Virus record (IMG/VR): IMGVR_UViG_3300008050_000022 | Location: 1 to 64,000 of that record | Direction: 5' to 3' (one strand) | Length of the DNA stretch: 64,000 nt | Source of the DNA: a virus | Shown: one piece after another, positions 1 to 64,000 of the stretch | Layout: every line of letters starts with the position of its first letter | Numbering within the stretch: the first letter of the stretch is position 1 | Made by a program: the position numbers and the translations under genes | Notes under the pieces: model-generated | What the model saw: the letters and a program-made list of their open reading frames with translations, nothing else | Told to the model about the DNA's origin: nothing | Database searches by the model: none

Positions 1-304
1 CTGCCTCTACGATGCCTGAGATCTCTTGGGCCGCCTCTGCGAGGATAGTGTCCAGTGGTACGGACCGATCCGTCCCTTCGATGCAGAAGTAGATCAACCC
101 CGACGTGTAGTAGGGGCGAAGCTTCGCCTCCTCTGCCTTGATCATCTGAGCGGTGCCGATGACACCGAGACGGTGACGAAGCGGCTGACCGAACACAACC
201 AGCCTCTCGGCGGTACGCATGGCCTGGCTCCGTCTCTTCGCGGACATCGGAATGCGGACGTGTGCGGGGGCTCCCCCGGCGGTTAGGACGTGGTATCTGG
301 TCAT
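1..304 (-). CDS. Hypothetical protein downstream of the major capsid gene (3' end outside window; not in ORF track)
   Basis: Hand translation from ATG 304 (GGAGG SD upstream): MTRYHVLTAGGAPAHVRIPMSAKRRSQ..., open to position 1. Confidence 0.7.
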   Translation of the reverse strand, partial: MTRYHVLTAGGAPAHVRIPMSAKRRSQAMRTAERLVVFGQPLRHRLGVIGTAQMIKAEEAKLRPYYTSGLIYFCIEGTDRSVPLDTILAEAAQEISGIVEA

Positions 305-328
305 GTATCTGCCTCCAAATGTGACTAA

Positions 329-358
329 GCCCCCACTCTCCTGCCGGAGGGCGGGGGC
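329..358 (-). terminator. GC-rich stem-loop after the capsid gene
   Basis: Minus strand GCCCCCGCCCTCC-GGCA-GGAGAGTGGGGGC, about 30 nt past the MCP stop; no long U-tract. Confidence 0.55.
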
Positions 359-386
359 CCAGTCTACCCACCGAAGTAGGAGTCTT

Positions 387-1550
387 CTAGAAGATGAAGA
401 CTTCGGGGAACACGCCGCCAGTGGCGATCTTGTTGTTCGTGATCTCGAGCGCGTCCTCGGCACTCGGGATACGCACACCGAAGCCGATATCCGTGGCACC
501 GACCGTGATGGAGCCGGAGTAGAGCTCGAGCTTGGCGACGGCCGAGATGTTGCCGAAGCCCATCCCGATGTCTTCCCAGCTCTGCCACATGATCCGGTTG
601 GCCACCTTGTCGATGTAGAACTTGGTGTCGTTCAGGATGTAGAAGTACCCGAAGAACTCCGGCGCGGCGAAGATGTAGACGTTGCCGTCGCGCAGGATGT
701 TGTTCTTGATCGTGCGGATGACCTTCATCCCCATGACCTGCGAGTACTTGTAGCCGTCGACCACGGTCTCCGACTGCACCTGCGAACCCATGTCCTCCGT
801 GGTCCAGGTCAGGATGTCCGACCAGTCGCTCTCCGTGATCAGCATCCGCTCGGCCTGCAGCCGCTTCTGGATGAGGATCTTGAAGAGGTTGACGAAGTCA
901 GGACGCTGCACCGCACGAACCACGAAGTCGTCAGCAGCGGCGGCCAGGGCCAGGATGCCCTTGACCTTGCCACCACGGAGAAGACCCGTAGCTGCATCGA
1001 CGTCAAGGCCACCCAGGGCGACACCGGCGTTGACGTTGGTGCGGTTGAAGGGGACGGCGAGACCACCGTTGACCTCCGTCTGCATGAACTCGACCATCGA
1101 CTCGAGGTGGATCGTGAACTCGCGGTCCTCGATCTCCTGGATGTCCTTGCCCGAGTTGTCCTCGATCACCTTGGTGATCGGCATGCGGTAGGCCAGCAGC
1201 TCCTGCTCCACCTTCTCGAACTTCTCGCTCGAGATTGTGAAGAAGGCGATGGCGAATCGCGGGGCGTCGATGTAGCGAGCCTCGGGCTCGCCACGGAAGC
1301 CCATGCTCATCGCACGGCTCTGCGGCTCGACCTCTTCGATGCGGATCAGGGTGTCGTGGTTGAGAGACACCTGGCAGTCGGAGGGATCGATCGAGCGAGC
1401 GTTCATCACCTTGCGGCAATACGCTTCCTCTCGAAGGTGGTCACGGATGAACTCGCCTCCGTAGGCGGCCAGCTTGGTGCGGCCCTCGGAAGTTCCAGCC
1501 TCCTCGAAGAAGGTTTCGTTCATCACTCTGGATGCGGCGCTGTCGTACAT
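387..1550 (-). CDS. Major capsid protein (HK97-like fold, inferred)
   Basis: 387 aa, strong SD (AGAAAGGAG), strong GC3 bias, last gene of the protease-scaffold-decoration series; KDIQEIEDREF helix and C-terminal WEDIGMGFGN..AVAK typical of HK97-type capsids. Confidence 0.8.
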   Translation of the reverse strand: MYDSAASRVMNETFFEEAGTSEGRTKLAAYGGEFIRDHLREEAYCRKVMNARSIDPSDCQVSLNHDTLIRIEEVEPQSRAMSMGFRGEPEARYIDAPRFAIAFFTISSEKFEKVEQELLAYRMPITKVIEDNSGKDIQEIEDREFTIHLESMVEFMQTEVNGGLAVPFNRTNVNAGVALGGLDVDAATGLLRGGKVKGILALAAAADDFVVRAVQRPDFVNLFKILIQKRLQAERMLITESDWSDILTWTTEDMGSQVQSETVVDGYKYSQVMGMKVIRTIKNNILRDGNVYIFAAPEFFGYFYILNDTKFYIDKVANRIMWQSWEDIGMGFGNISAVAKLELYSGSITVGATDIGFGVRIPSAEDALEITNNKIATGGVFPEVFIF

Positions 1551-1574
1551 GCCTATCTCCTTTCTATGCCGCGC

Positions 1575-2171
1575 TTAGCGGAACAGGAACCGGACGAAGC
1601 CGGTGTTCTGGTTGACACTCACGACACGCGCCAGAGCGCCCTCGGCAGCCGCAGCCATGGCAGTTACCTCACCGGGAACGGGCTCGAGCAGGCCACGCAT
1701 GATCTGTCCACCCGCCACAGCGGTGAAGACGTTGCCGACGACCAGGGGATCGCCGACAGCGAGGAGGTTCAGGTCGACTCCCTGAACCGCCTGAGCAGCG
1801 GCGCTGCCCGAAACGATGTCCGTCTCCGCTTCGTAGGCATGGATCCGGATCACGGTGACCTTGCCACCGGCACCTCGGCCATCACCAGCCATCGCAGCAA
1901 GATCCGTACGACCTCGCTCACCGAAGACCTGGTAGTGGGGCGCACCGGTTACTACATCTCGGGCCGGGACTAGGATGTTGTTAGCGCCGCCTCGCTGGAG
2001 GCTGCCGACGGCCGCGGGATCATCCTGCAGCCACTCACCATCTCGGTAGAAGGCTGCGTCGTCGGGGTTCAGGGGGTTGTGTCCTACCGCATCGACGCCG
2101 CCGGCACGAGGGGCCCAGGGAAGGGACCGCATGACGCTCGGCGACCAGGGGCTAAAGAGTCTCAGGGTCAT
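1575..2171 (-). CDS. Putative capsid decoration/cement protein
   Basis: 198 aa, beta-rich, directly upstream of MCP, SD present. Confidence 0.5.
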   Translation of the reverse strand: MTLRLFSPWSPSVMRSLPWAPRAGGVDAVGHNPLNPDDAAFYRDGEWLQDDPAAVGSLQRGGANNILVPARDVVTGAPHYQVFGERGRTDLAAMAGDGRGAGGKVTVIRIHAYEAETDIVSGSAAAQAVQGVDLNLLAVGDPLVVGNVFTAVAGGQIMRGLLEPVPGEVTAMAAAAEGALARVVSVNQNTGFVRFLFR

Positions 2172-2187
2172 CGGAGTTCTCCTAGGT

Positions 2188-2550
2188 CTACTCGTCTACA
2201 TCTCGGGTGAGCAAGAACTCACCCAATCTGCTGGTTCGGCGACCGGAAGGGGAGTGATCGACGACCGAAGCCAACTTCACACCACCACCGGCCACTAGGT
2301 CAACTGCCTTCTCATAGGCAGCCATCTCACTTGGCGGGAGTTCTGCTAGGTGGGCAACCTTCTCTTCGAAGGTGAGCTCACCATGCATGTTCTTCTCTTC
2401 CAGGGCGTGTGCGATCTTCTCGCACCGCTCCTTGCTCTCGTAGGCGGCAACCTTCTCCCGGAGGATCCGGTTCTCCGCTGCCTGCTTGCGGACCGCCTGC
2501 CCGGCCTGACGGAGGACAGTGGCTGCCTGCATGCCGCTGATCTTGTTCAT
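2188..2550 (-). CDS. Putative scaffold/head assembly protein (helical, KxA-rich)
   Basis: 120 aa coiled-coil-like; 5 of 9 Lys in K-x-A; SD AGGAG. Confidence 0.55.
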   Translation of the reverse strand: MNKISGMQAATVLRQAGQAVRKQAAENRILREKVAAYESKERCEKIAHALEEKNMHGELTFEEKVAHLAELPPSEMAAYEKAVDLVAGGGVKLASVVDHSPSGRRTSRLGEFLLTRDVDE

Positions 2551-2559
2551 GGCGTACTC

Positions 2560-4068
2560 CTAGTAGCCGGGGATGGAGGGAGTGATGCTGGAACCGGAGT
2601 TCGGCATCCCTGTCATCGATGACGAGCCCTGCATCCGCTCCCCGTTCGCACGAGCAGCATCCTGTAGGGACTCCCGGAAGGCGGACTCACGCTCTAGGCG
2701 GCGATCATCCAGAGACTTGTCTTCGGTCTGGAAGCCGCCCCGGTCGAGAGAGGCCTGCTTCTCGGCGGGGTTTGCTGCCTGATGGATGCCTGCAAGTCCT
2801 CCCACAACAGGAGCTGCAACCATCCCGGCGCCCCCTGCCAGGGCGCGGGCCAGGTTGAGCCGCTGAAGCTCTCCCTGTGCGCCTAGACTGATGCCGCTCC
2901 GGGCCAAGAGACCGGCACCTGCACCCATGCCTCCTCCCACCAAAGCTCCCGCTGCCGCACCCCGTAGAGCGGCGGCCCCGCGGTTCTCTCCGTGGGGGGC
3001 CGCCAGAGCTCCACCAGCTCCACCTAGGGCACCGCCCACCCCGCCACCAAGAAGGCCGGCACGCGCCGCAGCTTGGAGGTAGGACGACTCCTTCACTGAT
3101 CCGGGTTGAACCGACCCCCTCAGAGCACGATCCACAAGCTCCTTGCGGGCTAGGGAAGCGAGCTTGCTGACCTCCGTGTGCGAGAGGTTCTTCTGGAGGA
3201 CGTCGTCCGATCCCCTGTCCAGGATCGGGGCGCTCAGCACCTTGCCGACCTCCCTCTTCACGAACTTGGTCTTGGCGTCACGCTTGTTGTAGTTGATCGC
3301 AGCCCGGTTCGAGCCGATAACGGAGGGGGACGGCTGCTTCGGGACGTTCTCGCCTGCCTGGCTAGCGCCGGACGGGTTTCCCAGGGGGGCAGCGTTCCGC
3401 TTGCCGGTGATCCTGGCCTTCGCGCCCTCTCCCCTGGAGCTGGGGGAGAACTCGGCCTGCTTGCGAAGGGCACGTCCCATCGCGAAGGCAGACTTCACCG
3501 AAGAGTCTCGGATCGGGCCTCGCTCCGGGTAGGCACCGCCGCCACCGGGAACGTCGTTCAGGTCGTTGCTCATCAGACCGGGAGCAGTGTGCTCGGAGCT
3601 GGCCGGGTTGTTGGTGCTTCGGGGAATGGCGTATCCGCTAGCACCTGCCGTAGCCCGCTGCTGCGTACCGCCACCACCAGGCCGGCGCTGGAGATCGTGC
3701 CTCATCGCGCTGCCGCCCATGCCGGGGGAGATCGAGGGCGCTTCACCAGTGTGCCTCGGGATCTCCTGCATCGCAGTGACGATCTTGAACTTGAGACGGG
3801 GATCAGACTCGACCTCTCCGACGATGTCGTAGGCCTGCTTGACTCTCTCGAGGCTCGTAGAGTCCTCGATCAGCTGCCCGCCTTCGATGCAGTCAGCCAG
3901 GTACTCCAGAGCGGAAGCGGTCTTTTCCGCCTCGTCGTTCGAGGATCGCTGATAGATCTCAGCAGGAGGGAGGTACGACGCCTCCTTCTCCATAGGCTCG
4001 TCGGCAAGCTTCTGGGCGGCAGTCTTCATCAGACCGGCGACCATTCTGTCGAGAGTGTGCTCGCTCAT
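2560..4068 (-). CDS. Virion head/core protein with KxA sites and a glycine-zipper cassette
   Basis: 502 aa; KTAA, KLAD, KEAS, KTAS, KQAY, KSAF, KQAE, KLAS, KQAS; GGGVGGALGGAGGALA segment. Confidence 0.6.
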   Translation of the reverse strand: MSEHTLDRMVAGLMKTAAQKLADEPMEKEASYLPPAEIYQRSSNDEAEKTASALEYLADCIEGGQLIEDSTSLERVKQAYDIVGEVESDPRLKFKIVTAMQEIPRHTGEAPSISPGMGGSAMRHDLQRRPGGGGTQQRATAGASGYAIPRSTNNPASSEHTAPGLMSNDLNDVPGGGGAYPERGPIRDSSVKSAFAMGRALRKQAEFSPSSRGEGAKARITGKRNAAPLGNPSGASQAGENVPKQPSPSVIGSNRAAINYNKRDAKTKFVKREVGKVLSAPILDRGSDDVLQKNLSHTEVSKLASLARKELVDRALRGSVQPGSVKESSYLQAAARAGLLGGGVGGALGGAGGALAAPHGENRGAAALRGAAAGALVGGGMGAGAGLLARSGISLGAQGELQRLNLARALAGGAGMVAAPVVGGLAGIHQAANPAEKQASLDRGGFQTEDKSLDDRRLERESAFRESLQDAARANGERMQGSSSMTGMPNSGSSITPSIPGY

Positions 4069-4322
4069 TACGTCCTCACTGCTGGGGGTGGGACAGTTTG
4101 CCCCGTGTTCAGTCCTAAGCTGCCTGTTACCGGACTCGAGTTGACCTTGGGGGCCTTCGAGAAGCCGGCTTTCTGAGAAGTCGTTTTCAGCCTACCGAGG
4201 CTGGGGGTCTTGGTCGACACGTTCATTAGGCCTACGTCAGGCTTCGGGACAGCCGGAGGAGCGGCTGACATAGCCAGCTTCTGGGTCTCAGCGAAGAATG
4301 ACGAGAGCATCGTGTTCCACAT
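4068..4322 (-). CDS. Small protein with F-x-x-E-x-x-K-L-A leader
   Basis: ATG 4322 (MWNTMLSSFFAETQKLAM) preferred over track start 4376, which lies at a hairpin; TAATG coupling to next gene. Confidence 0.55.
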   Translation of the reverse strand: MWNTMLSSFFAETQKLAMSAAPPAVPKPDVGLMNVSTKTPSLGRLKTTSQKAGFSKAPKVNSSPVTGSLGLNTGQTVPPPAVRT

Positions 4323-4342
4323 GACCGGTCTTGTAGGGGGGT

Positions 4343-4375
4343 TGGGGGAGGCTCTCTTAGGGGGAGCCTCCCCCA
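4343..4375 (-). terminator. Intergenic GC hairpin with CTAA loop
   Basis: Minus strand TGGGGGAGGCTC...CTAA...GAGCCTCCCCCA just after the stop at 4386. Confidence 0.55.
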
Positions 4376-4385
4376 CCCAGGTTGG

Positions 4386-5264
4386 CTAGATGTACCCGTG
4401 CTCTTCCAGGAGCTCGTACGCCATCTCGTCGATGGGGTCACCCTCGTAGAGGGGGTACTCGTACCCGGCTTCCGCGTGCTTGATGAAGTCGTTGGCCCGG
4501 ACCTCCGCGAGGGTCCAGTAGGCGCCAGCGGTCTTCTTCGATCCCGCGTGGTAGGCACCGGCGGCGAGGCCACCAGCAGCCAGGGCACCAGCCGCACCCG
4601 GACCGTACTTGGCCAGACGGGTGTTCGCGTTCGCGCACCCACCGAGACGGAACTTGCCTCGCGCCATCGAGCCACGCATCTTGTCGCCACGGGTCAGCTT
4701 GTCGACCTTCGAGCTCAGGTTGGCACGCATGTCGCCCTTGCCAACGCCGCTGCGCCGGAAGGAGCTGCGACGGCCAGTGGCACCGCGCGCCCTCGCACTG
4801 GAGACCGTCTCCCCTAGGGCCTCGAGCTGCTTCTTCTTCATGGCCGCGTTCCGACCCGCAGCACCACGGCCCTGCTTCAGGCCCTTGGCGCCCGGAGCGT
4901 TGGACTCGGTCTTCCAGCGAGAACGGGCGAGCTTGTCCATCTCGGAGTCCATGGAGTGCGCCATGACCTGACCGAGGAACTCGGCCTCCTTGAACTGCAC
5001 GAAGGCCGTCTTCTCGGCATCGTCCAGGTAGTTGTAGTGCTCGACGTCGTCGTGGTCCCAGTTCGGGGGGAGGTCGTCGCCCTCGTCCTCGTCCATGTAG
5101 TAGTCGGCGAGGGCGTCGATCTCTTCGTCGTCGAGGGCTTCGGCGTCGATTCCGTCTTCGGCAGCAGCTGCCTTGAACAGGTGCCAGATCTCGGACTCGT
5201 CACCAGCGGCGGCGGTCTTCTCGGTGCCGTAGTAGTCGGCAAGCCAGGAGTTCACATCGGACAT
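4386..5264 (-). CDS. Acidic scaffold/core-like protein with a basic Gly/Ala insert
   Basis: 292 aa; acidic N- and C-termini; basic cassette between DKLA and KKTA; SD GGAG. Confidence 0.6.
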   Translation of the reverse strand: MSDVNSWLADYYGTEKTAAAGDESEIWHLFKAAAAEDGIDAEALDDEEIDALADYYMDEDEGDDLPPNWDHDDVEHYNYLDDAEKTAFVQFKEAEFLGQVMAHSMDSEMDKLARSRWKTESNAPGAKGLKQGRGAAGRNAAMKKKQLEALGETVSSARARGATGRRSSFRRSGVGKGDMRANLSSKVDKLTRGDKMRGSMARGKFRLGGCANANTRLAKYGPGAAGALAAGGLAAGAYHAGSKKTAGAYWTLAEVRANDFIKHAEAGYEYPLYEGDPIDEMAYELLEEHGYI

Positions 5265-5328
5265 GTCAGTCTCTCCAGAGAGTGGGTGGGGGGTGTCTGG
5301 TCCCAGCGTCTTCGAGGTTGTGTTACCT

Positions 5329-7224
5329 CTACACTAGTACTTGGATCGCTGCCCTCACTTCAGAGGGATCGGCGACGGGATGCATGGAATCGTTGCTAAA
5401 CGACCCTGGGCCATCTTGCCCAGTAGTGTCAGCGTTGATCAACCCTCTTCTTGCCTCCGCCGAGATGTAGGCCGTTTTGAGGTAGACGTAAGGTGCTACC
5501 TGGGCCAACACCTCGAGGGGCGAGGCGGTGTGGGAGGACGATTGCTTAATTCCTGCCTGGGAGTCAAGCGTGTCCTGTCTATAGAGCGCCTTTCGGAGCT
5601 CTGGACTGTCGAGGGATTCTTGAATGTGGGGGAGTGCGAGCTCTACCCCTTCCCGGTACGCAGCGTAGCCAGAAGCCAACTTGTCTAGCAGCGGACTGGA
5701 TCTCGGAGTCCAGGATCTCTTCTGTCGAGGAGGGGCCTGGAAGATCATGGTGATCCGCCGCTTCATGACTGGCGGGGCCATCGATCTGGATTCTACATGC
5801 CCCAACAAGGACCGGACCAGATCCATGATCCTACTCTGTGGCATCCCTAGATCTAGCGGCTCTTCCCGGCAACTGCACGACTGATCGAACACTGTGCCTT
5901 CTCGCCGGAAGTGATCTGCCTGACGGCCCATGCCTGCGTGCCGAAGCGCTACGTCCTGGAACTCGTGAGGCTTCAGGATGATCCCTGCCCTCGAGGGGGC
6001 AGCCAAGGCGTCACTCAAAGAGCGGGAACGCGAGAGTCTCCGTAGAGATCTGTCCGGTAGGTCGGGCTCGTGGTCCTCGAGCCGCTTCATCACCTTGTCC
6101 GGTCCGCCGGGAAGACGCTTGATCATCTCACTGAACTTGATCGCAGCCCTCTTGTTTCGCAACTGTTCAGTTGCGGCTACAGCAGCGTCACGGAAATTGT
6201 CTCGAGCTGCAGCTTCCTTAGCCAGATCCATAACAGAGATACGTGCCAGGGGAGGCAAGAGGTTCAGCACCTCCGGCTGCTCCCTCACGAATTCGCGTAC
6301 CTTGCTCTGTACTTCTGGGCGATCCCTCTTGGAAAGGAGCTCCTCCGGCATCCTGTTCAGGATCTCCGATGCCCGCTTTTCCCCGTAGAAGAGCTCACCG
6401 CGTTCTGCAGAAGGCATCGCGATGCCTCCAGGAGAGAACACCCAGGATCGCGTCTGATTGTGCGCCAGCTTGGCCATGACCATGGCAGTTCGATCAGCTC
6501 CGATGATCACGAAACTGTCGTCGAAGAAGTTGGGGTAGTCGTTGTGAACGGCGCAGACAGACCCGTCGTCCAGGACCTTGTTCATCCCGAAGCGAGGATC
6601 TTTGTTGTTGACGTGCTTGCAGTAGCTCGCCTTGGTCTTCGCCAAGTTCCCACACTGCGTGCATCGATCGTACGGAACTCGACAGCCCATCGAGGTAGGC
6701 GGGAAGATCCCCTCCAGAATCTTCCGAACTAGGGGCATGGCCCCCTGCCGCTCACACAGGTCGTGGTTCAGGTCGAAGATCGTCTCGACCCGGTGCATCC
6801 TGGGATTCCAGGAAGCCAGGATGATCCTCCCCAGTGTCTTGCTGGGATCCTTGTTCTGATGATGCTGGAAGATGTGAGCGTTGTAGAAGGTCGGGTACCC
6901 GAACCGGATACCTCTCGCAGCTGACGCCCTGCCCTCGACATCCCACGGAGAGATGGAGGCCATCTTCTCGTGGCCGTTCAGCAAGCCGGCTTCAGGGAAC
7001 GTGTCCCCGTTGACGTTGCTGCCGTAGTACTCGAAGGACCCTAGAGCGTTGTTCAGGACGTAGGTGTGTCCTTGTTCCGGCTCCATCCGCTCGATGAACC
7101 CCTTCACCTCATCCGACAAGGTGTCCGCCCCAGCCATCTTGGCCAAGGGGTACCTTTCCGGGATCAAGTGGGTGAAGGCGCTACCGCTCTCCGACCCCTC
7201 GAAGTGGAGGAGCTTCTCCATCAT
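5329..7224 (-). CDS. Prohead (capsid maturation) protease with Zn-finger
   Basis: N-x-N-G-D-x-F motif, HIFQHH (candidate catalytic His), TSMGC (candidate catalytic Ser) followed by CTQCGN...CKH; upstream of scaffold and capsid genes. Confidence 0.7.
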   Translation of the reverse strand: MMEKLLHFEGSESGSAFTHLIPERYPLAKMAGADTLSDEVKGFIERMEPEQGHTYVLNNALGSFEYYGSNVNGDTFPEAGLLNGHEKMASISPWDVEGRASAARGIRFGYPTFYNAHIFQHHQNKDPSKTLGRIILASWNPRMHRVETIFDLNHDLCERQGAMPLVRKILEGIFPPTSMGCRVPYDRCTQCGNLAKTKASYCKHVNNKDPRFGMNKVLDDGSVCAVHNDYPNFFDDSFVIIGADRTAMVMAKLAHNQTRSWVFSPGGIAMPSAERGELFYGEKRASEILNRMPEELLSKRDRPEVQSKVREFVREQPEVLNLLPPLARISVMDLAKEAAARDNFRDAAVAATEQLRNKRAAIKFSEMIKRLPGGPDKVMKRLEDHEPDLPDRSLRRLSRSRSLSDALAAPSRAGIILKPHEFQDVALRHAGMGRQADHFRREGTVFDQSCSCREEPLDLGMPQSRIMDLVRSLLGHVESRSMAPPVMKRRITMIFQAPPRQKRSWTPRSSPLLDKLASGYAAYREGVELALPHIQESLDSPELRKALYRQDTLDSQAGIKQSSSHTASPLEVLAQVAPYVYLKTAYISAEARRGLINADTTGQDGPGSFSNDSMHPVADPSEVRAAIQVLV

Positions 7225-7231
7225 CGGCTAG

Positions 7232-7759
7232 CTACCACCTCTCTCGAAGCTCTTCACGCTCTCGGAGAACTCGAGCGAGCCGAAGCTGTGCTGAGGCAGA
7301 CTTGTCGAAGATGTCGGGGGAGCCGAACCCCTTTCCAAAGCCTGCTGCGAACACGCCCGGAATGGCTTGCGCCGGGTTCCGGTACTTGTCCTCGATCTCC
7401 ACCAGCTGCTTGACCTGGCTCGGGTCGATCAGCTCGTCGTAGTCCACGACCTTCCGGACGAACGTGCCGGCCACCATGGGATCAGCCGCCATGGAGGGAG
7501 AGAAGTTGTGCAGAGTACGGAACGCTCGCTGAGCAGGGACGGTGTCCTTGATCTTGTTCTCCCCCAGCATGTTCCGATAGTGCTTGCCCTTGTTGACCTG
7601 TGACATGCCCTTGTGGATCTTGCGCTCCAACACGGTGGCCATCGCCGAACCTAGGGCCAGTGCGCCTACCGAGCCTGCTCCGGCCAAGAGACCCTTCAGG
7701 GCTCCCGCACCTAGCTGCTCTACCCCTGCCAGCTTGCGGATTTCAGACATCTTGCGCAT
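7232..7759 (-). CDS. Virion protein with a hydrophobic N-terminal helix
   Basis: 175 aa; RKLAG leader then GALKGLLAGAGSVGALALGSAMA; C-terminal DKSAS. Confidence 0.55.
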   Translation of the reverse strand: MRKMSEIRKLAGVEQLGAGALKGLLAGAGSVGALALGSAMATVLERKIHKGMSQVNKGKHYRNMLGENKIKDTVPAQRAFRTLHNFSPSMAADPMVAGTFVRKVVDYDELIDPSQVKQLVEIEDKYRNPAQAIPGVFAAGFGKGFGSPDIFDKSASAQLRLARVLREREELRERW

Positions 7760-7998
7760 TAGTAGATTCCTGTTGTTGATGGGCCGTGTAGAGGATTGGG
7801 CCGTTTGTGTCGAGGAAGGGCCTGCCGACCCTGAGTGATCGCAGCAATCCGAGGATTGATCGCCTGGTAGTTCTTCTTCAAGGCCTTGCCGCCCAGGTAC
7901 GCGGCACCGCCCCCAACCATCACATGTAGCGGGTGGTTGACTGCCCAGCGAAGAGCAGATGCCTCCTTGATGAAGGCGGACCAGGAAGCTGGACTCAC
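7759..7998 (-). CDS. Small protein with KEAS leader and a Gly-rich helix
   Basis: MSPASWSAFIKEASA...VMVGGGAAYLGGKALKK; coupled to both neighbours. Confidence 0.6.
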   Translation of the reverse strand: MSPASWSAFIKEASALRWAVNHPLHVMVGGGAAYLGGKALKKNYQAINPRIAAITQGRQALPRHKRPNPLHGPSTTGIY

Positions 7999-8885
7999 CG
8001 AACGTGGTCCCTCAGGAAGCCGTTGATCTTCTTCTTCTCTTCGTCAGCCAGCTTCTTCGCCACCCGGATCTCCGCCACCTTGATCTGCGAGTGTCGGAAG
8101 GCCCCGAACGCCGTAGAGATGGGGTTGGTGTCCTTGACGTCCAGGTGCGACAGCTTCTGCATGACGGCAGGCCGGAAGCTGGGACTGGCCATACCTACCC
8201 GGTGATGAGCTAGGGACACCGCCTCCGCAGCCTCCTTGACTCCCGCCTCGCTGCTGTCTACGTGCAAGCAGACTACTGCGAGAGCTTCTGTGGGCTGCCC
8301 TTCCTTGAGTGCCTCCGCCATCTTGTCGACCATGGTGGCGTGAGCTCGTCGAGCCAAGGACAGCTCTCGAGTCTCGTCAGCAGCCAGCTTGTTGATCGCA
8401 GCACTGATCTTGGTGCGAGCATCGAGCAACCTGTTCAGCGGGAACGCTTCCGAAGTAGGCGGACCTACAGGACGCACTGCTGCAGCAGCCTTCTCCATCA
8501 CAGCTACACCGGCGGACTTGATGTATCGAGTGGGCGTCTCGGAGTACGCTAGGGATGCCAGCTTCGTGGGAGCAGGACCTGAGAAGCCGCCTGCCACTAC
8601 CGTCGGATCGGCGACGTCGAAGTCGGGAACCCGGAAGTCCCCGGACGCCTGCTTGAACATGGCGTTGAACGTCGCCTGGTTGGCGTACTCGCACGCTCGC
8701 CGGAGCTGCTCCTGGTTCATGTCGGCCGAAGCACGCTTCGTCAGGGAGGCGTTCAGCGGCACCCCTCTCTCGAGGTAGTCCGCAGCCGCCTGCTTGCCCA
8801 TGAGCTCTAGACGTTCCTTGGAGACGCCCTTGACGCTAGAAGAGCCCTGGAGCAGTGCTGCGAAAGGTCCGAAGTCGTTCATCAT
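7995..8885 (-). CDS. KxA-rich head/core protein
   Basis: 296 aa; 11 of 21 Lys in K-x-A context; SD GGAG. Confidence 0.65.
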   Translation of the reverse strand: MMNDFGPFAALLQGSSSVKGVSKERLELMGKQAAADYLERGVPLNASLTKRASADMNQEQLRRACEYANQATFNAMFKQASGDFRVPDFDVADPTVVAGGFSGPAPTKLASLAYSETPTRYIKSAGVAVMEKAAAAVRPVGPPTSEAFPLNRLLDARTKISAAINKLAADETRELSLARRAHATMVDKMAEALKEGQPTEALAVVCLHVDSSEAGVKEAAEAVSLAHHRVGMASPSFRPAVMQKLSHLDVKDTNPISTAFGAFRHSQIKVAEIRVAKKLADEEKKKINGFLRDHVR

Positions 8886-8928
8886 GTCTCCGCAGGAACC
8901 GAAAGGCTGCCTTCGCTATGATCCGAGG

Positions 8929-9624
8929 ATGCAGACACCTCTGATCGACAAGCGCACGGCAGCCGAAACTCTAGGCAGAGGATGCCGCAGTGTTGAGCTC
9001 TATGCCAAGCGAGGAATGCTAGCAAGGGTTCGTCGAGGGCATCGAGTCTACTTTCTGCGTGACGAAGTGGAGGGCCTGCGAGAAGAGCTCGACCAGGGCA
9101 GTCCCTCCGCCTCGAACACCGAGATACTACTCCGTCTGAAGCGCTTGGAGGCGAATGTCGAGTTTCTCCTCATGCTGCAAGACGCGAAACGTAGCTCTCT
9201 CCTAACTGAACAAGAGCTACTAGAGCTACTGCCAAACGCTCAAGCAGGGCTAAAGAAGGAGCACTGGTCTGTCGAGGACCTGCTCAAGTGGTACCAGATC
9301 TACACTCGCCTGACCGACGAGGATCTGTACGTCCTGCACAGAGAGCTCGTGAAACGAGGCAGAAGGGGCAGCCATGCCTGGCTGATCCCCTACAAGCTGT
9401 GCGTGACGCAGGTGGCGTATATACGCAAGCATCCTCGGTTCGGTTCCATGTTGGATCTCCAGCGAGCTCACGCTCTGCTACTGAAGGCCCGGAACATCAT
9501 GCGAGATCGAATCCTGCTGGAGTTCGGAGATGAGCTACTGGATGTAGCGGATGCCTACGAGAAGAAGTTCGGAGCTCGTCCTCGTCTACGGGACGAGCTC
9601 ATGGCTTCAATTCTTGCGGGCTGA
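8929..9624 (+). CDS. MerR/excisionase-type HTH DNA-binding protein
   Basis: MQTPLIDKRTAAETLGRGCRSVELYAKRGML...VYFLRDEVE winged HTH then coiled coil; ATG 8929 lies 6 nt after TATGAT. Confidence 0.7.
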   Translation: MQTPLIDKRTAAETLGRGCRSVELYAKRGMLARVRRGHRVYFLRDEVEGLREELDQGSPSASNTEILLRLKRLEANVEFLLMLQDAKRSSLLTEQELLELLPNAQAGLKKEHWSVEDLLKWYQIYTRLTDEDLYVLHRELVKRGRRGSHAWLIPYKLCVTQVAYIRKHPRFGSMLDLQRAHALLLKARNIMRDRILLEFGDELLDVADAYEKKFGARPRLRDELMASILAG

Positions 9625-11364
9625 CGCCTGCGACCCGCGCTGTGGAGCGATGACATCGGGACGGGGGCGGTCGATCATCGAGGCGAGGAAGCAGTACAGG
9701 ATCGAGTGGAACGTGTCGTCCGTGGATCCTGGGGAGCGCTTGTACTCGTTGACCCGACGATGCTCGTTGTACTCGCTGAAGATGTTCAGCATGTCCCTGG
9801 CGTAGGGGTCCTCGAACTCCTCCCACTTGGGAAAGCGGAACACGTTGGCTCGCTTGATCGCGTTGAAAATGTCGGACATCACCTCAGATCTATGAACTAG
9901 CCATCGACGTAGCCTGTCGTCCCAGGCCACCTTCTTCCTCGGTGCCAAGTACTGGTACTTGTGCACTCGAACGGCTCCAAAGGCGCGGATCAGCTCGTCG
10001 TTCTGGTAGAACCCTCCGCCGTAGTCGACTCCGATCAGGCGAATACCCCAAGACCTAACCAAGCCCTTGATCAAGGCCAGCTGCTCCTGCGGCTCTGACT
10101 CCACCCCTGTGAAGCGGTGGACGTAGAAGATCGTGAAGAACTTCCCGATGTACGTCCCCAGCGAGATGACGGTATGACTCTGTTCTCCAGTGCCCCAGTC
10201 GATTCCAGCGTAAATCGGGTTCCTTCCGAGAAGGACCTTGAACTGCTTCATCCACTCGTTGTCGAACATGCGGATGGTCTCGTCGCAGTTCTGAATGATG
10301 TCTGCTCGCACCAGTGGCCGAGTGCCCGAGTCGTAGGAGAGTCCGAGGACCTCGTTGTAGAAGCGGGGTCTCGAGTAGTGCTCGTATTTGTCCAGGATCT
10401 CGTCCCACGGGATCCAGGGGACCATGAGCTGCGGGATTCGGTAGCCCTCGAAGGGCTCCTCGTGCGCCTTGGGCTTCCCCGTAGCCGCCCATTTCGCCTC
10501 AGGGTGCCTGGGGGAGATCTCCCCGCCACAACTCTCGCAGATGAGCCCCTTCTTCCCGAGGTTCTTCTCCCCGAGGATGTTCCAGTAAGCGGCTCGACTG
10601 CCTGCAGTGGGGGTGCCGTGCCTGTAGCAGGGGACCACCCACTCATTCTGCGTAGACCTCTCCGTCCAGTAGTACTCGATCGCGTTGTCGAGAGACTTGG
10701 GCGTGCCTGAGAAGCGGTAGATCTTGTACGGGGAGTGTGAAGCGCACTCGAGGATGACCGGGATGTGGTCGATGTAGATGTCCTGGATCTCGTCCAGCAT
10801 GATCATGTCAGCCGGGATACCTCGAGTACGGTCAGCGTTGTGGAACGCGTACCGCAGAGTGATCTGGCTGCGGTTCATGAACTTCTTGAGGGCCACCGAG
10901 TCTGCTAGACGCTGATCGAGCCAGGCTAGAAGCTCCGTGCTGGTCTCAGTGGGCTCCTTGAGCCTGTCTCTACTGAACGTGTACGTCTGATCCCGTGAGG
11001 GGGAGACGAACAGGGTCTGGAAGCCGGCCAGGATGCAGCAGTACGCCAGGATGATGTTGCCGAGCGACGTGCTCTTCTCGACCTGCCGGCCGCACTTCAG
11101 CAGAACTCGCTTGCTGGGAGTGTCGTAGATCCTTCTGAGGTACCCACGCTCCGCAAAAGAGAACTTCTCCATGCGGGGAGGCTGCCCCTCATCCACTACT
11201 CGCACGTAGATGCCGAACCTGACGAAGGTACTGGGCTTGACTTTCAGGAGAGCTCGACGATCTCCAGCCAAAGCGTCCCGAAAGTAGTCCCGTTGCGAGT
11301 CCTCAAAGTACTCATTCGGAGCCCTCAGCAGGTTGGGCATTCCGATGTTCTGGATCAATTCCAT
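9607..11364 (-). CDS. Terminase large subunit (GpA-like)
   Basis: Walker A KCGRQVEKST, Walker B IMLDEIQD, SGTP coupling motif, nuclease GIDWG and DDTFHS. Confidence 0.9.
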   Translation of the reverse strand: MELIQNIGMPNLLRAPNEYFEDSQRDYFRDALAGDRRALLKVKPSTFVRFGIYVRVVDEGQPPRMEKFSFAERGYLRRIYDTPSKRVLLKCGRQVEKSTSLGNIILAYCCILAGFQTLFVSPSRDQTYTFSRDRLKEPTETSTELLAWLDQRLADSVALKKFMNRSQITLRYAFHNADRTRGIPADMIMLDEIQDIYIDHIPVILECASHSPYKIYRFSGTPKSLDNAIEYYWTERSTQNEWVVPCYRHGTPTAGSRAAYWNILGEKNLGKKGLICESCGGEISPRHPEAKWAATGKPKAHEEPFEGYRIPQLMVPWIPWDEILDKYEHYSRPRFYNEVLGLSYDSGTRPLVRADIIQNCDETIRMFDNEWMKQFKVLLGRNPIYAGIDWGTGEQSHTVISLGTYIGKFFTIFYVHRFTGVESEPQEQLALIKGLVRSWGIRLIGVDYGGGFYQNDELIRAFGAVRVHKYQYLAPRKKVAWDDRLRRWLVHRSEVMSDIFNAIKRANVFRFPKWEEFEDPYARDMLNIFSEYNEHRRVNEYKRSPGSTDDTFHSILYCFLASMIDRPRPDVIAPQRGSQASARKN

Positions 11365-11370
11365 CTAACG

Positions 11371-11399
11371 ATCGTGCCCCCGGTTGTACTGACAGTCAA
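11371..11399 (-). promoter_or_regulatory. Sigma70-like promoter for terminase, near-leaderless
   Basis: Minus strand TTGACT-N17-CACGAT-N6-ATG. Confidence 0.5.
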
Positions 11400-11410
11400 G
11401 GCAAGTAAGG

Positions 11411-11419
11411 CGGTATAAG
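11411..11419 (+). promoter_or_regulatory. CGGTATAAG putative phage-RNAP promoter
   Basis: Same motif recurs at 34732 and 46387; 6 nt before GTG 11426. Confidence 0.5.
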
Positions 11420-11425
11420 GGCCAT

Positions 11426-11785
11426 GTGGCACAAGACATACCCTCACCCGAACCTCGTCTGAAGTGGTTGGCCAGCATGATCGGAGATCTGCTGGCGATC
11501 GATGATAGATGGTCCGGAGCGAAGCTGTTTGACGAGACCGACCCTCTCGCCAGGCTCTTCGTTCTTTACTGCAGACGTCCTGTTTCTGACCCTACCTGGC
11601 TGTTCCTGAAGAGGACCATCCGGGCTTGGGCGGAGCAGAACGACTGCGTGGCCAAGAAGATCAGGCGATACACAAACCGGGTGGAGGTGGACCTACTTGT
11701 GAAGTACCTAAACAGGGAGAGCGACTTCTCGCCATATGAAGCTCTTCCACCATGGGAGAAGAAATGGAGATCGCTGAACGGTTAA
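11426..11785 (+). CDS. Hypothetical protein
   Basis: 119 aa, first gene of a plus-strand island; TAATG coupling. Confidence 0.65.
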   Translation: MAQDIPSPEPRLKWLASMIGDLLAIDDRWSGAKLFDETDPLARLFVLYCRRPVSDPTWLFLKRTIRAWAEQNDCVAKKIRRYTNRVEVDLLVKYLNRESDFSPYEALPPWEKKWRSLNG

Positions 11786-12504
11786 TGTCCGTTCGGTCAC
11801 ATGCCCTAGATCGATATCGAGAACACTATCCAGGAGCTACGAAGAGGGACGTTCTGCAAGCAGCTACCTACGGAGTCGATGTAACGATTCCGATGGGAAG
11901 AACTTTGGCTGGGCGCCCGGTGGATTACCCCGGGTGCGACAACTTGGACTGGTACATCCTCGGCCCTTCCAGGCGAGGGATGTTCGTAGCGCGGAGAGAT
12001 ACCGGAGACATCCGTACCTACCTCCGCTTTGGAATCTCGCAGCAACAGTTCGTTCTAGAGCATTGGCCGACAGGGGAACCTCTAAAGGAGGACCTCGAAC
12101 CTCAACTTGTGCCCGTGCCGCAGCACACAGGCACCCGAGAATCTCTGGAGAAGCTGCATTATCCGGTACTGGGGGTGCCCCTACCGGAGCTGGCCATCTC
12201 CAGGGCGTTGCGCTTGAGTTTAGGCTTTGACAAAGCCTTCTATGTCCAAACTGCTTTTGCCAGGGCTCTTCTCGAGCACGAGCAGCTGTATGGACGCGGG
12301 CTTCTCCAGGCTGGAGAAGAGATCTGTCTGACGCTGGAAGAGCGACACGGATTGCGGCCAAAGACGCGAGCAGTGCCCGTCAGCTTGGCCATCCGTCACG
12401 GAGTCATGCACCTGCAGGCCGTCGAGCCTGGAGAGTCGCCTACCCTGCGAGGAGTAGAACTTCCCGTGTGCGGGCACGAACTACGAAAGTTGATCGGAGA
12501 GTGA
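11785..12504 (+). CDS. Hypothetical protein (N-terminal HALDRYRE motif)
   Basis: ATG 11785 overlaps the previous stop; GTGA overlap with the next gene. Confidence 0.6.
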   Translation: MSVRSHALDRYREHYPGATKRDVLQAATYGVDVTIPMGRTLAGRPVDYPGCDNLDWYILGPSRRGMFVARRDTGDIRTYLRFGISQQQFVLEHWPTGEPLKEDLEPQLVPVPQHTGTRESLEKLHYPVLGVPLPELAISRALRLSLGFDKAFYVQTAFARALLEHEQLYGRGLLQAGEEICLTLEERHGLRPKTRAVPVSLAIRHGVMHLQAVEPGESPTLRGVELPVCGHELRKLIGE

Positions 12505-13130
12505 AGAAGTACACGAAGCTGAGTGATCTGGATCCGCTGATGCAGGTGGCCGGGATCGACGAGGTGGGGGTCGGCCCCCTCGCCGGTCCCATGGTCGGCT
12601 GTGCAGCGGTGTTCAGAGCAGGACATGCTCCTATCCCGGGGGTCACGGACAGCAAGACGTTGTCCCACGCGAAGATCCTACAACTACGAGAGACAATTCT
12701 GGATGAGTGCGAGGACTTCGGCTTCGGCTGGGTCAGCGCTAAGGAGATCGACAAGATCGGACACGGCGAAGCTCGACGACAAGTGCTGTTACGGGCTTAC
12801 GAGGATCTGAGTGTACGTCCTGGGTTCATCTACCTGGACGGCAACATGCATGTACCCGGCATCCCCAGGGCCGAGAAGTTGGCTAAAGCCGACTCCCTGA
12901 TCTGGATCGTAGGAGCTGCGTCGATCCTGGCGAAGTTCGAACAGATCGAGTTCATGGAGAACGCTCACACGTCTTGGCCTAAGTACGGCTTCGATCAGCA
13001 CCGTGGATACGGAACTGCCTACCACCATGCGGCGCTCGAGAAGTACGGGTCCTGCCCGATTCATCGAAGGAGCGTCAAGACGATCAGGAACTTGAAGCCG
13101 AAGAGAAGGCGCTCTAGGTGGGCGCCGTGA
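12501..13130 (+). CDS. rnhB: Ribonuclease HII
   Basis: GIDEVGVGPLAGP, DSK, LDGN, AASILAK, HRGYGT, PIHRRS motifs; GTG start at 12501. Confidence 0.93.
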   Translation: MKKYTKLSDLDPLMQVAGIDEVGVGPLAGPMVGCAAVFRAGHAPIPGVTDSKTLSHAKILQLRETILDECEDFGFGWVSAKEIDKIGHGEARRQVLLRAYEDLSVRPGFIYLDGNMHVPGIPRAEKLAKADSLIWIVGAASILAKFEQIEFMENAHTSWPKYGFDQHRGYGTAYHHAALEKYGSCPIHRRSVKTIRNLKPKRRRSRWAP

Positions 13131-13164
13131 GAATGAGGGGAGAGGTCACCTCTCCCCTCATTCT
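13130..13164. terminator. Perfect inverted repeat between convergent genes
   Basis: AGAATGAGGGGAGAGGT-C-ACCTCTCCCCTCATTCT fills the whole intergenic gap. Confidence 0.75.
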
Positions 13165-13601
13165 TAGCCATCTATGAAGATGTTCTCGATCGCAGCAAGC
13201 AGCTCATCCGTCAGACGAGAGTGAGCTTCTCGAACAGGAGCGAATCCCGTGGCCCGGACAGCCCAACTAGTCAACTGTCTTGCAGGAGCCGTGATAGCGA
13301 TTCTTCGGATTCTGTCCGCATCTCCAGGATGCAGCTCGCCTGAGCGAGGATCCCAGATCGCCATGATCTCCGGTGTGTACGCTGCCTGAAACCGTTCCGG
13401 GCACCCCATCACCTGCTCCACCGCGTCATACAGACGATCCGCAAACGTGTCGGGGAACTTGTCGTGCCAGAGGTGGTAGAGGACATCATCGCCCTGCCGT
13501 CCGACTTCCACCACTAGGCCAAACCTCTGCCCCACTGGAGGGGACCAGGCTGCAGGGGCACGCACTGTTTCGGCGTACGCGATGTCCATGGCTTCGTTCA
13601 C
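13164..13601 (-). CDS. Hypothetical protein
   Basis: 145 aa; GTGA coupling, SD GGAGG. Confidence 0.65.
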   Translation of the reverse strand: MNEAMDIAYAETVRAPAAWSPPVGQRFGLVVEVGRQGDDVLYHLWHDKFPDTFADRLYDAVEQVMGCPERFQAAYTPEIMAIWDPRSGELHPGDADRIRRIAITAPARQLTSWAVRATGFAPVREAHSRLTDELLAAIENIFIDG

Positions 13602-14476
13602 GCTCCCTCCGCCTTCCCGGAGCCGCTGTAGTTGCCTTCACCGGCCAGCTGCCTGAGCTCGGGCATGCCGTCCTCCTCATCGACCTCCATGATGAACCGC
13701 TCGAACTGCTCTGCGGCTCCCGCAGTCACAGCACCGTGGTCCTTGAGGGAGTCGGATACTCCTCGGATCTCCCGAGAAAGCTCGGCCAGCATACGTACAG
13801 ACGAGCCATCCGTCGGCTGCGTCTCCGCCTCAATGTAGCGGAAGAAGAGGGACTGCTGGATGTGCTGAAGCATCCGTGCGGTGGAGATGGTCGTTCTCAG
13901 ACCTAGACGATGGAGAGCGAGATTAGATCCGCCCTGAACAACGAGAGCTCTCTGATCTCGGTTCCCCAACCACTCGACCCACTCCTGCACCGGCATGCGA
14001 TCAGGGTTGAAGAAGTAGTGTCTGAATGCCTGGATCGTAGCGATGTCCACTACACCGGAGCCATGCTTGGACTCCAGGACGGTGGCCAACCTCCCTGCTG
14101 TGACGAATCCGAGAATGCCTATCTCGAGGTCATGACGGATTCGAGGAGCTGCCAGCCACCCTAGGGCTCGAGAAGCTGCCTCCTCAGAGACGTGTAGCTC
14201 CGAGATCTGCAGGCCCTTCCAGTACAGCCGGTTCTTGGGGTCGCTCTTGTTGGAAGGGAGGTAGACCTTGGGGCGGTTGCGGGCTGACCTGACCAGGTCC
14301 ATCTCCCCAGCCAGACTGTCGGTGTCTACCGGCAGCAGAGAGAACCCGTTCAGGTGCTTGTGAACCAGGTCAGGGCCGTAGCCCTCCCCCTCCCCAAGGC
14401 TAAGCAGGTACCGAATGAAGAACCTGGACGGGTGCTTCTCTACGATGATCCCGTCTTGCGCTCCCAAGTCCCTCAT
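13598..14476 (-). CDS. Hypothetical helical protein
   Basis: About 292 aa; TGATG coupling to the upstream gene. Confidence 0.65.
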   Translation of the reverse strand: MRDLGAQDGIIVEKHPSRFFIRYLLSLGEGEGYGPDLVHKHLNGFSLLPVDTDSLAGEMDLVRSARNRPKVYLPSNKSDPKNRLYWKGLQISELHVSEEAASRALGWLAAPRIRHDLEIGILGFVTAGRLATVLESKHGSGVVDIATIQAFRHYFFNPDRMPVQEWVEWLGNRDQRALVVQGGSNLALHRLGLRTTISTARMLQHIQQSLFFRYIEAETQPTDGSSVRMLAELSREIRGVSDSLKDHGAVTAGAAEQFERFIMEVDEEDGMPELRQLAGEGNYSGSGKAEGA

Positions 14477-16755
14477 CAAGCCACCTGAGGCGCCTCGGCG
14501 TTCAAGCCTGTCTGCGCCAGAATCTTGAGCTGCTGGACCGTCTCTTCCAGAGCGAAGAGCGATCTCCGAACCGCGCCCTCCGAGACGGGGCTGAGCCCCA
14601 CCCTAGCAGCGAAGAGGATGTCACCGAGCTTGGTGACCGCTTCCTCGAGCTCCGGCAAGTAGCCGATGTACATCTGCACGTTCTCAGGACGCAGGAAGTT
14701 CAGGCCGAGGATCTTGTCCACGGTGTCCGGATCGTCAATCTCCAGAGCTTCCTTCACCAGGCAGACTCGGGTAGCGAATAGGTCCGGGAACATCGTACCG
14801 ACCTGAGCCAGCGCCTCCTTGATCCTGCCTCCTACCTCGCCTGCCATGGTGATGGGGCGGATGGGGCGGAAGGTAACGGGGCCGTGTCGCTGACACCACG
14901 CCAGCTTCTTGAGTGCGTAGCCTGGCTCGACGCCCATCGCTCCCAGCAGGAACAGGGCATCTGCCTCCTTGACCTGCTTGTGCGACATCGGGCCGAAGTC
15001 CAGGAGCTGAGGCCCTCGGAGCGTGTACTGCCCAGAGCTGTCCCCGACCACCTCGACGTAGTTCCTGGCGAGGTTGGCCCTCTTCTCGATGGTGCGGGGA
15101 TTGTCCCCCACCTTCGCCATCTTCTCTCCGACGGGGCAGAAGCGGAAGTGCGAGGGGACCGCGAACCGGTCCTCGGCGAGCTTTGTGGGGGAGTGAATCC
15201 CCTTCACGATCTCGAGAGAGGCGGTCTTGCCCAGGTCAGACCGAACGTAGACTTCAGTACGGCCTTCGATGTCTCCCATACCCGTCACCGTGAAGGGGAT
15301 GGTGGCCGAAGCCGTCTTGGGATCCACCAGGAACCCTCGACCACGCATCTGGGCCGAGTGGGCGTAGGTGTCTTCGATGTTGGCACTGATCTGAGCAGCA
15401 CCTGCGATCTTCTGCTGCAGGCAGTACCCGCCAGCGATCACATGGGCCATCTTGGTGCCTAGGACAGTGCCGTCCAGGTCCATCACACGGGTGAACACCC
15501 CTGCGAGCTTGGTCCTCTGGCCGCTGGGATCCCACACCGACCACATGCCGGGCTCGTTCACGATAGTGGCGGTCTTCTCGAAGGGGTCGTCCGTCACCAG
15601 AGGGTCGCGGACGACAGTGATGGCCTTGCCAGAGGCCATCTTCATGACGTCTTCTCCTGCCACATTCCGAGCTCTCTCGCTAGAGACGTGCTCGATGATG
15701 GGCCGGAAGGCGTGGGCCGAGGCAGCCTTCATCACGAAGCCGCCGTCAGCCTTGCGAGCGATCTGAACCACCGTCGGCTCGATCTCCCCTAGAGGGTCCG
15801 CCGAAGCCAGCTTCTCTTGGGCCTCGGGGTTCGACAGAGCGCCGAGCAGGTACCTGACCGGAGCATGGCGATCTACGTGCCACGCCACAGCCTCATCATC
15901 TAGTGCATTGGCCAGCTTGGTCTTGTCGGCCGGGTTGACGAACGCGTTGGCGAGGGACTCGCACAGGAACGCCTTCTTCTGCGTCAGACCGGGCCTCCAT
16001 CCTGGGATAGGAGTGCGCTGCTTCAGTGGGGCCTTGCCTTTCTGGCGGGCCTTTACCCTCTTTGCAGCAGCTGCAGTCTCGGGAGTCATCCGAAGACCTG
16101 CGGCCTTCTTCCGCAGCTCCCTCTCCAGCTTCTTCTCTACTGCCTCTCGAACGTCCTTGTTGGCGGCTACCCCACCACCGCCAGCAGTGCCCAGAACCCA
16201 CGGGTTCTTGATCGCGTCCTTCGCAGCCAGGAACCCCGCCCTCCGGAAAGCAGCCTGCTTCAGCGCACCGGGTCCGCCCCCTGTACCCATGCCCGCAGTA
16301 CCGTGGGACGGCGGGTACATGTCCTTGGCGATGGAAGCGTCCGGTGGGGCCTTGGCGGCGATGTCGAACATCTCGGTCGAGTGCAGAGCCTCTTCCACCC
16401 GCTTCTGAGTCAGTGGGTAGACGGTGTTCTCCCTCATGAAGAGATCGAACGGCAGCAGCTGCCAGTCCTTGATGATCACCGGCACACGCAAGTAGGGAAC
16501 CGGACGAGGGCCTGCCTGCTCCTGCAGACTTCTCTCCGTCGGCACCTTCGCTGCTATGAAGCCGAAGCCGTAACCCTGCGATGCATCCACCTTCGTGACG
16601 TGCACAGAGAGCTCGTAGTTGGCGATGTACGGAACCTGCTGCACGAGGGCCTGGAGGATCACCTCCGGCCAACGGTCTACTGCTCCCGTCATCTTGGTGA
16701 GAGGAACAGCGACCTTCTCGAATCGCAAGATCTTCGGCTGTTCGAAGAGGTCCAT
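14476..16755 (-). CDS. Large virion head protein with KxA-delimited basic inserts
   Basis: 759 aa; EKVA leader, KQAA/KKAA/KKAF inserts, KLAS, KMAS, KTAT, KEAL; SD AGGAG. Confidence 0.65.
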   Translation of the reverse strand: MDLFEQPKILRFEKVAVPLTKMTGAVDRWPEVILQALVQQVPYIANYELSVHVTKVDASQGYGFGFIAAKVPTERSLQEQAGPRPVPYLRVPVIIKDWQLLPFDLFMRENTVYPLTQKRVEEALHSTEMFDIAAKAPPDASIAKDMYPPSHGTAGMGTGGGPGALKQAAFRRAGFLAAKDAIKNPWVLGTAGGGGVAANKDVREAVEKKLERELRKKAAGLRMTPETAAAAKRVKARQKGKAPLKQRTPIPGWRPGLTQKKAFLCESLANAFVNPADKTKLANALDDEAVAWHVDRHAPVRYLLGALSNPEAQEKLASADPLGEIEPTVVQIARKADGGFVMKAASAHAFRPIIEHVSSERARNVAGEDVMKMASGKAITVVRDPLVTDDPFEKTATIVNEPGMWSVWDPSGQRTKLAGVFTRVMDLDGTVLGTKMAHVIAGGYCLQQKIAGAAQISANIEDTYAHSAQMRGRGFLVDPKTASATIPFTVTGMGDIEGRTEVYVRSDLGKTASLEIVKGIHSPTKLAEDRFAVPSHFRFCPVGEKMAKVGDNPRTIEKRANLARNYVEVVGDSSGQYTLRGPQLLDFGPMSHKQVKEADALFLLGAMGVEPGYALKKLAWCQRHGPVTFRPIRPITMAGEVGGRIKEALAQVGTMFPDLFATRVCLVKEALEIDDPDTVDKILGLNFLRPENVQMYIGYLPELEEAVTKLGDILFAARVGLSPVSEGAVRRSLFALEETVQQLKILAQTGLNAEAPQVA

Positions 16756-16763
16756 CTGGTCTC

Positions 16764-17909
16764 CTACCCCACCGATACCTTGGTGGACAAGGGTGAGTTT
16801 GCCTCAACTACTTGCTCTAGGGCTATAACTCCCGCCTTCAGCGCTGCCGCGCCTGCAGGGGAACCGTCTACGAGCTTCAGTAGCTGCATGAGAGCGGTGA
16901 AGTACCCCATGAAGGTATCACCTTTGACGACCTTCTCTCCGCCACCGCCCAGCTTGAGCTCTCCTAGGATGCCCGTCGAAGTTTCGATTAGCGCGGCTAG
17001 TGCGACTCCGCCACCGCCTAGATGAATGATCGGAGCCTTCACTACTACAGACTTCTTGGAAGTAAGGGTGAGGGTGTCTAGAGACTTGACGTCCGCCGTA
17101 CCCATCCGGGCCTCGATCGCCACATTCCCCTCCTCCGAAAGCACGGAGTAGTCCCCCTTCACCTCGGCGGACCACTTCCCTTCCACGTCCCAGAGCACGT
17201 CGCCATTCTTCTTGATCTGCAAGGAGACCTGCACAGATCTACCATCATCACCCTTGTCGAAGACCTCGAGTGACAGCGCCTTCTCTGTTTGGGCATGATC
17301 CCCCAGAGTCATCTCGGCGACCGGGTAAGGATCGTCAGCAAGCTCCTTAGCCAGCACCTTGTATCTCGTAGGTCGATCCCCTGTAGTGGTGCTAGCGGTT
17401 CTATCCACTTCCCAGGAGAGAGATCCTGCAAAGGTCTCCATCCCGTACGCCTCGCAAATGTCTCGAATCATGTTCCCTAGGGGGATGTAGATTCTCTGAG
17501 AGAGCGGAGTGGCCTGCACCTGCACGATGCCGCCTCTACGAATAGAGACAGAGTTCCTATCTCGCGTCCCCAGGTAGATGTCTCCAGGGTTCATAGTCCT
17601 GCGAGACGATCGGTACGTAGCTTCTGTGTCCGGAACGCCTCCGAAGCCTAGAATGAACGCCCTCGAGTCGATCTCATTCCCGTGACAGATCCAGACAGAT
17701 GCCCCGACCTCCGGCATCACGTAGACCCCCTCCCCCTCGGCGTGATGGAGGTAGCCTGCCATCACCGGGACATCCAACCACTTGCGGCGGGAGTGAGGAG
17801 TGCGGACATCGGCGGTGAAGTTGACCACATGGACGTCTGAGATAATCCCGCTCTCAACTTGGACAGGGCCGAACTTGCTCCTGGCCGCTCCTGGGACCGA
17901 CGAAATCAA
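16764..17909 (-). CDS. Baseplate spike / gp5-VgrG-like protein
   Basis: N-terminal OB-like MPEVGASVWI...AFILGF; beta-repeat middle; LSTKV end. Confidence 0.6.
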   Translation of the reverse strand: MISSVPGAARSKFGPVQVESGIISDVHVVNFTADVRTPHSRRKWLDVPVMAGYLHHAEGEGVYVMPEVGASVWICHGNEIDSRAFILGFGGVPDTEATYRSSRRTMNPGDIYLGTRDRNSVSIRRGGIVQVQATPLSQRIYIPLGNMIRDICEAYGMETFAGSLSWEVDRTASTTTGDRPTRYKVLAKELADDPYPVAEMTLGDHAQTEKALSLEVFDKGDDGRSVQVSLQIKKNGDVLWDVEGKWSAEVKGDYSVLSEEGNVAIEARMGTADVKSLDTLTLTSKKSVVVKAPIIHLGGGGVALAALIETSTGILGELKLGGGGEKVVKGDTFMGYFTALMQLLKLVDGSPAGAAALKAGVIALEQVVEANSPLSTKVSVG

Positions 17910-20206
17910 GTGTCGTACTCCTTACGAGACTTCATGATCGCTCTAATGGCCATGTCTGCCGAGTTCCGCATCACCTTCTTCTGGACCGCCAGCGATCTCC
18001 GCTTGAAGCGGGCCGGGTTAGCCAGTACTTGATCCACTGCTCCGGGAATCTTGTCCAAGCCGATGGCTGCAGGGTTCTTCACATGCTTCTCGCCGTACCG
18101 AGCCGTGTCCCGGGTCAGCCCTCCCTGCACGTCCAGCACGCTGCTATCCGGCGCGTAGTAGACAGCCGGCTTGCCGGATGCCTCGGTCTCTGCGTACGTA
18201 GTTCCGTGAGCACGAATCACGTTCAGGTCCGCCTCCTGCATCATCGCCGTCAGCGGAGCGTAGCCGTGAGGTCTGATTCGAGGATCCTTCTTAGCCATCC
18301 TCGTGAGCTTCTTCTGTAGGGCCTTGTTCTTGCCTGCAACGGCGTGAACTACTGCGTTAGGCGGCAAGCCGGACTGGAGCACTCTCTTAGTGATCTCATC
18401 CACCTCTAGGCCCAGCGTTCCTCCGCTCACCGTGACGTTGTAGTCCCTCTTGCTCATCAACTTGGAAGGTCTCTGCTTCTCGAGGACTCGAGGGTTGACG
18501 GCTAGGCCGGGCAACACCTTGCTCTCTCGGGGCTTCAGCACGTCCATCACGGCCTGCGTACCTACATGGATGCGAGGACTGACCTTGTCCCAGTCACGCA
18601 CACCTACCGACTTCTCTGGGTCAGTGTGCATCACGTGGATCGGGTGCTTGACTCCAGCAAAGGGCATCTGCAGGTGCGTCTTAGTCAGGACAATCGCCTG
18701 ATCCGAGTTGTCATCCACCCACTTATTCAGCCTCTTCCGATCGAAGCCCGTGGTGTGGTGCTTCAAGTGGGTGATCCCGGACACTGCTCCAGCGTAGGCG
18801 GTAGGAAGCACCTTCCCTTCGTCCGCAGCATCCAGGAGCTTCCCATAGCTCTCGTAGTACTTCTCTACGCTAGCGGGATCTCCGAACTCTGTGTCGAAGT
18901 TGAGAACCTCTACGGGGATCTTCCTGCGCCTGGCCGCCTCTGCCAGGTTCTTGGCCTGAGCCATATGGCCGCCACCCATGCCGTCCCCGACGGCTAGGAT
19001 CTTGATCCCTCTAGGCTTGCCGGCAGTCTTCCCGAACATCGCCTTCATGACCGGGGTTTCGCTGTACCGCTGAACCCTAGAAGATGTGATGACAGGTCTC
19101 TTGGCGACTAGGCGCTTGAGCTGTGCTCTGAATGCCTCGGGAGCGTGCTTGATCTGGCTCCGCAAAGTCTTTCCTGGAGCATGCATGTCCTCATGCACTA
19201 GCCAGGCCGGGCCCACCTTGTGGGCATGTAGCCGCCCAGCCCGGAAGGACTCGGAGCCTAGACGCTCCCCGGGCAGGCGAACGTGCCCACGAGTACCCCG
19301 AAACGCGTTGATCCTCTTGGTCAACTCTACTGTGTCAGGAACTGCGATCTGTGCGTGGGACCAGTCCGTCCTCGGAGCAGATCTGATCGCCCTGCGGAGA
19401 ACTGCCTTTGCCTTCCCTGCATGGTCGGGGAGTTCGGTAAGAACAGGGATCTCCTTCTGCAGGAGGAAGTCCCTCTTACCGACGCGTACATGCTTGTACT
19501 CCTTACGAGACTCTCGCCTCTTGAGATGCTTCTCCCATCGGCGGTTCACACGAGGGCTGACCACGACCCTGCCGGAAGACTCCTTCGTCATCTCAGGCTC
19601 TCTCCCCAGTACATGCCTCACCATGGCTAGCACCACAAGCTGCAACTCGTCACGAGTCATGTCATCGAGATGCCGCTTCCCCGTGACGTCCTCAGAGACG
19701 TCCATGAACGCCTCGTCATCGTCCCAGGGGATGCGGAGTGCGTCCGCTATGGCATGAACCTGCTTCGGATCCAGCTGCTCGAAACCTCGGCCCCCATTGA
19801 ATCCCTCGAGCCACTCCGCTACGTGCTTGGGCGTGCTGTACCTCGCCGACTTCCAAGAGTCTGGCGTCAGCGTGTGAGGTAGTCCGTTCTTCTCGCAGAA
19901 GTCGATCGTTCTGTGGCACCCGTACCGGTCACAGGCCCGCTCCAACACGATGGTCGGCCGGAAGTCCTGCACATACTCCTCGTCAGTACGGGCGTCGATC
20001 ACGTGACCTAGATCGTGGAAGCCTGACCAGGCCATGTCCTGGAAGGAGACAGGCACGCCTCTACGAGACTCGGCCAAGAAGATGATCTTGTTCTTCTCGT
20101 CCTGAGCCGCGTAGCTCCGCATCTCTGGCAAGACTACAAGGGAGTACCTGTAGTCTTTCAGATCTGCTGTGAGTACATCTTCTAGTAGGTCTAGACGATC
20201 CATCAC
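17906..20206 (-). CDS. Multidomain protein with C-terminal GT-B glycosyltransferase (MGDG synthase/UgtP-like)
   Basis: KILAVGDGMGGGHMAQAKNLAEA, VSGGTLG, VAGKNKAL, MQEADL..RAHGTTYAE; N-terminal FHDLGH and IPWDDDEAF...TGKRHLDDM modules. Confidence 0.7.
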   Translation of the reverse strand: MMDRLDLLEDVLTADLKDYRYSLVVLPEMRSYAAQDEKNKIIFLAESRRGVPVSFQDMAWSGFHDLGHVIDARTDEEYVQDFRPTIVLERACDRYGCHRTIDFCEKNGLPHTLTPDSWKSARYSTPKHVAEWLEGFNGGRGFEQLDPKQVHAIADALRIPWDDDEAFMDVSEDVTGKRHLDDMTRDELQLVVLAMVRHVLGREPEMTKESSGRVVVSPRVNRRWEKHLKRRESRKEYKHVRVGKRDFLLQKEIPVLTELPDHAGKAKAVLRRAIRSAPRTDWSHAQIAVPDTVELTKRINAFRGTRGHVRLPGERLGSESFRAGRLHAHKVGPAWLVHEDMHAPGKTLRSQIKHAPEAFRAQLKRLVAKRPVITSSRVQRYSETPVMKAMFGKTAGKPRGIKILAVGDGMGGGHMAQAKNLAEAARRRKIPVEVLNFDTEFGDPASVEKYYESYGKLLDAADEGKVLPTAYAGAVSGITHLKHHTTGFDRKRLNKWVDDNSDQAIVLTKTHLQMPFAGVKHPIHVMHTDPEKSVGVRDWDKVSPRIHVGTQAVMDVLKPRESKVLPGLAVNPRVLEKQRPSKLMSKRDYNVTVSGGTLGLEVDEITKRVLQSGLPPNAVVHAVAGKNKALQKKLTRMAKKDPRIRPHGYAPLTAMMQEADLNVIRAHGTTYAETEASGKPAVYYAPDSSVLDVQGGLTRDTARYGEKHVKNPAAIGLDKIPGAVDQVLANPARFKRRSLAVQKKVMRNSADMAIRAIMKSRKEYDT

Positions 20207-20910
20207 CTGTTCCTGAACTCTTTCTCTACAGCACGACCCTTGTTGTACTGCACCAGCGCGCCTCCGCTCCCCACTACGCCCCCCAGCCCAAGCTGCGCTC
20301 TTGCCTTATTCAACGCCGCTTGAGCGGGAACGGTCATCTGCTGCAAGGCTGCCTGTTCCGAGGGGATGGCCGAGAGCCTGGCTGACCCCGCAGCTGCCCG
20401 GACTTTGTCAACAGACAGCCCGTGCAATTTCCTCGATCCAAGAGCTGCTAGAGGAATTCTATCCGCAACAAACTCCAACGACTTTCTTTCCGCCGCAGAA
20501 GGCGCCCGGATCTTCCCCGTAGCTGCTGACCTGTTCAAAAACTTCACAGACTTGCCTGCGTGGTACAGGCCCCTCAACGGTTCCGCCGAACCACGAGCAC
20601 CGCCCCGTAGAGCTCCAAGTAGTTTGCCTCCCACCCCTCTGCCCGCTGCCGCACCTTGTCCCGCACTGATCAAGCCGTATACGGCCGAGGGAACTACTGC
20701 AGCACCTCCCACAACTCCGCCCATGCCAGTAACCAGCTGCTTCTTTCGGTGCTCTGTCTCATTGACTCGTGCCTGCTCAGCTGCTTGCCCGTACTGAGCA
20801 GTCCAGTTCCCGAAAGGATCTACTCCTCCAAGGAAGTCTTGTCCTAGGTTGCTGACGGCGGAGAGCTTTACGAGCTCAGTAACGAAGCTGTGGAACGTGG
20901 TTGAACGCAT
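20203..20910 (-). CDS. Glycine-zipper virion protein with F-x-x-E-L-x-K-L-S leader
   Basis: MRSTTFHSFVTELVKLSA; GMGGVVGGAAVV and LGLGGVVGSGG segments. Confidence 0.6.
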   Translation of the reverse strand: MRSTTFHSFVTELVKLSAVSNLGQDFLGGVDPFGNWTAQYGQAAEQARVNETEHRKKQLVTGMGGVVGGAAVVPSAVYGLISAGQGAAAGRGVGGKLLGALRGGARGSAEPLRGLYHAGKSVKFLNRSAATGKIRAPSAAERKSLEFVADRIPLAALGSRKLHGLSVDKVRAAAGSARLSAIPSEQAALQQMTVPAQAALNKARAQLGLGGVVGSGGALVQYNKGRAVEKEFRNR

Positions 20911-20911
20911 A

Positions 20912-23900
20912 TCAGTAGTTGTACGGCTCCTTCCCGGGAGGCTTACCGAACTCCTTTCCGAACGCGATGCCTGGCACAGGGTGAAGCCCGTGCAGGTTAC
21001 TCTCCCACCCCTGGGCGGAGCCCTCCAGGATCGTGCCCTTCAGCTTCTGGTACTGCAACCGAGCCATCCAGTCTTCCTGCATCGCCAGAGGAACTTCGTT
21101 GATGCCCTTGAGGATCGGCTTGTGGAGCGCCGGCTTCTGGCCCAGCTTAGCGGCCTTCCGGTTCTTGGCCGACAGCATAGTTGCTGGGACGATGTCGCCT
21201 CGCATGTACCCCGACTCTCCGGGGTCGCGGACTTCGGTCAGGTTCGCAACGGCTCGGACCACGACTTCCATGTTCTTCCGCTTGACCCCCATCTCCTTGT
21301 ACGCGCCATGCATCTCGTCGGTCAGGTAGTTCCTGACCCTCTCCATGCCGGCCACTTCCAGAAGATCTCGAGGGTTGACCATGCCAGAGCTCAGGGGCTG
21401 CCCCGCCGTCACCTTCAAGTTACCTCCCCGACTCTTGATCAGTGCCAGGTTCTCCCCGAGCTGCCTGTTGCCGGGAATGTAGTGCTCCTGCTCCTTCTCG
21501 TGGCCGTGCCGATCTCGGCCAGCCACGTTGACTCGCCAACCTCCAGCGGGATCCTTCTTGATGCCTCGACTGTTGATGGTGCCGGTGAGCCCTGAGATCG
21601 TCGCAGAACCTCGCAGGTTCCTCGGCATGGTCAAGAGCTTCTGGAGCTTGGTGAAGTCATCCATCTTGTCGCCCTTGGCCTCGACGACACCTCCTGTATG
21701 GAACTTCCTCATGGAGAGCTGCGTAGCAGGTTCCCCAACTCCTTGAGCTGCAATGATGCCGAGGTTCGTACCGGGAGACGGGAGCTGCCCCGAGACGTCC
21801 ACTCCGTAGCACTTGGAGCAGAGCCCCTCCCCATGCTCACACTTGAGCGGAGAACGTACGGAGATCTTCCCCGCCTTAGCGTTCCTCAGCTTGGTCAGTA
21901 CGTCTGGGGTGAGCAGCGTGCCTGAAGGAATCTTCCCTCCCCGAACCTTGATGTCCTGCGCTGCGTAGCGGTCTTGGATCTCGGGATCGTTGACGTCCAG
22001 AGAGATACCGCGACGGGTGCCGCAATCCTCGTCCACTACCACCTGGTTCATGGTGGAGCTGACGATGATCTTAGTCAGGCCGCCAGGCTCACTGGTTCCC
22101 TTCACCTTGGCCAGGGTGCCCATGCGAGCTCCAGACAGGGATGCCCAGTACTCTGCGGTACTCAGTCCCTCAGAGTAGCTCTTCTTCAAGGGGATCGGGA
22201 CTGCCTTGCCCGTGTCGTCTGCTACCAGCACTGGGGCAACTGCGATCTGCTTGAACTGATCCCAGTTACCTCGAGCTCCTGACGAGACCATCTCGAAGAC
22301 CTTGTTGTCGCTCTTCGAGAGCTTGGCCTTGCCTCGCGCATCGATCTTGGGAACTACCTTCATGTACGCCTTCACGATGGCATCGTTCCGGGACATGCCT
22401 CCCTTGCGAAGCGCGGCTACCTCCTTATCCGCTTCCGCGAAGATGGGGTCCTTCACGTCCTTGTGGACCAAGAAGTCCTTGAGCCCTACAGAGAAGACGT
22501 TGTCGTAGGTCTGCTGGTTGCCTAGCTGGTTCAGCTTGTTGACGGACTTGGCGAATACGTCACTGTCCCCCTTAGCCAGTGACGACAAGATCCCCGTCAG
22601 CCCCTTCTTGTCCAGCTTCAGCGACTTGTCACTCAGTACGCGAGCACGCTCTTCCGAGCCCTCAGGCAGGGCGTCGGATAGGAGAAGTCTTCCAGCCGTG
22701 GTAGCTGCGGTGGCAGCAGTCTTCTCTCGGAGACCTCCTACGGAGATCTGATCACTGACCGAGATAGTTCCGTCCTTCAGGGCCTTCAGAGCATCCTTCT
22801 TGTTCGCAAAACGCTTGCCCGTACGCTTACCTATCTGACTCAGCTGGTAGACCCCGAGCTGCGACTCCTGCCGAGGAATGTGCATCAGGGCACCACTAGC
22901 GGGATTCAACAGATGCTTCGAGGGCATCATGCCCTTAGCCTCTAACACCGCCTCCTGAGTCATGGGAACGAAGATGCCCATCTTGTCGCCGTCGAAATCT
23001 GCGTTGTACCCCGCAGTGACTAGCGGGTGGATCTGAATTGCTTTGCCCGAGACGATCTTAGGCTTGAACGCCATGACTCCGTGTCGATGTAGCACGGGAT
23101 CTCGTTTCATGATCACGGGACGGTTTGCCGCCACCTGCTCCAACGCCTTGTCGGCGATGGCCTTATTCTCTTTGATGGCTTTCTGTGCCTTCAGGGGGGT
23201 GTAGCCGAAGCCCTTGACGAGCTCTCGCACTACGAAGGGCTTCATCATCTCCATAGCGGCCTTGCGAGGGATGCCCACCTCATCCAGCCCCATGGACTGC
23301 TCGGGGATGATGGTGGATCGCATCGACAAGTCCTGTCGGCGACCGATGATCTTGCTCTGGAAGTAGCCGTACTTGGGCTGCGTACCCGAGATCGCCTCCA
23401 TCACTCCTCGACGATGCCGACCCTGCAGGTCAGACCCCGTCAGGGTCAGGGCCCTGAGCCCGTCGTACAGACTCGCCCGCATCGGCTGCCTCATGGACTC
23501 GGGGATCCCCTTGTCTGCCTTGAGCTCACGAAGCTTCTTATCCGACAAGGCGATGTCCTTGTACAGGTGGTTGAGATCCTCGGTGTTGAGGTCCCCGTTG
23601 TCCATCACGGTGACGGGACGCATGGACGGGGGGAGTACCGGGACTGCCTTAGTGGTGTACGCCTCCGTGGGAGACATCTTCGCGTCGACTAGGGCCTGGA
23701 GGTACCTGACTCGCTTACGAGCCTTGCTCAACTGGTCCTTCCGTGCCGTCTTCAGATCCTTCTTCGCCTGAGCGAGCTCGGTCTTGGGATCGATCTTCGC
23801 CAAAGCATTGACGACGGCAGTGGGGCCCGACGCGTCGCCGATGGTCTTGGTCCCTGCGATCACTCCGTTCAACTGCCCCTGCTTCAACCCAAGGATGCCG

Positions 23901-26900
23901 CTGATTGCCTTCTCGAAGGTCGGGTTCGGCAGCGGTTCGGACAGCTCCAGATGTGACCACTTCTTGCCATCAGTACCACCAGTCAGCTTGTTGTCGAACA
24001 AGCCTCCCTTTTCGGGGCGGAGGTCCTTGCCTCGCAGCATCCTACCGCCGTTGGGGAGAGCTCCTGCACTTAGCTCCCGCACCTGCTTGTCGGTTAGGGG
24101 TCGCAAGGTCTGCGTAGACCCGTTCTTGTCTACGTTGACTCCCATCACCTTGAGGTAGCTGGTGAACTTGTCGTAGGTGAAGGGAATCTGCGGCGGAGGG
24201 ATGGTCGCCCCCTCCTGCAGACGGGTCCACAGCTCGTCGTTTCGATCCGACTTCAGCGTGGCCATCTCTCTGATGTTGTGTTTGGCCCCGTGCGAGAGCA
24301 TCGCGTTCAGGCCCAACGCTCCGATGGACTGCGCCCCTGTACTTGACTTGGGGATCCCGTCCATGGTGTAGGGGTTGCCCGCTCCACCACCTCGAGGACT
24401 CATGCTCTTGCTGACCTTGTGCTTGAGCTTGAAGATGTACTGTTCGCCGTTCAGCACCTTGCCGAGTACGCGGCCTGTACCTGGGTCTCGAACATCCTCC
24501 TGGTCAGACAGGCCGTGAGCCTTCAAATCCCTCATCACCTTCCTGGTGTAATCCGGCTCGCTCGGGTCGAAGTTGTCTACGACGTACGGCTTGCCTGTCT
24601 TCCGAGCGATCTTCCCGGCTGCGGTCTCTAGCACCTGCCCCAAATTGATGCGGCTGGGGATACCTGCCGGGTTCATGGCGACCTCTAGAGGCTTCCCGTC
24701 CGGAAGCACGACCATCTCGTGATCAGGAATGACTGTAGAGATGATCCCCTTGTTGCCGTGACGTCCCACCAGCTTGTCGCCGACCTGAGCAGGCTCCTCG
24801 GTCTTTACGTGGACCTCTACACCTCGAGAGGTCCGAGCTACCCGAGAGACTGTGCCCTGGTAGCCCTTGTCCCAGACCACCGCCCGGTTTCGGTGATCCT
24901 TGACCATGGACTTCTTCAGGTTCCGAAGCTTCTTCTGCTCGGTGGAGATGTCCTCCCTCTGCAGCTTCGCTACCAGGACGTCCCCCTCCTCGACTCGAGT
25001 ACCTGGCTTGATGATCCCCTCATCATCGAGCTTGTCCCACTGCTCCTTGTTCAGGAAGTCCGAAGAGACGTGGGCTCGGAACTTCTTCTTACTCAGTACC
25101 GTCTGCTTGTCGATGCCGGTCTTGGGCCGATACATGTGCTCGGACGTCAGCTTCTTTGCAGCCGTCTCGGAGATGACGATACCGTCCTCGAAGTTGTAGC
25201 CCTTGAAGGGCATGTACCCGACTCGAAGGTTCTTACCTAGCGCGAACTCCCCTCCCTTGGTGAAGTTCGTATCCGCTAGGAGCTCCCCCTTCTTCACCTT
25301 CTGCCCCACCTTGGCGGTTGTGTCCGCCTTGATGAATGCGTCGTCCTGGTTCAAGGGGAAGTCGTTGTAGATCTGAACTTCGTGAATCTTGCCCTTGGCA
25401 TCCTTCACGTTGATCGAGTCTTCGTCGATGGAGACCACCGTCCCGTGAACGGGAGACGCGTGAGAGTTGAACGCGCCCATCACCTTCTCGAAGGTGACGT
25501 TCTTGTTCCCTGTCGCCGACTGCACCAAGGGAGCCTCTCGATGCTTCAGTCCTACAGCCTGTTCCTGCATCCGCGAAGCCGTCATGGCTCGGTTGCTCTG
25601 GTTGTTCTGGAGGAACGGGATCAGGTTCGTCGGCAGGGAGTACATCCCCTTGGTGGAGACCATCACGTGGGTGACGTCTCCGTAGGGGCGGGCCTCGATC
25701 TCGTTACTCTTGGAGGCTACGGTCACCTCCTTGCCCTTTGGAAGAGGCCTCCCACCCTTCCAGTCCACCTGGTCCGGGAACGCCACCACAGCTGCGTCGA
25801 ACTGGGCAGGGGACAGCTCTTCCAGCTTCCCGGTCTTCCGGTTGTACGCCTTGGTGAAGAGCTCCTTGCCTTTTTTCCTGGCGCCTAGAGGCAGCTGCAG
25901 CGTGATGCCTGTCTTCTCCCCTTCCGGAGTGGGGATGGGATCGATGAACCCCAGGTGACTGGGATTGATCCGGACAGCGTCCTCTGGCACGGACTGAATG
26001 TCCCCAATACCGCCAGGGCCCATGATGGTTGTGCGCATGTGCCCCGAGACGAAGTCCAGCGGGTTCGTCTGCGTGGGCATGGGGGCTAGAGCTGTAGAGA
26101 AGAAGGACTTGAGCGGCTTGTTGAACACTGCGGGGCTCACTACGTCCCGAACACTGTCCTTGACGTCCACCGTCTGCTTGAGTCTGCGGGTGATGTCCCA
26201 CGTACCCCTCTTGAGTCGATCTGCCAGGTGATCTTCAGCCGACAGCAGGTCCTTGAAGATCAAAGACTCTCGATCGTCCGCCTTCACCTTGCCTCTGGCC
26301 AGATCCAGCAGCTTGCCAGACGAGCGGAGCATGGCCTCCCCGTTGACCTCCGCGTACTCCTTGCCCAACGTGACCTTCGTGCTGTCTGGGCGGAGCTTGG
26401 CGGTGCCGAAGATCTCTCCTGCTCGTAGCCGGGCTTCTGGCAATGTCTTCGCGGTCTTGCCAGACGTCTTGGCCAGCAGCTTGTTCAAGCTCTGCAGCTG
26501 CTTGGCCTCTCCTCCGTACTGCTTCACGGAGGAGTCGTAGATGTCCTTGCCCCACAACTTCCTGATCTCGGCGTCAGATCTGCCCAGTGCTTTGAGTACT
26601 GGGTACAGCCCGATGTCTCGGGTGCCATCTACCTCGACCTGAAACTTCCGAGTCTTCGGATCGAAGTACGTGTTGAAGCGGGAAGCCTTCGAGCCTTCCC
26701 ACCTCTCGAGGTTCCAGTGAGCGTTGAGCTCCCCGGCCTCGTTCTCTCGGTGGTACGCACCTGCCTTGAGACGAAACTGGTTCTCTATCTGCCTCTCACG
26801 GCCGTCCACGATGTACGAGTAGCGCCTCGTGATCTTGGGAATGCGGGCTACTGTGATGACCTGTCGGTCGATCTCCTTGCCCGTCTTCTTGTCCTTGAGT

Positions 26901-27115
26901 GAGATCTCTGCCTTGAGCGGGACATCCCAGCTCCGGCCCTTCAACTTCGAGTCCTGCTGCGACTTGATGTCGTCGAGGCTCTTCGAGTCGTCTACCCAGA
27001 CCTTGTGCATCTCCAAAGTGCGGTGACTGCCCTCGAAGGGGAAGTGCGAGGAGACGGACTCCACTGCTCGAGTCTTCAAGGATTCGAACGTGCTCTCGGG
27101 ATCCAGCTGCGCCAT
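20912..27115 (-). CDS. DNA-directed RNA polymerase, fused beta + beta-prime, single chain (probably virion-associated)
   Basis: Beta motifs TPEG, NRAM..RMQEQAV, GYNFEDG, GDKLVGRHGNKG, MNPAGIPSR; beta-prime motifs RDPVLHR, YNADFDGD, SGARG, GEPATQLSMRKFH, RSPLKC..C..CYG; no stop between them. Confidence 0.95.
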   Translation of the reverse strand: MAQLDPESTFESLKTRAVESVSSHFPFEGSHRTLEMHKVWVDDSKSLDDIKSQQDSKLKGRSWDVPLKAEISLKDKKTGKEIDRQVITVARIPKITRRYSYIVDGRERQIENQFRLKAGAYHRENEAGELNAHWNLERWEGSKASRFNTYFDPKTRKFQVEVDGTRDIGLYPVLKALGRSDAEIRKLWGKDIYDSSVKQYGGEAKQLQSLNKLLAKTSGKTAKTLPEARLRAGEIFGTAKLRPDSTKVTLGKEYAEVNGEAMLRSSGKLLDLARGKVKADDRESLIFKDLLSAEDHLADRLKRGTWDITRRLKQTVDVKDSVRDVVSPAVFNKPLKSFFSTALAPMPTQTNPLDFVSGHMRTTIMGPGGIGDIQSVPEDAVRINPSHLGFIDPIPTPEGEKTGITLQLPLGARKKGKELFTKAYNRKTGKLEELSPAQFDAAVVAFPDQVDWKGGRPLPKGKEVTVASKSNEIEARPYGDVTHVMVSTKGMYSLPTNLIPFLQNNQSNRAMTASRMQEQAVGLKHREAPLVQSATGNKNVTFEKVMGAFNSHASPVHGTVVSIDEDSINVKDAKGKIHEVQIYNDFPLNQDDAFIKADTTAKVGQKVKKGELLADTNFTKGGEFALGKNLRVGYMPFKGYNFEDGIVISETAAKKLTSEHMYRPKTGIDKQTVLSKKKFRAHVSSDFLNKEQWDKLDDEGIIKPGTRVEEGDVLVAKLQREDISTEQKKLRNLKKSMVKDHRNRAVVWDKGYQGTVSRVARTSRGVEVHVKTEEPAQVGDKLVGRHGNKGIISTVIPDHEMVVLPDGKPLEVAMNPAGIPSRINLGQVLETAAGKIARKTGKPYVVDNFDPSEPDYTRKVMRDLKAHGLSDQEDVRDPGTGRVLGKVLNGEQYIFKLKHKVSKSMSPRGGGAGNPYTMDGIPKSSTGAQSIGALGLNAMLSHGAKHNIREMATLKSDRNDELWTRLQEGATIPPPQIPFTYDKFTSYLKVMGVNVDKNGSTQTLRPLTDKQVRELSAGALPNGGRMLRGKDLRPEKGGLFDNKLTGGTDGKKWSHLELSEPLPNPTFEKAISGILGLKQGQLNGVIAGTKTIGDASGPTAVVNALAKIDPKTELAQAKKDLKTARKDQLSKARKRVRYLQALVDAKMSPTEAYTTKAVPVLPPSMRPVTVMDNGDLNTEDLNHLYKDIALSDKKLRELKADKGIPESMRQPMRASLYDGLRALTLTGSDLQGRHRRGVMEAISGTQPKYGYFQSKIIGRRQDLSMRSTIIPEQSMGLDEVGIPRKAAMEMMKPFVVRELVKGFGYTPLKAQKAIKENKAIADKALEQVAANRPVIMKRDPVLHRHGVMAFKPKIVSGKAIQIHPLVTAGYNADFDGDKMGIFVPMTQEAVLEAKGMMPSKHLLNPASGALMHIPRQESQLGVYQLSQIGKRTGKRFANKKDALKALKDGTISVSDQISVGGLREKTAATAATTAGRLLLSDALPEGSEERARVLSDKSLKLDKKGLTGILSSLAKGDSDVFAKSVNKLNQLGNQQTYDNVFSVGLKDFLVHKDVKDPIFAEADKEVAALRKGGMSRNDAIVKAYMKVVPKIDARGKAKLSKSDNKVFEMVSSGARGNWDQFKQIAVAPVLVADDTGKAVPIPLKKSYSEGLSTAEYWASLSGARMGTLAKVKGTSEPGGLTKIIVSSTMNQVVVDEDCGTRRGISLDVNDPEIQDRYAAQDIKVRGGKIPSGTLLTPDVLTKLRNAKAGKISVRSPLKCEHGEGLCSKCYGVDVSGQLPSPGTNLGIIAAQGVGEPATQLSMRKFHTGGVVEAKGDKMDDFTKLQKLLTMPRNLRGSATISGLTGTINSRGIKKDPAGGWRVNVAGRDRHGHEKEQEHYIPGNRQLGENLALIKSRGGNLKVTAGQPLSSGMVNPRDLLEVAGMERVRNYLTDEMHGAYKEMGVKRKNMEVVVRAVANLTEVRDPGESGYMRGDIVPATMLSAKNRKAAKLGQKPALHKPILKGINEVPLAMQEDWMARLQYQKLKGTILEGSAQGWESNLHGLHPVPGIAFGKEFGKPPGKEPYNY

Positions 27116-27215
27116 GGGGGTAATCCTAGCTCTGTCTCACCGCTAATGGGCTGTCGTGGCCCGGTGACAATGTGCCTGCACTTGGAGAGATAAGGGAAGT
27201 AGAAAGGAAGTAACC

Positions 27216-27335
27216 ATGCCTGATGACAAGACCGAGACCTCCGCTTCCCAGTTCAGCTCCGCCATCGAGGAGGCCATCTACGGCTCCTCGACGGAGGAGG
27301 AGAAGAAGGAGCAGAAGGAAGAAGAGAAGGAGTAA
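27216..27335 (+). CDS. 39-aa acidic microprotein (not in ORF track)
   Basis: MPDDKTETSASQFSSAIEEAIYGSSTEEEKKEQKEEEKE; SD AGGAAG; follows ATAAG at 27190. Confidence 0.6.
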   Translation: MPDDKTETSASQFSSAIEEAIYGSSTEEEKKEQKEEEKE

Positions 27336-27337
27336 TC

Positions 27338-27448
27338 ATGCCGCTGATTTTCGGAGCCGGCGTCGCCCTCGGTCTCGTGCTCTATGCACGAGACCAGTGC
27401 TGGTTCGGCATGGCTCGAACCGCGAAGCACTTGAAGAAGGATGAGTGA
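27338..27448 (+). CDS. 36-aa membrane-anchored microprotein (not in ORF track)
   Basis: MPLIFGAGVALGLVLYARDQCWFGMARTAKHLKKDE; SD AGGAG; overlaps next ATG. Confidence 0.5.
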   Translation: MPLIFGAGVALGLVLYARDQCWFGMARTAKHLKKDE

Positions 27449-27800
27449 CGATCCCCGTCTAGCGTATTGCCCGCTCCTCGTCCTGGCTTCCGAGCCGGGG
27501 CGTAGGAGCGGGCGGTGCCCGGATCCCCGAGATTGCTCTTCTTGCATTTACTTCCAGGAGGTCCTTGGGGATCTGGGGGTACTGGAGGAGGTCCTCTGGA
27601 TCTGTCCTCGTTGCTTACCTACCGGTCGGCAAGCTAGCGGCTTCACGCTCCTGGGGCACTACTCAGAAGAAGAGTGCGCTGGGTGCGAGGGGATCAACAG
27701 TCTGTGCCAGGCCTGCGTAGAACCAGAGGCATTGTCCCAGAAACAGTGGAGGCACCTCGTAACCCACACAGCCTCGGAGATGTTCGAGAAGGAGGACTAG
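27441..27800 (+). CDS. Cys-rich hypothetical protein
   Basis: 119 aa with CSSC, CPRC, CAGC, CQAC. Confidence 0.6.
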   Translation: MSDDPRLAYCPLLVLASEPGRRSGRCPDPRDCSSCIYFQEVLGDLGVLEEVLWICPRCLPTGRQASGFTLLGHYSEEECAGCEGINSLCQACVEPEALSQKQWRHLVTHTASEMFEKED

Positions 27801-28141
27801 TGTACTGCGTCTACTGCCAGGAGGAGTTCACATGGGGAGAGGATGCGGTCGAAATCCGCCCAGGAAGGGTAGAGGTGAGCTCCCGAAGCCTGGGCCCTGC
27901 CTTCATCGCCGACGAGCCTGACGCAGAGCTCATCCATGTGGGCTGTATCGCCCACCACTTTCTACCCGATGAGGAAGGGGAGCTTCGAGAAGCTCTACGA
28001 GACGAGAAGATCGACGGAGTGGGGGAGCTGTTCCAGGAGTACCTGGACAAGGACGTCATCCCCCGTATCGAGGAGCCGGAAGCTCCGACACAGCCGGCAC
28101 CTAGAGGGGGGCGGAATCGCTTTCGCACACGTCGGAGGTAA
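27800..28141 (+). CDS. Zn-finger protein (CxxC...HxxC)
   Basis: GTG 27800 after SD GGAGG; YCVYC...IHVGC; Arg-rich tail. Confidence 0.6.
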   Translation: MYCVYCQEEFTWGEDAVEIRPGRVEVSSRSLGPAFIADEPDAELIHVGCIAHHFLPDEEGELREALRDEKIDGVGELFQEYLDKDVIPRIEEPEAPTQPAPRGGRNRFRTRRR

Positions 28142-28145
28142 CTGG

Positions 28146-28170
28146 TCGGCACACGGGCTCCGTGTGCCGA
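28146..28170. terminator. Hairpin between convergent genes
   Basis: TCGGCACACGG-GCT-CCGTGTGCCGA. Confidence 0.65.
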
Positions 28171-28243
28171 TCTACCTTCCCCTTCTGTTCTTATCTATCC
28201 CGTCCAGCATCTCCTGAAAGGAGTCAGCATTGCTCCTGTGGTA

Positions 28244-30235
28244 TCACACGATCGCCGAGCCTATGTCTCTCCTGGGCGGCTTCGCGCTCGGGAGAGGCGA
28301 CTGGTTCGGGTCCAAGGGGTCTCTCTTGCCTCCCTTGGACTGCATGATCTGAAGCACCAGGTTCAGGAAGTTGGGCTGCTCCATCTTCATCTTCTGCATC
28401 CACGCGTAGGCCGTCTTGGGGTCCTGCTTCAAGAGGTCGTCGAGCATCTTCGACACTCTCTTAGCTACGTACAACACGTTCATGCTCTGACCACCCGCTC
28501 CGCTAGCCTGGTTGATCGGAGACTGGGCCTCCTGCGGGACGCCCTCTGCTGGCGCCTGTCCTGCGTTCTCTGGGTTGATGCTGCCTCCCGAAGACGGAAG
28601 TGCTCCGGCTGCCTCAGGCGGCGGCTGGCGAGCCTCGGCGCCCGGTGTAGCCCCGCCCAGCATGTCCTGACTTGCGGCCTGCATGTACCGCTGTGAAACC
28701 TGCTGAGCCTCTGCCTGAGCAATGGCGGACGCAACCTGCATCCGTCGCTGATCGTCGGAAGTCCTCCTGCCCTCGCCACGCTTGAGCCTCTGCTCTGCTT
28801 CGTAGTTCTCTCCCAGCTCTCGGAGCAGGGTGTGATCAGAGACCTTGCCACCCTGGTTCATCTGGAAGTAGATCATCGTCCGCTGCAGGTCGTCGGCCAT
28901 CTTGAAGCGCTTGAACTTCTTATCGACCTTCGGCCAGCCCATGAAGGCGCCGATGCTGTCGAACACCCAGTTCGTCAGCCCCTGCGTCTCCGTGCGGTAG
29001 TTGATGAACTCGTTCTCGAGGTTCCGCATCGACACGTTGGTGCCGCTGTACGACATCCCGCCGAAGATGAACTCCTGTGGGGCATGCATGCCTGCGATGA
29101 TCTGCTCTGCCCAAACCCGATGCTCCTGGTGGAGCACCATGGCTCGGCCCTGCCCACCAATGACCTGGTGCCCCACGGGCATGGGGAGGATGGGCATGTA
29201 GTTGGGATCACGCCTCCACCGCTCGATCTCCTCTTCCATGGTGTTCTTCCACCCCTGGAGAGGCACCGTGGTGTAGGGATCAGAGGTGCCGGACCCGGCC
29301 TGCGGGAAGAGGACTCTCAGGGGCACGATATGCTCCCTGGCGATCATCTCCTGGCCCTTCTTGAGCACCTGCAGGTAGTACGAGTCCTTGAGCACTGGGA
29401 GGATGCGAGGCATCCCCCACCCCTGGTCCTTACCCGCTAGAGTCGGACGCTTGAGGTGGAACACCTGTCCAGGCGAGAACTTGAGGGCCAGCTTCTTCTT
29501 GGCGGCCTTCAAGAAGATCGAGGGGATCCTCTCGATGACGTGCGGCTTGCCTACCAGTAGCTGCCCTCGAGTACGAGCACTCATCTGATAGAAGTACTGG
29601 GTGTCTCCGGTCTCCTCGTTGTACTGGATGGAGATCCTCTCCGGATCCCACCGGATCAACCGGATCTGGTGAGGGGAGCGGAGAGCGATGTCCTTTTGCT
29701 TAGCCTTCCCTCGAGAGTTGCACTTCGGGCACTTGAGCACGAAGCCCATGTCCCGCCACTGGTAGAACTTCCTCAGCTGCTTGACGGGCTCACTGTGCTT
29801 GCAGTTGCCGCAGATCAGGTACTTGACGAAGGGGTAGTGGATCGAGACGAAGGCGTTGCCGTAGCACTGGTAGTCCAGCCCCGCCTCTACAAGGAACTGG
29901 CGGTACCCCAGGATGTCATCCTTGAGGTGAGCGTACTTGTCCTCTACTGCCGCGTGCTCGCTGGTGAACACCAGGTCGGTGATCGGGTACGACGCCATCT
30001 TGTAGCAGACGGCGTTCACCAGGGGATTCGTGAGGAAGTAGTACCGGCAGTACTTGAAGAGCTTCTTCATCGTGGCGGGCAAGTACGTATGCGCGCCGTC
30101 GAAGAAGGGGTTGGGGTAGGCCACGCCTCCCCGACCACTGGTGTTCATCCGGAGATCGCCGAAGCCCCCAGACCCCCCAGAGCCTAGACCATCGGTGATC
30201 CCTCCCGGGAAACTGCCGAAGTCGAAACCGGCCAT
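28244..30235 (-). CDS. Portal protein with a Zn-ribbon insertion
   Basis: YFLTNPLV..., DYQCYGNAF, FHLKRP..GWGMP motifs; Q/P-rich C-terminal tail; CGNC...CPKC insert. Confidence 0.75.
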   Translation of the reverse strand: MAGFDFGSFPGGITDGLGSGGSGGFGDLRMNTSGRGGVAYPNPFFDGAHTYLPATMKKLFKYCRYYFLTNPLVNAVCYKMASYPITDLVFTSEHAAVEDKYAHLKDDILGYRQFLVEAGLDYQCYGNAFVSIHYPFVKYLICGNCKHSEPVKQLRKFYQWRDMGFVLKCPKCNSRGKAKQKDIALRSPHQIRLIRWDPERISIQYNEETGDTQYFYQMSARTRGQLLVGKPHVIERIPSIFLKAAKKKLALKFSPGQVFHLKRPTLAGKDQGWGMPRILPVLKDSYYLQVLKKGQEMIAREHIVPLRVLFPQAGSGTSDPYTTVPLQGWKNTMEEEIERWRRDPNYMPILPMPVGHQVIGGQGRAMVLHQEHRVWAEQIIAGMHAPQEFIFGGMSYSGTNVSMRNLENEFINYRTETQGLTNWVFDSIGAFMGWPKVDKKFKRFKMADDLQRTMIYFQMNQGGKVSDHTLLRELGENYEAEQRLKRGEGRRTSDDQRRMQVASAIAQAEAQQVSQRYMQAASQDMLGGATPGAEARQPPPEAAGALPSSGGSINPENAGQAPAEGVPQEAQSPINQASGAGGQSMNVLYVAKRVSKMLDDLLKQDPKTAYAWMQKMKMEQPNFLNLVLQIMQSKGGKRDPLDPNQSPLPSAKPPRRDIGSAIV

Positions 30236-30961
30236 CTAGTGCTCGTCTCGGTAGTAGGCCTGCCTGAACGCCATCTTGGCCGTAGCGGCAGCCGGACGAG
30301 GACGCCCTGTGATCAGGCGGCCCGCCCCATCAACTACCTTGCCGACTCCGCCGCCAACTGCGCCTAGTGCTGCTCCAGATACCATGGACGAGATCATGCC
30401 TCCCCGCATACCTCCGATGAATCCCGCACCGCTGCCAATGGCCTTGCCCCACCGCTCCGCTCTACCAGCGTTGGGCTGTGTGGGATCGGGCCCCTTCTTA
30501 GCGGCACCGTGAAGACCAAGTCCCGTGAAGCCTGCGGTCAGGGCCTTGGTGCCCGCGCCTGCCCCCACTTCCACGGGTACGCCGCCCACCATCTTGCCGT
30601 TCACCATCTTGCCGCCGACCATCTTGTACTGACCCGCCGACTGCCAGCCCTTTCGGAGCTCTCTGCCTCCGGTACGCGGATCCAGGGTCCTGCCGGCGCT
30701 GCGGAGACCTTGACCAACTCGATGAAGCGCTCCACCGGGAGTCCACCATCTGCCACCGTGCTGCAAGAGCTCCTTGCCGGGACCTTCAGCAGCTCGCAGG
30801 AACTGACCTGCCTCGTCAGTACCCTTTGCTCCGACCGTCCACCCCTTGTCCAGCATCCGGCGGGTCGTGCCCGTAGCTCTATTGATCGCGGACCACAGCC
30901 GAGCCTCCTTCTGGAGCTCGAATGCTTCTGCCGAGAACGCTTCGTAGACGAGAGGGTTCAC
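30236..30961 (-). CDS. Glycine-zipper virion protein with ELQKEA leader
   Basis: MNPLVYEAFSAEAFELQKEAR; GSGAGFIGG..GAALGAVGGGVG; C-terminal KMAF. Confidence 0.6.
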   Translation of the reverse strand: MNPLVYEAFSAEAFELQKEARLWSAINRATGTTRRMLDKGWTVGAKGTDEAGQFLRAAEGPGKELLQHGGRWWTPGGALHRVGQGLRSAGRTLDPRTGGRELRKGWQSAGQYKMVGGKMVNGKMVGGVPVEVGAGAGTKALTAGFTGLGLHGAAKKGPDPTQPNAGRAERWGKAIGSGAGFIGGMRGGMISSMVSGAALGAVGGGVGKVVDGAGRLITGRPRPAAATAKMAFRQAYYRDEH

Positions 30962-31836
30962 AACTTCTTCCCTAGCAGACCTTCGAGAGCGGTCACCTGC
31001 TGGTGAAGCAGTGCCTGACGGTGCTCCATATGCCCTTCAGCAACCAGGAGCTTGGCACATACTACATCCTCTGGAACATCGTCTTGCAGCATGTAGTCCC
31101 CTTCGGGATCCTGCTTGATCCTCTTCCACGGAGTCTCCACAGAGCGAGGATCGTTCTTCAGCTCGTACTTCAGGTTCCTCCCGACCGAGTCAGGCACCCC
31201 CTTGGCCGGCTTCATGTTCATGGCGTTGCCGTCAGAGTCTGGAGAGAATCTGCCTACGCAGACATCGCATCTCCCGTCTCGCAGGTCTACCTCATCCTGA
31301 TTGCCGCAGTCCCTGCACTCGTAGTGCGGTCGAGCAGCATGACCTTGGGCGAAGTCTAAAGGCTTCGGCAAGAACCAAACACCTTGCTCCAAGCACGCAG
31401 CAGCTACGAACCGAGAGATCTCCTCAGAGAACTCCTCCTCCCGGATCGTAGACACGATGTCCAGCCCCGCCATCAGCTGAGCCACCGAGGGCTTCTGCAG
31501 CGTGTCGAACACTGGCACGTTGTTGTTCAACGCCTGCATGATCGGGCAGAAGATCTGCCACTCTTCCCAGAAGCCGTTGCTCAGCAGGAGGGTACGGATC
31601 GCCTGGATCTTGTTTCTGTTCAGCCCGCTGACCGTCACCTTGGTAGGCCGACCTCTAGCGCTGAACCGCCGACTGAAGTCATCCTCGATCTCGTACCACA
31701 GCACGTCCGCTTCCCACTCGAGCCACTCCACGTCGTACTCCTTGAACAGGAGCGTGGCTAGCACGACAGGGTGTGCGTCGTGGTGTCCGAAGATCAGGCT
31801 GGGAGAGAACCCGATCTTTTCGGCGGCTTCGGCCAT
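30958..31836 (-). CDS. Hypothetical protein with a Zn ribbon
   Basis: 292 aa; CRDC...CDVC; in the portal operon. Confidence 0.65.
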   Translation of the reverse strand: MAEAAEKIGFSPSLIFGHHDAHPVVLATLLFKEYDVEWLEWEADVLWYEIEDDFSRRFSARGRPTKVTVSGLNRNKIQAIRTLLLSNGFWEEWQIFCPIMQALNNNVPVFDTLQKPSVAQLMAGLDIVSTIREEEFSEEISRFVAAACLEQGVWFLPKPLDFAQGHAARPHYECRDCGNQDEVDLRDGRCDVCVGRFSPDSDGNAMNMKPAKGVPDSVGRNLKYELKNDPRSVETPWKRIKQDPEGDYMLQDDVPEDVVCAKLLVAEGHMEHRQALLHQQVTALEGLLGKKL

Positions 31837-31839
31837 GGG

Positions 31840-34659
31840 TTATGCCGAGATTCGAGAGATGACGTGCTTCACATCCGAGGGCAAGGACTCGAACACTGCT
31901 ACCGGAGCCTTGGCGAACTCGTAGAAGCCGTCGTCTCCCAGGGCAGTGGTCAGCGGAATCCGCTTCTCCTTGCTGGCTGCTACCAGCTGATCTCCGGTCA
32001 CCGTGTCGGGACCTTCTGACCACCGGAAGTCTTCGGAGGCAGACTTCGTGAGGATCGCAGCGTAGGGATCTACTACGTGAGTGTCCCACTTCTGGCTGAT
32101 GCCGTAGTGCTCATCGACCTGGGTGAGCGCATCCGCGAGGTAGTCCGGGTCGGCGGTCGGGATCTCCTCGGCCAGCTTGATCAGCACCTCACGACCGTAG
32201 TCGTCCACGTACTTGGCTCGAGCGTTCAGGTGCAGCACAGCTTCCGTAGAGACAGCGTCACCGGCGTACTTCGCGAGGTTCTCGGAGGTCGGGTAGACCC
32301 CGTGAGCCAGGGCGGCCTTGACCAGGTTGGTCGCGTACGTTCGTCGATCAGAGGGATGGAGCCTCTGCCAGTGCTCGTCGAAGAAAGCCTCTGCCTGCTT
32401 GATCTGCTCCGGGTTCTCTACCGGGTAGTCTCCTCGTAGAAGGGTAGACGGGGCCGCGGTCTTCGGCCTGTTGAAGAGCTTCTGCTGCAACATGCCGCTA
32501 CCTGCCCCTAGAGCGGTGGTGCCTGCCGCCACAGCGCCGAGTCGACCGCCCTTCATCTTGCCGAGCAGACCGGTGTGCTTGGCGATTCCCGCCGCGCCCA
32601 GTCCTCCAGCCGCACCTGCTGCACCAGCTTCGCCAGGAGTCCATCCACGATAGCTGAGCAAGCTCCGCTTTCGACCTTGTGGAGCAGTGGTACTGGTGTT
32701 GGTGCCTGTCAGAGAGAAACCAGCGGCAGTCTTCTGGTTCTCTCGAGCCTGCTCAGCCTTGCGCTGTCGGTGCATCACGTAGGCACCTCCTGCCGCCAGG
32801 GCTCCGGCGGCCGCCAGGGCTCCGCCAGTCGCTCGTGGGGAGGAAGATCTCGGGATCGGTCGAGACTTCGGGGAGTCCAACCGGGCCTTGATCTTCGGGG
32901 TCTTGAAGAAGAGCTTGGATCTCTTCCTGGGAGCAGGAGGGGAAGAGGGGGCGCGTCTATCCGCTCTCGCGACTCTATCTATGTGCCTCGAGTCCTTCGC
33001 TCCCCCTGGCCGCAAGTAGTCTGCCGTGGCCGACGGGTCCATCAGCCCCCGAAACTTGAGCTCCTGGCGAAGTCTACGACCCTTGGACTTGTCGATGTCC
33101 TTGTTGATGAGCCTGGCACCCTCGCGGACATGACGGTTTTCGGAATTTCTCGAGATGTCGAAGAAGGACTTCTCCGCATTCTCCAGTCCCTTGCGCCTCT
33201 CTCGAGCCTTGTCGGCTGCCCTGGCCTTGAGCTCCTTGCTCAAGGCTTCCTTCGTCTGGCCGGCTTCAAGCCGCTTGATCCTCTGAACCATGGCAGCTCT
33301 CTGAGAGTGATCGGTGCCGAGCTGGTAGCCCTGCCGACGCCCACTCCAGTAGCCCTTTTGGCTACCCGAGCCGAATCCTGCGGAGAAGCCTTCAGCCTTC
33401 CCCTTCTTCTTGCCCCGCTTGTGGCCCAGCACAGCTCCGCCCATAGCGGTAGCGGCGGCGATGCCAGCGGTGGTCTTGGCACCTGCCTGCTTCCTCATAT
33501 CCTTGTTGAGCGACAAGAGGGCCTGAGCCTTGTTGACTCCAGGCTGAAGACTGACGTGGCCTACCTGCTTGAACGTACTGGGGTTCTGGAGAGCCTGCAC
33601 CGCCTGAGACTTCGACAAGGCCCTACCACCTAGCTCGAAGAACTCATTCTTGTTGTGGTACTCCTTGACCAGGGATCTCGCACCTGCCGCAGACTCAGGC
33701 CTCTTGTTACCTTTGAGGGCAGTGGACCAGTTGTATCCCTCCATAGAAGCCGACGCCCGCTTTCTACGTCCCATCATGTAGCCAGTACCTGCGACCCCTG
33801 CCTGCTTCGGCCGACCGAGCATCCTCTTGGCGCCGTAGGCACCCGCACCTAGGGCAGCAGCACCTCCAGCAGTAGCTGCACCGGCAGCGGCAAGGTTCGT
33901 TCCTGGGGCGTACTTCGCGTTCCTGGAGACATTGCCAACTGCCTTGGCCCAGTTTTGAGGGGCGGTACGGGTGACGTCCCTCTTCGCCAGCAAGTTCTTA
34001 CTCCTCGCCACACCCCTGCCAGCCTCCTGTAGACCCGCTCCGCTGGCTCTAGCGAACTGCCCGGCTGCTCCGCCCATGGCCTTGGCACCAGCTGCCATCT
34101 GACCGCCCCAACCTGCTCCCCCTTGGCCCGCTGCCGTAGCGGCTTGCCGCCCTGCCTGATAGGAGCCCTTGGCGGCCCGTCCCAGCATCTTGAAGCCTTC
34201 TCCGGCGGCTCGGAAGAACGCCTTCTTCTCGGCGCTAAGATCGGTGATGTCCACCACCGGAGTATCTCCGAAGTAGACGAGCTCTCCCTCACCGTGGAGA
34301 GACTCGTTCAGGGCAGACGCCACCTTCTCGACGAGCTCCATCGGGGGAGGCGTACTCGTGCCCTCGAGGACGTGCATCAGATTCGTGCCCGCCAGGACAG
34401 CCGCCGTCTTCGGCATGCGGTCCCAGGAGCCGAGCAGACACATCGTGTTGAGCCAGGCGGTCCCAGGACTCATACAGGCGAACTTCCTGAACCTCTCACT
34501 GCCATCGACCATGATGAGGGCGAAGTCCTCGTCGGGGTAGTTGTCCAGCTCGTCTTCCGACGGGAAGTGGCTGCTCCCGACCTCATCGGGAACGCCGATG
34601 CCGGCCTCCTTGACGAGGCCAGGTCCGAAGTCGTGAAGATCCAGGTACGTACGGTGCAT
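31840..34659 (-). CDS. Virion polyprotein-like protein with an array of KxA-delimited cassettes
   Basis: 939 aa; acidic globular termini flank about 590 aa of basic Gly/Ala modules separated by KKA, KQA, KRA, KEA, KTA; SD AAGGAG. Confidence 0.7.
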   Translation of the reverse strand: MHRTYLDLHDFGPGLVKEAGIGVPDEVGSSHFPSEDELDNYPDEDFALIMVDGSERFRKFACMSPGTAWLNTMCLLGSWDRMPKTAAVLAGTNLMHVLEGTSTPPPMELVEKVASALNESLHGEGELVYFGDTPVVDITDLSAEKKAFFRAAGEGFKMLGRAAKGSYQAGRQAATAAGQGGAGWGGQMAAGAKAMGGAAGQFARASGAGLQEAGRGVARSKNLLAKRDVTRTAPQNWAKAVGNVSRNAKYAPGTNLAAAGAATAGGAAALGAGAYGAKRMLGRPKQAGVAGTGYMMGRRKRASASMEGYNWSTALKGNKRPESAAGARSLVKEYHNKNEFFELGGRALSKSQAVQALQNPSTFKQVGHVSLQPGVNKAQALLSLNKDMRKQAGAKTTAGIAAATAMGGAVLGHKRGKKKGKAEGFSAGFGSGSQKGYWSGRRQGYQLGTDHSQRAAMVQRIKRLEAGQTKEALSKELKARAADKARERRKGLENAEKSFFDISRNSENRHVREGARLINKDIDKSKGRRLRQELKFRGLMDPSATADYLRPGGAKDSRHIDRVARADRRAPSSPPAPRKRSKLFFKTPKIKARLDSPKSRPIPRSSSPRATGGALAAAGALAAGGAYVMHRQRKAEQARENQKTAAGFSLTGTNTSTTAPQGRKRSLLSYRGWTPGEAGAAGAAGGLGAAGIAKHTGLLGKMKGGRLGAVAAGTTALGAGSGMLQQKLFNRPKTAAPSTLLRGDYPVENPEQIKQAEAFFDEHWQRLHPSDRRTYATNLVKAALAHGVYPTSENLAKYAGDAVSTEAVLHLNARAKYVDDYGREVLIKLAEEIPTADPDYLADALTQVDEHYGISQKWDTHVVDPYAAILTKSASEDFRWSEGPDTVTGDQLVAASKEKRIPLTTALGDDGFYEFAKAPVAVFESLPSDVKHVISRISA

Positions 34660-34681
34660 TTGAGCTCCTTGGGACGGCTCG

Positions 34682-34711
34682 ATGATGCCGCTAGGGCGGC
34701 AAGAACGTCAA
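34682..34711 (-). promoter_or_regulatory. Sigma70-like promoter for the portal operon
   Basis: Minus strand TTGACG-N18-CATCAT; GGCATCATCG resembles GGCACGATCG upstream of terminase. Confidence 0.45.
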
Positions 34712-34731
34712 TGCAAGAACCCGTAGCAGGT

Positions 34732-34742
34732 CGGCATAAGAC
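34732..34742 (+). promoter_or_regulatory. CGGCATAAGAC putative phage-RNAP promoter of the replication operon
   Basis: Identical 11-mer at 46387-46397 upstream of recA. Confidence 0.55.
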
Positions 34743-34770
34743 AGGTAATGGAGATTACTTAGGAGGTTCC

Positions 34771-35154
34771 ATGTCCGACATTCCCCGACTACGTAGAGTA
34801 CCAACCTGTTTCGGAGATGCCGAGGCTTACGACCCTGATCACAAGGAGTGTAAAGCCTGCGACGTCAGAGTGCGCTGCAAAGTGCGAGTCCGAAACGCAT
34901 CAAAGTTGAAGAAAGGCAAATCGTCGTCATCCTCGAACTCCGTGGCCGTTAGATCACGGAACAAGGTGTCCAAGCACGATGATGACGATGCGGCTGAGTT
35001 CCGCACAGCAAAGACCCGTACCAAGGGCTGGTGGGGCGCACTGAGCCACAACGCGTTCATCAGGATGTCTTCTACATTCCTGAGAGAAGCCGCGTTCGGA
35101 GTAGAGCAGATCCCTCTCGAACCTTACTCGGACGAGGAGCTAGAAGATGACTGA
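34771..35154 (+). CDS. Cys-motif protein (CFG...ECxxC...C)
   Basis: ATG 34771 after AGGAGG; MSDIPRLRRVPTCFGDAEAYDPDHKECKACDVRVRC. Confidence 0.7.
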   Translation: MSDIPRLRRVPTCFGDAEAYDPDHKECKACDVRVRCKVRVRNASKLKKGKSSSSSNSVAVRSRNKVSKHDDDDAAEFRTAKTRTKGWWGALSHNAFIRMSSTFLREAAFGVEQIPLEPYSDEELEDD

Positions 35155-35593
35155 TGTCGGAGCCATGATCCGCACGCACCGCAAGCGGATGTTCAAATAC
35201 CGCAGCGATGCAGCCAAGCTGATCATGATCGACAGGGGCGGAGGAATCCGTACCCACATGAGTAGAGAAGGTCTCCGCAAGCTGGAGGAGAACCTCAACC
35301 TTCCCAGCGCAGAAGTCCTCAACGAGATCATCTCCAAGTGGGGGCTGGACTTGGCAGAGGCGGAGAATCTGAGGAGAGCAGTTCACGTACAACACCAGCG
35401 TCGGGCTGGATACGAGGAACCGACCACAATCAACCCGTTGGGGAACGACATCGAATCCCTGATCAACACGACCATAGGAGCCATCGTGCGAGACGTATCA
35501 GTAGTGCTCGAGAGTAGGGGGGTGGACGTCAAGGAGATCTCGCAAGACCTGTTCGAGATCGTAGAAGTCCACATCAAGTCCAGCTTCAGATGA
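35147..35593 (+). CDS. XRE/Cro-like HTH protein
   Basis: VGAMIRTHR...MSREGLRKLEENLNLPSAEVLNEI pattern. Confidence 0.55.
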   Translation: MTDVGAMIRTHRKRMFKYRSDAAKLIMIDRGGGIRTHMSREGLRKLEENLNLPSAEVLNEIISKWGLDLAEAENLRRAVHVQHQRRAGYEEPTTINPLGNDIESLINTTIGAIVRDVSVVLESRGVDVKEISQDLFEIVEVHIKSSFR

Positions 35594-36930
35594 GCGACGA
35601 CGTACTGCAGTTCTGTCGTAGAGACCCGGGAGTCGCCTACCTGGACGCCGACCTCTGGTTGCCTCTCTCAGAGGTGCCAGTACGTGGAATCCAGCAGCGG
35701 CTCACCTTCACCATGTTCAGTGGGAGAAAGAGAGACATCCCCACCGACATCGAGATCTTCTCGATGGCGAAGCATCACATTCAGGTTCCTCGAAACCTGT
35801 TCACCCTCAAGTACGTAAGGCATGCGTACGGCATCGAGATCGTAGATCTCCGGCCTTCCTCTTACCCCCCCACAACAATCCTCCACTCCATCATCCCCAG
35901 AGACAACCAGACCGAGCCCCTGCGACTCATGGAGGAGCTGGGGGATGGGACGTTGAATCTAGCTTGCGGACTGGGGAAGACGGTGGTGGCGCTCTACCAC
36001 GCCGTGAGGCTAGGCGTCCCGACCCTGGTGATCTGCAACAACACGACCATCCTCGCCGGGTGGGAGAGGGAGATCATTGGAAAGCTGGACTTCGAGGGGA
36101 AAGTCGGCTGGGTCAAGCAGAACAAGTTCCCCGAGGACACTCCGATCTGCTTGGCCACGGTGCAGACCCTGGCGAGTAAGGCGGACGTGCTTCCCAGATC
36201 GTTCCTACGCCGGTGGGGCCTCGTCATCTTCGACGAGGGGCACCACATGTCGGCGAACTGGTTCTGCACGGTGGCCAACCTCTTCCCGGGGAAGCGGCTA
36301 GCCTTGACGGCTACCACGACCCGCAATGATGGGCTGGAAAAGGTCTACCAGTATCACCTGGGGAAGGTCTTCTACTCGGACCTGAGCCAGGATCTAGAGC
36401 CTGAGATCGAGTTCGTACACCTGCATGGACTCCGTCCAGCTAGGGAGTACTCGGAAGACGTGGCTCTGAAGAACTGGATCGCCAGGAACGCAGAGTTCAA
36501 CCAGGTCATCACTGAGGAAGTGAGGACGCTGCTTCAGGAAGGGCGGAGCATCCTCGCCCTGTCTCACCGGGTAGAGCAACTCGAGCTACTCCATCCGACG
36601 TTGCCTGGAAGCGGGCTGATTCACGGAGTGATCAAGGACTCCGCCAGGGAAGAAGCCTTGAGCGAAGCAAACCCCATTCTGGCGACCATGCAATTGGCGC
36701 AGGAAGGACTGGATAAGCCCTCACTGGACACCCTGCTCTGCCTGACGTTGTTCTCGAACGAGAATGCCTTCCAGCAGTGCGTGGGTAGAATTTTGAGGAC
36801 TTACGAGGACAAGAAACACCCACGAGCTCTGTTCTTCGTGCCGGATGTTCGTCGCTGCCAGAAGCAGGCTGCGAGGATCCGTCGGTTCGCGAAGATGCGG
36901 GGCTACAAGATCAAGGAGACGAGAAGATGA
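35590..36930 (+). CDS. Superfamily 2 DNA helicase (UvsW/XPB/A18-like)
   Basis: LACGLGKT, DEGH, LTAT, EGLD, QCVGRILR. Confidence 0.88.
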   Translation: MSDDVLQFCRRDPGVAYLDADLWLPLSEVPVRGIQQRLTFTMFSGRKRDIPTDIEIFSMAKHHIQVPRNLFTLKYVRHAYGIEIVDLRPSSYPPTTILHSIIPRDNQTEPLRLMEELGDGTLNLACGLGKTVVALYHAVRLGVPTLVICNNTTILAGWEREIIGKLDFEGKVGWVKQNKFPEDTPICLATVQTLASKADVLPRSFLRRWGLVIFDEGHHMSANWFCTVANLFPGKRLALTATTTRNDGLEKVYQYHLGKVFYSDLSQDLEPEIEFVHLHGLRPAREYSEDVALKNWIARNAEFNQVITEEVRTLLQEGRSILALSHRVEQLELLHPTLPGSGLIHGVIKDSAREEALSEANPILATMQLAQEGLDKPSLDTLLCLTLFSNENAFQQCVGRILRTYEDKKHPRALFFVPDVRRCQKQAARIRRFAKMRGYKIKETRR

Positions 36931-37322
36931 GCAAGCGAGAATCAAAGCAGGCGATCGTTGCTAGTGGGGGCTCCCACTACATCGGCGAGATCTGGAAGGG
37001 GTCTACCCCGACGGAAATCCGCGACGCCACCCCCATCTTTGGGGGTCATGTGTCTACCCAGGATGGCCGTGTGGCGTTGCAGGTGATGACCCCTCCCTAC
37101 GGGTGTGCCGAAGGGGTCATCAAGACCCTGCACCTGGGCTCCGTGGACAACTGGGTCTTCGTAGAGGAGTTGAGCACTTACGATCAGCAGACCGTCAAGG
37201 ACTTCCTGGAGAGGAGGGCTGTGGCCGACGATGCTCGTAGGGCATCCGAGGCAGGACTCGTGCTTCCCAGAGACATGTCTCCGGAAGACATGTCCAAGGT
37301 AGTCCGTGGGGCTCGTGGGTGA
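36927..37322 (+). CDS. Hypothetical protein
   Basis: 131 aa; ATGA and GTGA coupling. Confidence 0.65.
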   Translation: MSKRESKQAIVASGGSHYIGEIWKGSTPTEIRDATPIFGGHVSTQDGRVALQVMTPPYGCAEGVIKTLHLGSVDNWVFVEELSTYDQQTVKDFLERRAVADDARRASEAGLVLPRDMSPEDMSKVVRGARG

Positions 37323-38065
37323 AGTCCCTCGAGGTTCTGTACGAGACCTACGTCGAGGGTGAGTGCGATCTGTGTCCCAGACTAGTTGAGAGTCGGAGCT
37401 CCATCGTGTTCGGCGAGGGAGACACCGACGCTGACCTGGTGATCGTGGGAGAGGGTCCTGGAAGGATTGAGGATGAGATCTGTCGTACCTTTGCGGGTTC
37501 GGCAGGTCTCCTGCTCGACACCTTCCTGACCTACTTCGCAAGAGCCGATGAAGAATGGCTTCACGGCATGGGACGCAGGATGACCTCGGGCTACAAGCCC
37601 TCCGATGCAGAGTCAGACGAGATCAGGGACGCACTAGTGGCGTCCGAGAAGATCTTCTACCTCAATGCCGTCATGTGCCGGCCTCCCGAGAACGTGGATC
37701 CCACGGCAGCGGAGCTCCGAAACTGCGAAGAGCGGCTTCATCAGACGATCTACAACATCGATCCGCTTCTAGTCCTGGCTGTGGGCAAGGTCGCCTCCAA
37801 GGCGGTCCTTGGAAAGCAGCTTTCCATCACCAAGGACAGGGGACAGCTCTTCGACGTTGAAATCATGGGAGTGACCGGAGGCATCAGATACCCCCTACTG
37901 GTTACGCTCCATCCCGCCTACGTGGCGAGGGTGGGGAATTACACCAGTCCAACCAGTCCGGGCCAGAAGTTCGCTCAGGACATCGAGAAGGCGTTCGGCC
38001 TCCTGGACGAAGCCCGGCTTCTAACCAGGGATGAGCCCCTTCCCAAGAGGAGAAAATGGAAATGA
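37319..38065 (+). CDS. Uracil-DNA glycosylase family 4 (Fe-S type)
   Basis: CDLCPRL, VFGEG, GEGPG, NAVMCRPP, LHPAY. Confidence 0.9.
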   Translation: MKSLEVLYETYVEGECDLCPRLVESRSSIVFGEGDTDADLVIVGEGPGRIEDEICRTFAGSAGLLLDTFLTYFARADEEWLHGMGRRMTSGYKPSDAESDEIRDALVASEKIFYLNAVMCRPPENVDPTAAELRNCEERLHQTIYNIDPLLVLAVGKVASKAVLGKQLSITKDRGQLFDVEIMGVTGGIRYPLLVTLHPAYVARVGNYTSPTSPGQKFAQDIEKAFGLLDEARLLTRDEPLPKRRKWK

Positions 38066-38523
38066 GTGATGATCTAGGTCGAGTAGCGGAGTCGGCAATC
38101 GAGGCCTTTGAAGAGGCCGATGAGGACCTGAGAGAGATCTCCGCAGAGGTACGAGAATGCCTGGGGGAGGATCTGTGGAACGCCTGGATGGAGTCCATCG
38201 ATCTGCGTCGGAGGCGCTGCAAGGATGCCCAGATGGCTGTGCGAGCAGCTGGGGACTCCATGGGGCCCTTCACCGTGACGAAGAGAGGGAAGAACGTCTG
38301 GGACAACAGCCGAGCTGTTCAGCTCTCGAGCGACCGAGACGAGTGGGATGACCTCGTAGAAGGCGGCGTCATCAAGCAGTCCTTCGACCACAAGCGTGCC
38401 CAGGCTGTGCTCGATCCCGCCGTCTTCGCTATCTACAAGGACCGCTGCCACAAGTACGAGGCGGGAGCCAGCACGGCTGTCAGCGGCCCGAAGGTCGATG
38501 ACGATGTCTTCTCCCTCCTCTAG
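38056..38523 (+). CDS. Hypothetical protein
   Basis: 155 aa in operon, typical codon usage. Confidence 0.65.
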   Translation: MEMSDDLGRVAESAIEAFEEADEDLREISAEVRECLGEDLWNAWMESIDLRRRRCKDAQMAVRAAGDSMGPFTVTKRGKNVWDNSRAVQLSSDRDEWDDLVEGGVIKQSFDHKRAQAVLDPAVFAIYKDRCHKYEAGASTAVSGPKVDDDVFSLL

Positions 38524-38872
38524 CTACAGGTCTCCGTTAGTCAAAATCCAACTACGTCGTTGGGCTGTCGAGAAGGGTCTAGACCCTATCGAACAGGTCA
38601 GTGATGATGTTCAACCCTCGAGGAGCCAAATGGACACTGCGAAGAAATTGCTGGGGGCCGGAGATGCCCGAGTCAGCGCTGGGGTCGACCTGGCGCTGAA
38701 GGACTTCGGGGACGGGTACGGAGTACACGTCTCGGTGAGTCTGAGCTGCGACCAGAAGGACAAGGTGCTGGAAGATGCGATGGAACTGGCCAAGGAGATT
38801 GCTCATGGCACAGCGGAGATCCACCTGGAGGAGGCAGCAGCCCTCTTCGAGCACATGACGGCCAAGAAGTAG
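38498..38872 (+). CDS. Hypothetical protein
   Basis: Start at ATG 38498 or 38504; KDFGDGYGVHVSVSLSCDQ. Confidence 0.6.
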   Translation: MTMSSPSSSYRSPLVKIQLRRWAVEKGLDPIEQVSDDVQPSRSQMDTAKKLLGAGDARVSAGVDLALKDFGDGYGVHVSVSLSCDQKDKVLEDAMELAKEIAHGTAEIHLEEAAALFEHMTAKK

Positions 38873-39118
38873 ATGCCAATCTCGGTACAGGATCATGAGC
38901 TGTTCACCTCAGAGCTCCTGAACTTGACCGTTGACCGGACTCCGGGCGCTGATTTCTTCTCTCTAGAGATCAGCGTCCGGATCGTCAACAAATCCACCGG
39001 AGCCTCGGCGGTCATGAAACTTGTGGATCTCCCGACGGAGATCCAGGAGGATCTACGACTAGTGCTGGCAGGGATAGAACTCCACAGCGGATCGAGGTTC
39101 TTCGGTGATATCCAATAA
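38873..39118 (+). CDS. Hypothetical protein
   Basis: 81 aa abutting the previous stop. Confidence 0.55.
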   Translation: MPISVQDHELFTSELLNLTVDRTPGADFFSLEISVRIVNKSTGASAVMKLVDLPTEIQEDLRLVLAGIELHSGSRFFGDIQ

Positions 39119-39130
39119 CAGGAGGAGTAG

Positions 39131-40573
39131 ATGGGGCTGGAAGCCACGCTGATCAGTAACGTGCTCAAGCGGCACGAGTTCAAACCGCTGGTCAAGGCGG
39201 GTTTGACAGAGGAAGATTTCGAGACCCTCGAGGGCAAGGACTGGTTCCGGCATATCTCGAGGATCTACTTCTCTAGAACTACGTACGGGGAGGTTCCCTC
39301 CCTGGAGTCGTTCAAGAGGAAGTTCCGCAGTTTCGACTTCAGGCCGTCCAAGGACTCCTTGACCTCGCTGTGTCAGGAAATCATCAACCGCAACATGTCC
39401 AACGACGCCTCGCTTCTCTGCGAAGAGATGCTGGATGACCTGGACGCAGACGACCTCGACGACGCCATGTCCAAGGTAGCCGCCTTCCTGACCAGGTGGC
39501 AGACCCGGAAGGCGGAGGGCGGGGACATCGATCTATCTCAGAGCGTCAAGATGCTCCGGGAGCAATACGAGCGGGTAGCCAGTGCTGAAGGGATGCTCGG
39601 CATCCCTTGGCCTTGGGAGCCTGTGAACAGAGAGACCTTGGGGATGCAGTCCGGGCAGCTGGTCCTGCTGTATGGCAGACCGAAGCACATGAAGACGTGG
39701 GTGGCCCTGTACATCGCCATCAACGCCTATCTGTATCACCACGCGAGAGTCCTCTTCTACAGCCGAGAGATGAACAAGATGCAGCTTCTGCTGCGAGGTA
39801 CGTCGATCATCTGTGAGGTGGACTACGGGACGCTGAAACGGGGGGAGCTGCCTCCCTCCGTCAAGAAGGACGTCTTCGCCACCATGGAAGACCTGGCGGA
39901 GTCAGACGGTGACTTGAAGCGGGCAGACGGGCGCCGTAGCGCCTTCATCATCAGCAACGACCGGGGGCCCAACCACGGAGCCACCGTGCGAATGCTGGTG
40001 GAGAAAGCCAAGGAGGTGGATGCAGATCTGCTGGTAGTGGATGCGGTCTACAAGCTGGCTGACGGGAGAACGAAGAACAGGGACGCCAAGTGGACTACTC
40101 AGGTCAACATCATGCAGGACCTCAAGGATGCTGCTGTGGACCTGGAGATTCCGGTGATCGCTGTGACTCAGGCCAACCGGAAGGCAGCGAAGAGCGCGAA
40201 GAACGTGGACACGGATGAAGCAGCGTTCACGGACTCGGCCGGCATGGAGTGCGACTTCATGCTCAGGGTGATCAAGAGCAAGGACGCCGACACCGGTAAG
40301 TCCGAGCTCACCTTGTGCTGGCCTGCTGCTCGAGATGAGGAGCTTTACCCCATGCTGATCCACGGACAGCCAGGGAACAACTTCTCGGTCAAGCAGGAGC
40401 GTCTGACAGACGAGGACCTGGAGGACAGGGCCAAGGCAGCTGACGCTCAAGACGAGGAAGAGAACAAGAAGAACAAGCGGTCCTCTAGGGCCGGCCCTGG
40501 TAGGCGATCTGGTGGGGGCCGTGGAGCTCTCGCACAGGCAAGGACGGGGGCGAAGAGAAAGAAGAGTAAGTGA
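39131..40573 (+). CDS. Replicative DnaB-like (SF4) helicase
   Basis: GIPWPW..N..TLG, GRPKHMKT, FYSREM, VVDAVY, TQANR; SD AGGAGG. Confidence 0.85.
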   Translation: MGLEATLISNVLKRHEFKPLVKAGLTEEDFETLEGKDWFRHISRIYFSRTTYGEVPSLESFKRKFRSFDFRPSKDSLTSLCQEIINRNMSNDASLLCEEMLDDLDADDLDDAMSKVAAFLTRWQTRKAEGGDIDLSQSVKMLREQYERVASAEGMLGIPWPWEPVNRETLGMQSGQLVLLYGRPKHMKTWVALYIAINAYLYHHARVLFYSREMNKMQLLLRGTSIICEVDYGTLKRGELPPSVKKDVFATMEDLAESDGDLKRADGRRSAFIISNDRGPNHGATVRMLVEKAKEVDADLLVVDAVYKLADGRTKNRDAKWTTQVNIMQDLKDAAVDLEIPVIAVTQANRKAAKSAKNVDTDEAAFTDSAGMECDFMLRVIKSKDADTGKSELTLCWPAARDEELYPMLIHGQPGNNFSVKQERLTDEDLEDRAKAADAQDEEENKKNKRSSRAGPGRRSGGGRGALAQARTGAKRKKSK

Positions 40574-41556
40574 ATGTAGCGACCTTCGTTCAGCAGGTCG
40601 TAGATAAGCACATAGACGGCGCGAGGTTGGTGGGGGATGGGGAGTTCGCAGCTCCCTGTCCATTCCACCAAGACTCGTCGCCGTCTTTCTTCATCAACCG
40701 AAAGACCGGTCTCTGGATCTGCCACGCAGGGTGCGGCAGCGGGTCCTTGCCGTACTTGCTTCGCAAGCTCGGGTACGGACGAGGTCAGGTTGATAAGGCC
40801 CTAGCTCCCATAGCCGACGATCTGAAGTCGAAGAAGGAGGCGAGGCCACGTCTACGATCCCCCCTCAACCCGTTCATAGCCGCACACCCACTGCCCGAGG
40901 CACACCTCGGAGCCTACGACGTCAAGCAGCCTGTAGAGGAGTTGGTCAGGAAGGGGTTCGACCCCACGATCCTGACTGACTACGACGTAGGTTTCGACCG
41001 AGTCAACAAACGCATCACGTTCCCGGTGCGTGATCTGTACGGGAATCTATCTGGCATAAGTGGCAGGGCCACACTTCGTGGTCAGAAACCCAAATACAAG
41101 TTCTACGCATCCGAACTAGAGGAGGTCTATCCGGGCTACACGTTTGAGCGTCAGAGGCATCTTTGGAATGCCGATCGAATCTACCCCACCTTGTACTTTG
41201 CAGACGCGCCAGAAGAAGAAGAAATCCTTGTAGTAGAGGGATTCAAAGCGTGTCTGTGGCTGCTACAATGTGGCTTCAGTAATGCGGTGGCGACATTGGG
41301 ATCCTCCCTGTCGCGCACCCAGGCAGCGCTACTCCACAGGATGGGCTGCCGCATAACCCTGTTCATGGACAACGACCGTCCTGGTCGTGAGAAGACTCAA
41401 CACGCATTGAAGCAACTCTGGGGTGCGATCTCCGACATACGGGAGGTTGAATACCCGTACGACGCCTTCGCGCAACCAGACGACTTCGATGAAGAAGAGC
41501 TCCAAGAACTGATCGAAAATGCCGTGCCAATCATTCCACGGCGCAGGAGAGACTAG
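40570..41556 (+). CDS. DnaG-like primase (Zn finger + TOPRIM)
   Basis: CPFHQD..PSF...CHAGC, RITFPV, VVEG, MDNDRPG. Confidence 0.9.
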   Translation: MNVATFVQQVVDKHIDGARLVGDGEFAAPCPFHQDSSPSFFINRKTGLWICHAGCGSGSLPYLLRKLGYGRGQVDKALAPIADDLKSKKEARPRLRSPLNPFIAAHPLPEAHLGAYDVKQPVEELVRKGFDPTILTDYDVGFDRVNKRITFPVRDLYGNLSGISGRATLRGQKPKYKFYASELEEVYPGYTFERQRHLWNADRIYPTLYFADAPEEEEILVVEGFKACLWLLQCGFSNAVATLGSSLSRTQAALLHRMGCRITLFMDNDRPGREKTQHALKQLWGAISDIREVEYPYDAFAQPDDFDEEELQELIENAVPIIPRRRRD

Positions 41557-42839
41557 TGGCTACGTTCCGCTCCAGAAACAGAAGAAACGAGAGCAACCGA
41601 AACCGTCGTCGGAATCGCGGTCCCACCGCGTTCTGGTCTGACGAGATCAAGATCCCCAAGAAGTCCCAGAAGGCGGATGGTGACCCCATCCTCTTCCTGG
41701 AGGCCAAGTACCCCAACCCCAAGGCCGACGGCTACCTGGAAGACGACTACCCCGCGTACATCTTCCTCCAGGGCAAGGTCGTGATCCGTGACAAGGCTGG
41801 CAAGTTCAAGAGCATGCGCTCGGACTGCCTCCCCGGGTGGCGTCGCCCCTGCGACGAGTACCCCTCGGACGATCCCCGTGTGTACGACTCCCGATCCGAT
41901 CGGCCGTTCACCATCTGGGATCACCTCAAGGCCCAGGGCGACCCCCGAGTCGGCAAGGCCGAGCAGTACGCTCTGAACGCCCTCGATCTCCGTATGCAGC
42001 ACCTGGTCGAGAAGACCGACCGGGACGGCAGGGTGATCAAGTACAGCAAGGGTGACCGCGCTGGTGAGGCCGTGATGGAGCGCCGTGCCTGCGAGGGCAA
42101 GGGCTGCGAGCACTGCGACGATGGCCTGGACCAGGTGGTGGCTCGCAAGGGCTACATGCAGCTGGGCTCGGGTCACTACGGAGAGCACGGAATCCTCGGT
42201 CTCGAGCAGACCATCGAGGACAACTGCCGATCCTGCCAGGAAGGCGAGATCACCCGAGTCGCCCTGACGTGCCCCGAGTGCGGGGAGGTCTGCGCCGACA
42301 GCCAGGTCTTCGACGCCGATGACCTGGAGGGGCTCTACAACGAGGGCATGAACTGCTCGGAGTGCAAGGCCAAGGGGATCTTCCCCATGGAGGAGCTCGA
42401 GTGCTCCGAGTGCAAGCAGCCGGCTCGTGCCGGGCTCTCCGACGTCGTGTGGTTCCTCCGCAAGACGGGAGAGGGCAAGGACAGCAAGGTGTCCGCGTAT
42501 CGGAAGAAGGAGCAGCCCTGGTGCTGGCTCAAGGACTTCGACATGTCGGGCGACGATGACTTCGTGGCCGAGGACTACGAGATCGAGGAGACGGACGACG
42601 GCAAGTTCGCCATCAAGTACGAGTTCCACAAGGACCTCCAGGACATGCTGAAGCCCTACGACTTCAACGCGGTCAAGGGGATCGGAGTCCCGAAGCTGTC
42701 GGCCGCCAAGGTCTGCGACTTCCTCGGGATGACGGTTCCGGACGGCGTTGACCCCGGTGACGACGATCCAGCCCCCTCCAGCGGTGGAGGTGGCTCTACC
42801 CGCAGCTCCTCCCGCCGTCGCGGTGGGGCTCGCAGGTAG
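41556..42839 (+). CDS. Putative single-stranded DNA-binding protein with multiple Zn ribbons
   Basis: Between primase and polymerase; very high GC3 bias; CEGKGCEHC, CRSC, CPEC, two CSEC; RKTGEGKDSK turn; acidic C-terminal region. Confidence 0.5.
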   Translation: MATFRSRNRRNESNRNRRRNRGPTAFWSDEIKIPKKSQKADGDPILFLEAKYPNPKADGYLEDDYPAYIFLQGKVVIRDKAGKFKSMRSDCLPGWRRPCDEYPSDDPRVYDSRSDRPFTIWDHLKAQGDPRVGKAEQYALNALDLRMQHLVEKTDRDGRVIKYSKGDRAGEAVMERRACEGKGCEHCDDGLDQVVARKGYMQLGSGHYGEHGILGLEQTIEDNCRSCQEGEITRVALTCPECGEVCADSQVFDADDLEGLYNEGMNCSECKAKGIFPMEELECSECKQPARAGLSDVVWFLRKTGEGKDSKVSAYRKKEQPWCWLKDFDMSGDDDFVAEDYEIEETDDGKFAIKYEFHKDLQDMLKPYDFNAVKGIGVPKLSAAKVCDFLGMTVPDGVDPGDDDPAPSSGGGGSTRSSSRRRGGARR

Positions 42840-42850
42840 CAACCCCTAAG

Positions 42851-42880
42851 GAGGGGAGGGGCCTTCGGGCCCCTCCCCTC
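42851..42880 (+). promoter_or_regulatory. C(UUCG)G hairpin directly upstream of the polymerase RBS
   Basis: GAGGGGAGGGGCC-TTCG-GGCCCCTCCCCTC then GGAGGCGTAATG. Confidence 0.7.
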
Positions 42881-42889
42881 GGAGGCGTA

Positions 42890-44917
42890 ATGCTTAGACC
42901 TGTAGCCGAGTTCATCGACTCGGAGAAGAAAGCCAAAGACGTCCTGCGCTACGTGATGAAGCACACGGACGTGGGCGTGGACACGGAGACCACCGGTCTC
43001 AACATCTCCCGGGACTACGTTCTGTTCTGGGGACTGGCGACTGAAGATCGCCGCTTCTGTATCACCGACGACGTGCTCCCGATCTTCGAGCCCTTCTTCG
43101 TAGACAAGAAGATCGACAAGCACTTCACCAACGCCAAGTACGACCTGCACATCCTGGCGAACTCTGGCATCCCAACTGTCAACGGCCACATCATCTGCAC
43201 TCGTACCCTGGACTGGCTCCTGGACGAGAACCGCAGAGGCATGCACGGCCTCAAGGAGTGTGTCTGGGATCACCTAGGTGACCGGATGCTCAAGTTCGAC
43301 GAGGTCTTCGGCAAGAAGATGTCCGCCGAGAAGCAGCCTCGCTTCCTCCTGGACGTGTTGAACGACGTAGACGGAGGCGGACGAGAGAAGGCAGTAGAGT
43401 ACGCCTCCAGAGATCCGTGGGAGTCCCTACGACTGTCCCTGTACCTCCAGGAGGCGCTGGATGAGGTTCCTATGGGTGAGGAGGGCAGCTACACGCTGCT
43501 CGACCACTTCTGGGACGTGGAGGAGCCGTTTACCAGAGTCCTGTACCGCATGGAGCGGAGGGGAGTCATGGTGGACACCGGCTACCTGGATGAAATCTCC
43601 CCCGGCATCGCTAAGAGGGTCGAGGAGATCGAACGATCCTTCAACGCCGCCGCTGGGAAGCCCGTCAACATCCGCAGCTCCAAGCAGCTTGCAGCCCTCT
43701 TCTTCGACGAGCTCGGCGTGCGTCCCACCAAGTGGGGCAAGCCCAGCAAGGTGACGGGCCTGAAGAACCCGTCCTGTGACAAGGAGGTAGTGGAGGCCTG
43801 GCGGGGAGGAGACATCGCCTTCTGGGACGGGGATGAGGACGTACCTCCAGAGGACTGTGAGGAAGAGCGGGAGATGGTGCAGGAGCTCGCACAGTCGTTG
43901 GGGGATCATCGCAAGCTGGCGAAGTTCCTCAGCACCTACGTCTATGGGCTGGCGAAGTGGACTGACTCGAACTTCAGAGTCCATCCGACCTTGAACCAGA
44001 GTGTGACCGTCACTGGTCGCTTGTCCTGCGGCGATCCCAACCTGCAGAACATCCCCCGGAAGGAGAACGACGTGTTCAAAATCCGGGATGCCTTCATCGC
44101 TGACGGGGGGAACATCCTCTACGTGGCGGACTATGCCCAGCTCGAGATGCGCCTCATGGCTCACTTCAGCAGGGACGCCAACATGATCAAGTCCATCCTG
44201 GACGGCACGGACCTTCACGGGTTCACGGTGTCCGAGATGAACATGGGCTTCTCCTATGCGGACGTGGTCTCGGCAAGGAAGGTGAAGGACTCTGGGGGCA
44301 AGTTGACTCCTCACCAGGCAGACGCTCTCCGAACTCGTAGTGCGGCCAAGGCCGTTGGCTTCGGCTTGATCTACGGGATCGGTGAGGTGAAGCTGGGGAT
44401 GCAGCTGGGTCTGCCGATCATCATGCGGCAGGGACGTAACGGAAAACTGCGTCCCAGCTGCCCTGAGGCGGCGAAGATCACGAAAGCGTACTTCGGAGTG
44501 TTCCCAGGTGTGCAGGACTTCATCAAGGACACGCACAGGGCGTGTAGAGACATGGAGTACGTGCAGACCTACTTGGGGCGCTACCGTCGGCTGCCGACGA
44601 TCAACTCGGGTAACAGGATGCTGGCCTCTCAGGCTCGGCGACAGAGTGTGAACTCGATCATTCAGGGATCGGCCGCTGATGTGGCCCGACTTGCGATGAT
44701 CAAGTGTGAGTTTGATCCCGACCTCGAAGCTGCCGGAGTAAGGCAGCTGCTGCAGGTCCATGACGAGCTCATCTTCGAGATGCCAGATCACAAGGACATC
44801 CGCAGGGATGTTCAGGAGAGAATCCAGGGGCACATGGAGCACCCCTTTGAAGAGCCTCTACTAGTTCCACTCCCTGCAGACGGTGCGTTTGCTGTGGCGT
44901 GGGGAAATGCACATTAG
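42890..44917 (+). CDS. polA: Family A DNA polymerase (3'-5' exo + pol, no 5' nuclease)
   Basis: DTETTG, NAKYD, TGRLS..PNLQNIP, DYAQLEMR, RSAAKAVGFGLIYG, QVHDE. Confidence 0.95.
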   Translation: MLRPVAEFIDSEKKAKDVLRYVMKHTDVGVDTETTGLNISRDYVLFWGLATEDRRFCITDDVLPIFEPFFVDKKIDKHFTNAKYDLHILANSGIPTVNGHIICTRTLDWLLDENRRGMHGLKECVWDHLGDRMLKFDEVFGKKMSAEKQPRFLLDVLNDVDGGGREKAVEYASRDPWESLRLSLYLQEALDEVPMGEEGSYTLLDHFWDVEEPFTRVLYRMERRGVMVDTGYLDEISPGIAKRVEEIERSFNAAAGKPVNIRSSKQLAALFFDELGVRPTKWGKPSKVTGLKNPSCDKEVVEAWRGGDIAFWDGDEDVPPEDCEEEREMVQELAQSLGDHRKLAKFLSTYVYGLAKWTDSNFRVHPTLNQSVTVTGRLSCGDPNLQNIPRKENDVFKIRDAFIADGGNILYVADYAQLEMRLMAHFSRDANMIKSILDGTDLHGFTVSEMNMGFSYADVVSARKVKDSGGKLTPHQADALRTRSAAKAVGFGLIYGIGEVKLGMQLGLPIIMRQGRNGKLRPSCPEAAKITKAYFGVFPGVQDFIKDTHRACRDMEYVQTYLGRYRRLPTINSGNRMLASQARRQSVNSIIQGSAADVARLAMIKCEFDPDLEAAGVRQLLQVHDELIFEMPDHKDIRRDVQERIQGHMEHPFEEPLLVPLPADGAFAVAWGNAH

Positions 44918-44929
44918 TCTATTTCCCCC

Positions 44930-45463
44930 ATGGGGGAAGACGGAGCCGTACCCATGGACGACCTAAAGACAGATAAGCAGGTGGTGGCTCTCATCGACGA
45001 GATCAAACACCGCCTCAAGGCAGGACAGCCTTACTCCCTACTGCGATCAGACTTCTGCATCGCCTTGAACCAGCTCATCGAGAAGCATGGACTGGACTGG
45101 GATCCCCACAGCTACGCCCGCCTACCAGAGAAGCCTCTCATCAAGTGGCAGTCCTGGGAGTACGTAGGGATCGAGGTATTCCTGTGGGTCGATGACCTGC
45201 CTGAACACGTCAACCCTCTCACGGACCTGCCGACCATCAAGGAGAGGGACGGCATCAAGGAGGGGGATCTGCTCATCGTGGGTAGCGTTTTCGGCTGGAC
45301 AAAGGCTCGAGCAGGAGCGGTGTTGGCTGACGGGAGCATCAACGCCAAGAGCACCGCAGGATCCATGTTGTGCTTCCTGGAGTTCGCCAAGGACGACAGG
45401 AAGTGCTGGATCTGTAGCGGTTCAGGCAACCTGGCCGCCATCAAGAAGCTGGAGCTGAAGTGA
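44930..45463 (+). CDS. Hypothetical protein
   Basis: 177 aa (alternative ATG about 44953 has a GGAG SD). Confidence 0.6.
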   Translation: MGEDGAVPMDDLKTDKQVVALIDEIKHRLKAGQPYSLLRSDFCIALNQLIEKHGLDWDPHSYARLPEKPLIKWQSWEYVGIEVFLWVDDLPEHVNPLTDLPTIKERDGIKEGDLLIVGSVFGWTKARAGAVLADGSINAKSTAGSMLCFLEFAKDDRKCWICSGSGNLAAIKKLELK

Positions 45464-45942
45464 GTGATCTAGGACAATGCCCTAACGGGTGCGGCGAACT
45501 CGTTGCTAATGAGAGGCGGGCGTACTGCATCGAATGCGGAGCTACGCCAGGCTTCATTGTTGGTGACCGCATGCCGATCACCAAGGTGATCGAGTCTTCG
45601 TCGATGAAGGACTGGTTCGGGCTAGAGGAGGAGCACTTCTTCAAGCCCGAGGACGTCAAGAAGATGTGGGCCGACTGCGATGACATCGTTAGGAAGGCTG
45701 GAGTCGCTCACGGTGAGCGCTTTGACGTCCCCTACACCCCCGAGGAGCTGGCCAAGTGGGCGAAGGCGGATGAGGCATACAAGAGGGCAGTGCTCGACCC
45801 TCTATCTGAGATCTTCGAGGAGTTCGGGGAAGGGATCAGAGACGCGATGGCCAAGTACCTTCCCGCTGTAAGGGGGTGCCCCGGCTGTTACCAACTGCCC
45901 GACCACTGCATCTGCCCGGAGACCAACGATGACGAGAAGTGA
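45460..45942 (+). CDS. Zn-ribbon hypothetical protein
   Basis: CPNGC..CIECG and C-terminal CPGC..HCIC. Confidence 0.6.
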   Translation: MSDLGQCPNGCGELVANERRAYCIECGATPGFIVGDRMPITKVIESSSMKDWFGLEEEHFFKPEDVKKMWADCDDIVRKAGVAHGERFDVPYTPEELAKWAKADEAYKRAVLDPLSEIFEEFGEGIRDAMAKYLPAVRGCPGCYQLPDHCICPETNDDEK

Positions 45943-46240
45943 GCTGATCGAGAGGGTTCTTGTTCGACTAGGCGAGGACCCTCTCTGGAAGGAGAAAGTT
46001 CCTGGGAAAGCGTCTGGAAGACAGGTGATTTCCCAGGTACTCAAGGGTACAATCGCTGAGCTGGTTGACGCCGTTGAGGACAAGATCGACGTCCAGGTTC
46101 ACGGCCTCGGGACCTTCCTGGTCTCGAAGCAGAAGGTCCAGGGCTATGACTTCCGCAACGGCAAGCAGTTGCCTGTCGAGAAGAGGTACGTGCTTCGGTT
46201 CCGGCCCGGCAAAGCACTCATCGCAGCCTTGGAGAAATGA
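45929..46240 (+). CDS. HU/IHF-family DNA-binding protein
   Basis: MTRSELIERV...VQVHGLGTF...LRFRPGKAL. Confidence 0.85.
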   Translation: MTRSELIERVLVRLGEDPLWKEKVPGKASGRQVISQVLKGTIAELVDAVEDKIDVQVHGLGTFLVSKQKVQGYDFRNGKQLPVEKRYVLRFRPGKALIAALEK

Positions 46241-46419
46241 TGGACAAGTACGCAGTAGAGATCGAACCCGGCATCGAGAAGACCGCCCAGCGCGGGAACG
46301 TCAAGCACTGCCAGAAGTGCGGCAAGAAGCTCTCCCAGAGCTCCAATGTGCCGCACTGTGCCGACTGCGGAACTCAGCCCTTCGAGCGGCATAAGACTCC
46401 CGATACCAAGCGGCGTTAG
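46237..46419 (+). CDS. Small Zn-ribbon protein with EKTA motif
   Basis: MMDKYAVE..EKTAQ..CQKCG...CADCGTQPFE. Confidence 0.65.
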   Translation: MMDKYAVEIEPGIEKTAQRGNVKHCQKCGKKLSQSSNVPHCADCGTQPFERHKTPDTKRR

Positions 46420-46472
46420 CCGCAACTAATCAATTGCGTTTACAGGCGCTCAATGAGCGTCAGGGGATACCT

Positions 46473-47711
46473 ATGGCTAAAAGAAAGACTGCTGCCCGGA
46501 AGGAAGGGCCGAAGCTGTCCCGCAGGGACAGGATCCAGGAGCTGAAGGCGAGGATCAACAAGAACTACGGCGGCAAGGGCGTGATGATGTCTGGGGACGA
46601 GTACGAGGCACCGTTCCTGGTGCTACGTCGTCCCTCCGGAATCGTAGAGCTCGACATCGCTTGCGGTGGTGGCCTGCCTGCAGGTGGTCTGAGCGAGCTC
46701 ATCGGCAAGACCTCCTCCGGGAAGACGACGCTGATGAACCAGTACTTCCGTCGTCAGCAACAGCTGCGAGGGGATGACGCCACGCTCGCAATCGCCATGA
46801 CCGAGCACAAGTTCGACAAGGGACACGCGAAGTTCAACTGCGGCGTGGTTCTGCCTATCCACAAGCGAGAGATCGCTGCCTTCGAGAAGACCCATCGCCG
46901 CATCCTCGACGACGCCGAGAGGCTCAAGATGTCGGAGACGTTGGGGGTCTTCGAGGAGATCGGATCGGACATCGTTGACACGCTGTACGAGATCATTCTC
47001 GACTGCGTGGAGGACAAGACGTTCGACATCATCGGGATCGACTCTTGGGGTGCCGTGCTCACGAAGGTGGCCCAAGAGGCAGAGATGGACGCTCGCATCC
47101 CTGGTGGTGCGGCTCTCATCAACACCATGTTCGTCAACAAGATCGCCGGCCTGTTCGCTGTTCCTCGAGGGGGAGAGATGAACTACACCAGTGTCCTGGG
47201 CGTCAACCAGTACCGGGAGAAGATCGGCGGCAAGAACATGCGGGCCGGTGACATGACCAACATGAGCGTGCAGGGGGGCAACGCCCTCAAGCACCTCAAG
47301 CTCCTGTCGATCTACCTGGACTCCTCTGCCTACTGGAAGGAGGTCCAGGGGAAGAACAGGAGGATCGGCAAGAAGGTCAAGTGGACGATCTACAAGGGCA
47401 AAGCAGGGTGCCATGACGGTGCCTCCGGTGAGTTCAACCTGATCTACGGCAAGGGTCTGGACATTGCCGGAGCCAACATGATGTCGGCTCTCAAGCGAGG
47501 GATCATTCGTCAGAGGGGGGCCTGGCTGACCATCGTCGACTCGTCAGACGAGACGGAGATCCTCAAGGCCAACGGCAAGGTCAAGATGACTGAGGCCCTG
47601 GAGAACGACCCCGATGTCCACGAGTGGCTTGTGGACGAGGTGGTCAGGTACGCCATCAAAGAAGAGGGGGCGATCGTCAACACCAACTACCTGCCCCCGG
47701 AAGATGACTGA
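46473..47711 (+). CDS. recA: RecA/UvsX-like recombinase
   Basis: SG..ELDIACGGGLPAG, GKTSSGKTT, IDSWGA, VNQYREKIG, GGNALKH; ATG 46473. Confidence 0.88.
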   Translation: MAKRKTAARKEGPKLSRRDRIQELKARINKNYGGKGVMMSGDEYEAPFLVLRRPSGIVELDIACGGGLPAGGLSELIGKTSSGKTTLMNQYFRRQQQLRGDDATLAIAMTEHKFDKGHAKFNCGVVLPIHKREIAAFEKTHRRILDDAERLKMSETLGVFEEIGSDIVDTLYEIILDCVEDKTFDIIGIDSWGAVLTKVAQEAEMDARIPGGAALINTMFVNKIAGLFAVPRGGEMNYTSVLGVNQYREKIGGKNMRAGDMTNMSVQGGNALKHLKLLSIYLDSSAYWKEVQGKNRRIGKKVKWTIYKGKAGCHDGASGEFNLIYGKGLDIAGANMMSALKRGIIRQRGAWLTIVDSSDETEILKANGKVKMTEALENDPDVHEWLVDEVVRYAIKEEGAIVNTNYLPPEDD

Positions 47712-48207
47712 GTTCAAGCCGTGTCCTAGCTGTGGGGCAGAAGGCTCCTTCTCGCAGTACATGAGGAGGTACCTCTTCCAGTGCTCCGAGTGCTTCGGAG
47801 TCTTCAAGCAGAGCGTCCTCGAGAAGCCGAAGAAGCGCACCCGTGCCAGCCACAAGGCAAAGGCACAGGTGCGTAGGAGTCGGAAGAACGAGAACAAACG
47901 AGCTCGCAGCATCGGAGGGAAGGTGACTCCTGGATCAGGAAACCGGGAGCTGCCTTCCCTCAAGGGCGACGTCGTCGTGGAAAACGTCCTCCGTGAGGAG
48001 GATAAGGAAACCGAGGCCAAGAGCTTCGTACTGAAGGCTTCTGAGCTGGAGAAGATCCAGATAGAGGCTCGAGCTAACGGAGAACTCATGGCCTTCCGAG
48101 TCACTTTCCTGGGTGGCCGGAAACCGAAGTCCTACGTCCTGGTCACGGAGGACGTATTCGACACCTTCATAGACCTGTGGAGAGCAGATGCAGATCAAGA
48201 CGATTGA
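47704..48207 (+). CDS. Zn-ribbon + PD-(D/E)XK endonuclease (resolvase-like)
   Basis: CPSC..CSEC; TPGSGN..KGDV...EEDKET.AKSF. Confidence 0.65.
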   Translation: MTEFKPCPSCGAEGSFSQYMRRYLFQCSECFGVFKQSVLEKPKKRTRASHKAKAQVRRSRKNENKRARSIGGKVTPGSGNRELPSLKGDVVVENVLREEDKETEAKSFVLKASELEKIQIEARANGELMAFRVTFLGGRKPKSYVLVTEDVFDTFIDLWRADADQDD

Positions 48208-49027
48208 AGACGGGCTGCGGCTCGGCAAGGAGAAGCTAGTAGCGCTGGGCAAGACCGTCTCCTTTCGAGCGGACCTGCTCGACTGGATCGAAGAGAACAT
48301 GAACCGAAACAGCTCCGACCGAGAGGTGAAGGAGCTCGAATGTGGGACGTGCGAGGGATCAGGAGTCCTGATATCGCGACCTCGCTCACGAGGAAGACTT
48401 CACCCCTCTTCGTTCAAGCCGGATGCCTGCTTGCAGAAGCACTGGTACGACTTGATCGACGACGGGGACGAGGTAGAGGAGCGGGGGAACTTCGAGGCCG
48501 AGACCCTGATGATCTTCCAGACGGGGCACTGGGTCCATGATGGACTGCAAGGCTTCGCTGCCAAGATGTATGGGGACACGTTCGAGGCAGAGGTGCCTGC
48601 CCGCATCGACGACTACTTCATCAGCGGATCTGCTGACGGAGAGCGAACCGTTCCTCAGCTGCGGTACGGCTTCGAGTTCAAGACGATCAAGGAGCAGCGG
48701 TTCAACGAGCTCACAGGTGTGAAGGAAGATCACATCTGGCAGGGCACCGTGTACATGAAGGCGCTGGATCTCCCGGTGATGCTCTTCATCTACTTCAACA
48801 AGAACAACTCGCACCTCTTGGAGTTCGTGTCCCCCTTCAATCCTGCCGTATGGGAGGAGATCGAAGAGACCCTTATCACCCCCGTCCTGGAGGCGGGGAA
48901 TGACGGTCCTGGGGCAGTGACTCCTCGCGGTCGTGAGGTCACCAAGTGGACCTGCAGGGACTGCGGATACAACCACGGTTGCCCGCTCTCCAAGTTCAAG
49001 CCAGGCCGCAGGAGGCGTAAGCGATGA
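48188..49027 (+). CDS. Cas4/RecB-like PD-(D/E)XK exonuclease
   Basis: LHPS..C, G.WVHD, GSADG, EFKT, Q.TVYM, C-terminal CRDCGY..C. Confidence 0.8.
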   Translation: MQIKTIEDGLRLGKEKLVALGKTVSFRADLLDWIEENMNRNSSDREVKELECGTCEGSGVLISRPRSRGRLHPSSFKPDACLQKHWYDLIDDGDEVEERGNFEAETLMIFQTGHWVHDGLQGFAAKMYGDTFEAEVPARIDDYFISGSADGERTVPQLRYGFEFKTIKEQRFNELTGVKEDHIWQGTVYMKALDLPVMLFIYFNKNNSHLLEFVSPFNPAVWEEIEETLITPVLEAGNDGPGAVTPRGREVTKWTCRDCGYNHGCPLSKFKPGRRRRKR

Positions 49028-49593
49028 GTCGACGACGAGAGCTAAAGGTCAGCCCCTCTGACTCTGATGACGTAGCCGCCGAGTACGAGGCTGCGTTTGA
49101 TGAGGCAGTGGATGAGCTGGAAGAGAAAGGAGTGGCCTTGTCTACCTCCGCCCCCAAGACCGACTTTTGTGGGATCTTGCCCTCGAACCTGCCTGCCCTG
49201 GATTCCAAGGACCTGGGGGAGCTCTTGGGCCAGACGCAGACCTGGAGGTCCTACGTGTCCGGCCTGATGGCGCTAGCCGACGGCCAGAGCACTGCCCTGG
49301 AGCACGCCTTGAAGGCGGCCGAGGCAGAGGCACGGAAGCGCTTCGCCCACAGCGACGACATGAAGAAGTACGAGAAGGACGATGACGTGAGGCTGGATCC
49401 TCGAGTGGTGGAGCTCCGTGCTCGCTTCCTCAAGGCCAAGATCATGTCGGACTTCCTCTCCAAGAGTGTGGTTCCTTCTGCCGAGGGCTCGTACGGAGCA
49501 GTCAGCAGAGAGATCTCCCGCCGAGAAGGCGACCTGAGTACTGGGATGCGTACCACCAACGCTACCGGCAGGCGCCGGGGGCGAGGACGTTGA
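49024..49593 (+). CDS. Helical protein, possible UvsY-like recombination mediator
   Basis: All-alpha, ends AVSREISRR; next to recA and nucleases (function is inference). Confidence 0.45.
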   Translation: MSRRRELKVSPSDSDDVAAEYEAAFDEAVDELEEKGVALSTSAPKTDFCGILPSNLPALDSKDLGELLGQTQTWRSYVSGLMALADGQSTALEHALKAAEAEARKRFAHSDDMKKYEKDDDVRLDPRVVELRARFLKAKIMSDFLSKSVVPSAEGSYGAVSREISRREGDLSTGMRTTNATGRRRGRGR

Positions 49594-50078
49594 CCGTCGT
49601 ATTCGAGTACCCCGGCCTGCCCTTGTCCGAGAACCGTGCCTACTTCACCAAGGGGAAGATGCGGATCTTGAACAAGGACGGCCGGGCGTGGAAAAGCAGG
49701 CTGCGAAGTGATCTGTGGGAGGCCCTGGACAAGGAGTTGAACGAGCTCCTGGATCTGGCAGGCGATGACCTCTGGATCATGGTCGGATACGACATCTACT
49801 TCGACTCCTTAGTCAACAAAGGGTGGCTGAAAGGAAAGGCGAAGACTCGCTATAAGAAATGTGATGCACGGACCAGGGTTAAGCTACTCGAAGACGCGCT
49901 GTCCGAAGCCCTAGGCATTGACGATTCGCGCTTCCAAGTCGACCACATCTACAAGTGGCATGACCCCGACAACCCGCGTGTGCGGGTGGAACTGACCGTC
50001 ATCGATCCTGAGGACTTCGGCGTGCCAGAAGGATTCATCGATGTCGAAGGAGGAGGCGCCGTGCCCAGCGCACGGTAG
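49590..50078 (+). CDS. RusA-like Holliday junction resolvase
   Basis: P.SEN..Y, D...RVKLLEDAL...GIDDSRF, PRVRVE. Confidence 0.7.
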   Translation: MTVVFEYPGLPLSENRAYFTKGKMRILNKDGRAWKSRLRSDLWEALDKELNELLDLAGDDLWIMVGYDIYFDSLVNKGWLKGKAKTRYKKCDARTRVKLLEDALSEALGIDDSRFQVDHIYKWHDPDNPRVRVELTVIDPEDFGVPEGFIDVEGGGAVPSAR

Positions 50079-50418
50079 CTACAAGGATCGTGACGGGGTC
50101 AAGAGGTACTACAGATCAGCTAGCCGAATGTTTTGTTTACTGGAGTCGTACGACGCCTGCAGGAAGTGTGAACACACGGAGTTCGAATTAGAGCTGATCA
50201 AGGCGGACACACTCGTCGAGTGTCCCGTCGTGGCTGCGGCCCAATGTGGTCCAGGAGCCACTGACGATCCCGTTAGGAACGCAGAAATAGACAAGCTACG
50301 AGAAGGAGACGGACCACCAGATGCACTGACCACACTAAACACCTGCGTATCGGACATGCCCTTCCCGGTATGTCCAGGATGCCTAACGAGGCGAAAATGG
50401 ACGAAGAAACCAAGCTGA
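50041..50418 (+). CDS. Cys-rich hypothetical protein
   Basis: 125 aa; CRKC, CPGC. Confidence 0.55.
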   Translation: MSKEEAPCPAHGSYKDRDGVKRYYRSASRMFCLLESYDACRKCEHTEFELELIKADTLVECPVVAAAQCGPGATDDPVRNAEIDKLREGDGPPDALTTLNTCVSDMPFPVCPGCLTRRKWTKKPS

Positions 50419-50711
50419 TCAACGTCACGGAACTTGTGACTTGCGGCGACGAGCAAGGTCTCGGAGTCCTGTCTCGAGGGGCCGGCAAGAAGCGACTGAA
50501 GGAGGTCGTCATCGAGGGCGAAGATCCGACAGAGAGCGACCTCTGTGGGACAACTTCTCTACGAGAGCGAACCACCTACTTCATCCGCAAGTATCGCCGC
50601 CAGATCACACTCCCCCCATCCGTGGGAGGCGGGCCCTGTAGCGGGGATTGCCGTACCTACGGGTGCCCTACCATCGTCGCGATCAACTGCTCTAGGAACA
50701 TGAGCAAGTGA
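50397..50711 (+). CDS. Cys-rich hypothetical protein
   Basis: MDEETKLINVTEL...CSGDCRTYGCP. Confidence 0.55.
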   Translation: MDEETKLINVTELVTCGDEQGLGVLSRGAGKKRLKEVVIEGEDPTESDLCGTTSLRERTTYFIRKYRRQITLPPSVGGGPCSGDCRTYGCPTIVAINCSRNMSK

Positions 50712-51511
50712 GGTTCAAGAAACAGAGTTGTGCAGGTTGTGCCCTCGTGGCCGCCTGTGACGAAGCCGAGAATGTCGGCGCGGGTGAGATCTCCAGGGGA
50801 CATTCCTGCTCTTCCTGGAAGGAGGCAACTGCTCCTACGATCGCAGCTCGCAAAGACGCCATAGAGACGCTGGGGATGATCGGACTCAAGGCCATCCTCG
50901 ACGTGCCAACCACCAAGATCCATAGCGGAGACATGATGAGCGACAAAGAGACACGAACGACAGAGCTGGGCGACCTGAGCCGTCCCCAGCTGAAGACCGA
51001 GCTGTACAACATCCTCGCGGAGCTGAAGGGCAAGGACCTCCAGGCCGCGTTGAAGGTGTACAACCCCGAGACGAAGTGGAACAGCGACGACGTGCTGGCC
51101 CTCAAGGAGGCGAAGCGTGCGGGCATCCGCACCAAGCCCGACCGTCTGATCGAGGTGATTCTCGGCCTCGAGTTCCCGGAGAAGCCCAAGACGACCCGTC
51201 GTCGCAAGGCCGCGGAGAAGGAGCCCGAGGAGACTGAGGAGGCTCCGAAGAAGACGACTCGCCGCCGCCGTACCACGAAGAAGGAAGAGCCGAAGGCGGA
51301 TCCGATCGAGGTCAGCTTCGACGCGGAGGCTTTCATGGATGCGCTCATCGAGAAGATCGGCCCGTCCCTGAACGGGATCGCCGACGCGGTCGAGGCGCTG
51401 CAGAAGGACGTGAGCGCGCTCAAGACGGGTCAGACCGTCCTGGGTGTGGCGACTGTCGATGAAGAGATCGAGAGCCACGACGACCTGAAGGCGTTCCTCG
51501 AGGAGGGGTAG
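50708..51511 (+). CDS. Hypothetical protein with a basic low-complexity linker; possible internal start 50933
   Basis: KTTRRRK/KKTTRRRRTTKK segments; GGAG SD before in-frame ATG 50933. Confidence 0.6.
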   Translation: MRFKKQSCAGCALVAACDEAENVGAGEISRGHSCSSWKEATAPTIAARKDAIETLGMIGLKAILDVPTTKIHSGDMMSDKETRTTELGDLSRPQLKTELYNILAELKGKDLQAALKVYNPETKWNSDDVLALKEAKRAGIRTKPDRLIEVILGLEFPEKPKTTRRRKAAEKEPEETEEAPKKTTRRRRTTKKEEPKADPIEVSFDAEAFMDALIEKIGPSLNGIADAVEALQKDVSALKTGQTVLGVATVDEEIESHDDLKAFLEEG

Positions 51512-51513
51512 AT

Positions 51514-51572
51514 ACCCGACCTGCTGGGAGGCCAGCCCTCCCCCCTAAGACGGGGGAGGGTTCAGGTCGGGT
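51514..51572 (+). other. Predicted three-way-junction RNA structure
   Basis: ACCCGACCTG/CAGGTCGGGT outer stem enclosing CTGG-GAGG-CCAG and CCCTCCCCC-CTAAGAC-GGGGGAGGG. Confidence 0.5.
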
Positions 51573-51603
51573 TAGGCCGCCTGGGGAAGGCGAGCTGATC
51601 GAG

Positions 51604-51786
51604 TTGACCTCTGAGGATCTCCGATCCATGACGGACTTGGAGCTCATCGACTTCTGCTCCAACGAAGTCGGGATGGTGCTGGAAGACGAGGACCTGGTTC
51701 GCCGAGGCGACAAGGTGATCGGCTGCAAGAGAAGCCGCCTGTACACCAGGCTGATGAGATTCGCGTACGACGTCCGGCCTCTCTAA
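51604..51786 (+). CDS. Small hypothetical protein
   Basis: 60 aa, last gene of the plus operon; start uncertain. Confidence 0.5.
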   Translation: MTSEDLRSMTDLELIDFCSNEVGMVLEDEDLVRRGDKVIGCKRSRLYTRLMRFAYDVRPL

Positions 51787-51805
51787 GGGTCGGGCGTCTG
51801 CGCCC

Positions 51806-52030
51806 TCACCGCTTTTTAGCTATTTCCGCGATCTTGTTCAGATGCTGTGCGTAGCTAGAGCTACGCCGGCGTACCTGCACACCCCGCTTACGAGCTCGGG
51901 CGGGCATGGCCGCCACGATGTCTGCTGGAGGAGAGCCCTTGTGCTTCGGAGCGGGGGCTTGTTCGGGCAGCACATGCTTCATGGCCTGAGCCGCAGCCTT
52001 AGCCAGCTTGATGGGGTCCGACACGATCAC
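51806..52030 (-). CDS. Small basic protein with KLA/KIA motifs
   Basis: GTG 52030 overlaps the stop of the tail gene. Confidence 0.5.
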   Translation of the reverse strand: MIVSDPIKLAKAAAQAMKHVLPEQAPAPKHKGSPPADIVAAMPARARKRGVQVRRRSSSYAQHLNKIAEIAKKR

Positions 52031-55000
52031 GGGTTGATCCGGTTGTACTGGCAACCGAGCGTGGCTCCCAGGAACTTGAACCGAGTAATTTGCTTAACCG
52101 CTGTGAACACCGTCGCCGACGCAGCGTTCGCCGAGATATCGGACGCAAGCCCGATCCGCATACCCGAGGTCCCGTCGGGGTTATCGACCAGGTAATGATT
52201 CACGTCCTGGTTGACTCCACCGCCCTTACCCCAGCAACGAAGCACTAGGGCGTAAGAGAACTGCCGCCTGTCCACATGAGCAGGGTTGAGAACAGTGACC
52301 TGCGGATCCTCTACCTCGGTGTAGAGCTCCTCATGCAGATCAAGCTTCAGCAGATACTGTCGATCTGTTCGAACGTCCTGGTTGATCTCATTCCCATCGC
52401 ATTTTTGGTCTATGGACTTTGTAGTGGGAGCCACTCCCTCCATCCAAGGGATGTCGACCTCCTTGGAGAGGATCACTTCGGAGAAGCCGTGGGCAATGCT
52501 GCTCACTACTGCCGCCCCCACCTCTCGTTCCTCGTCAAAGGCGTTCTCCGTCGGGGAGACCCAGTACCTGTGGAGCTCTAGGAGGAAGCCGATATCACTT
52601 GCTGACGCCTGCGTCATCCCTCCCGGAGTGCAGGAGGTTCCGTAGAAAATTCCTCCGTCCGGAGTCCAGGAACCTTCCACATCCTTCCCCCCAGGACGGT
52701 AACCGAATCCGACTGTCAACGAGGACAGGATGGATCCGTGAGGGGGATCCAATCGGATGATGTGGCCCACCATCGGGGGGAAGCAACCCAGCCCGTCATC
52801 CAACGGGCTCTGCGGCATGAATCTGTCATGGACAAAGTTGAAGCACGCGGAGTGCTTGCCCCTTCTCCAGTACAGGTAAGGATCTGCTAGATCTAGGAAG
52901 TTCTCCCCCGTCAGCTTGACCTCACCGTCTAAATGCAGTACACGCCTTCCCGCCAGGAAGGCCATGTTCGGGGGGCTAATCTTCCCCTCATCTCCCGTGA
53001 CAGTGGCGCCGTAGGTCCTGGATCTATCATCCCATGGGACCTCATCACCGTAGCCGCCCTCTGAGTAACACTCTGCACTCTCGGGGCCGTAGGACTTGTA
53101 GTCCATGGCCGTGCCCGCGATGGAGAACCCTGCAGCCAACACCGGCCCCTCGTTCACCAGCACTCCGTGGTGAACGTCTACGGCTTCGGTATCCACTACT
53201 AGGCTGTAGATGAAGAGCTTCTCTTCTCCGGTTCCGGCCTCGTGCTCTACATCACGCATCCAGGTCTGCCCCAGGCCGAGGCGCACCATCACGGGGGTGC
53301 CGTCTGAGAGAGCGTCCGCCGCCGCCTCTCTCAGATCGTCAGGACTGTCGAAGAAGAGCTCCGTAAACGTAGTGACGTCAGGCAGCAGCTGGAACGTCTG
53401 TGCAGGGGCCGCCTCGTTCCAGGGAGCGAAGTTCTGTCCAACAAGGGCGACTGAGATCGTCTTCTCGTCGTCGAAGTTCTGCGTCCCTGACCACCGCAAC
53501 CCGATCTTCACTCGAATCCTGAAATGCCGCTGTCGGACCCACCTAGCTCCGCCAGTATATGCGTGCAGCGTCTCAGGGTCTGCCTCCGCCGTGCCGTTAG
53601 ACCAGTTGAGGAGGATTGCCCCTAGAGGTTCGGAGACGTCGTCGAAAAGGTTGTCTGGGTCCTTGAAATCTGTGCTGAGCCTGAATGTCCCACCGACGCC
53701 ATTGTCCCGGAACACCCACTCCGAGCTGTTAAAATTCAGGTCTCCAAGATCTCCAAGATCTAGGGGCTCGTAGAGGGGGTGCCAGGCCTGGTTAGCGATC
53801 GGCGGACGAGAGGCGTTCTGGAGCGCCCCGAGGAGAGCTTCCTCTTTCCTCGACATGCCTGCGGCGTAGTCATTCAGGAACAGGGTAGGGGGTGAAAGCG
53901 GCCCGTTCGGACCCAGCCCCATCGGGTAGCCCGCCATATCGCGCGCCTTGGAGTCCTTGTCCAGGAACCTGCCGAACGCCCCTAGCTGCTTGAACGCGAT
54001 GTCCGGGTCTTCCCCCGGTGTGGCGGTCATGTAGGTGCCGACAGTGAACCATGACTCGATATCGAGGTTCGCCCAGTGCCACCGGTTACCTAGAACCGTA
54101 ATCCTCTGGTTAGCAGAAGCGTCCGCAGTCAGGGCCGTAGCTCCTACGTAATCAGGGTGATACACCTCGAACAGGTGGTACCTGTAGCCTAGCCCAGTGA
54201 TCGACTCGTCCAGAGACACGTTGACGATCACGTAGTCCCCCGCCTTCGCGGCATTGGCTCCGGCTAGATCATAGAGTCTTGCGATCTGCCCGACGAATGC
54301 TGACGGATCCTCGACCGGCGTACCTGGATGCGTGTAGAAACGCACGAACCCGCTGGTTCTAGCTGATCTGGACGAGGCAGCGTCCGGAGCCTCGATAGTG
54401 CAGAGATGTCCTCCCGTACCTCGATACGGGAGAACCCGCCCTGGCTGACCCAATCGGGCCGAGATCCGCTCTTCCAGAACAGCGGGGTTCCCTTCTCGAG
54501 CCACATCGTGGTTGGTCTCCCAGTACCGCATCCACGGCTCAGACATGGGGGAGTTCGAGAACCTGGACGTGCTAGACAGCTCCGAGTACGTGCCTCCGTA
54601 CATCTCGTGCAGGTTTTCTCCGTCCGGCCAGGAGATCCGGGGATCCCACTGGTAGACGCCGCCCATGATTTCGAGGGCACCGCCCTGCATCATAGACCAC
54701 CTGTCCTCTCGAACGATGACGCCTGTAGCCTTGCCATCCACGAATGTGATGTCGTCTGGATTCGGAAGGTCGGCGTGGGCTCCACCGGTCTGCCAGCCCA
54801 CCGCTACGAACGCGGAGTCGGTGCCCACCTGCGCCAGGTATAGCGCGGTGCCCATCATGGAAGGACTGGCCTTAGTGCCGTCCATGGAGTACGTGTCTGC
54901 GATCAGAGCGCCGGCCCAGCCGCCCCTCTTAACCGTATCCGCGTCCTCAGAATCTCCGTAGTGCCGAGCAAGGAATCCTCTGGCCGGCTCGGTAGTCGCG

Positions 55001-57624
55001 ATGTCTGTAGCAGGACCTCGCGTCAGCCCCAGCCCCAGCCCCTTTGAGAGCAAGTCCGGGTCGTTCAGGCGCATGACGATGCCGGAGGACGTACCTCTCC
55101 AGTCAATCCCTACGACGCCCATGTGGGCAGAGTCGGCAGTGCGATCGTCTGACCACTCCTTCGCATCGTCGAAGAAGAGGTTGGCGATTCGGACATCTAG
55201 ATCGGCAGCGTAGCCGTCAGCTACCAGGTACTTCAGTAGCGCGAAGCCTTGAGTCGGCAAGTACAGGTGACCTCGAGCCGTGCTCGTAGCGTCGAAGTTC
55301 GGACGGGTGCCGTCGAAGTTCTGGAGGTACACCCGGAGAGGTACACCAGCGATTCGGTTGACGACGTACCAGCCATCATTCCCTTGCCCCTCTGTGATCC
55401 TGATGATCGACGGGGTGATCGACGGGTCCTTTACGTCATCCTCGAATGCTCGAATGTTCGACGTGGTGGTAGGGTTCATCCCTGCGGGGAACGTGACGCT
55501 GTTGTCTCCGCCGGCGAACTCCACATCGAACACATCCATCGGTAGTGCTGCGGCGTCCTCGTGAGTGCCGCACTCACGAAGGCCGAGCATGTGGTGCCCG
55601 TACTCCCTGCCCGCAACCCGATCCTCCTCATGGACGTAGCCCAGCCGACCGTAGCTGTTCGACTGCAGTACGTGGGTGCTCATCGATGCAGGGAAGCCGT
55701 TGAAACGGTCCTGCATGATCGAGTAGGAGTAGGAGCCTCCTGTGGGGATAGCCGGGTTGTTCTCTCCCGGCTCCACCACGACGTGTTCTGCGTCCAAGTA
55801 GTCGATGATGCAGAAGGACTGGTAGTTCCTCAGGGATCCACCGATCCCTCCAGGAATCACCATGAACTCTCGGCCAACATCGTCTAGAGAGAAGTTCTCT
55901 CCGGTGATGTAGACCACGTTGCCGGCCTGGATCGTAGCGGTGACTCCAGTCCTGTTGGACGTGCCTGCCTGCGGGGTCTTCGGCGTGAGGTTGTTCCACT
56001 CCGGGGCGTTCCAGTCCACGTTGACGAAGTACCCGCCACCACCGCCACGTCCCTGACCGTCGTAGGCGCCCTGGAGACTGATGCGTCTCCACAGGAGCTC
56101 CATGGTGACGTCGGCCTCACCTGCGTAACCGTTACCGCCAGGCAGAGTGTGGGCGAAGGGAGGCTGGGTGAAGTCGTCCGTGCTGTCCAGCAGCGGGCCC
56201 TTCATCTCCCGGATGACCTTCTGCACCAGGTCGTCTACCTCTTCCGAGGTGGAGAGAGCGATGCGGAGGAGGTGGTCTGTGGGCAGGCTGCAGAGGCTGT
56301 ATCCGCCACCCAGCATGAGCGTGAACTTCGCCGCTCCGGCAGTTGCAGGGATGGGCGGGTCGAAGGTCAGCCACACGTCCTCTGAGAAGAGGCCTCCCTG
56401 GAAGATCTCCACGTTGCCGAAGACTCCGGTACCGGGGTTGAGCTCCCCTCGGTCGCCAGCGTTCGTGGGCCGTAGGAGGATCGTCTCCTCGTCGAAGACC
56501 TGCTCGACCGTGTACGACCCGTCGTGGTTGAAGGGGACGTTGACGGTGGATCCACTGATGGTGGCTACGTCACCAGGTACGACTCCGTCAGTGAGGAACG
56601 TGGCACCTGCACATCGAATGGCAGAGCGGTACAGGATCTCCGAAATGCCGACCGAGGCAGTCTTCTTGACGTTGACGCCTAGCAGTCCCTTGCCGTCCGC
56701 CGGGAGCCACGGGGCGGTCGAGTCCGCCATCGCTACAATCGGAGGATCAGTGTCCGAGCTGCCGAAGTTTGGGGGCGCTCCATTTCTCTGTCCGTGTGTC
56801 ACAGCAGAGACTCTGACAGGGTACCCGCCTACAATGATCTCCACCCTGTTCGGGTCGGTGACCGCGAAGTAGTCGGCGATGTCCTGGAGGCTGGAGTCCT
56901 GATTGTCTAGGCCGATGCCCAGGTACACCCGGTCGGAGAGGCCGGCATTGATCGCAGAGAGTCCACCGACATTGATCTGGTCGATGTTCCCGTCAGACTG
57001 CTTGATTCGAGCGGGCAGCCAAGGGTTGCCTACGGCGACGGAGTCCACCTCCACGATCATCGGGAGGGCTACCTCCCGCTCGAGACAGGCGTTCAAGTAG
57101 TCTGCGTTGACCGACAACGCTCCAGCGACGCGGTTCAAGACGTCCGACGTGACATCCTCTCCGTCGGCGGCCATGTAGGTGCCGACGGGGTTGTTCTCAG
57201 AGCCTCCAGCAGGGGAGTAGGCTCGGTCTCCTCCCTCTACTAGCGCCAGGGGATCAGGACTGACCGGGAAGCCGAGTAGCGCAGAGGCGTCGTTGCCTCC
57301 AGCGTCAACGATCTCTACCGAGGCGCCGTCACCCGAGGCGTTGGAGAGGATGACTACGTAGCCCCCTCGATCCTCTGCACTACCTACAGCGCCTAGAGCG
57401 GTGTTGATGTCTGCGATGATCGTGTTGATCACCAAGCCGCTGAAGCTGAGCGGGATAGCCGCACCACCGTCGATCTTGATCGACATGTCCGCAGGTAGGG
57501 CCATGCCCGGGAACTGCAGAGTGGCGTCGCTGCGTCGGATGGACCCACGGATGGACGGCTGAGCCTGGATCAGCTCTCGGGCATTGCCGCCCAGAATGGG
57601 TCGTCTCGTGTATCGGAGGGACAT
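52027..57624 (-). CDS. Large tail fibre/baseplate-associated structural protein
   Basis: About 1865 aa; acidic, G/D/S-rich beta content; GEDVTSDVLNR, SLQGAYD and G-x-Y-x-V repeats. Confidence 0.65.
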   Translation of the reverse strand: MSLRYTRRPILGGNARELIQAQPSIRGSIRRSDATLQFPGMALPADMSIKIDGGAAIPLSFSGLVINTIIADINTALGAVGSAEDRGGYVVILSNASGDGASVEIVDAGGNDASALLGFPVSPDPLALVEGGDRAYSPAGGSENNPVGTYMAADGEDVTSDVLNRVAGALSVNADYLNACLEREVALPMIVEVDSVAVGNPWLPARIKQSDGNIDQINVGGLSAINAGLSDRVYLGIGLDNQDSSLQDIADYFAVTDPNRVEIIVGGYPVRVSAVTHGQRNGAPPNFGSSDTDPPIVAMADSTAPWLPADGKGLLGVNVKKTASVGISEILYRSAIRCAGATFLTDGVVPGDVATISGSTVNVPFNHDGSYTVEQVFDEETILLRPTNAGDRGELNPGTGVFGNVEIFQGGLFSEDVWLTFDPPIPATAGAAKFTLMLGGGYSLCSLPTDHLLRIALSTSEEVDDLVQKVIREMKGPLLDSTDDFTQPPFAHTLPGGNGYAGEADVTMELLWRRISLQGAYDGQGRGGGGGYFVNVDWNAPEWNNLTPKTPQAGTSNRTGVTATIQAGNVVYITGENFSLDDVGREFMVIPGGIGGSLRNYQSFCIIDYLDAEHVVVEPGENNPAIPTGGSYSYSIMQDRFNGFPASMSTHVLQSNSYGRLGYVHEEDRVAGREYGHHMLGLRECGTHEDAAALPMDVFDVEFAGGDNSVTFPAGMNPTTTSNIRAFEDDVKDPSITPSIIRITEGQGNDGWYVVNRIAGVPLRVYLQNFDGTRPNFDATSTARGHLYLPTQGFALLKYLVADGYAADLDVRIANLFFDDAKEWSDDRTADSAHMGVVGIDWRGTSSGIVMRLNDPDLLSKGLGLGLTRGPATDIATTEPARGFLARHYGDSEDADTVKRGGWAGALIADTYSMDGTKASPSMMGTALYLAQVGTDSAFVAVGWQTGGAHADLPNPDDITFVDGKATGVIVREDRWSMMQGGALEIMGGVYQWDPRISWPDGENLHEMYGGTYSELSSTSRFSNSPMSEPWMRYWETNHDVAREGNPAVLEERISARLGQPGRVLPYRGTGGHLCTIEAPDAASSRSARTSGFVRFYTHPGTPVEDPSAFVGQIARLYDLAGANAAKAGDYVIVNVSLDESITGLGYRYHLFEVYHPDYVGATALTADASANQRITVLGNRWHWANLDIESWFTVGTYMTATPGEDPDIAFKQLGAFGRFLDKDSKARDMAGYPMGLGPNGPLSPPTLFLNDYAAGMSRKEEALLGALQNASRPPIANQAWHPLYEPLDLGDLGDLNFNSSEWVFRDNGVGGTFRLSTDFKDPDNLFDDVSEPLGAILLNWSNGTAEADPETLHAYTGGARWVRQRHFRIRVKIGLRWSGTQNFDDEKTISVALVGQNFAPWNEAAPAQTFQLLPDVTTFTELFFDSPDDLREAAADALSDGTPVMVRLGLGQTWMRDVEHEAGTGEEKLFIYSLVVDTEAVDVHHGVLVNEGPVLAAGFSIAGTAMDYKSYGPESAECYSEGGYGDEVPWDDRSRTYGATVTGDEGKISPPNMAFLAGRRVLHLDGEVKLTGENFLDLADPYLYWRRGKHSACFNFVHDRFMPQSPLDDGLGCFPPMVGHIIRLDPPHGSILSSLTVGFGYRPGGKDVEGSWTPDGGIFYGTSCTPGGMTQASASDIGFLLELHRYWVSPTENAFDEEREVGAAVVSSIAHGFSEVILSKEVDIPWMEGVAPTTKSIDQKCDGNEINQDVRTDRQYLLKLDLHEELYTEVEDPQVTVLNPAHVDRRQFSYALVLRCWGKGGGVNQDVNHYLVDNPDGTSGMRIGLASDISANAASATVFTAVKQITRFKFLGATLGCQYNRINP

Positions 57625-58268
57625 CAAACCACCCGGAGTTCGTAGATGACCTCTAGCGTACGCCCAGTCGTCTTGGTGAAGGGGTCGAAGGTCTTGTAGC
57701 CAACCGGAGCGGTCAGCTTAGCCGTGTCGAATGCCGTAGGACGCGGAGGGATGTTGCTGTTGGCTGGATCACCGTCCGTGAAGCAGCCGAATTCAGTGAG
57801 TACGACTGGGCCGGCCAGGCTGATCTCTGTCTCGGCGTATTCTCGGATGAGCTGCACCGAGGTCTTCGGGGTACCCAGACTGACGGAGGGGAAAGTGGCA
57901 GGGACCTGAGCCGCTGCCAGGAACTCTCCTGCGACGTAGGGAACAGGATCCACCAGGCGAGCTACCGCAGCTACCTCAGGGGTAGAGCCGGTGCCTAGGC
58001 CGAAGTACAACAGAGCGTCATCACGATTCTTGGTACGCGTAGGAACCAGCGAGGCCAGGCTGATGGTCTCGACGATGTACTCACGACCCGTCAGGGTCCA
58101 GATGTTGTGTCCTTCCCGGCGGCTACCGGGAACGATCTTCCCCCGTTCCCGCATAAGGCACGAGAAGTGGCCCCCGATGGTGGGGCCGTCGTGGGGCGGG
58201 GTGTCAGGCGACGGACCACGGCCACCGAAGAAGAGCCTGTCTGCGATCCTTGCGAAGTCTTTGAACAT
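57624..58268 (-). CDS. Tail collar/baseplate structural protein
   Basis: REGHNIWTLTGRE..., FGLGTG, LTEFG.F, FTKT...LEVIYELR. Confidence 0.65.
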   Translation of the reverse strand: MFKDFARIADRLFFGGRGPSPDTPPHDGPTIGGHFSCLMRERGKIVPGSRREGHNIWTLTGREYIVETISLASLVPTRTKNRDDALLYFGLGTGSTPEVAAVARLVDPVPYVAGEFLAAAQVPATFPSVSLGTPKTSVQLIREYAETEISLAGPVVLTEFGCFTDGDPANSNIPPRPTAFDTAKLTAPVGYKTFDPFTKTTGRTLEVIYELRVV

Positions 58269-58270
58269 TC

Positions 58271-61200
58271 TTACCTCACTACGCGGAGAAGCCTACCAGT
58301 TACCGCTCCAGCCGGAGCCGGAGCGTTCGTCAGGTCGAAGGTCGTGGCTGCGGTCACAGTAGAGATCACGTACTGCCCCGCATCGACTCCGTCCAAGATC
58401 TCAAAGAGATCCCCTGGATTCAGCTGGTTGTTCACTAGATCGCCTCCCAAGTACGTTACCGTATCTCCTGCGATGGTGAACGCCAAGTCGTCATCCAGCA
58501 CCTCTACCGTGGCCGGAACCACGGACGTCTGCAGATCAGTCTCGAGGGTAAGGTCGTTCCCGGACACGCCAGCGATCTTGTATACACCGGAGTTGTCCCC
58601 TACGACCTGCACATAGTGGCCTATCGCAGCGCCGCCAGCCTGGAAGTCGGTACCGGCAGAGGAAAGCACTCTGCCGCTGGCTGTGACGTCAGCGATGCCT
58701 GTCAAGGCACCTACTACTGCTCGAGGGCGCTCCATCACCAGCGTCAGCTGATCCTTCAGGGACCAGTGCTTGAGCTGGTTGAGTAGCATGCCACCGCCCT
58801 CACCCAGACCCTTAGTACGTCGGATCTCCCAGTCTGCTCCGCCGTAGTTGGCAGGTGGGGGAGGGCGAACGTACAGCTCGGTAGCGCTAATCACGTCCAA
58901 GACCTGATACGTGCCAGCACTGGGCCCGTCCAGGATGCGGAGCTCGTCGAAGGTCTGTAGTAGCTCGAGGTCGAAGTTCTGGGCAGCGACGGAGACCTGG
59001 TTGCTCCCAGCCACCGTTGCCATGTTCTTCTGGCCGCTGAGGATGGGGTTGGTGCGGAGACACTCCCTCACGATGCTGTACACGGCAGATGAAGACGCTG
59101 CGGGAGTCGGGTCGATGCGGAGAGTGGTCCAAGGGAATACGCCGCTAGTAGTCTCCCAAGGATTCGGCCCAATTCCTGGATTGATCATCTCCGTGATCGT
59201 GTAGACCTCCCGGTTAGCGGTGTCCCAGATGATCAGCTTGTCACCTACCGCGACCCCCTCCGTGTAGAAGCCGTTCAGCCCGTCCACCACGGTGTTGACA
59301 CCTGCTGACATGGTGAGCTTCGACCCATTCGTGATCTCGTACCCGGTGGGCCGGTACACGAAGAAGGTCTGAGCCGTGTCCGCCTGAAGCCCATCGACAC
59401 CCGGAGCTGCGAAGGGGTAGGTGGTGTGCTGCTTGATCACCAGGTCGGTGTCGGAGCTAACGCTGTCTACCTCGTACCAGCCCGCGTTCTGCCCTAGAGG
59501 GATGTACAGCAGGTCACCTGCACGTACCAGGGGATCGTTGTGCCACACCGTCAATGCCGAGTAGGCGGGGTGAGGGGCGTTCGCTAGCGGGGCCTGGAAC
59601 CCTCCTCGCACGGAGGACACGGTGGCCGTGGCTCCGGCACCGTCAGGCGTCACCAGGTCCCAGCCTGCGAACATCTGCCGAGACATGAGGGGAGGGGCCC
59701 CTAGGAAGTTCAGGTGGAAGCCTAGCCCGTTGTGGGCATCCAGCTGAGCGGTGGCCTCGATGGGGAAGATGTCGTCGGTGAGGTACTGCTTACCGTGGGT
59801 GTAGAGCGTGTCCTGGATCTCCATGTCATCGGTGAGCGGCTTCACCATCTTGGCGACCACATCGACCCAAGCAGGGTCGAACACCTTGACGAACTGGGCC
59901 GCCAGATCCAAGTCATCTGGGTTCACTACGTCGATGCTCGCTCGCAGAGACCACCGGTGGTACTTCTGAAGCTCTGCGGACGAGGCGCCCTGGTGATACT
60001 CCCCCTTCCACCAGTCGGGATCGTTCACGTAATCCGAGACGACGACCCCCTTGGACAGGGCAGCAAACCGCTCCACCGTATCCCCGACCTTGTATGTCTC
60101 CCCTGTCGCAGGATTGGTCTCGAGCCCTGCAAAGTCAACTACGTCGTCAGCATTCAGGGGCGGGAAGAAGTAGATCCTCACCAGCCCTGTGCCCACCCCA
60201 TCATCATCCAGGTCTTCTACAAGGATCCTTCCCAACGAGGGCAGCCCGGTGTCGGGGTCCAGGGAGTAGTCCTCCTTGATGTCCAGGATCTGCCCCCGCA
60301 CGTCAGCGACCGGCAGCCCTAGAAGGATCTGCACACCGAGGCGGATGTTGCCCTCCTTGGGTCCATTGGCCCAGGCGTACATGAGGCCCAGTACCGCTTC
60401 TCGGTAGGTGGTAGAGCTGGTGTTCCTGGAACTGAGATCCTCCTCGGAGAAGGAGACCATCATTCCGAAGTTGTCTTCGATGACCTCTGAGTTGTCCAGG
60501 AAGGTCACCTCCGCCCACAGCCGGTCAGGGGCAGGGGCAGTCACTGAAAACGTGCCAGGAACGAAGCGAATGAACGTGCCAGACGTGCTCCGCTCCAGTG
60601 TGTACGGCAACGCAGTGTCAGTGAACAGGAAGGCGGCCCCCGTAAGAGAGTTCAACACCTGCAGCTGCGTCTCTGACAACACCTGGACTATGGTGTAGTC
60701 GAGCTCCAACACCTTCAACGTGTCGCCTATTCGGACGTTCCGGCTGAGGAATCTTCCGGCTGCCGAGGTGAATGTCGGAGACCCTAGAGTGGTCGCACCA
60801 TCTCGTCCGGAGAAGTCCATCTCCCCGTCAACTACGTACTCCAGGTTCTCCGTGAGCGACACCGGGATGTTGGGCACCTGTGTAAGCGCCCCATCCCGAC
60901 TTGCCACGTGCACGTCTCCGTCCTGGAGCGACACGAAGGGGGTAGCGATGTACTCCCGCAGGCCGGGGATAGCTCGAGTCTTTTCGTCTACGAGGATGAG
61001 AGAGTTCCGAATGATTCCCTGAGCAGCGACGTAGAAAGTGTGCCCCGCAATCGTAACGGGCTCCCCGAACTCGACGGGGATGTTGTGGTACATGGCAGAG
61101 AACTGGTAGCTGCGAACTCCAGTATTCAGGGACGCAGCATCCCCCTCCAGGACCAGGTCCCCCAGCCCATTCCGAGTGGCTCCTGCTACCCCCAAGCTCT

Positions 61201-62986
61201 CCGCAAGCGCCTCAATCTCTACATCGGTAAGATCGAGTACAGCTCCGGGAGACACCGTGCCCGTAGTGATCTCGAACCCCAAACGGTTTCGATCCACGCC
61301 CACCACAGTACATAGAACCTCGGCCACCTTGCCTGTCGCGAGGTAAGTCACCTCCGCGATCAACACATCGCCTGAGGAGACCCCAAGCTCTTCGAAGTTC
61401 AGGGAAGTGGACACCAACGTGTGAGGGATTCGCCATTCGGCCGCCGAAAGCCCTCCTGTGATCTCCTCACGATCTAGAAGAGCTAGAGACAGCGGACCCG
61501 GTCCTACAGGGGGAGCAGGCTGCGCTTCAGAATTCTTGACCCGACGGATCGTGTACGCCTTCCCATTGACTAGCAGGACTCGGCCCTCTGCAGTGCTGAT
61601 GGTGGGAAGGGCGAAGGTCACCGATTGGGGGAAGGGGCCTCTCAGGGGCTGATCCAGGTAGTATCCGTCCCCTGCGGGGGTGATTCCGCTGATCGTGAAA
61701 CGGCCCGAGTTCGGCGAACCGTACACGTCAATAGTCCTACCGATTGCCGAGGTGAAAGCGAACCTCTCCCCGGTACGGATCTCGTACGTTCCTAGAACGG
61801 TGCCCACCCCTCCCAGACTCTCTGTCCGCAAGGTCGTGAAGTCCTCGTCAGGTAGGGGCACGGCCACTACATCAGTGAAGGGGGAGTCGTCCTCGTCTTC
61901 TACGACCGCATTGGATGCGGAGATCAGGGTGAATGCGTGCGAGCCCGAAGCACTGAACGTCTGGGAAAGGCGCAATGAGTTGTTGTTGGGGAGTCCTCCG
62001 GCAACGCCGATAGCCTCGATACGGAACACGCCGCCGCCCACTCCGGAGGGCAATCGGATTCCGTCACCCACATCCAGACCTACGACAGCGCTGAAGTCCA
62101 CTGTTGCTGACAGGGCCACGTCGCTACCCAGAACGACTGACAGGTCTCCTACAGGTCCGGAGCCCAACACCTCTACTGCTGGCGCGGGGAACACTGTGGA
62201 CCTTCGCAGGACGTAGCTCTGTAGATCGTTGCCTACTCGATCTATGACGTAGTTCCCAGCGTTGGTCCCGAGGCTGGTAAGCACTTGTAGGGTGCGGCCT
62301 GCATTCTCCTCTCTAACCGCACCCTGCAGAGCTACGAAGATACGGGAGTCCAGCACCACCCCGATCAAGGGCTCCCCTACTGCACCGGTAATGGCTGTAG
62401 ACCCGTCCGCCCGGTTCCCGAAGTGGAAGTAGTGCTGCGAGGGTTCCAGATCCAGTCGGGGCTCGTAGGCCTCCCATCGCCTCTGGTAGAGATCTTGAAT
62501 GGAAACGATCGACTTGTTGTAGTCGGTCTGGAATACGTCGAGGAGCTCCGCAGCAGCTTGCTGCATGTAAGACGACCAGAGAACTGTCAGGGCGTCGGCG
62601 TCCTCTATCCCTGACCAAAAATCCCCCAACACCCGGAAGAAGAACTTGCCGTCGGGAAGAATGTCCGTGCTGGTGGGAGCCTGGATCAGACCTACGTTGA
62701 CAACACTCTCTGCTCTAACACTGTCAAGGGTGCCGTCATTGACGACTAGTCCGACTACGTAAGGACCTCGGATGTCAGGCGAGTACGTGGCTACCCCATC
62801 CAGGATCTCTACCAGGTCTGCGTCTACCAGCCTCGAGCCCAGGGGGCGAGACACGAATGACCAGGAGTACGTGAGCGCGTCACCGTCAGGGTCTACGCTG
62901 GCTCGGCCGTCCAGCCGGACGGTCACCCCCGTCACAGCACGCTGCTCGGCTGGACGGATTACGGCGGTGGGAGGTAGTCCAGGCAC
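58271..62986 (-). CDS. Baseplate protein with N-terminal PKD/Ig-like domain
   Basis: LDGRASVDPDGDALTYSWSF..GPYVVGLVVNDG; GP..GNIRLGVQILLG wedge-like segment; repeated N/D-x-G-x-Y/F-x-I/V units. Confidence 0.7.
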   Translation of the reverse strand: MPGLPPTAVIRPAEQRAVTGVTVRLDGRASVDPDGDALTYSWSFVSRPLGSRLVDADLVEILDGVATYSPDIRGPYVVGLVVNDGTLDSVRAESVVNVGLIQAPTSTDILPDGKFFFRVLGDFWSGIEDADALTVLWSSYMQQAAAELLDVFQTDYNKSIVSIQDLYQRRWEAYEPRLDLEPSQHYFHFGNRADGSTAITGAVGEPLIGVVLDSRIFVALQGAVREENAGRTLQVLTSLGTNAGNYVIDRVGNDLQSYVLRRSTVFPAPAVEVLGSGPVGDLSVVLGSDVALSATVDFSAVVGLDVGDGIRLPSGVGGGVFRIEAIGVAGGLPNNNSLRLSQTFSASGSHAFTLISASNAVVEDEDDSPFTDVVAVPLPDEDFTTLRTESLGGVGTVLGTYEIRTGERFAFTSAIGRTIDVYGSPNSGRFTISGITPAGDGYYLDQPLRGPFPQSVTFALPTISTAEGRVLLVNGKAYTIRRVKNSEAQPAPPVGPGPLSLALLDREEITGGLSAAEWRIPHTLVSTSLNFEELGVSSGDVLIAEVTYLATGKVAEVLCTVVGVDRNRLGFEITTGTVSPGAVLDLTDVEIEALAESLGVAGATRNGLGDLVLEGDAASLNTGVRSYQFSAMYHNIPVEFGEPVTIAGHTFYVAAQGIIRNSLILVDEKTRAIPGLREYIATPFVSLQDGDVHVASRDGALTQVPNIPVSLTENLEYVVDGEMDFSGRDGATTLGSPTFTSAAGRFLSRNVRIGDTLKVLELDYTIVQVLSETQLQVLNSLTGAAFLFTDTALPYTLERSTSGTFIRFVPGTFSVTAPAPDRLWAEVTFLDNSEVIEDNFGMMVSFSEEDLSSRNTSSTTYREAVLGLMYAWANGPKEGNIRLGVQILLGLPVADVRGQILDIKEDYSLDPDTGLPSLGRILVEDLDDDGVGTGLVRIYFFPPLNADDVVDFAGLETNPATGETYKVGDTVERFAALSKGVVVSDYVNDPDWWKGEYHQGASSAELQKYHRWSLRASIDVVNPDDLDLAAQFVKVFDPAWVDVVAKMVKPLTDDMEIQDTLYTHGKQYLTDDIFPIEATAQLDAHNGLGFHLNFLGAPPLMSRQMFAGWDLVTPDGAGATATVSSVRGGFQAPLANAPHPAYSALTVWHNDPLVRAGDLLYIPLGQNAGWYEVDSVSSDTDLVIKQHTTYPFAAPGVDGLQADTAQTFFVYRPTGYEITNGSKLTMSAGVNTVVDGLNGFYTEGVAVGDKLIIWDTANREVYTITEMINPGIGPNPWETTSGVFPWTTLRIDPTPAASSSAVYSIVRECLRTNPILSGQKNMATVAGSNQVSVAAQNFDLELLQTFDELRILDGPSAGTYQVLDVISATELYVRPPPPANYGGADWEIRRTKGLGEGGGMLLNQLKHWSLKDQLTLVMERPRAVVGALTGIADVTASGRVLSSAGTDFQAGGAAIGHYVQVVGDNSGVYKIAGVSGNDLTLETDLQTSVVPATVEVLDDDLAFTIAGDTVTYLGGDLVNNQLNPGDLFEILDGVDAGQYVISTVTAATTFDLTNAPAPAGAVTGRLLRVVR

Positions 62987-63011
62987 TAGATGCTCGTGCT
63001 AGCCTTCAGGA

Positions 63012-63290
63012 ATGCTGGTTGAAATGACTGAAGAGGAGTTGTTGGCCGCCCTTGAGGGAGAGGAGTGCATCCTAGACCAGGTGGCTCAGCCCGGACTAGA
63101 CGCTGTGAAGTCGGCAACCTGCCCGGAGTGCGGGGCTCGCCCCCTCCCCATGGTTGATCCGCACAACCCTCTGCATGCATTCTTGCCGACATTCAACTAC
63201 GTCGCCAACTGCCCGGACTGCGGGTGCCAGTTCAGCCCACAGAGTGGAGTGATACGGAAAGTAGGAGGGTTCAGCCCGATCATCACCTGA
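63012..63290 (+). CDS. Small Zn-ribbon protein
   Basis: CPECG...CPDCGCQFSP; start may be ATG 63024. Confidence 0.6.
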   Translation: MLVEMTEEELLAALEGEECILDQVAQPGLDAVKSATCPECGARPLPMVDPHNPLHAFLPTFNYVANCPDCGCQFSPQSGVIRKVGGFSPIIT

Positions 63291-64000
63291 ACCTTGCTGC
63301 CGTGGTCTCTTGCGTGAGCTTCAACTGCTCCCCCGGCTCCGCCGCATCGCCCGAGCCAGAAGCTATCACAGTCCCTGGAATGAAGAAGCTGATCCGGTTG
63401 CTGCCGTTGAAGAAGTAAGGCTCGTCCCCTCCCAGGCGGTCCCGAGACCTGTTCCCTACCAGCCGCCGGTTGATGTCGTGCGTAACGGCTACCAGGTAGA
63501 TGTCGTGCGCCCAGTCGTTCGCCCCGTTGTTGTCCAACACCTTCTCGATCTGCGTTGCCAGGCTCAGCGGGTCTACAGGCGAGAGAAGGTTGATCGCTGA
63601 CTGAATCTTCTCCCCCATCACTGACGGCGCGCTTCCACCGGTGTAGCGGATCTCCGCACTGATGTACGACGGCAGGAAGTGCCTTCCTACAGGGTTGGCA
63701 CAGACCGTTCGCTCCTTGGGAGAGATGAGGAATCTGTGGATCTGGTTCACTAGTGGGGAGTGATCGTACTGAATCTGCAGGCTCTGTCCGTGCAGCGGAA
63801 TCGTCTGGGTCAGACGATCTTCTCTTCCTATCGGCAAGAAGCTGGGGGAGAGCATGAGCTTCACTCTCTCGAGGGTGGAGAAGGTGAAGTTGGGATCCTC
63901 GACTTCGTAGTAGTACCCGTCTGCCTGGTACGTGCCGAACACTGCCTCGAACCGCTGCTCGGCTGGGACGTTGTGCACCTCGTCGGTTCCGAGAGCCCGA
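63283..64000 (-). CDS. Baseplate wedge/J-like protein, C-terminal part (start outside window)
   Basis: Frame runs to the window edge; ERTVCANPVGRHFLPSYI motif; tail-gene context. Confidence 0.55.
   Translation of the reverse strand, partial: RALGTDEVHNVPAEQRFEAVFGTYQADGYYYEVEDPNFTFSTLERVKLMLSPSFLPIGREDRLTQTIPLHGQSLQIQYDHSPLVNQIHRFLISPKERTVCANPVGRHFLPSYISAEIRYTGGSAPSVMGEKIQSAINLLSPVDPLSLATQIEKVLDNNGANDWAHDIYLVAVTHDINRRLVGNRSRDRLGGDEPYFFNGSNRISFFIPGTVIASGSGDAAEPGEQLKLTQETTAARFR

What the first reader, a model, noticed from the sequence alone, without database searches (positions are those of the whole stretch)
387..34659. Pervasive K-x-A(A/S/G) motif in head proteins: candidate cleavage code of the prohead protease
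Seen: nearly every minus-strand head-region protein is studded with K-x-A. It covers 11 of 21 Lys in 7995-8885 and 5 of 9 in 2188-2550. There are many copies in 2560-4068, 4386-5264, 14476-16755, 31840-34659 and the protease itself, plus one at K26-L-A28 of the capsid protein. Tail and replication proteins appear to have far fewer. Known: T4 gp21 and phiKZ gp175 process many head proteins at a short motif ending in Glu. Inference: the protease at 5329-7224 cleaves at K-x-A, a different specificity, and this motif organises maturation of the whole head.
Basis: partly seen in the sequence, partly recalled or inferred. Interest (0 to 1): 0.85.

Follow-up and report, generated by a model that had tools for sequence, protein, structure and literature searches.

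The report
Lys-x-Ala head-protease cleavage code
A large uncultured phage marks its head-assembly proteins with a short Lys-x-Ala signal that is very probably where its own capsid-maturation protease cuts, a cutting rule unlike that of T4-type phages and closer to that of herpesviruses, though no cut has yet been measured.

Summary
In ten head-module proteins K-x-A occurs 85 times against 34 expected (z 10), and K-x-A-[S/A/G] 49 times against 10. The other 92 proteins of the 106-kb record have slightly fewer than expected. R-x-A, K-A, K-x-x-A and A-x-K are not enriched, and there are no internal repeats.

An unbiased scan of all residue pairs puts K-x-A first here. It is also first in the syntenic head genes of the distant cultured relatives Salmonella phage Arash and Vibrio phage D69. 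The same scan recovers I/L-x-E for T4's known substrates.

The consensus is (L/M/I/F)-(E/T)-K-x-A-(S/A/G)-(A/V). The 631-aa protease has the T4 gp21/herpes assemblin fold, with invariant His122 and Ser178. Motif copies lie in disordered linkers on both sides of its catalytic domain, and the N-terminal copy is kept in 106 of 109 homologues.

The fused 2067-aa RNA polymerase has a single K-x-A-[S/A/G]. It sits at the joint where Arash and D69 have two separate genes.

Cleavage itself is inferred, not shown, and the capsid-protein site is ambiguous. This scan had already noted the same motif in at least 77 other phage genomes. I found no publication describing it. Verdict: a new variant of a known kind.

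The parts
5329..7224 (-). Prohead protease, 631 aa. It has a leader (aa 1-31), a catalytic domain (about aa 33-262) and a long C-terminal extension with further K-x-A sites at K283, K336, K358, K515 and K583.
   Evidence: PHROG head maturation protease hit. AF2 model with pLDDT 84; closest structures are T4 gp21 (5jbl, Z 9.6) and herpes proteases (Z 6-8). K-x-A 8 vs 2.7 expected.
6682..6696 (-). T-S-M-G-C motif containing the putative catalytic Ser178. The putative catalytic His122 is at 6859-6861.
   Evidence: S178, M179, H122, N124 and D186 are present in 109 of 109 homologues. hhalign places S178 on T4 gp21 S140, but the match is weak (E 0.24). Coordinates checked.
7132..7140 (-). K29-M-A31, followed by Gly: predicted N-terminal autoprocessing site of the protease.
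   Evidence: Lys in 106 of 109 and Ala in 106 of 109 homologues, inside an otherwise variable segment; P5 is Leu or Phe in 91 of 109. It lies in the low-pLDDT stretch 19-31, just before the fold.
6370..6378 (-). K283-R-A285, followed by Ser: predicted site just after the catalytic domain. K252-L-A254 (6463-6471) lies in the last beta-strand of the domain.
   Evidence: K283 lies in the linker that follows the fold (10-residue blocks from aa 261 average pLDDT 43-57). Arash and D69 have E-K-R-A-S copies further along the chain (K386, K385); in the alignment these fall on the window's K515-L-A-S. K252 and A254 are invariant in the 5-lineage alignment.
7995..8885 (-). 296-aa protein with 11 K-x-A sites. 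Cutting at these would give pieces of 9-52 aa, so it is a likely degradable scaffold or core protein.
   Evidence: 11 vs 3.5 expected. The L003 orthologue has 12 of its 15 Lys in K-x-A. Sites K31 and K132 are invariant in 3 lineages. Fragment sizes.
7232..7998 (-). Two small proteins (175 aa at 7232-7759; 79 aa at 7759-7998), each with a K-x-A-[SAG] within the first 13 residues.
2188..5264 (-). Four head-module proteins (120, 502, 102 and 292 aa) with N-terminal and internal K-x-A sites.
   Evidence: 5 vs 1.3, 9 vs 3.3, 2 vs 0.8 and 7 vs 3.3 expected. Sites K20-L-A22, K49, K302 and K437 of the 502-aa protein are conserved in L003.
14476..16755 (-). 759-aa protein with 23 K-x-A sites, spaced about every 30 aa across aa 317-527, with no sequence repeats. 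It is a candidate multiply cleaved internal head protein.
   Evidence: 23 vs 6.3 expected, z 7.5. No internal repeats.
31840..34659 (-). 939-aa protein with 10 K-x-A-[SAG] sites: candidate polyprotein.
   Evidence: K-x-A-[SAG] 10 vs 3.6 expected, p 0.002. 8 sites score at least 9 bits with a scoring matrix trained only on relatives.
387..1550 (-). Major capsid protein, 387 aa. The candidate propeptide site K26-L-A28 is at 1467-1475.
   Evidence: PHROG major head protein hit and homology to Arash gp226. K26 is kept in 121 of 123 and A28 in 118 of 123 homologues, but P1' is Glu in 91 of 123. The site sits at the end of an N-terminal helix, before a low-pLDDT linker at aa 30-35.
22715..22723 (-). 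K1465-T-A1467, followed by Ala. It is the only K-x-A-[SAG] in the fused 2067-aa RNA polymerase (20912-27115) and lies at the joint that corresponds to the gene boundary in relatives.
   Evidence: Arash gp206 ends at window aa 1460, and Arash gp216 aa 3 aligns with window aa 1469. The same site sits in a variable insert in fused homologues P0243-P0245. Translation checked.
28244..30235 (-). Portal protein (context only). K-x-A is not significantly enriched here.
   Evidence: 29-32% identity to Arash gp204, annotated as portal, and to D69_0259. 6 vs 3.3 expected.

Best explanation
K-x-A, more fully (L/M/I/F)-(E/T/V)-K-x-A followed by S/A/G and then A/V, is the recognition site of the phage's own prohead serine protease (5329-7224).

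Inferred mechanism, by analogy with T4 gp21 and phiKZ gp175:
1. The protease and its substrates co-assemble inside the prohead.
2. The protease frees its catalytic domain by cutting the motif copies in the linkers on either side of it.
3. It then cuts the other head proteins at the motif, most likely after the Ala (P3 Lys, P1 Ala, small P1').
4. Proteins dense in sites (the 296-aa protein and the 120-502-aa proteins) are chopped into peptides of roughly 10-60 aa, or up to about 150 aa in the larger ones, that leave the shell.
5. Short N-terminal leaders are removed from the other substrates.
6. Long proteins (759 aa, 939 aa and the fused RNA polymerase) are processed as polyproteins into internal or ejected head proteins.

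Shown here: the motif statistics, their conservation, the protease fold with its invariant Ser and His, and the coincidence with the RNA polymerase joint. Inferred: that cleavage happens at all, which bond is cut, and what becomes of the fragments.
For: 1. Enrichment is specific. K-x-A is 85 vs 34 expected (z 10) and [LIMFV]-x-K-x-A is 39 vs 7.7 in ten head proteins. R-x-A, K-A, K-x-x-A and A-x-K are at expectation, and the other 92 proteins are slightly depleted.
2. In an unbiased scan of all residue-gap-residue pairs, K-x-A ranks first here (z 8.6). It also ranks first in head genes chosen by synteny in Arash (z 5.3) and D69 (z 6.4), whose internal head proteins have no detectable sequence similarity to these. 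It is also enriched in the closer relatives L003 and L004.
3. As a positive control, the same scan ranks I-x-E and L-x-E first and second for the known T4 gp21 substrates.
4. A scoring matrix trained only on the relatives finds 39 sites in this proteome. 34 are in head-module proteins, against 6.4 sites in a shuffled proteome.
5. The same flanking preferences (P5 hydrophobic, P4 Glu/Thr, P1' Ser/Ala/Gly, P2' Ala/Val) appear in five lineages.
6. The protease has the gp21/assemblin fold (Z 9.6 to 5jbl; herpes proteases Z 6-8) with invariant H122 and S178. Motif copies sit in low-confidence linkers on both sides of the fold, and the N-terminal copy is kept in 106 of 109 homologues.
7. Motif Lys are conserved more often than other Lys between the window and L003: 15 of 24 vs 22 of 70, Fisher p 0.014.
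8. Twelve head-module proteins carry K-x-A within their first 40 residues, against 9 of the other 90 proteins.
9. The single K-x-A-[SAG] of the fused RNA polymerase lies within about 5 residues of the point where Arash and D69 split the enzyme into two genes. Three fused relatives keep the site inside an otherwise variable insert.
10. The polymerase is otherwise depleted of K-x-A: 8-9 vs 16 expected, and 4 vs 14 in one relative.
11. No second head-protease family (S77, S78, ClpP) is detectable in the record.
Against: - There is no experimental cleavage data for any member of the clade. The Arash virion proteomics gives only coverage, not peptide termini.
- The tripeptide alone cannot be sufficient. 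Conserved copies lie inside folded beta-strands (capsid protein K315-V-A317; protease K252-L-A254) and are probably not cut.
- The capsid-protein site has Glu at P1' in most relatives and lies in a generally conserved segment.
- The window's substrate set was partly delimited after seeing the counts, although the relatives' sets were chosen by synteny.
- Site positions turn over: about 63% are kept at roughly 40% protein identity.
- The two most distant fused polymerases lack the joint site.
- The record is only about 56% complete, so another protease could lie in the missing part.
Confidence: 0.78

Rival explanations
1. K-x-A is a short linear binding or targeting motif, for example for docking to the scaffold, shell interior, portal or DNA, and is not itself a scissile site. 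Any proteolysis would then occur elsewhere or not at all.
For: No cleavage has been observed. The motif clusters in N-terminal leaders, as capsid-targeting sequences do. Conserved copies occur in folded parts of the capsid protein and the protease.
Against: - The pattern of preferences at P5, P4, P3, P1, P1' and P2' looks like protease subsite reading.
- Copies bracket the catalytic domain of the protease in disordered linkers.
- One copy marks the polymerase joint where relatives have separate chains.
- In T4 the targeting sequence and the cleavage site coincide, so this rival is not exclusive of the main reading.
Confidence: 0.1
2. The motif is the protease's site, but the bond cut is not Ala|Ser. 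For example, the cut could be after the Lys, or one residue further on.
For: Lys is the most information-rich position. No terminus has been mapped.
Against: - Ala at +2 is needed as strictly as Lys, and K-x-G is actually depleted (9 vs 23.6 expected).
- In relatives of this fold the P3-x-P1 reading is the rule: T4 L/I-x-E|, phiKZ and SPN3US A-x-E| (PMC10052503), herpes (V/L/I)-x-A|S (general knowledge).
- A cut after Lys would often expose Leu or Arg N-termini, which are destabilising in bacteria (inference).
Confidence: 0.12
3. The enrichment is a by-product of composition, helical periodicity or internal repeats in Ala/Lys-rich scaffold-like proteins, with no specific reader.
For: The substrate proteins are Ala-rich (13.6% vs 9.1%), and many sites lie in predicted helices.
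Against: - The shuffles keep composition.
- Only the i,i+2 spacing and only Lys (not Arg) are enriched.
- There are no repeats.
- The same pair ranks first in lineages with very different sequences and no detectable similarity.
Confidence: 0.03

Closest known systems
Phage T4 prohead protease gp21 and its substrates (gp22, gp23, gp24, gp67, gp68, IPI-III, Alt)
   Same: - The protease fold is the same (Z 9.6, rmsd 2.7 Å over 130 residues to 5jbl).
- The Ser/His pair has similar spacing, and the Ser aligns.
- One protease acts on many head proteins.
- Short N-terminal leaders end in the motif, and scaffold-like proteins are dense in sites.
- The motif is detectable by the same statistical scan.
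   Different: - The motif is K-x-A rather than (L/I)-x-E, and [LI]-x-E is not enriched here.
- There is no Pfam S77 sequence match.
- The protease is 631 aa with a long C-terminal extension, against 212 aa for gp21.
phiKZ gp175 / SPN3US gp245 prohead proteases, which cut at (S/A/G)-x-E (PMC10052503)
   Same: - Large phages that package a multisubunit RNA polymerase and many internal or ejected proteins.
- Multiple motif copies within propeptides.
- Protease self-cleavage.
- Substrates evolve fast while the motif is kept.
   Different: P1 is Ala rather than Glu, and P3 is Lys. [SAG]-x-E is depleted here (z -2.2). The phage lineage is different: its relatives are Arash and D69, not Chimalliviridae.
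Herpesvirus assemblin (MEROPS S21), which cuts (V/L/I)-x-A|S at the R and M sites (general knowledge)
   Same: The fold is shared (Z 6-8 to the VZV, PrV, HSV, CMV, EBV and KSHV proteases). P1 Ala with P1' Ser is preferred. The protease releases itself from a longer precursor.
   Different: P3 is Lys rather than a hydrophobic residue. There are dozens of sites in about ten substrates rather than two or three sites in one or two. Sequence similarity is below detection.
Salmonella phage Arash (OQ632216; PMC10585845) and Vibrio phages D69/D148/D181
   Same: The protease (35-37% identity), capsid protein, portal and RNA polymerase are homologous. K-x-A shows the same excess in the syntenic head genes. 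RNA polymerase subunits are among the most abundant proteins found in Arash virions.
   Different: Their RNA polymerase is encoded by two genes rather than one fused gene. Their internal head proteins show no detectable similarity to those of the window. No analysis of processing has been published for them.

Membership tests
Assemblin/gp21-fold prohead serine proteases (MEROPS clan SH) | Herpes-protease/gp21 fold of the catalytic domain | tested here: met
   The AF2 model (pLDDT above 90 over most of aa 40-260) matches T4 gp21 5jbl at Z 9.6 (rmsd 2.7 Å, 130 residues) and about 30 herpes protease entries at Z 5-8. These stand above unrelated MCE-domain rows at Z 4.7 or less.
Assemblin/gp21-fold prohead serine proteases (MEROPS clan SH) | Conserved catalytic Ser and His | tested here: met
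   S178 and H122 are invariant in 109 of 109 homologues. hhalign places S178 on gp21 S140, but only weakly (E 0.24). The His lies in the equivalent segment, offset by a 3-residue indel. Catalysis itself was not tested.
Pfam Peptidase_S77 (T4 gp21 family) by sequence | Match to the family HMM above its cut-off | tested here: not met
   No Pfam hit for the protease at E 0.01 or better. No PF03420 match in the whole record at E 10 or better. The same holds for S78 and ClpP.
T4/phiKZ-type multi-substrate proteolytic head maturation | A short motif concentrated in head proteins and their N-terminal leaders, and absent from other proteins | tested here: met
T4/phiKZ-type multi-substrate proteolytic head maturation | Glu at P1 (x-x-E|) | tested here: not met
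   [LI]-x-E has z 1.5 and [SAG]-x-E has z -2.2 in the substrate set, against z 10 for K-x-A.
T4/phiKZ-type multi-substrate proteolytic head maturation | Cleavage at the motif demonstrated in virions or in vitro | not testable with these tools
   No peptide-level data are available for Arash, and no paper on such a motif was found.
Herpes assemblin-type specificity | Ala at P1 and Ser at P1' | tested here: inconclusive
   Ala is obligatory, and the next residue is Ser/Ala/Gly at 1.4-4.8 times background in five lineages. That the bond cut is Ala|Ser is inferred, not observed.

The most novel reading that the evidence does not exclude
A very large and almost entirely uncultured clade of 100-200-kb phages uses a Lys-x-Ala|Ser code, read by a gp21/assemblin-fold protease, both to load and to process capsid cargo as polyproteins. 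This would include cutting a fused beta-beta' RNA polymerase into two subunits inside the prohead. The clade has more than 1,300 capsid-protein clusters in metagenomes and includes the cultured phages Arash and D69. The P1 Ala / P1' Ser rule would be the first phage specificity to match that of herpesvirus assemblin, linking the two branches of the protease family by function as well as by fold.
Probability: 0.5. Interest if true: 0.72.

Novelty: new variant of a known kind. Interest (0 to 1): 0.62.

Why it matters
Cleavage motifs of prohead proteases are known experimentally for only a few model phages: T4, the phiKZ/SPN3US group and HK97-like phages. A robust sequence-derived rule for a large uncultured clade would have several uses.
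- The mature forms of dozens of unannotatable head and ejected proteins could be predicted from sequence alone.
- It would separate the degradable scaffold from retained cargo.
- It would explain how a fused RNA polymerase can yield separate subunits.
- It gives a concrete, cheap experiment in a cultured member, Salmonella phage Arash.
- It suggests that Ala|Ser specificity, so far a hallmark of herpesvirus assemblin, also exists among the phage relatives of that enzyme.

Tried and rejected
- **Composition or helix artefact: rejected.** The shuffles keep composition, and only Lys at i with Ala at i+2 is enriched.
- **Internal or tandem repeats: rejected**.
- **T4- or phiKZ-type Glu motifs: not enriched**.
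- **Sequence search of the protease against solved structures:** nothing meaningful. Foldseek alone was weak (best E 0.027), although its hit list was dominated by herpes proteases and gp21. The structural re-alignment gave the usable Z-scores.
- **Pfam and PHROG annotation of the substrate proteins:** nothing.
- **Direct evidence from the Arash proteomics:** the supplement holds only gene and protein sequences, no peptides.
- **Phage G structure paper (PMC7316594):** not held. The 2025 phage G paper says nothing on cleavage specificity.
- **Literature searches for K-x-A or Lys-x-Ala in a phage context:** nothing found.
- **Positional conservation for the 759-aa protein against L003 and L004:** not usable, because both orthologous ORFs begin at the edge of the fetched locus and cover only the C-terminal third.
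- **Capsid-protein site as a clean proof:** not achieved. Conservation there cannot be told apart from structural constraint.


Full report
**Setting.** The window is the first 64 kb of a 105,937-bp IMG/VR virus record, about 60% G+C, which CheckV estimates to be 56% complete. On the minus strand between 34659 and 387 lies a head module. In order it holds:
- a 939-aa protein;
- the portal (28244-30235, homologous to Arash gp204);
- a fused 2067-aa RNA polymerase;
- several unknown proteins, including a 759-aa one;
- the large terminase (9607-11364);
- a run of small and medium proteins around a 631-aa protease (5329-7224);
- the major capsid protein (387-1550).

The only cultured relatives in the phage collection are Salmonella phage Arash (181 kb) and Vibrio phages D69/D148/D181 (about 187 kb). 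Capsid protein identity to these is 24-26%, protease 35-37% and RNA polymerase 32%. In metagenomes the clade is very large: more than 1,300 capsid-protein clusters at E ≤ 1e-5, on contigs up to about 200 kb.

**Check of the observation.** Composition-preserving shuffles of each protein show a clear K-x-A excess in these proteins:

| Protein | Observed | Expected | z |
|---|---|---|---|
| 14476-16755 | 23 | 6.3 | 7.5 |
| 7995-8885 | 11 | 3.5 | 4.7 |
| 2188-2550 | 5 | 1.3 | 3.6 |
| 2560-4068 | 9 | 3.3 | 3.4 |
| protease 5329-7224 | 8 | 2.7 | 3.5 |
| 4386-5264 | 7 | 3.3 | 2.4 |

For 31840-34659 the excess appears mainly when the next residue is included: K-x-A-[SAG] is 10 vs 3.6 expected.

Pooled over ten head proteins (3,895 aa), K-x-A is 85 vs 34.0 (z 10.1), K-x-A-[SAG] is 49 vs 10.3 (z 12.9) and [LIMFV]-x-K-x-A is 39 vs 7.7 (z 11.7). 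The remaining 92 proteins (30,050 aa) have 106 vs 122.3. About 34% of Lys lie in the motif in the first set, against 7.6% in the second.

The controls are clean. R-x-A, K-A, K-x-x-A, A-x-K, K-x-S and K-x-V are at expectation, and K-x-G is depleted. There are no internal repeats: the 759-aa protein matches only itself, and the segments between its sites are unrelated.

**Is K-x-A the signal, or just one I looked for?** I scored all ~1,200 residue-gap-residue pairs (gaps 1-3) against shuffles. K-x-A ranks first in the window's head set (z 8.6; the next pair has z 4.0). It also ranks first in gene sets picked purely by synteny in Arash (gp218-225, z 5.3) and D69 (0266-0274, z 6.4). K-x-x-S and L/M-x-K follow in the ranking.

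Apart from the protease, the proteins in those sets have no detectable similarity to the window's proteins, so shared ancestry of sequence cannot explain the result. Two closer metagenomic relatives, L003 and L004, show the same excess in their orthologues; in L003, 12 of 15 Lys of the 296-aa protein's orthologue are in the motif.

As a positive control, the same scan on the known T4 gp21 substrates returns I-x-E and L-x-E as ranks 1 and 2. The method therefore finds a real cleavage code where one is known, and the signal here is considerably stronger.

**Anatomy of the motif.** In five lineages the flanks agree:

| Position | Preference |
|---|---|
| P5 | L/M/I/F/V |
| P4 | E/T/V |
| P3 | K |
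| P2 | loosely L/T/Q/E/V |
| P1 | A |
| P1' | S/A/G, sometimes E |
| P2' | A/V |

A position weight matrix trained only on the relatives and applied to this proteome gives 39 sites of at least 9 bits. Of these, 34 fall in the head-module proteins, against 6.4 sites in a shuffled proteome. Twelve head-module proteins have a K-x-A within their first 40 residues, against 9 of the other 90 proteins.

Between the window and L003 (about 40% identity), motif Lys are kept more often than other Lys: 15 of 24 vs 22 of 70, Fisher p 0.014. Several sites are invariant across three to five lineages.

**The enzyme.** The N-terminal 300 residues of the 631-aa protein fold with high confidence, with pLDDT above 90 over most of aa 40-260. 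After structural re-alignment the best match is the T4 capsid assembly protease gp21 (5jbl; Z 9.6, rmsd 2.7 Å, 130 residues). Herpesvirus proteases follow at Z 6-8, above unrelated rows at Z 4.7 or less. Foldseek alone was weak, but those families dominated its top hits.

In 109 homologues H122, N124, S178 (in T-S-M-G-C), M179 and D186 are invariant. A weak profile alignment (E 0.24) puts S178 on gp21 S140. That S140 and H85 are the gp21 catalytic residues is my recollection of the literature.

No Pfam S77, S78 or ClpP model matches anywhere in the record. The enzyme is therefore a structural relative of gp21, not a sequence-level member of S77.

The protease also carries its own motif where autoprocessing would be expected:
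- K29-M-A31-G lies in the disordered stretch immediately before the fold. It is kept as [L/F]-E-K-[T/V/L]-A-[S/A/G] in 106 of 109 homologues, although the surrounding residues vary.
- K283-R-A285-S lies in the low-confidence linker just after the fold. Arash and D69 carry E-K-R-A-S copies further along the chain (K386, K385), which align with the window's K515-L-A-S.

**An independent line: the polymerase joint.** The fused 2067-aa RNA polymerase has about 205 Lys but only one K-x-A-[SAG], at K1465-T-A1467-A (window 22715-22723).

In Arash and D69 the enzyme is encoded by two genes. The first gene product ends opposite window residue 1460, and the second begins (its residue 3) opposite residue 1469. 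A single site would fall within about 5 residues of that joint by chance roughly 0.5% of the time.

In three fused relatives (76%, 67% and 49% identity locally) the joint carries a small, otherwise variable insert that keeps hydrophobic-x-K-x-A-small. In two of them it is again the only such site in the protein. Two more distant fused forms lack both the insert and the site.

The polymerase is otherwise depleted of K-x-A: 9 vs 16.0 in the window, and 8, 9 and 4 vs 14-16 in three closely related polymerase sequences (one of them a near-identical variant of the window's). No depletion is seen in more distant forms. This fits a packaged enzyme that must be cut once and otherwise left intact. In Arash the polymerase subunits are among the most abundant virion proteins (PMC10585845).

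**What remains uncertain.**
- No cleavage has been measured. The Arash proteomics reports coverage only, and its supplement has no peptide list.
- The capsid-protein site (K26-L-A28) is conserved: K in 121 of 123 and A in 118 of 123 homologues, with K27-E-A29-G in Arash and D69. However, the whole N-arm is conserved and P1' is Glu in 91 of 123. The model puts the site at the end of a short N-terminal helix pair, just before a low-confidence linker at aa 30-35. That is compatible with a 28-residue propeptide but does not prove one.
- Some conserved copies lie in beta-strands of folded domains (capsid protein K315-V-A317; protease K252-L-A254). These are probably not cut, so context and accessibility must matter.
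- That the scissile bond follows Ala is inferred from three things: the P3-x-P1 logic of T4, phiKZ/SPN3US (PMC10052503) and herpes assemblin; the strict need for Ala; and the small-residue preference at the next position.

**Comparison and novelty.** The system works like T4 and phiKZ/SPN3US head maturation: one gp21-fold protease, many substrates, leaders and scaffold-like proteins dense in sites, and self-processing. The rule it reads is different. Lys at P3 and Ala at P1 replace a hydrophobic or small residue at P3 and Glu at P1, and the Glu-type motifs are not enriched here.

The P1 Ala / P1' Ser preference is that of herpesvirus assemblin, the eukaryotic-virus member of the same fold.

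I found no paper describing such a motif. This scan, however, has already flagged the same K-x-A motif on other DNA, in at least 77 genomes, with several follow-ups reaching similar readings. Those notes are not independent evidence, but they show the finding is not unique to this window.

What this window adds is threefold: the link to two cultured lineages, the T4 positive control, and the polymerase-joint coincidence. I rate it a new variant of a known kind. It is well supported computationally and readily testable in phage Arash.

Noticed in passing
window 20912-27115 (-): The beta and beta' parts of a multisubunit-type RNA polymerase are fused into one 2067-aa chain. In Arash and D69 the same enzyme is split into a 1525-aa and a ~606-aa gene. 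Six fused forms of 2067-2532 aa exist in metagenomes, one of which carries intein and peptidase M23 domains.
   Followed up: partly
protease homologues P0023, P0024, P0041, P0087, P0107, P0109, P0110, P0117: Several homologues of the prohead protease are about 900-1060 aa long and carry Hint/intein and LAGLIDADG domains. Inteins therefore appear to have invaded this protease gene repeatedly.
   Followed up: no
L005 (Bacillus phage G) 11841-12743 and 13269-14729: In phage G the protease homologue gp19 (8 vs 2.5 expected) and gp21 (7 vs 2.9) are enriched in K-x-A. The other ten head-region proteins tested, including the capsid protein gp27 (0 sites), are not. The code may be shared only in part.
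   Followed up: partly
window 14476-16755 (-), aa 317-527: Eight K-x-A-[SAGE] sites are spaced 15-44 aa apart (most gaps about 30 aa) with no detectable sequence repeat between them, as if the fragment size itself were under selection.
   Followed up: partly
L003 13207-15426 (+): Relative to the window, the orthologue of the 502-aa protein carries a ~260-aa insertion. It is made of two copies of a basic module followed by a Gly/Ala-rich hydrophobic stretch, and a K-T-A-T lies close to the end of the insert.
   Followed up: no
window 219-1973 (+), 41553-42842 (-), 50657-51478 (-): These long ORFs, antisense to real genes, have almost no Lys (0-5). They are typical shadow ORFs of a 60% G+C genome and mislead length-based gene calling.
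   Followed up: yes
whole record G000: The record is an IMG/VR contig that CheckV estimates to be 56% complete. The true genome is therefore probably about 190 kb, like Arash and D69, and part of the virion gene set is missing.
   Followed up: no

What the first reader, a model, noticed from the sequence alone, without database searches (positions are those of the whole stretch)
20912..27115. Minimal single-chain beta-beta-prime RNA polymerase encoded among head genes
Seen: one 2067-aa ORF holds the conserved catalytic motifs of bacterial beta followed by beta-prime, much shorter than the roughly 2750 aa of E. coli beta plus beta-prime. No alpha, omega or sigma gene is in the window, and the gene heads a unit of virion proteins. 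Known: phiKZ-like RNAPs are split and highly diverged, and caudoviruses with deep-branching multi-subunit RNAPs have been reported from metagenomes, so the enzyme class may not be new. Inference: a virion-packaged enzyme that may be alpha- and sigma-independent and transcribes early genes.
Basis: partly seen in the sequence, partly recalled or inferred. Interest (0 to 1): 0.75.

Follow-up and report, generated by a model that had tools for sequence, protein, structure and literature searches.

The report
Single-chain phage RNA polymerase beside portal
An uncultured large phage encodes both big subunits of a bacterial-type RNA polymerase as one slimmed-down 2067-residue protein next to its portal gene; it belongs to a very large, barely studied phage family that has its own sigma factor, no alpha or omega, and probably carries the enzyme in the virus particle.

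Summary
Window 20912-27115 (-) is one intact 2067-aa ORF with a bacterial beta module (1-997), a 3-6-residue linker and a beta' module (1001-2067). Catalytic motifs are intact, and both halves fold like bacterial beta and beta'.

The fusion is not an assembly error. More than 120 metagenomic clusters share the ~2050-aa architecture. A query spanning only the junction hits 995 clusters (50% identity) at E<=1e-10.

The enzyme is 682 aa shorter than Salmonella beta+beta'. About 460 aa of that are lineage-specific inserts. The only widely conserved element lost is the beta' N-terminal zinc-binding domain.

In an LG+G4 tree the phage sequences form one clade outside 26 bacterial enzymes. Salmonella phage Arash and Vibrio phage D69 are sister to the fused forms.

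In Arash the orthologues are the top-scoring virion proteins by mass spectrometry, and portal-RNAP synteny is conserved, so packaging is likely. No alpha or omega is found in complete relatives.

Sigma independence is contradicted. The same genome, outside the window, encodes a sigma factor orthologous to Arash's virion sigma Gp10.

A conserved K-x-A-A site lies exactly where Arash's gene is split. It may be a prohead-protease cut, which is untested.

This scan met the same family before on other genomes.

The parts
20912..27115 (-). Whole ORF, 2067 aa: single-chain beta-beta' RNA polymerase (P0001)
   Evidence: homologues of the same length
24125..27115 (-). beta module, residues 1-997. Compared with E. 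coli numbering it lacks beta 1-26, SI1 227-344, 396-415, SI2 934-1045 and 1125-1178.
   Evidence: MAFFT against Salmonella rpoB; AF2 model pLDDT 82 with Foldseek TM 0.73 to bacterial beta
24107..24124 (-). Junction, residues 998-1003 (N-G-S-T-Q-T). The beta C-terminus runs straight into beta' at about E. coli residue 19.
   Evidence: a junction-spanning query finds 995 clusters at E<=1e-10
20915..24115 (-). beta' module, residues 1001-2067. It lacks the ZBD, E. coli 140-170, 705-718, SI3 957-1132 and the C-terminal tail.
   Evidence: AF2 pLDDT 81 with Foldseek TM 0.81 to bacterial beta'
26012..26092 (-). Rifampicin-pocket region, residues 342-368. E. coli D516, H526 and S531 are replaced by T, G and T.
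   Evidence: alignment; the drug insensitivity is an inference
24746..24781 (-). beta active-site loop GDKxxGRHGNKG, residues 779-790
   Evidence: invariant in alignment A1
23951..23998 (-). Site of the missing beta' zinc-binding domain, residues 1040-1055. The four Cys of E. coli 70-88 have no counterpart.
   Evidence: the protein has only 4 Cys, all in the second zinc site
23438..23578 (-). beta' clamp helices (coiled coil), residues ~1180-1226: the main sigma docking site, retained
   Evidence: helices 180-200 and 206-226 of the beta' model at pLDDT about 90; alignment
22985..23005 (-). Catalytic NADFDGD, residues 1371-1377
22697..22735 (-). Variable insert with K1465-T-A-A, residues 1461-1473. 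It lies at the exact position where Arash and D69 split the gene: candidate prohead-protease site.
22052..22159 (-). Bridge helix, residues ~1653-1688
   Evidence: long helix 653-688 in the model; conserved motif
21809..22024 (-). Second zinc site retained: Cys 1698, 1759, 1766, 1769
   Evidence: at least 90% conserved in A2
21680..21763 (-). Trigger loop, residues ~1785-1812, without an SI3 insert
28244..30235 (-). Portal protein, the next upstream minus-strand gene. The portal-RNAP order is conserved in Arash, D69 and L010.
   Evidence: 29% identity, E 3e-78, to Arash Gp204 portal
5329..7224 (-). Prohead maturation protease candidate
   Evidence: phrog_18299, E 5e-6; 37% identity to Arash Gp222
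387..1550 (-). Major capsid protein
   Evidence: 26% identity, E 1e-27, to Arash Gp226 MCP
9607..11364 (-). Large terminase
   Evidence: phrog_675, E 6e-55; PF05876

Best explanation
The ORF encodes an active bacterial-type (two double-psi-barrel) RNA polymerase core in which beta and beta' are one polypeptide. All lineage-specific inserts and the beta' N-terminal zinc-binding domain are absent. It is the standard enzyme of a very large clade of uncultured tailed phages; related contigs run to about 200 kb, and this record is only about 56% complete. Inferred steps follow. The covalent fusion replaces the assembly role of the alpha dimer, so no alpha or omega is needed. Promoter recognition comes from a phage-encoded group-3-like sigma factor, not from the core alone. 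The enzyme is made late with the head proteins, loaded into the capsid, and injected with the DNA. There it starts phage transcription independently of, and probably insensitively to inhibitors of, the host polymerase. In this phage and about half of its relatives, the chain may also be cut inside the prohead at a K-x-A-A site (residue 1465). That would give the same two pieces that phage Arash encodes as two genes.
For: Identity and integrity:
- Pfam domain order runs beta then beta'.
- GDKxxGRHGNKG, NADFDGD, bridge helix, trigger loop, second zinc site, clamp helices and flap are conserved.
- The AF2 halves have pLDDT 81-82 and superpose on bacterial beta' and beta at TM 0.81 and 0.73.

The fusion is real and ancient:
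- More than 120 clusters at 44-99% identity have the same length, on contigs up to about 200 kb.
- Independent IMG/VR loci and a contig in a cyanobacterial MAG carry it too.
- 995 clusters span the junction at E<=1e-10, and 360 at E<=1e-30.
- Arash and D69 share the beta-beta' junction.

Not bacterial:
- 17 phage sequences separate from 26 bacterial ones with SH-aLRT 100.
- All NCBIfam rpoB, rpoC and rpoBC scores fall far below their cut-offs.

Sigma:
- A 263-aa protein at record 77472-78263 matches Sigma70_r3 above cut-off and phrog_351 at E 4e-13.
- It aligns to SigB/F/G over positions 7-224 of 227 and is 31% identical to Arash Gp10.

No alpha or omega:
- None found in this record, in the complete Arash and D69 genomes, or in two IMG/VR relatives. 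The same searches found them in all 14 control genomes.

Packaging:
- In Arash virions Gp206 gives 128 peptides and 3516 spectra, Gp216 40 and 1210, and sigma Gp10 24 and 467 (PMC10585845).
- The gene lies inside the head module just after portal, and that order is conserved.

Cleavage idea:
- The Arash split maps to residues 1460/1463.
- 21 of 43 homologues carry an insert there, and all 21 contain K-x-[AGS]-[AGSP].
- K-x-A-[AGS] occurs at 5.7 per 1000 aa in head-module proteins against 0.6-1.1 elsewhere.
- It lies in the first 40 residues of 9 of 19 head genes against 2 of 54 others, one of which is the sigma factor.
- The polymerase has exactly one such motif, at 1465.
Against: - Nothing was measured for this phage. 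Packaging is inferred from a relative with 31-32% identity.
- The Arash virion list holds 116 proteins, including ribonucleotide reductases, so some carry-over of abundant non-structural proteins is likely.
- The polymerase has no N-terminal K-x-A leader like other head proteins, so how it would be targeted to the capsid is unknown.
- Half of the family has no insert or motif at the split site, so cleavage cannot be general.
- The record is only about 56% complete. A divergent alpha, omega or second polymerase could lie in the missing part, and use of host alpha cannot be excluded by sequence.
- The sigma gene sits among probable tail genes, about 50 kb away.
- The tree used LG+G4 without an archaeal or eukaryotic outgroup and without mReC sequences. 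The site-heterogeneous run did not finish.
Confidence: 0.7

Rival explanations
1. The enzyme is not packaged. It is a non-virion polymerase made during infection for middle or late genes (like phiKZ nvRNAP), and its place among head genes is incidental. Early genes would be read by the host polymerase, perhaps redirected by the phage sigma.
For: There is no N-terminal leader motif on the polymerase. The Arash virion list is long and includes clear non-structural enzymes. Only one polymerase set exists per genome, so it must also serve late transcription.
Against: Gp206 is the top protein in Arash virions, with 128 unique peptides and 100% coverage, against 2-11 peptides for the ribonucleotide reductases. 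The portal-RNAP order is conserved. A gene expressed with head genes makes little sense for an enzyme needed early, unless it is carried over in the particle.
Confidence: 0.15
2. One reading: a self-sufficient single chain that needs neither alpha nor any sigma and recognises promoters by itself.
For: No sigma, alpha or omega lies in the 64-kb window. Single-chain two-barrel enzymes such as YonO work alone (cited in PMC7481178).
Against: A sigma70-family gene is present in the same record and is orthologous to the sigma found in Arash virions. The clamp helices and flap tip are retained.
Confidence: 0.08
3. A hybrid enzyme: the fused chain recruits host alpha2 and/or omega after injection or synthesis.
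For: Overall beta and beta' folds are bacterial. The alpha-binding surfaces were not examined here.
Against: Related phages infect or co-occur with very different hosts: Salmonella, Vibrio, and a contig in a cyanobacterial MAG. The enzymes are only about 30% identical to any bacterial one, which makes a conserved fit to host alpha unlikely. A packaged enzyme must work on arrival. The beta' C-terminal region, to which omega binds in bacteria by my recollection, is replaced by a clade-specific tail.
Confidence: 0.12
4. A recent capture of a bacterial fused rpoBC (Helicobacter or Wolbachia type), or an assembly or gene-calling artefact that joins two genes.
For: Natural bacterial rpoBC fusions exist (NCBIfam NF007172 and NF011417 are the top-scoring models).
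Against: The scores are 577 and 553 bits against cut-offs of 5372 and 4632. The phage clade is separated from all sampled bacteria. Hundreds of independent assemblies and two cultured-phage lineages share the junction.
Confidence: 0.02

Closest known systems
RNA polymerase of Salmonella phage Arash (Gp206 + Gp216, with sigma Gp10; OQ632216.1, PMC10585845) and of Vibrio phages D69, D148 and D181
   Same: Homologous over the full length at 31-32% identity. Same beta-to-beta' fusion junction. Same portal / small gap / RNAP order. Orthologous sigma factor. No alpha or omega. They are the sister group in the tree. In Arash the enzyme and the sigma are found in virions.
   Different: In the cultured phages beta' is split into two genes at the position equivalent to residue ~1461, separated by 2 to 9 other genes. 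Here the chain is continuous and carries a K-T-A-A insert at that point. Those papers only annotate the genes; no biochemistry exists.
mReC: T4-like Caudovirales with deep-branching multisubunit RNAP (Weinheimer & Aylward 2020, PMC7481178)
   Same: Phage-encoded, readily recognisable bacterial-like beta and beta', found mainly in metagenomes. They are compact (beta ~1000-1400 aa, beta' ~900-1200 aa) and branch outside cellular clades.
   Different: Every mReC entry in their tables has separate beta and beta' genes; none is ~2050 aa. mReC capsids and terminases are PF07068 and PF03237. Here the MCP is Arash-like (that relative's MCP hits PF05065 weakly) and TerL is PF05876/phrog_675. The paper does not mention virions or sigma. 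The phylogenetic relation to mReC was not tested.
phiKZ and AR9 jumbo-phage virion and non-virion RNAPs
   Same: Phage-encoded two-barrel enzymes without alpha or omega. One set is packaged and injected, which gives host-independent, rifampicin-resistant transcription (PMC7598289, PMC13282480).
   Different: Those enzymes are split into 4-5 polypeptides, are highly diverged, come in two sets, and use no sigma70-family protein. This one is a single chain, a single set, with about 30% identity to bacterial enzymes and its own sigma.
Natural bacterial rpoB-rpoC fusions (Helicobacter and Wolbachia type; NCBIfam NF007172, NF011417)
   Same: Same head-to-tail order. By my recollection the beta C-terminus and beta' N-terminus lie close together in bacterial RNAP structures, which would allow such a fusion.
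   Different: The bacterial fusions are ~2840-2890 aa, keep the ZBD, and work with alpha2 and omega. The scores here are about ten-fold below the family cut-offs.
crAss-like phage gp66 and YonO single-chain two-barrel RNAPs
   Same: One polypeptide carrying both barrels; the crAss enzyme is virion-associated (my recollection for the latter point).
   Different: Those show no recognisable similarity to COG0085 or COG0086 (PMC7481178). This protein matches Pfam Rpb1 and Rpb2 domains at E down to 1e-57.

Membership tests
Two-barrel multisubunit-type RNAP catalytic core (bacterial beta/beta' architecture) | beta' barrel with the Mg-binding NADFDGD motif | tested here: met
   residues 1371-1377; invariant in A2
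Two-barrel multisubunit-type RNAP catalytic core (bacterial beta/beta' architecture) | beta barrel with the two active-site lysines (GDKxxGRHGNKG) | tested here: met
   residues 779-790; invariant in A1
Two-barrel multisubunit-type RNAP catalytic core (bacterial beta/beta' architecture) | Overall beta and beta' folds, with bridge helix, trigger loop, clamp helices and flap | tested here: met
   AF2 models at pLDDT 81-82; Foldseek E 4e-66 and 2e-71, TM 0.81 and 0.73, to bacterial chains
Bacterial rpoB / rpoC equivalogs (NCBIfam TIGR02013, TIGR02386) | Score above the curated cut-off | tested here: not met
   350 against 801 bits, and 560 against 963 bits
Bacterial rpoB / rpoC equivalogs (NCBIfam TIGR02013, TIGR02386) | beta' N-terminal zinc-binding domain (four Cys) | tested here: not met
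   deleted in this protein and in the three other clade members aligned
Bacterial fused rpoBC (NF007172, NF011417) | Score above cut-off and placement among bacteria | tested here: not met
   577 against 5372 and 553 against 4632 bits; outside all 26 sampled bacteria
Arash/D69-type phage RNAP system | Full-length homology with a shared beta-beta' junction | tested here: met
   32% identity over 18-1460 and 25% over 1463-2057
Arash/D69-type phage RNAP system | Gene placed directly after the portal gene; orthologous Gp10-like sigma in the genome | tested here: met
Arash/D69-type phage RNAP system | beta' split into two genes | tested here: not met
   the chain is continuous here and in more than 120 relatives
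Arash/D69-type phage RNAP system | Polymerase and sigma present in virions | not testable with these tools
   known only for Arash (PMC10585845)
mReC (PMC7481178) | Separate beta and beta' genes | tested here: not met
mReC (PMC7481178) | MCP of PF07068 type and TerL of PF03237 type | tested here: not met
   TerL hits PF05876 and phrog_675; the window's MCP has no Pfam hit, and Arash's homologous MCP hits only PF05065 weakly
mReC (PMC7481178) | RNAP inside the mReC clade of their tree | not tested
phiKZ/AR9-type phage RNAPs | beta and beta' each split into several polypeptides; two sets; no sigma70-family factor | tested here: not met
   single chain, one copy in the record, and a sigma is present

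The most novel reading that the evidence does not exclude
A complete bacterial-type holoenzyme travels in the capsid. It would consist of a single-chain, alpha- and omega-free beta-beta' core plus a co-packaged phage sigma that carries the head-protein K-x-A-A leader. In about half of the family the core would be matured by the prohead protease at a dedicated K-x-A-A linker, at the very site that sister phages have turned into a gene split. On this reading, proteolysis and gene fission are interchangeable routes to the same two-piece enzyme, and covalent fusion has replaced alpha as the assembly platform.
Probability: 0.3. Interest if true: 0.78.

Novelty: new variant of a known kind. Interest (0 to 1): 0.6.

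Why it matters
Bacterial RNA polymerase is thought to need the alpha dimer to assemble beta and beta'. Here is a natural, abundant enzyme family (about a thousand 50%-identity clusters) that seems to do without alpha and omega. It lacks the beta' zinc-binding domain and every lineage-specific insert, yet it keeps sigma-type initiation.

Such an enzyme would be a compact model for several questions. One is what the core really requires. Another is how a 230-kDa enzyme is packed into and ejected from a capsid. It could also serve as an orthogonal, probably rifampicin-insensitive, sigma-programmable transcription system.

It also adds a third major lineage of phage two-barrel polymerases, beside the phiKZ/AR9 type and mReC. 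That bears on arguments about the age of viral polymerases. The only published trace I found is the annotation and virion proteome of phage Arash.

Tried and rejected
- **Site-heterogeneous tree.** The LG+C20 PMSF run on 44 rows x 2113 columns did not finish in two 300-s runs. I fell back to LG+G4.
- **Downstream ORFs.** 17906-20206, 16764-17909 and 14476-16755 have no match among 50,697 cultured-phage records and no PHROG. The Atlas gave only a weak glycosyltransferase lead for one and nothing for the other.
- **Sigma detection.** Pfam Sigma70_r2 fails to find the sigma. It was found through r3, PHROGs and NCBIfam.
- **Second sigma.** Arash Gp196 and helicase Gp217 have no counterpart in this partial record.
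- **Rhizobium phages.** The RHph_Y65 type has only a beta'-like gene detectable with this query, and it sits on a long branch on the bacterial side of the tree. I rejected it as a close relative.
- **mReC membership.** Rejected on gene architecture and on the capsid and terminase families.
- **Promoters and terminators.** Sigma-70 promoter-like and terminator-like sites around the gene do not exceed chance.
- **The 1.1-kb spacer.** Rfam and repeat scans found nothing.
- **N-terminal leader.** An N-terminal capsid-targeting leader on the polymerase itself is rejected. Its N-terminus is the conserved beta N-terminal motif and has no K-x-A.

Full report
**Observation.** The minus strand of window 20912-27115 holds one uninterrupted ORF of 2067 codons.
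- Pfam places RNA_pol_Rpb2_3 and Rpb2_6 (E 1.6e-57) at residues 349-912. Rpb1 domains 1 to 5 follow at 1111-1972.
- PHROGs gives two long families of unknown function (phrog_24349 and phrog_25354, E to 1e-127) plus weaker 'RNA polymerase beta subunit' families.
- The window is the first 64 kb of a 105,937-bp IMG/VR viral record that CheckV rates 56% complete.

**The fusion is real.**
- The word-indexed search returned more than 120 clusters at 44-99% identity. They cover 100% of the query at 2030-2110 aa, on contigs up to about 200 kb. Several are longer because of LAGLIDADG or intein domains.
- Four IMG/VR loci carry the same fused gene at 41% identity. A 162-kb contig binned with a Leptolyngbyaceae MAG carries it at 46% identity.
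- A 191-residue query spanning only the junction (residues 930-1120) was scored against 1.84 billion representatives. It found 995 clusters at E<=1e-10 and 360 at E<=1e-30. Nearly all of the best 150 match in one stretch; seven match in two.
- Two cultured lineages, Salmonella phage Arash and Vibrio phages D69, D148 and D181, share the junction.

**Anatomy.** I aligned the protein with Salmonella rpoB and rpoC (E. coli numbering) and with compact bacterial enzymes.
- Beta ends at about residue 997. A six-residue linker follows, and beta' begins at about E. coli residue 19.
- Absent from beta: residues 1-26, SI1 (227-344), 396-415, SI2 (934-1045) and 1125-1178.
- Absent from beta': residues 1-18, the zinc-binding domain (64-95), 140-170, 705-718, SI3 (957-1132) and the last 42 residues.
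- About 460 of the 682 missing residues are therefore inserts that many bacteria also lack.
- The protein is still about 200-250 aa shorter than the most compact bacterial pairs I sampled, at about 2270-2330 aa.
- The one widely conserved bacterial element lost is the zinc-binding domain. The protein has four cysteines in all, and they form the second zinc site at 1698, 1759, 1766 and 1769.
- Retained: the beta active-site loop, NADFDGD, lid and clamp helices, bridge helix, trigger loop and a divergent flap tip.
- AlphaFold2 models of the two halves, each built on 43-sequence alignments, reach pLDDT 82 and 81. Foldseek ranks bacterial beta (TM 0.73) and beta' (TM 0.81) first.
- The rifampicin pocket is rewritten: D516 to T, H526 to G, S531 to T. 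I infer insensitivity to the drug; this is not measured.

**Relationship to cellular enzymes.**
- All NCBIfam rpoB, rpoC and fused rpoBC models score far below their cut-offs.
- An LG+G4 tree of 44 concatenated beta plus beta' rows (1975 columns) puts the 17 phage sequences on one side of a branch with SH-aLRT 100. All 26 bacterial pairs lie on the other side: Patescibacteria, Bacillota, Pseudomonadota, Planctomycetota and Cyanobacteria.
- The phage branch joins at the unresolved base of the bacterial subtree.
- Arash plus D69 are sister to the 15 fully fused sequences.
- Caveats: no outgroup, no mReC sequences, and the mixture-model run did not finish.

**Partners.**
- No alpha (PF01000, PF01193) or omega (PF01192) is detectable in this record, in the complete genomes of Arash and D69, or in two IMG/VR relatives. 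The same searches found them in all 14 control genomes.
- A sigma factor is present outside the window, at record 77472-78263 (-), 263 aa. It matches Sigma70_r3 above cut-off, region 4 weakly, and phrog_351 'RNA polymerase sigma factor' at E 4e-13. It aligns nearly end to end with the SigB/F/G model.
- This sigma is 31% identical (E 3e-26) to Arash Gp10. This contradicts the proposed sigma independence.

**Packaging.**
- The gene lies in the head module. On the minus strand the order is portal (28244-30235; E 3e-78 to Arash portal), a 1.1-kb gap, the polymerase, six tightly packed ORFs, TerL, the protease candidate (5329-7224) and the MCP (387-1550).
- The portal-polymerase order recurs in Arash, D69 and L010.
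- In the Arash virion proteome Gp206 is the most detected protein (128 unique peptides, 3516 spectra). Gp216 gives 40 peptides and 1210 spectra, and sigma Gp10 gives 24 and 467 (PMC10585845).
- That list is long (116 proteins), so the evidence is strong but not clean.

**A possible processing site.**
- Arash Gp206 aligns to residues 18-1460 and Gp216 to 1463-2057.
- At that point this protein has a short insert containing K1465-T-A-A.
- Among 43 fused homologues, 21 have an insert there and all 21 contain K-x-[AGS]-[AGSP]. The other 22 have no insert.
- The same K-x-A-[AGS] motif is five- to nine-fold enriched in head-module proteins of this phage. It lies within the first 40 residues of 9 of 19 of them, against 2 of 54 other proteins. 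One of those two is the sigma factor.
- Relatives without the insert still show the motif on head proteins.
- The polymerase itself has the motif only once, at 1465.
- This fits a prohead-protease site that would yield Arash-like pieces. No cleavage has been observed.
- The site lies about 35 residues before the cyanobacterial RpoC1/RpoC2 boundary.

**Literature.**
- The mReC paper lists only separate beta and beta' genes and different capsid and terminase families.
- Two reviews of jumbo-phage polymerases, and a comparative genomic survey of 224 jumbo phages, do not mention a fused, sigma-using type.
- I found no description beyond the Arash annotation.
- Earlier reports of this scan describe the same family on other genomes.

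**Verdict.** This is a genuine, intact single-chain bacterial-type polymerase of a very large, essentially uncharacterised phage family. It is most likely virion-delivered and sigma-dependent. Independence from alpha and omega, and proteolytic maturation, remain to be tested.

Noticed in passing
window 387-34659, minus-strand head module: K-x-A-[AGS] occurs at 5.7 per 1000 aa in head-module proteins against 0.6-1.1 elsewhere. It lies in the first 40 residues of 9 of 19 head genes. Head proteins of relatives L010 and L008 show it too. It is a candidate prohead-protease or targeting motif.
   Followed up: partly
outside the window: record G000 77472-78263 (-) = L004:13472-14263: A divergent group-3-like sigma factor, orthologous to Arash virion sigma Gp10. 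It carries H-K-L-A-A at residues 7-11, the same motif as the head proteins.
   Followed up: partly
homologues P0008, P0019, P0029, P0034, P0047, P0090 and others: Many family members are 2400-2900 aa or longer because LAGLIDADG, Hom_end or intein domains interrupt the polymerase (Pfam columns; lengths up to 4739 aa).
   Followed up: no
L017/L098 (contig C46 of a Leptolyngbyaceae MAG, 162,553 bp): A phage-like contig with a 2066-aa fused polymerase (46% identity) is binned in a cyanobacterial MAG that has its own rpoB, rpoC1 and rpoC2 elsewhere. This is either mis-binning or a hint at the host.
   Followed up: no
window 27116-28243: The 1.1-kb gap between portal and polymerase has no convincing minus-strand gene. 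A 39-aa acidic plus-strand ORF (27216-27335) has a strong ribosome-binding site. A 155-aa plus-strand ORF (27674-28141) has a C-x-x-C pair. They may form a small divergent unit.
   Followed up: partly
window 17906-20206 (-): A 766-aa protein two genes downstream of the polymerase has a weak GT-B glycosyltransferase (PF04101) signal in its C-terminal half: Pfam E 0.004 and Atlas score 0.87.
   Followed up: partly
window 11412, 34733, 41053, 46388 (+): GGYATAAG occurs 4 times, all on the plus strand, against 1.1 expected (4 of 100 shuffles reach 4). Two copies (34733, 46388) precede plus-strand replication-gene units, one (11412) lies just ahead of plus-strand ORFs beside the terminase gene, and one (41053) is inside a gene. 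It resembles a FliA-type -10 element.
   Followed up: partly
window 219-1973 (+) versus 387-1550 (-): The longest ORF here (584 aa, plus strand) is probably spurious. The real gene is the 387-aa capsid protein on the opposite strand.
   Followed up: yes
loci L023, L026, L028, L036, L046: MAGs labelled Gammaproteobacteria or Pseudomonadales have RNAP genes that group with Patescibacteria in the tree. The bin labels look wrong.
   Followed up: no

What the first reader, a model, noticed from the sequence alone, without database searches (positions are those of the whole stretch)
22680..22745. A KTAA site in the RNAP at a loop close to the natural beta-prime split point
Seen: ...ISVGGLREKTAATAATTAGRLLL, a low-complexity insert with a textbook EKTAA just before the conserved TT-x-GR motif. 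Known: cyanobacterial/plastid RpoC1 ends shortly after this TTPGR motif, so the chain tolerates a break nearby. Inference: the fused polymerase is cut by the prohead protease into roughly 1465 and 600 aa pieces, to activate it or to let it pass through the tail.
Basis: partly seen in the sequence, partly recalled or inferred. Interest (0 to 1): 0.7.

Follow-up and report, generated by a model that had tools for sequence, protein, structure and literature searches.

The report
Candidate protease cut at RNAP subunit seam
A phage's single-chain RNA polymerase has a short floppy loop at the exact spot where related phages split the enzyme into two genes, and the loop carries the phage's head-maturation motif, so the head protease may cut the enzyme in two there, though no experiment shows this.

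Summary
ISVGGLREKTAATAATTAGRLLL is residues 1457-1479 of a 2067-aa fused beta-beta' RNA polymerase (27115..20912, minus strand) that lies next to the portal gene of a 106-kb phage.

GLREKTAATAA is a real insert: 67 of 121 fused homologs have only 3 residues there. In AlphaFold2 models it is a flexible hairpin tip.

New here: cultured relatives (Salmonella phage Arash, Vibrio phage D181) and 13 metagenomic lineages encode the enzyme as two genes broken at this point. Both Arash chains were abundant in its virion proteome. The cyanobacterial split lies about 55-60 residues downstream.

47 of 54 insert-bearing homologs keep K-x-[A/G/S]-[A/S/G] 3-5 residues before TTxGR. K-x-A-[A/S/G] is 4-7 fold over-represented in head-core proteins of five phages. 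The putative protease's own N-terminus carries Phi-E-K-x-A-[S/A/G] (K 97%, A 98% of 100 homologs), and the polymerase has only this one copy.

Cleavage into about 1467 + 600 residues is therefore plausible (about 0.5) but unproven. Half the family lacks the insert, and the junction motif is looser than the head-protein motif.

The scan noted a similar fused polymerase in another genome, but not this site.

The parts
20912..27115 (-). Fused beta-beta' multisubunit RNA polymerase, 2067 aa (P0001)
   Evidence: ORF. Pfam Rpb2_6, Rpb2_3 and Rpb1 domains 1-5. E = 1e-67 to solved bacterial beta' chains.
22736..27115 (-). Module 1: beta plus the N-terminal part of beta' (residues 1-1460). Equivalent to Arash gp206; contains the catalytic NADFDGD at 1371-1377 (nt 22985-23005).
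   Evidence: The last residue of gp206 (G1525) aligns with window G1460. Motif position.
22703..22735 (-). Seam insert GLREKTAATAA (residues 1461-1471)
   Evidence: Absent (3 residues only) in 67 of 121 fused homologs. The loop 1460-1469 is coil with mean pLDDT 67, between strands at pLDDT 91 and 92.
22712..22723 (-). K-T-A-A (residues 1465-1468): candidate prohead-protease recognition or cleavage motif
   Evidence: Only K-x-A-[ASG] in the protein. It matches the clade consensus Phi-E-K-x-A-[S/A/G]. A K-x-[ASG]-[ASG] motif is kept 3-5 residues before TTxGR in 47 of 54 inserts.
22688..22702 (-). TTAGR (residues 1472-1476): conserved TTxGR motif of beta', the first conserved element of module 2
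   Evidence: Alignments to bacterial beta' and to 120 homologs. Split-gene relatives start 1-5 residues before it.
20915..22702 (-). Module 2: C-terminal part of beta' (residues 1472-2067). Equivalent to Arash gp216 and the D181 609-aa gene.
   Evidence: gp216 residue T3 aligns with window T1469, E = 2e-54. D181 start.
28244..30235 (-). Portal protein, upstream neighbour of the polymerase gene (context)
   Evidence: E = 6e-85 to Arash portal gp204. The same portal-then-polymerase order is seen in Arash.
5329..7224 (-). Putative prohead protease, 631 aa (context). N-terminal PLAKMAG, then near-invariant H121/H122, S178, D186 and S237.
   Evidence: phrog_18299 'head maturation protease', E = 4.6e-6, residues 107-212. 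Conserved residues in 100 homologs. Leader consensus.
387..1550 (-). Major capsid protein (context) with K26-L-A-A at the end of a conserved N-terminal block
   Evidence: phrog_2522, E = 3e-14. The K-x-A column is kept in most of 127 homologs.

Best explanation
The peptide is the seam between two modules of a phage RNA polymerase: beta plus the N-terminal part of beta' (residues 1-1460), and the C-terminal part of beta' (from residue 1472).

Shown: in the basal relatives these modules are separate genes, broken 1-5 residues before TTxGR. In the window's lineage they are fused. The seam carries an 11-residue flexible insert whose conserved core, L-R-E-K-T-A-A, is an exact copy of the clade's head-maturation motif Phi-E-K-x-A-[S/A/G].

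Inferred: the polymerase is loaded into the prohead, as in phage Arash. There the head protease cuts at or next to K1465-T-A-A1468. This would restore a two-chain enzyme of about 1465-1467 and 600-602 residues, with a new N-terminus about 4 residues before TTxGR, like the N-termini of the naturally split genes. The purpose of the cut (ejection, assembly or activity) is unknown.
For: Gene-level split at this seam:
- Arash gp206 ends at window G1460, and gp216 residue T3 aligns with window T1469. The two genes lie 5 kb apart with opposite-strand genes between them.
- The D181 middle piece ends with a stop and a hairpin, and its 609-aa gene starts MAEVFAAGALRI. No intron was found in that gap.
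- 13 more genes of about 600 aa start 1-5 residues before TTxGR.
- The split forms make one basal clade (support 0.999) that is sister to all fused forms.

Virion association: Arash gp206 was the most-detected virion protein (3516 spectra), gp216 gave 1210 and the sigma factor gp10 gave 467 (PMC10585845). Portal-polymerase synteny is shared with the window.

The motif at the junction:
- It is the only K-x-A-[ASG] in 2067 aa.
- 47 of 54 inserts keep K-x-[ASG]-[ASG] at a near-constant distance from TTxGR, while the rest of the insert varies in length and sequence. It occurs in two separate fused clades. Three long inserts carry two copies about 20 residues apart.

The motif as a head feature:
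- It is 4-7 fold over-represented in head-module proteins of the window, G001, G004, G007 and Arash. It is at expectation in plus-strand replication genes, and K-x-G, K-x-S and R-x-A are not enriched.
- The protease N-terminus has Phi 86%, E 56%, K 97%, A 98% and S/A/G 89% in 100 homologs.
- A K-Phi-A column ends the conserved MCP leader.

Accessibility: coil with pLDDT 67 in the window model, and below 50 in the L062 model.

Precedent: the 201phi2-1 virion RNAP beta subunit is trimmed by its prohead protease, while the SPN3US homolog is not (PMC5694885).
Against: - There is no proteomic or biochemical evidence of cleavage in any insert-bearing phage.
- 67 of 121 fused homologs have no insert and no motif, so an intact chain is evidently functional.
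- The junction column is looser than the head motif. About a quarter of inserts have G or S at the A position, but K-x-G and K-x-S are not enriched in head proteins. G004 has K-E-G-A at the junction while its own head proteins favour K-x-A and its MCP has K-V-A-E.
- Depletion of the motif elsewhere in the polymerases (observed/expected 0.60) is no stronger than for two control motifs (0.57 and 0.62).
- The protease assignment rests on a weak PHROG hit plus conserved His/Ser. There is no Pfam family and no PDB sequence relative.
- The scissile bond is unknown.
- The Arash virion list also contains ligase, primase and ribonucleotide reductase, so carry-over of abundant non-structural proteins cannot be excluded.
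Confidence: 0.5

Rival explanations
1. The insert is an uncut flexible linker left over from the gene fusion that joined the beta-beta'N and beta'C genes. Its small-residue pattern (K, then A/G/S) is kept for local structural reasons at the hairpin turn. Its likeness to the head motif is coincidental.
For: Split forms are basal and fused forms derived. Half the fused family works with a 3-residue junction. G and S are accepted at the A position at the junction but are not enriched in head proteins. No matching drift between the junction motif and the MCP leader was seen in the two genomes that could be paired.
Against: A neutral linker would not keep Phi-x-K-x-A-A at a fixed distance from TTxGR while everything around it varies, nor duplicate it in long inserts. 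Both models give the motif low confidence (pLDDT 67 and below 50), which argues against a packed structural role. The window's five residues EKTAA equal the clade consensus of the protease's own leader.
Confidence: 0.3
2. The motif is a docking or targeting signal rather than a cut site. It binds the protease or scaffold core so that the polymerase is loaded into proheads, like a capsid-targeting sequence placed internally, and the chain stays intact.
For: The same motif sits in N-terminal leaders of several unrelated head proteins and of the protease itself. The polymerase has no obvious K-x-A leader at its own N-terminus (consensus).
Against: In the known systems the targeting leader and the cleavage site coincide (T4 internal proteins, from established knowledge; SPN3US propeptides, PMC10052503). 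Insert-less homologs would then need another loading route.
Confidence: 0.12
3. The match is chance low-complexity sequence with no function. TAATAATTA looks like a threefold T-A-A codon repeat.
For: The window-specific part, TAATAA, is not conserved even in the closest homologs, which have QAAATQ and TAGPTA.
Against: The K-x-A core is conserved in homologs that are only 30-70% identical over the 141-residue junction segment (45-82% over residues 1250-1750), and in a second clade.
Confidence: 0.05

Closest known systems
Salmonella phage Arash RNA polymerase gp206 + gp216 (OQ632216; PMC10585845), and the same arrangement in Vibrio phages D181, D148 and D69
   Same: Same polymerase lineage (about 31% identity over about 90% of the length in D181; gp216 E = 2e-54). 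Same portal-then-polymerase gene order. Beta is fused to the N-terminal part of beta'. The boundary between the chains falls at the window's residues 1461-1468. Both Arash chains and a sigma factor were abundant in virion preparations.
   Different: In those phages the break is genetic: two genes, 5 kb apart in Arash. In the window the chain is continuous and carries an 11-residue insert with the K-T-A-A motif at the seam.
phiKZ-type jumbo-phage virion RNA polymerases (phiKZ, 201phi2-1, SPN3US)
   Same: A multisubunit-type polymerase packaged in the head and ejected. Beta' is split after the double-psi beta-barrel (PMC7598289). One subunit (201phi2-1 beta) is trimmed by the prohead protease at a motif, while its SPN3US homolog is not, so processing varies among relatives (PMC5694885).
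   Different: Those enzymes have four or five separately encoded chains. The known processing removes an N-terminal propeptide after Glu (S/A/G-x-E) and is not an internal cut at a subunit seam. The motif here is K-x-A.
Cyanobacterial and plastid rpoC1/rpoC2 (gamma / beta') split
   Same: A natural break of beta' in the region after the catalytic domain. It shows that this part of the enzyme tolerates discontinuity.
   Different: The position differs. Window residue 1467 aligns with gamma residue 566 of 626 (8gzg_D), so the cyanobacterial break is about 55-60 residues downstream of TTxGR, whereas the phage split is immediately upstream of it.
Motif-specific prohead proteases with capsid-targeting leaders (T4 gp21 at L/I-x-E; SPN3US gp245 at A-x-E)
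   Same: A short motif recurs many times in scaffold and internal head proteins, at the end of N-terminal leaders and in the protease itself. The same pattern is seen here for K-x-A-[A/S/G].
   Different: The specificity differs (Lys/Ala rather than Glu) and is only inferred here. The window's protease has no Pfam family and only a weak PHROG match.
Multisubunit-RNAP-encoding Caudovirales, 'mReC' (PMC7481178)
   Same: Metagenomic tailed phages with a bacterial-type beta/beta' polymerase that branches outside cellular clades. One relative found here comes from a similarly named sample series.
   Different: That paper reports T4-type capsid proteins (PF07068), whereas the window's MCP has no Pfam hit. 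It does not describe fusion, a seam or processing. Membership was not established.

Membership tests
Bacterial-type multisubunit RNA polymerase, beta-beta' fusion | Beta and beta' domain set in one chain | tested here: met
   Pfam Rpb2_6 (1.6e-57), Rpb2_3, and Rpb1 domains 1, 2, 3, 4 and 5 in order.
Bacterial-type multisubunit RNA polymerase, beta-beta' fusion | Catalytic NADFDGD motif and sequence homology to solved beta' chains | tested here: met
   NADFDGD at residues 1371-1377. E = 1e-67 to 8i23_D and other beta' chains.
Arash/D181-type two-gene phage polymerase | Separate genes for beta-beta'N and beta'C, broken just before TTxGR | tested here: not met
   The window ORF is continuous across the seam. 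The seam aligns with the gene boundary of Arash and D181.
Cyanobacterial/plastid rpoC1-rpoC2 split site | Break at the same alignment position | tested here: not met
   Window residue 1467 aligns with gamma residue 566 of 626, so that break is about 55-60 residues downstream.
Prohead-protease substrate | Carries the protease's recognition motif | tested here: met
   L-R-E-K-T-A-A matches the consensus Phi-E-K-x-A-[S/A/G], which was derived from 48 head-protein sites and from the protease leader in 100 homologs. The motif itself is inferred and not experimentally defined.
Prohead-protease substrate | Motif lies in an accessible, flexible segment | tested here: met
   Coil with pLDDT 67 in the window model and below 50 in the L062 model, with flanks at 83-92. 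The beta part was not in either model, so burial in the whole enzyme was not assessed.
Prohead-protease substrate | Protein is present in the prohead or virion | not testable with these tools
   Inferred from the Arash virion proteome and from the gene's position next to the portal gene.
Prohead-protease substrate | Cleavage products observed | not testable with these tools
   No proteome exists for an insert-type phage. The Arash supplement holds no peptide-level data.
Intein or intron insertion at the seam | Splicing element between the modules | tested here: not met
   The insert is only 11 residues. No Rfam family matches the D181 gap between the two genes; the only intron found lies at L002 4455-4735, in the beta part.
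mReC phage lineage | T4-type capsid protein (PF07068) together with a deep-branching beta/beta' | tested here: inconclusive
   The window MCP has no Pfam hit at E 0.01. No tree including mReC sequences was built.

The most novel reading that the evidence does not exclude
Fusion followed by re-splitting. The two polymerase genes fused in evolution, and some lineages then placed (or kept) a head-protease site at the seam. The enzyme is made and loaded into the capsid as one chain and is cut back into the ancestral two chains during head maturation. This would be a post-translational equivalent of a gene split, and it may matter for threading a polymerase of about 230 kDa (estimate) through the tail.
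Probability: 0.45. Interest if true: 0.7.

Novelty: new variant of a known kind. Interest (0 to 1): 0.55.

Why it matters
How large virion-packaged polymerases are loaded into capsids and passed through a narrow tail is an open question for phiKZ-type, N4-type and crAss-type phages.

This family offers a natural three-way comparison at one position of one enzyme: two genes, a fused chain with a candidate protease site, and a fused chain with no linker. A single virion proteome or gel would show whether an internal maturation cut replaces a gene split. It would also define the K-x-A specificity of an unclassified prohead-protease family found in many environmental phages of 100-220 kb.

If the site is not cut, the result is still useful. 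It marks a precise, repeatedly used permissive split or fusion point in beta', immediately before TTxGR.

Tried and rejected
1. Family-wide depletion of K-x-A-[ASG] in the polymerases, as a signature of protease exposure. Observed/expected was 0.60, but the controls Q.A[ASG] (0.62) and K.A[LIVM] (0.57) were just as low, so the test is not informative.

2. Matching drift between the junction motif and the MCP leader of the same genome. Only two genomes could be paired (G004 and G007). Both MCPs read K-Phi-A-E, whatever the junction motif (K-E-G-A or K-L-A-A), so there is no support.

3. P0281 (594 aa, starts MAAPTKTTVGR) nests inside the insert-bearing clade and would be a gene split at the motif itself. 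It may be a gene call truncated at a contig edge and was not used as evidence.

4. An intron explanation for the D181 gap. Rfam finds a group I intron only at the other gap. No tRNA lies in the intergenic stretch.

5. Protease family assignment. There was no Pfam hit, no PDB sequence relative and no Pfam annotation on 120 homologs.

6. Peptide-level evidence from the Arash paper. The supplement is only a feature table.

7. The 201phi2-1 proteome paper (PMC2871425) is not held. Its result is cited through PMC5694885.

Full report
WHAT IS THERE

The window belongs to a 105,937-bp virus record. The minus-strand ORF 27115..20912 encodes a 2067-aa protein with the full domain set of bacterial beta followed by beta'. 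It has the catalytic NADFDGD at residues 1371-1377, and residues 1240-1740 match solved bacterial beta' chains at E = 1e-67.

The reported peptide is residues 1457-1479 (nt 22747..22679), and EKTAA is residues 1464-1468. The gene lies downstream of the portal gene (28244-30235; E = 6e-85 to Arash gp204). It is on the same strand as the terminase, the putative protease and the major capsid protein.

THE LOOP IS AN INSERT AT A SEAM

Among 121 fused homologs of about 2050-2110 aa:
- 67 have just three residues between the ..VG strand and TTxGR.
- 54 have 8-35 residues; the window has 11.

Against bacterial beta' the site is a variable surface hairpin directly before TT[LV]GR, in the Rpb1 domain 3 ('pore 1') region.

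Two AlphaFold2 models were made:
- Window beta' part (mean pLDDT 84.8): residues 1456-1459 and 1470-1473 are strands with block pLDDT 91 and 92. The ten residues between them are coil at pLDDT 67.
- An 18-residue insert from the other insert-bearing clade (L062): the stretch with the motif has pLDDT below 50.

RELATIVES ARE SPLIT EXACTLY HERE

- Salmonella phage Arash encodes the enzyme as gp206 (1525 aa, next to its portal gene) and gp216 (606 aa). The genes are 5 kb apart, with opposite-strand genes between them. The last residue of gp206 aligns with window G1460, and gp216 residue T3 aligns with T1469.
- Vibrio phage D181 has the same break. Its middle piece ends ..NTPIKIVAMT, followed by a stop, a hairpin and small ORFs. 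Its 609-aa gene starts MAEVFAAGALRI. Rfam finds a group I intron only at a different gap.
- Thirteen further genes of about 600 aa, several on contigs of 85-198 kb, start 1-5 residues before TTxGR.
- In a tree of the C-terminal module rooted on four bacterial sequences, 15 of the 16 split forms, including Arash and D181, make one clade (0.999) that is sister to all fused forms (0.861). The sixteenth, the unverified P0281, nests among the fused forms. The insert occurs in two separate fused clades, the window's own (10 sequences) and a larger one (about 28).
- The cyanobacterial gamma/beta' break lies about 55-60 residues further downstream. The literature equates that break with the phiKZ-type split (PMC7598289).

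IS THE POLYMERASE A VIRION PROTEIN?

This cannot be tested for the window. In Arash, gp206 was the most-detected protein of purified particles (3516 spectra, 128 unique peptides), gp216 gave 1210 spectra and the sigma factor gp10 gave 467 (PMC10585845). That list also includes ligase, primase and ribonucleotide reductase, so carry-over is possible. The polymerase's rank and its position beside the portal gene favour packaging.

IS K-x-A A HEAD-MATURATION MOTIF?

- In the window, K-x-A-[ASG] is over-represented in six head-module proteins. Examples are 8 observed against 1.0 expected, 10 against 1.5, and 6 against 0.6 in the putative protease, all with P <= 0.003 by shuffling. It is at expectation in plus-strand genes.
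- The pattern replicates next to the capsid gene in Arash (gp220, gp223, gp225), G001, G004 and G007. It is specific: K-x-G, K-x-S and R-x-A are not enriched.
- The putative protease is supported by phrog_18299 at E = 4.6e-6 and by near-invariant H121/H122, S178, D186 and S237.
- Its N-terminus carries [L/F]-E-K-[T/V/L]-A-[S/A/G], with K in 97 and A in 98 of 100 homologs.
- Most capsid-protein homologs keep a K-Phi-A column at the end of a conserved N-terminal block, though the next residue is often E, D or Q.
- This is the pattern expected of a prohead-protease site, as with L/I-x-E in T4 (established knowledge) and A-x-E in SPN3US (PMC10052503). It remains an inference.

THE JUNCTION MOTIF

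- The polymerase has 205 lysines and one K-x-A-[ASG], located in the insert.
- L-R-E-K-T-A-A equals the clade consensus.
- 47 of 54 inserts keep K-x-[ASG]-[ASG] 3-5 residues before TTxGR, usually preceded by a hydrophobic residue, while the upstream part varies freely.
- Three long inserts carry two copies about 20 residues apart.
- A cut after K-x-A would leave about four residues before TTxGR, which is within the range of 1-5 seen in the split genes.

WHAT WEAKENS THE CLEAVAGE READING

- Half the fused family has no insert.
- About a quarter of the inserts have G or S at the A position, which head proteins do not favour. G004 shows exactly this mismatch.
- Motif depletion elsewhere in the polymerases is not distinctive.
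- The protease family is unclassified.
- Nothing shows a cut.

VERDICT

The seam is established. Cleavage is the best single explanation at about 0.5. The rivals are an uncut fusion linker (0.3), a docking signal without cleavage (0.12) and chance (0.05). The closest precedent for protease processing of a virion polymerase is removal of the N-terminal propeptide from 201phi2-1 beta, which its SPN3US homolog lacks (PMC5694885). An internal cut at an ancestral subunit boundary would be a new variant of that kind.

Noticed in passing
L002 4455-4735 (Vibrio phage D181, OZ196140): A group I intron (Rfam RF00028, 100.7 bits) followed by a homing-endonuclease gene interrupts the beta part of the D181 polymerase gene. 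Relative D69 matches in two pieces instead of three, so it may lack this interruption.
   Followed up: partly
homologs P0012, P0020, P0022, P0025, P0045, P0048, P0056, P0061, P0073 and others: Many fused polymerases of 2300-2800 aa carry intein or homing-endonuclease domains (PF14528, PF05204, PF03161, PF14890). Several relatives of the putative protease carry inteins too. Insertion sites were not mapped.
   Followed up: no
window 5329-7224 (-): The 631-aa putative protease has no Pfam family but conserves H121/H122, S178, D186, D235 and S237 in 100 homologs. Its C-terminal half holds four more K-x-A-[ASG] sites, as in protease-scaffold fusions. This looks like an unclassified prohead-protease family.
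   Followed up: partly
window head-core ORFs 2188-2550, 2560-4068, 5329-7224, 7995-8885, 14476-16755, 31840-34659: K-x-G-[ASG] is absent from these six proteins (0 observed, 5.6 expected). This is a depletion as marked as the K-x-A enrichment, and it is unexplained.
   Followed up: no
window 27116-28243: The 1.1-kb stretch between the portal and polymerase genes has no convincing minus-strand ORF. The longest frame is a plus-strand 155-aa ORF (27674-28141). Arash has a 92-aa gene (gp205) in the equivalent place.
   Followed up: no
L001 5923-5940 (Arash gp206 N-terminus): Arash gp206 begins M-P-K-S-A-S, so a K-x-A-S sits at residue 3. The only other K-x-A-[ASG] in the 2131 residues of the two Arash chains is at gp216 residue 464.
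   Followed up: no
homologs P0013, P0015, P0016 (junction inserts of 32-35 aa): These inserts carry two motifs (K-T-A-[A/S] and K-[E/Q]-A-[A/G]) flanking a W/R/G-rich segment of about 20 residues. If both were cut, a small peptide would be excised.
   Followed up: partly
window 387-1550 (-), MCP residues 10-30: The capsid protein's N-terminus has a conserved block, N-x-x-F...(E/D)-G-x-x-K-Phi-A, shared by more than 100 homologs down to about 30% identity, including Arash gp226 and the D181 MCP (GL[V/T]KEAGAAMS).
   Followed up: partly
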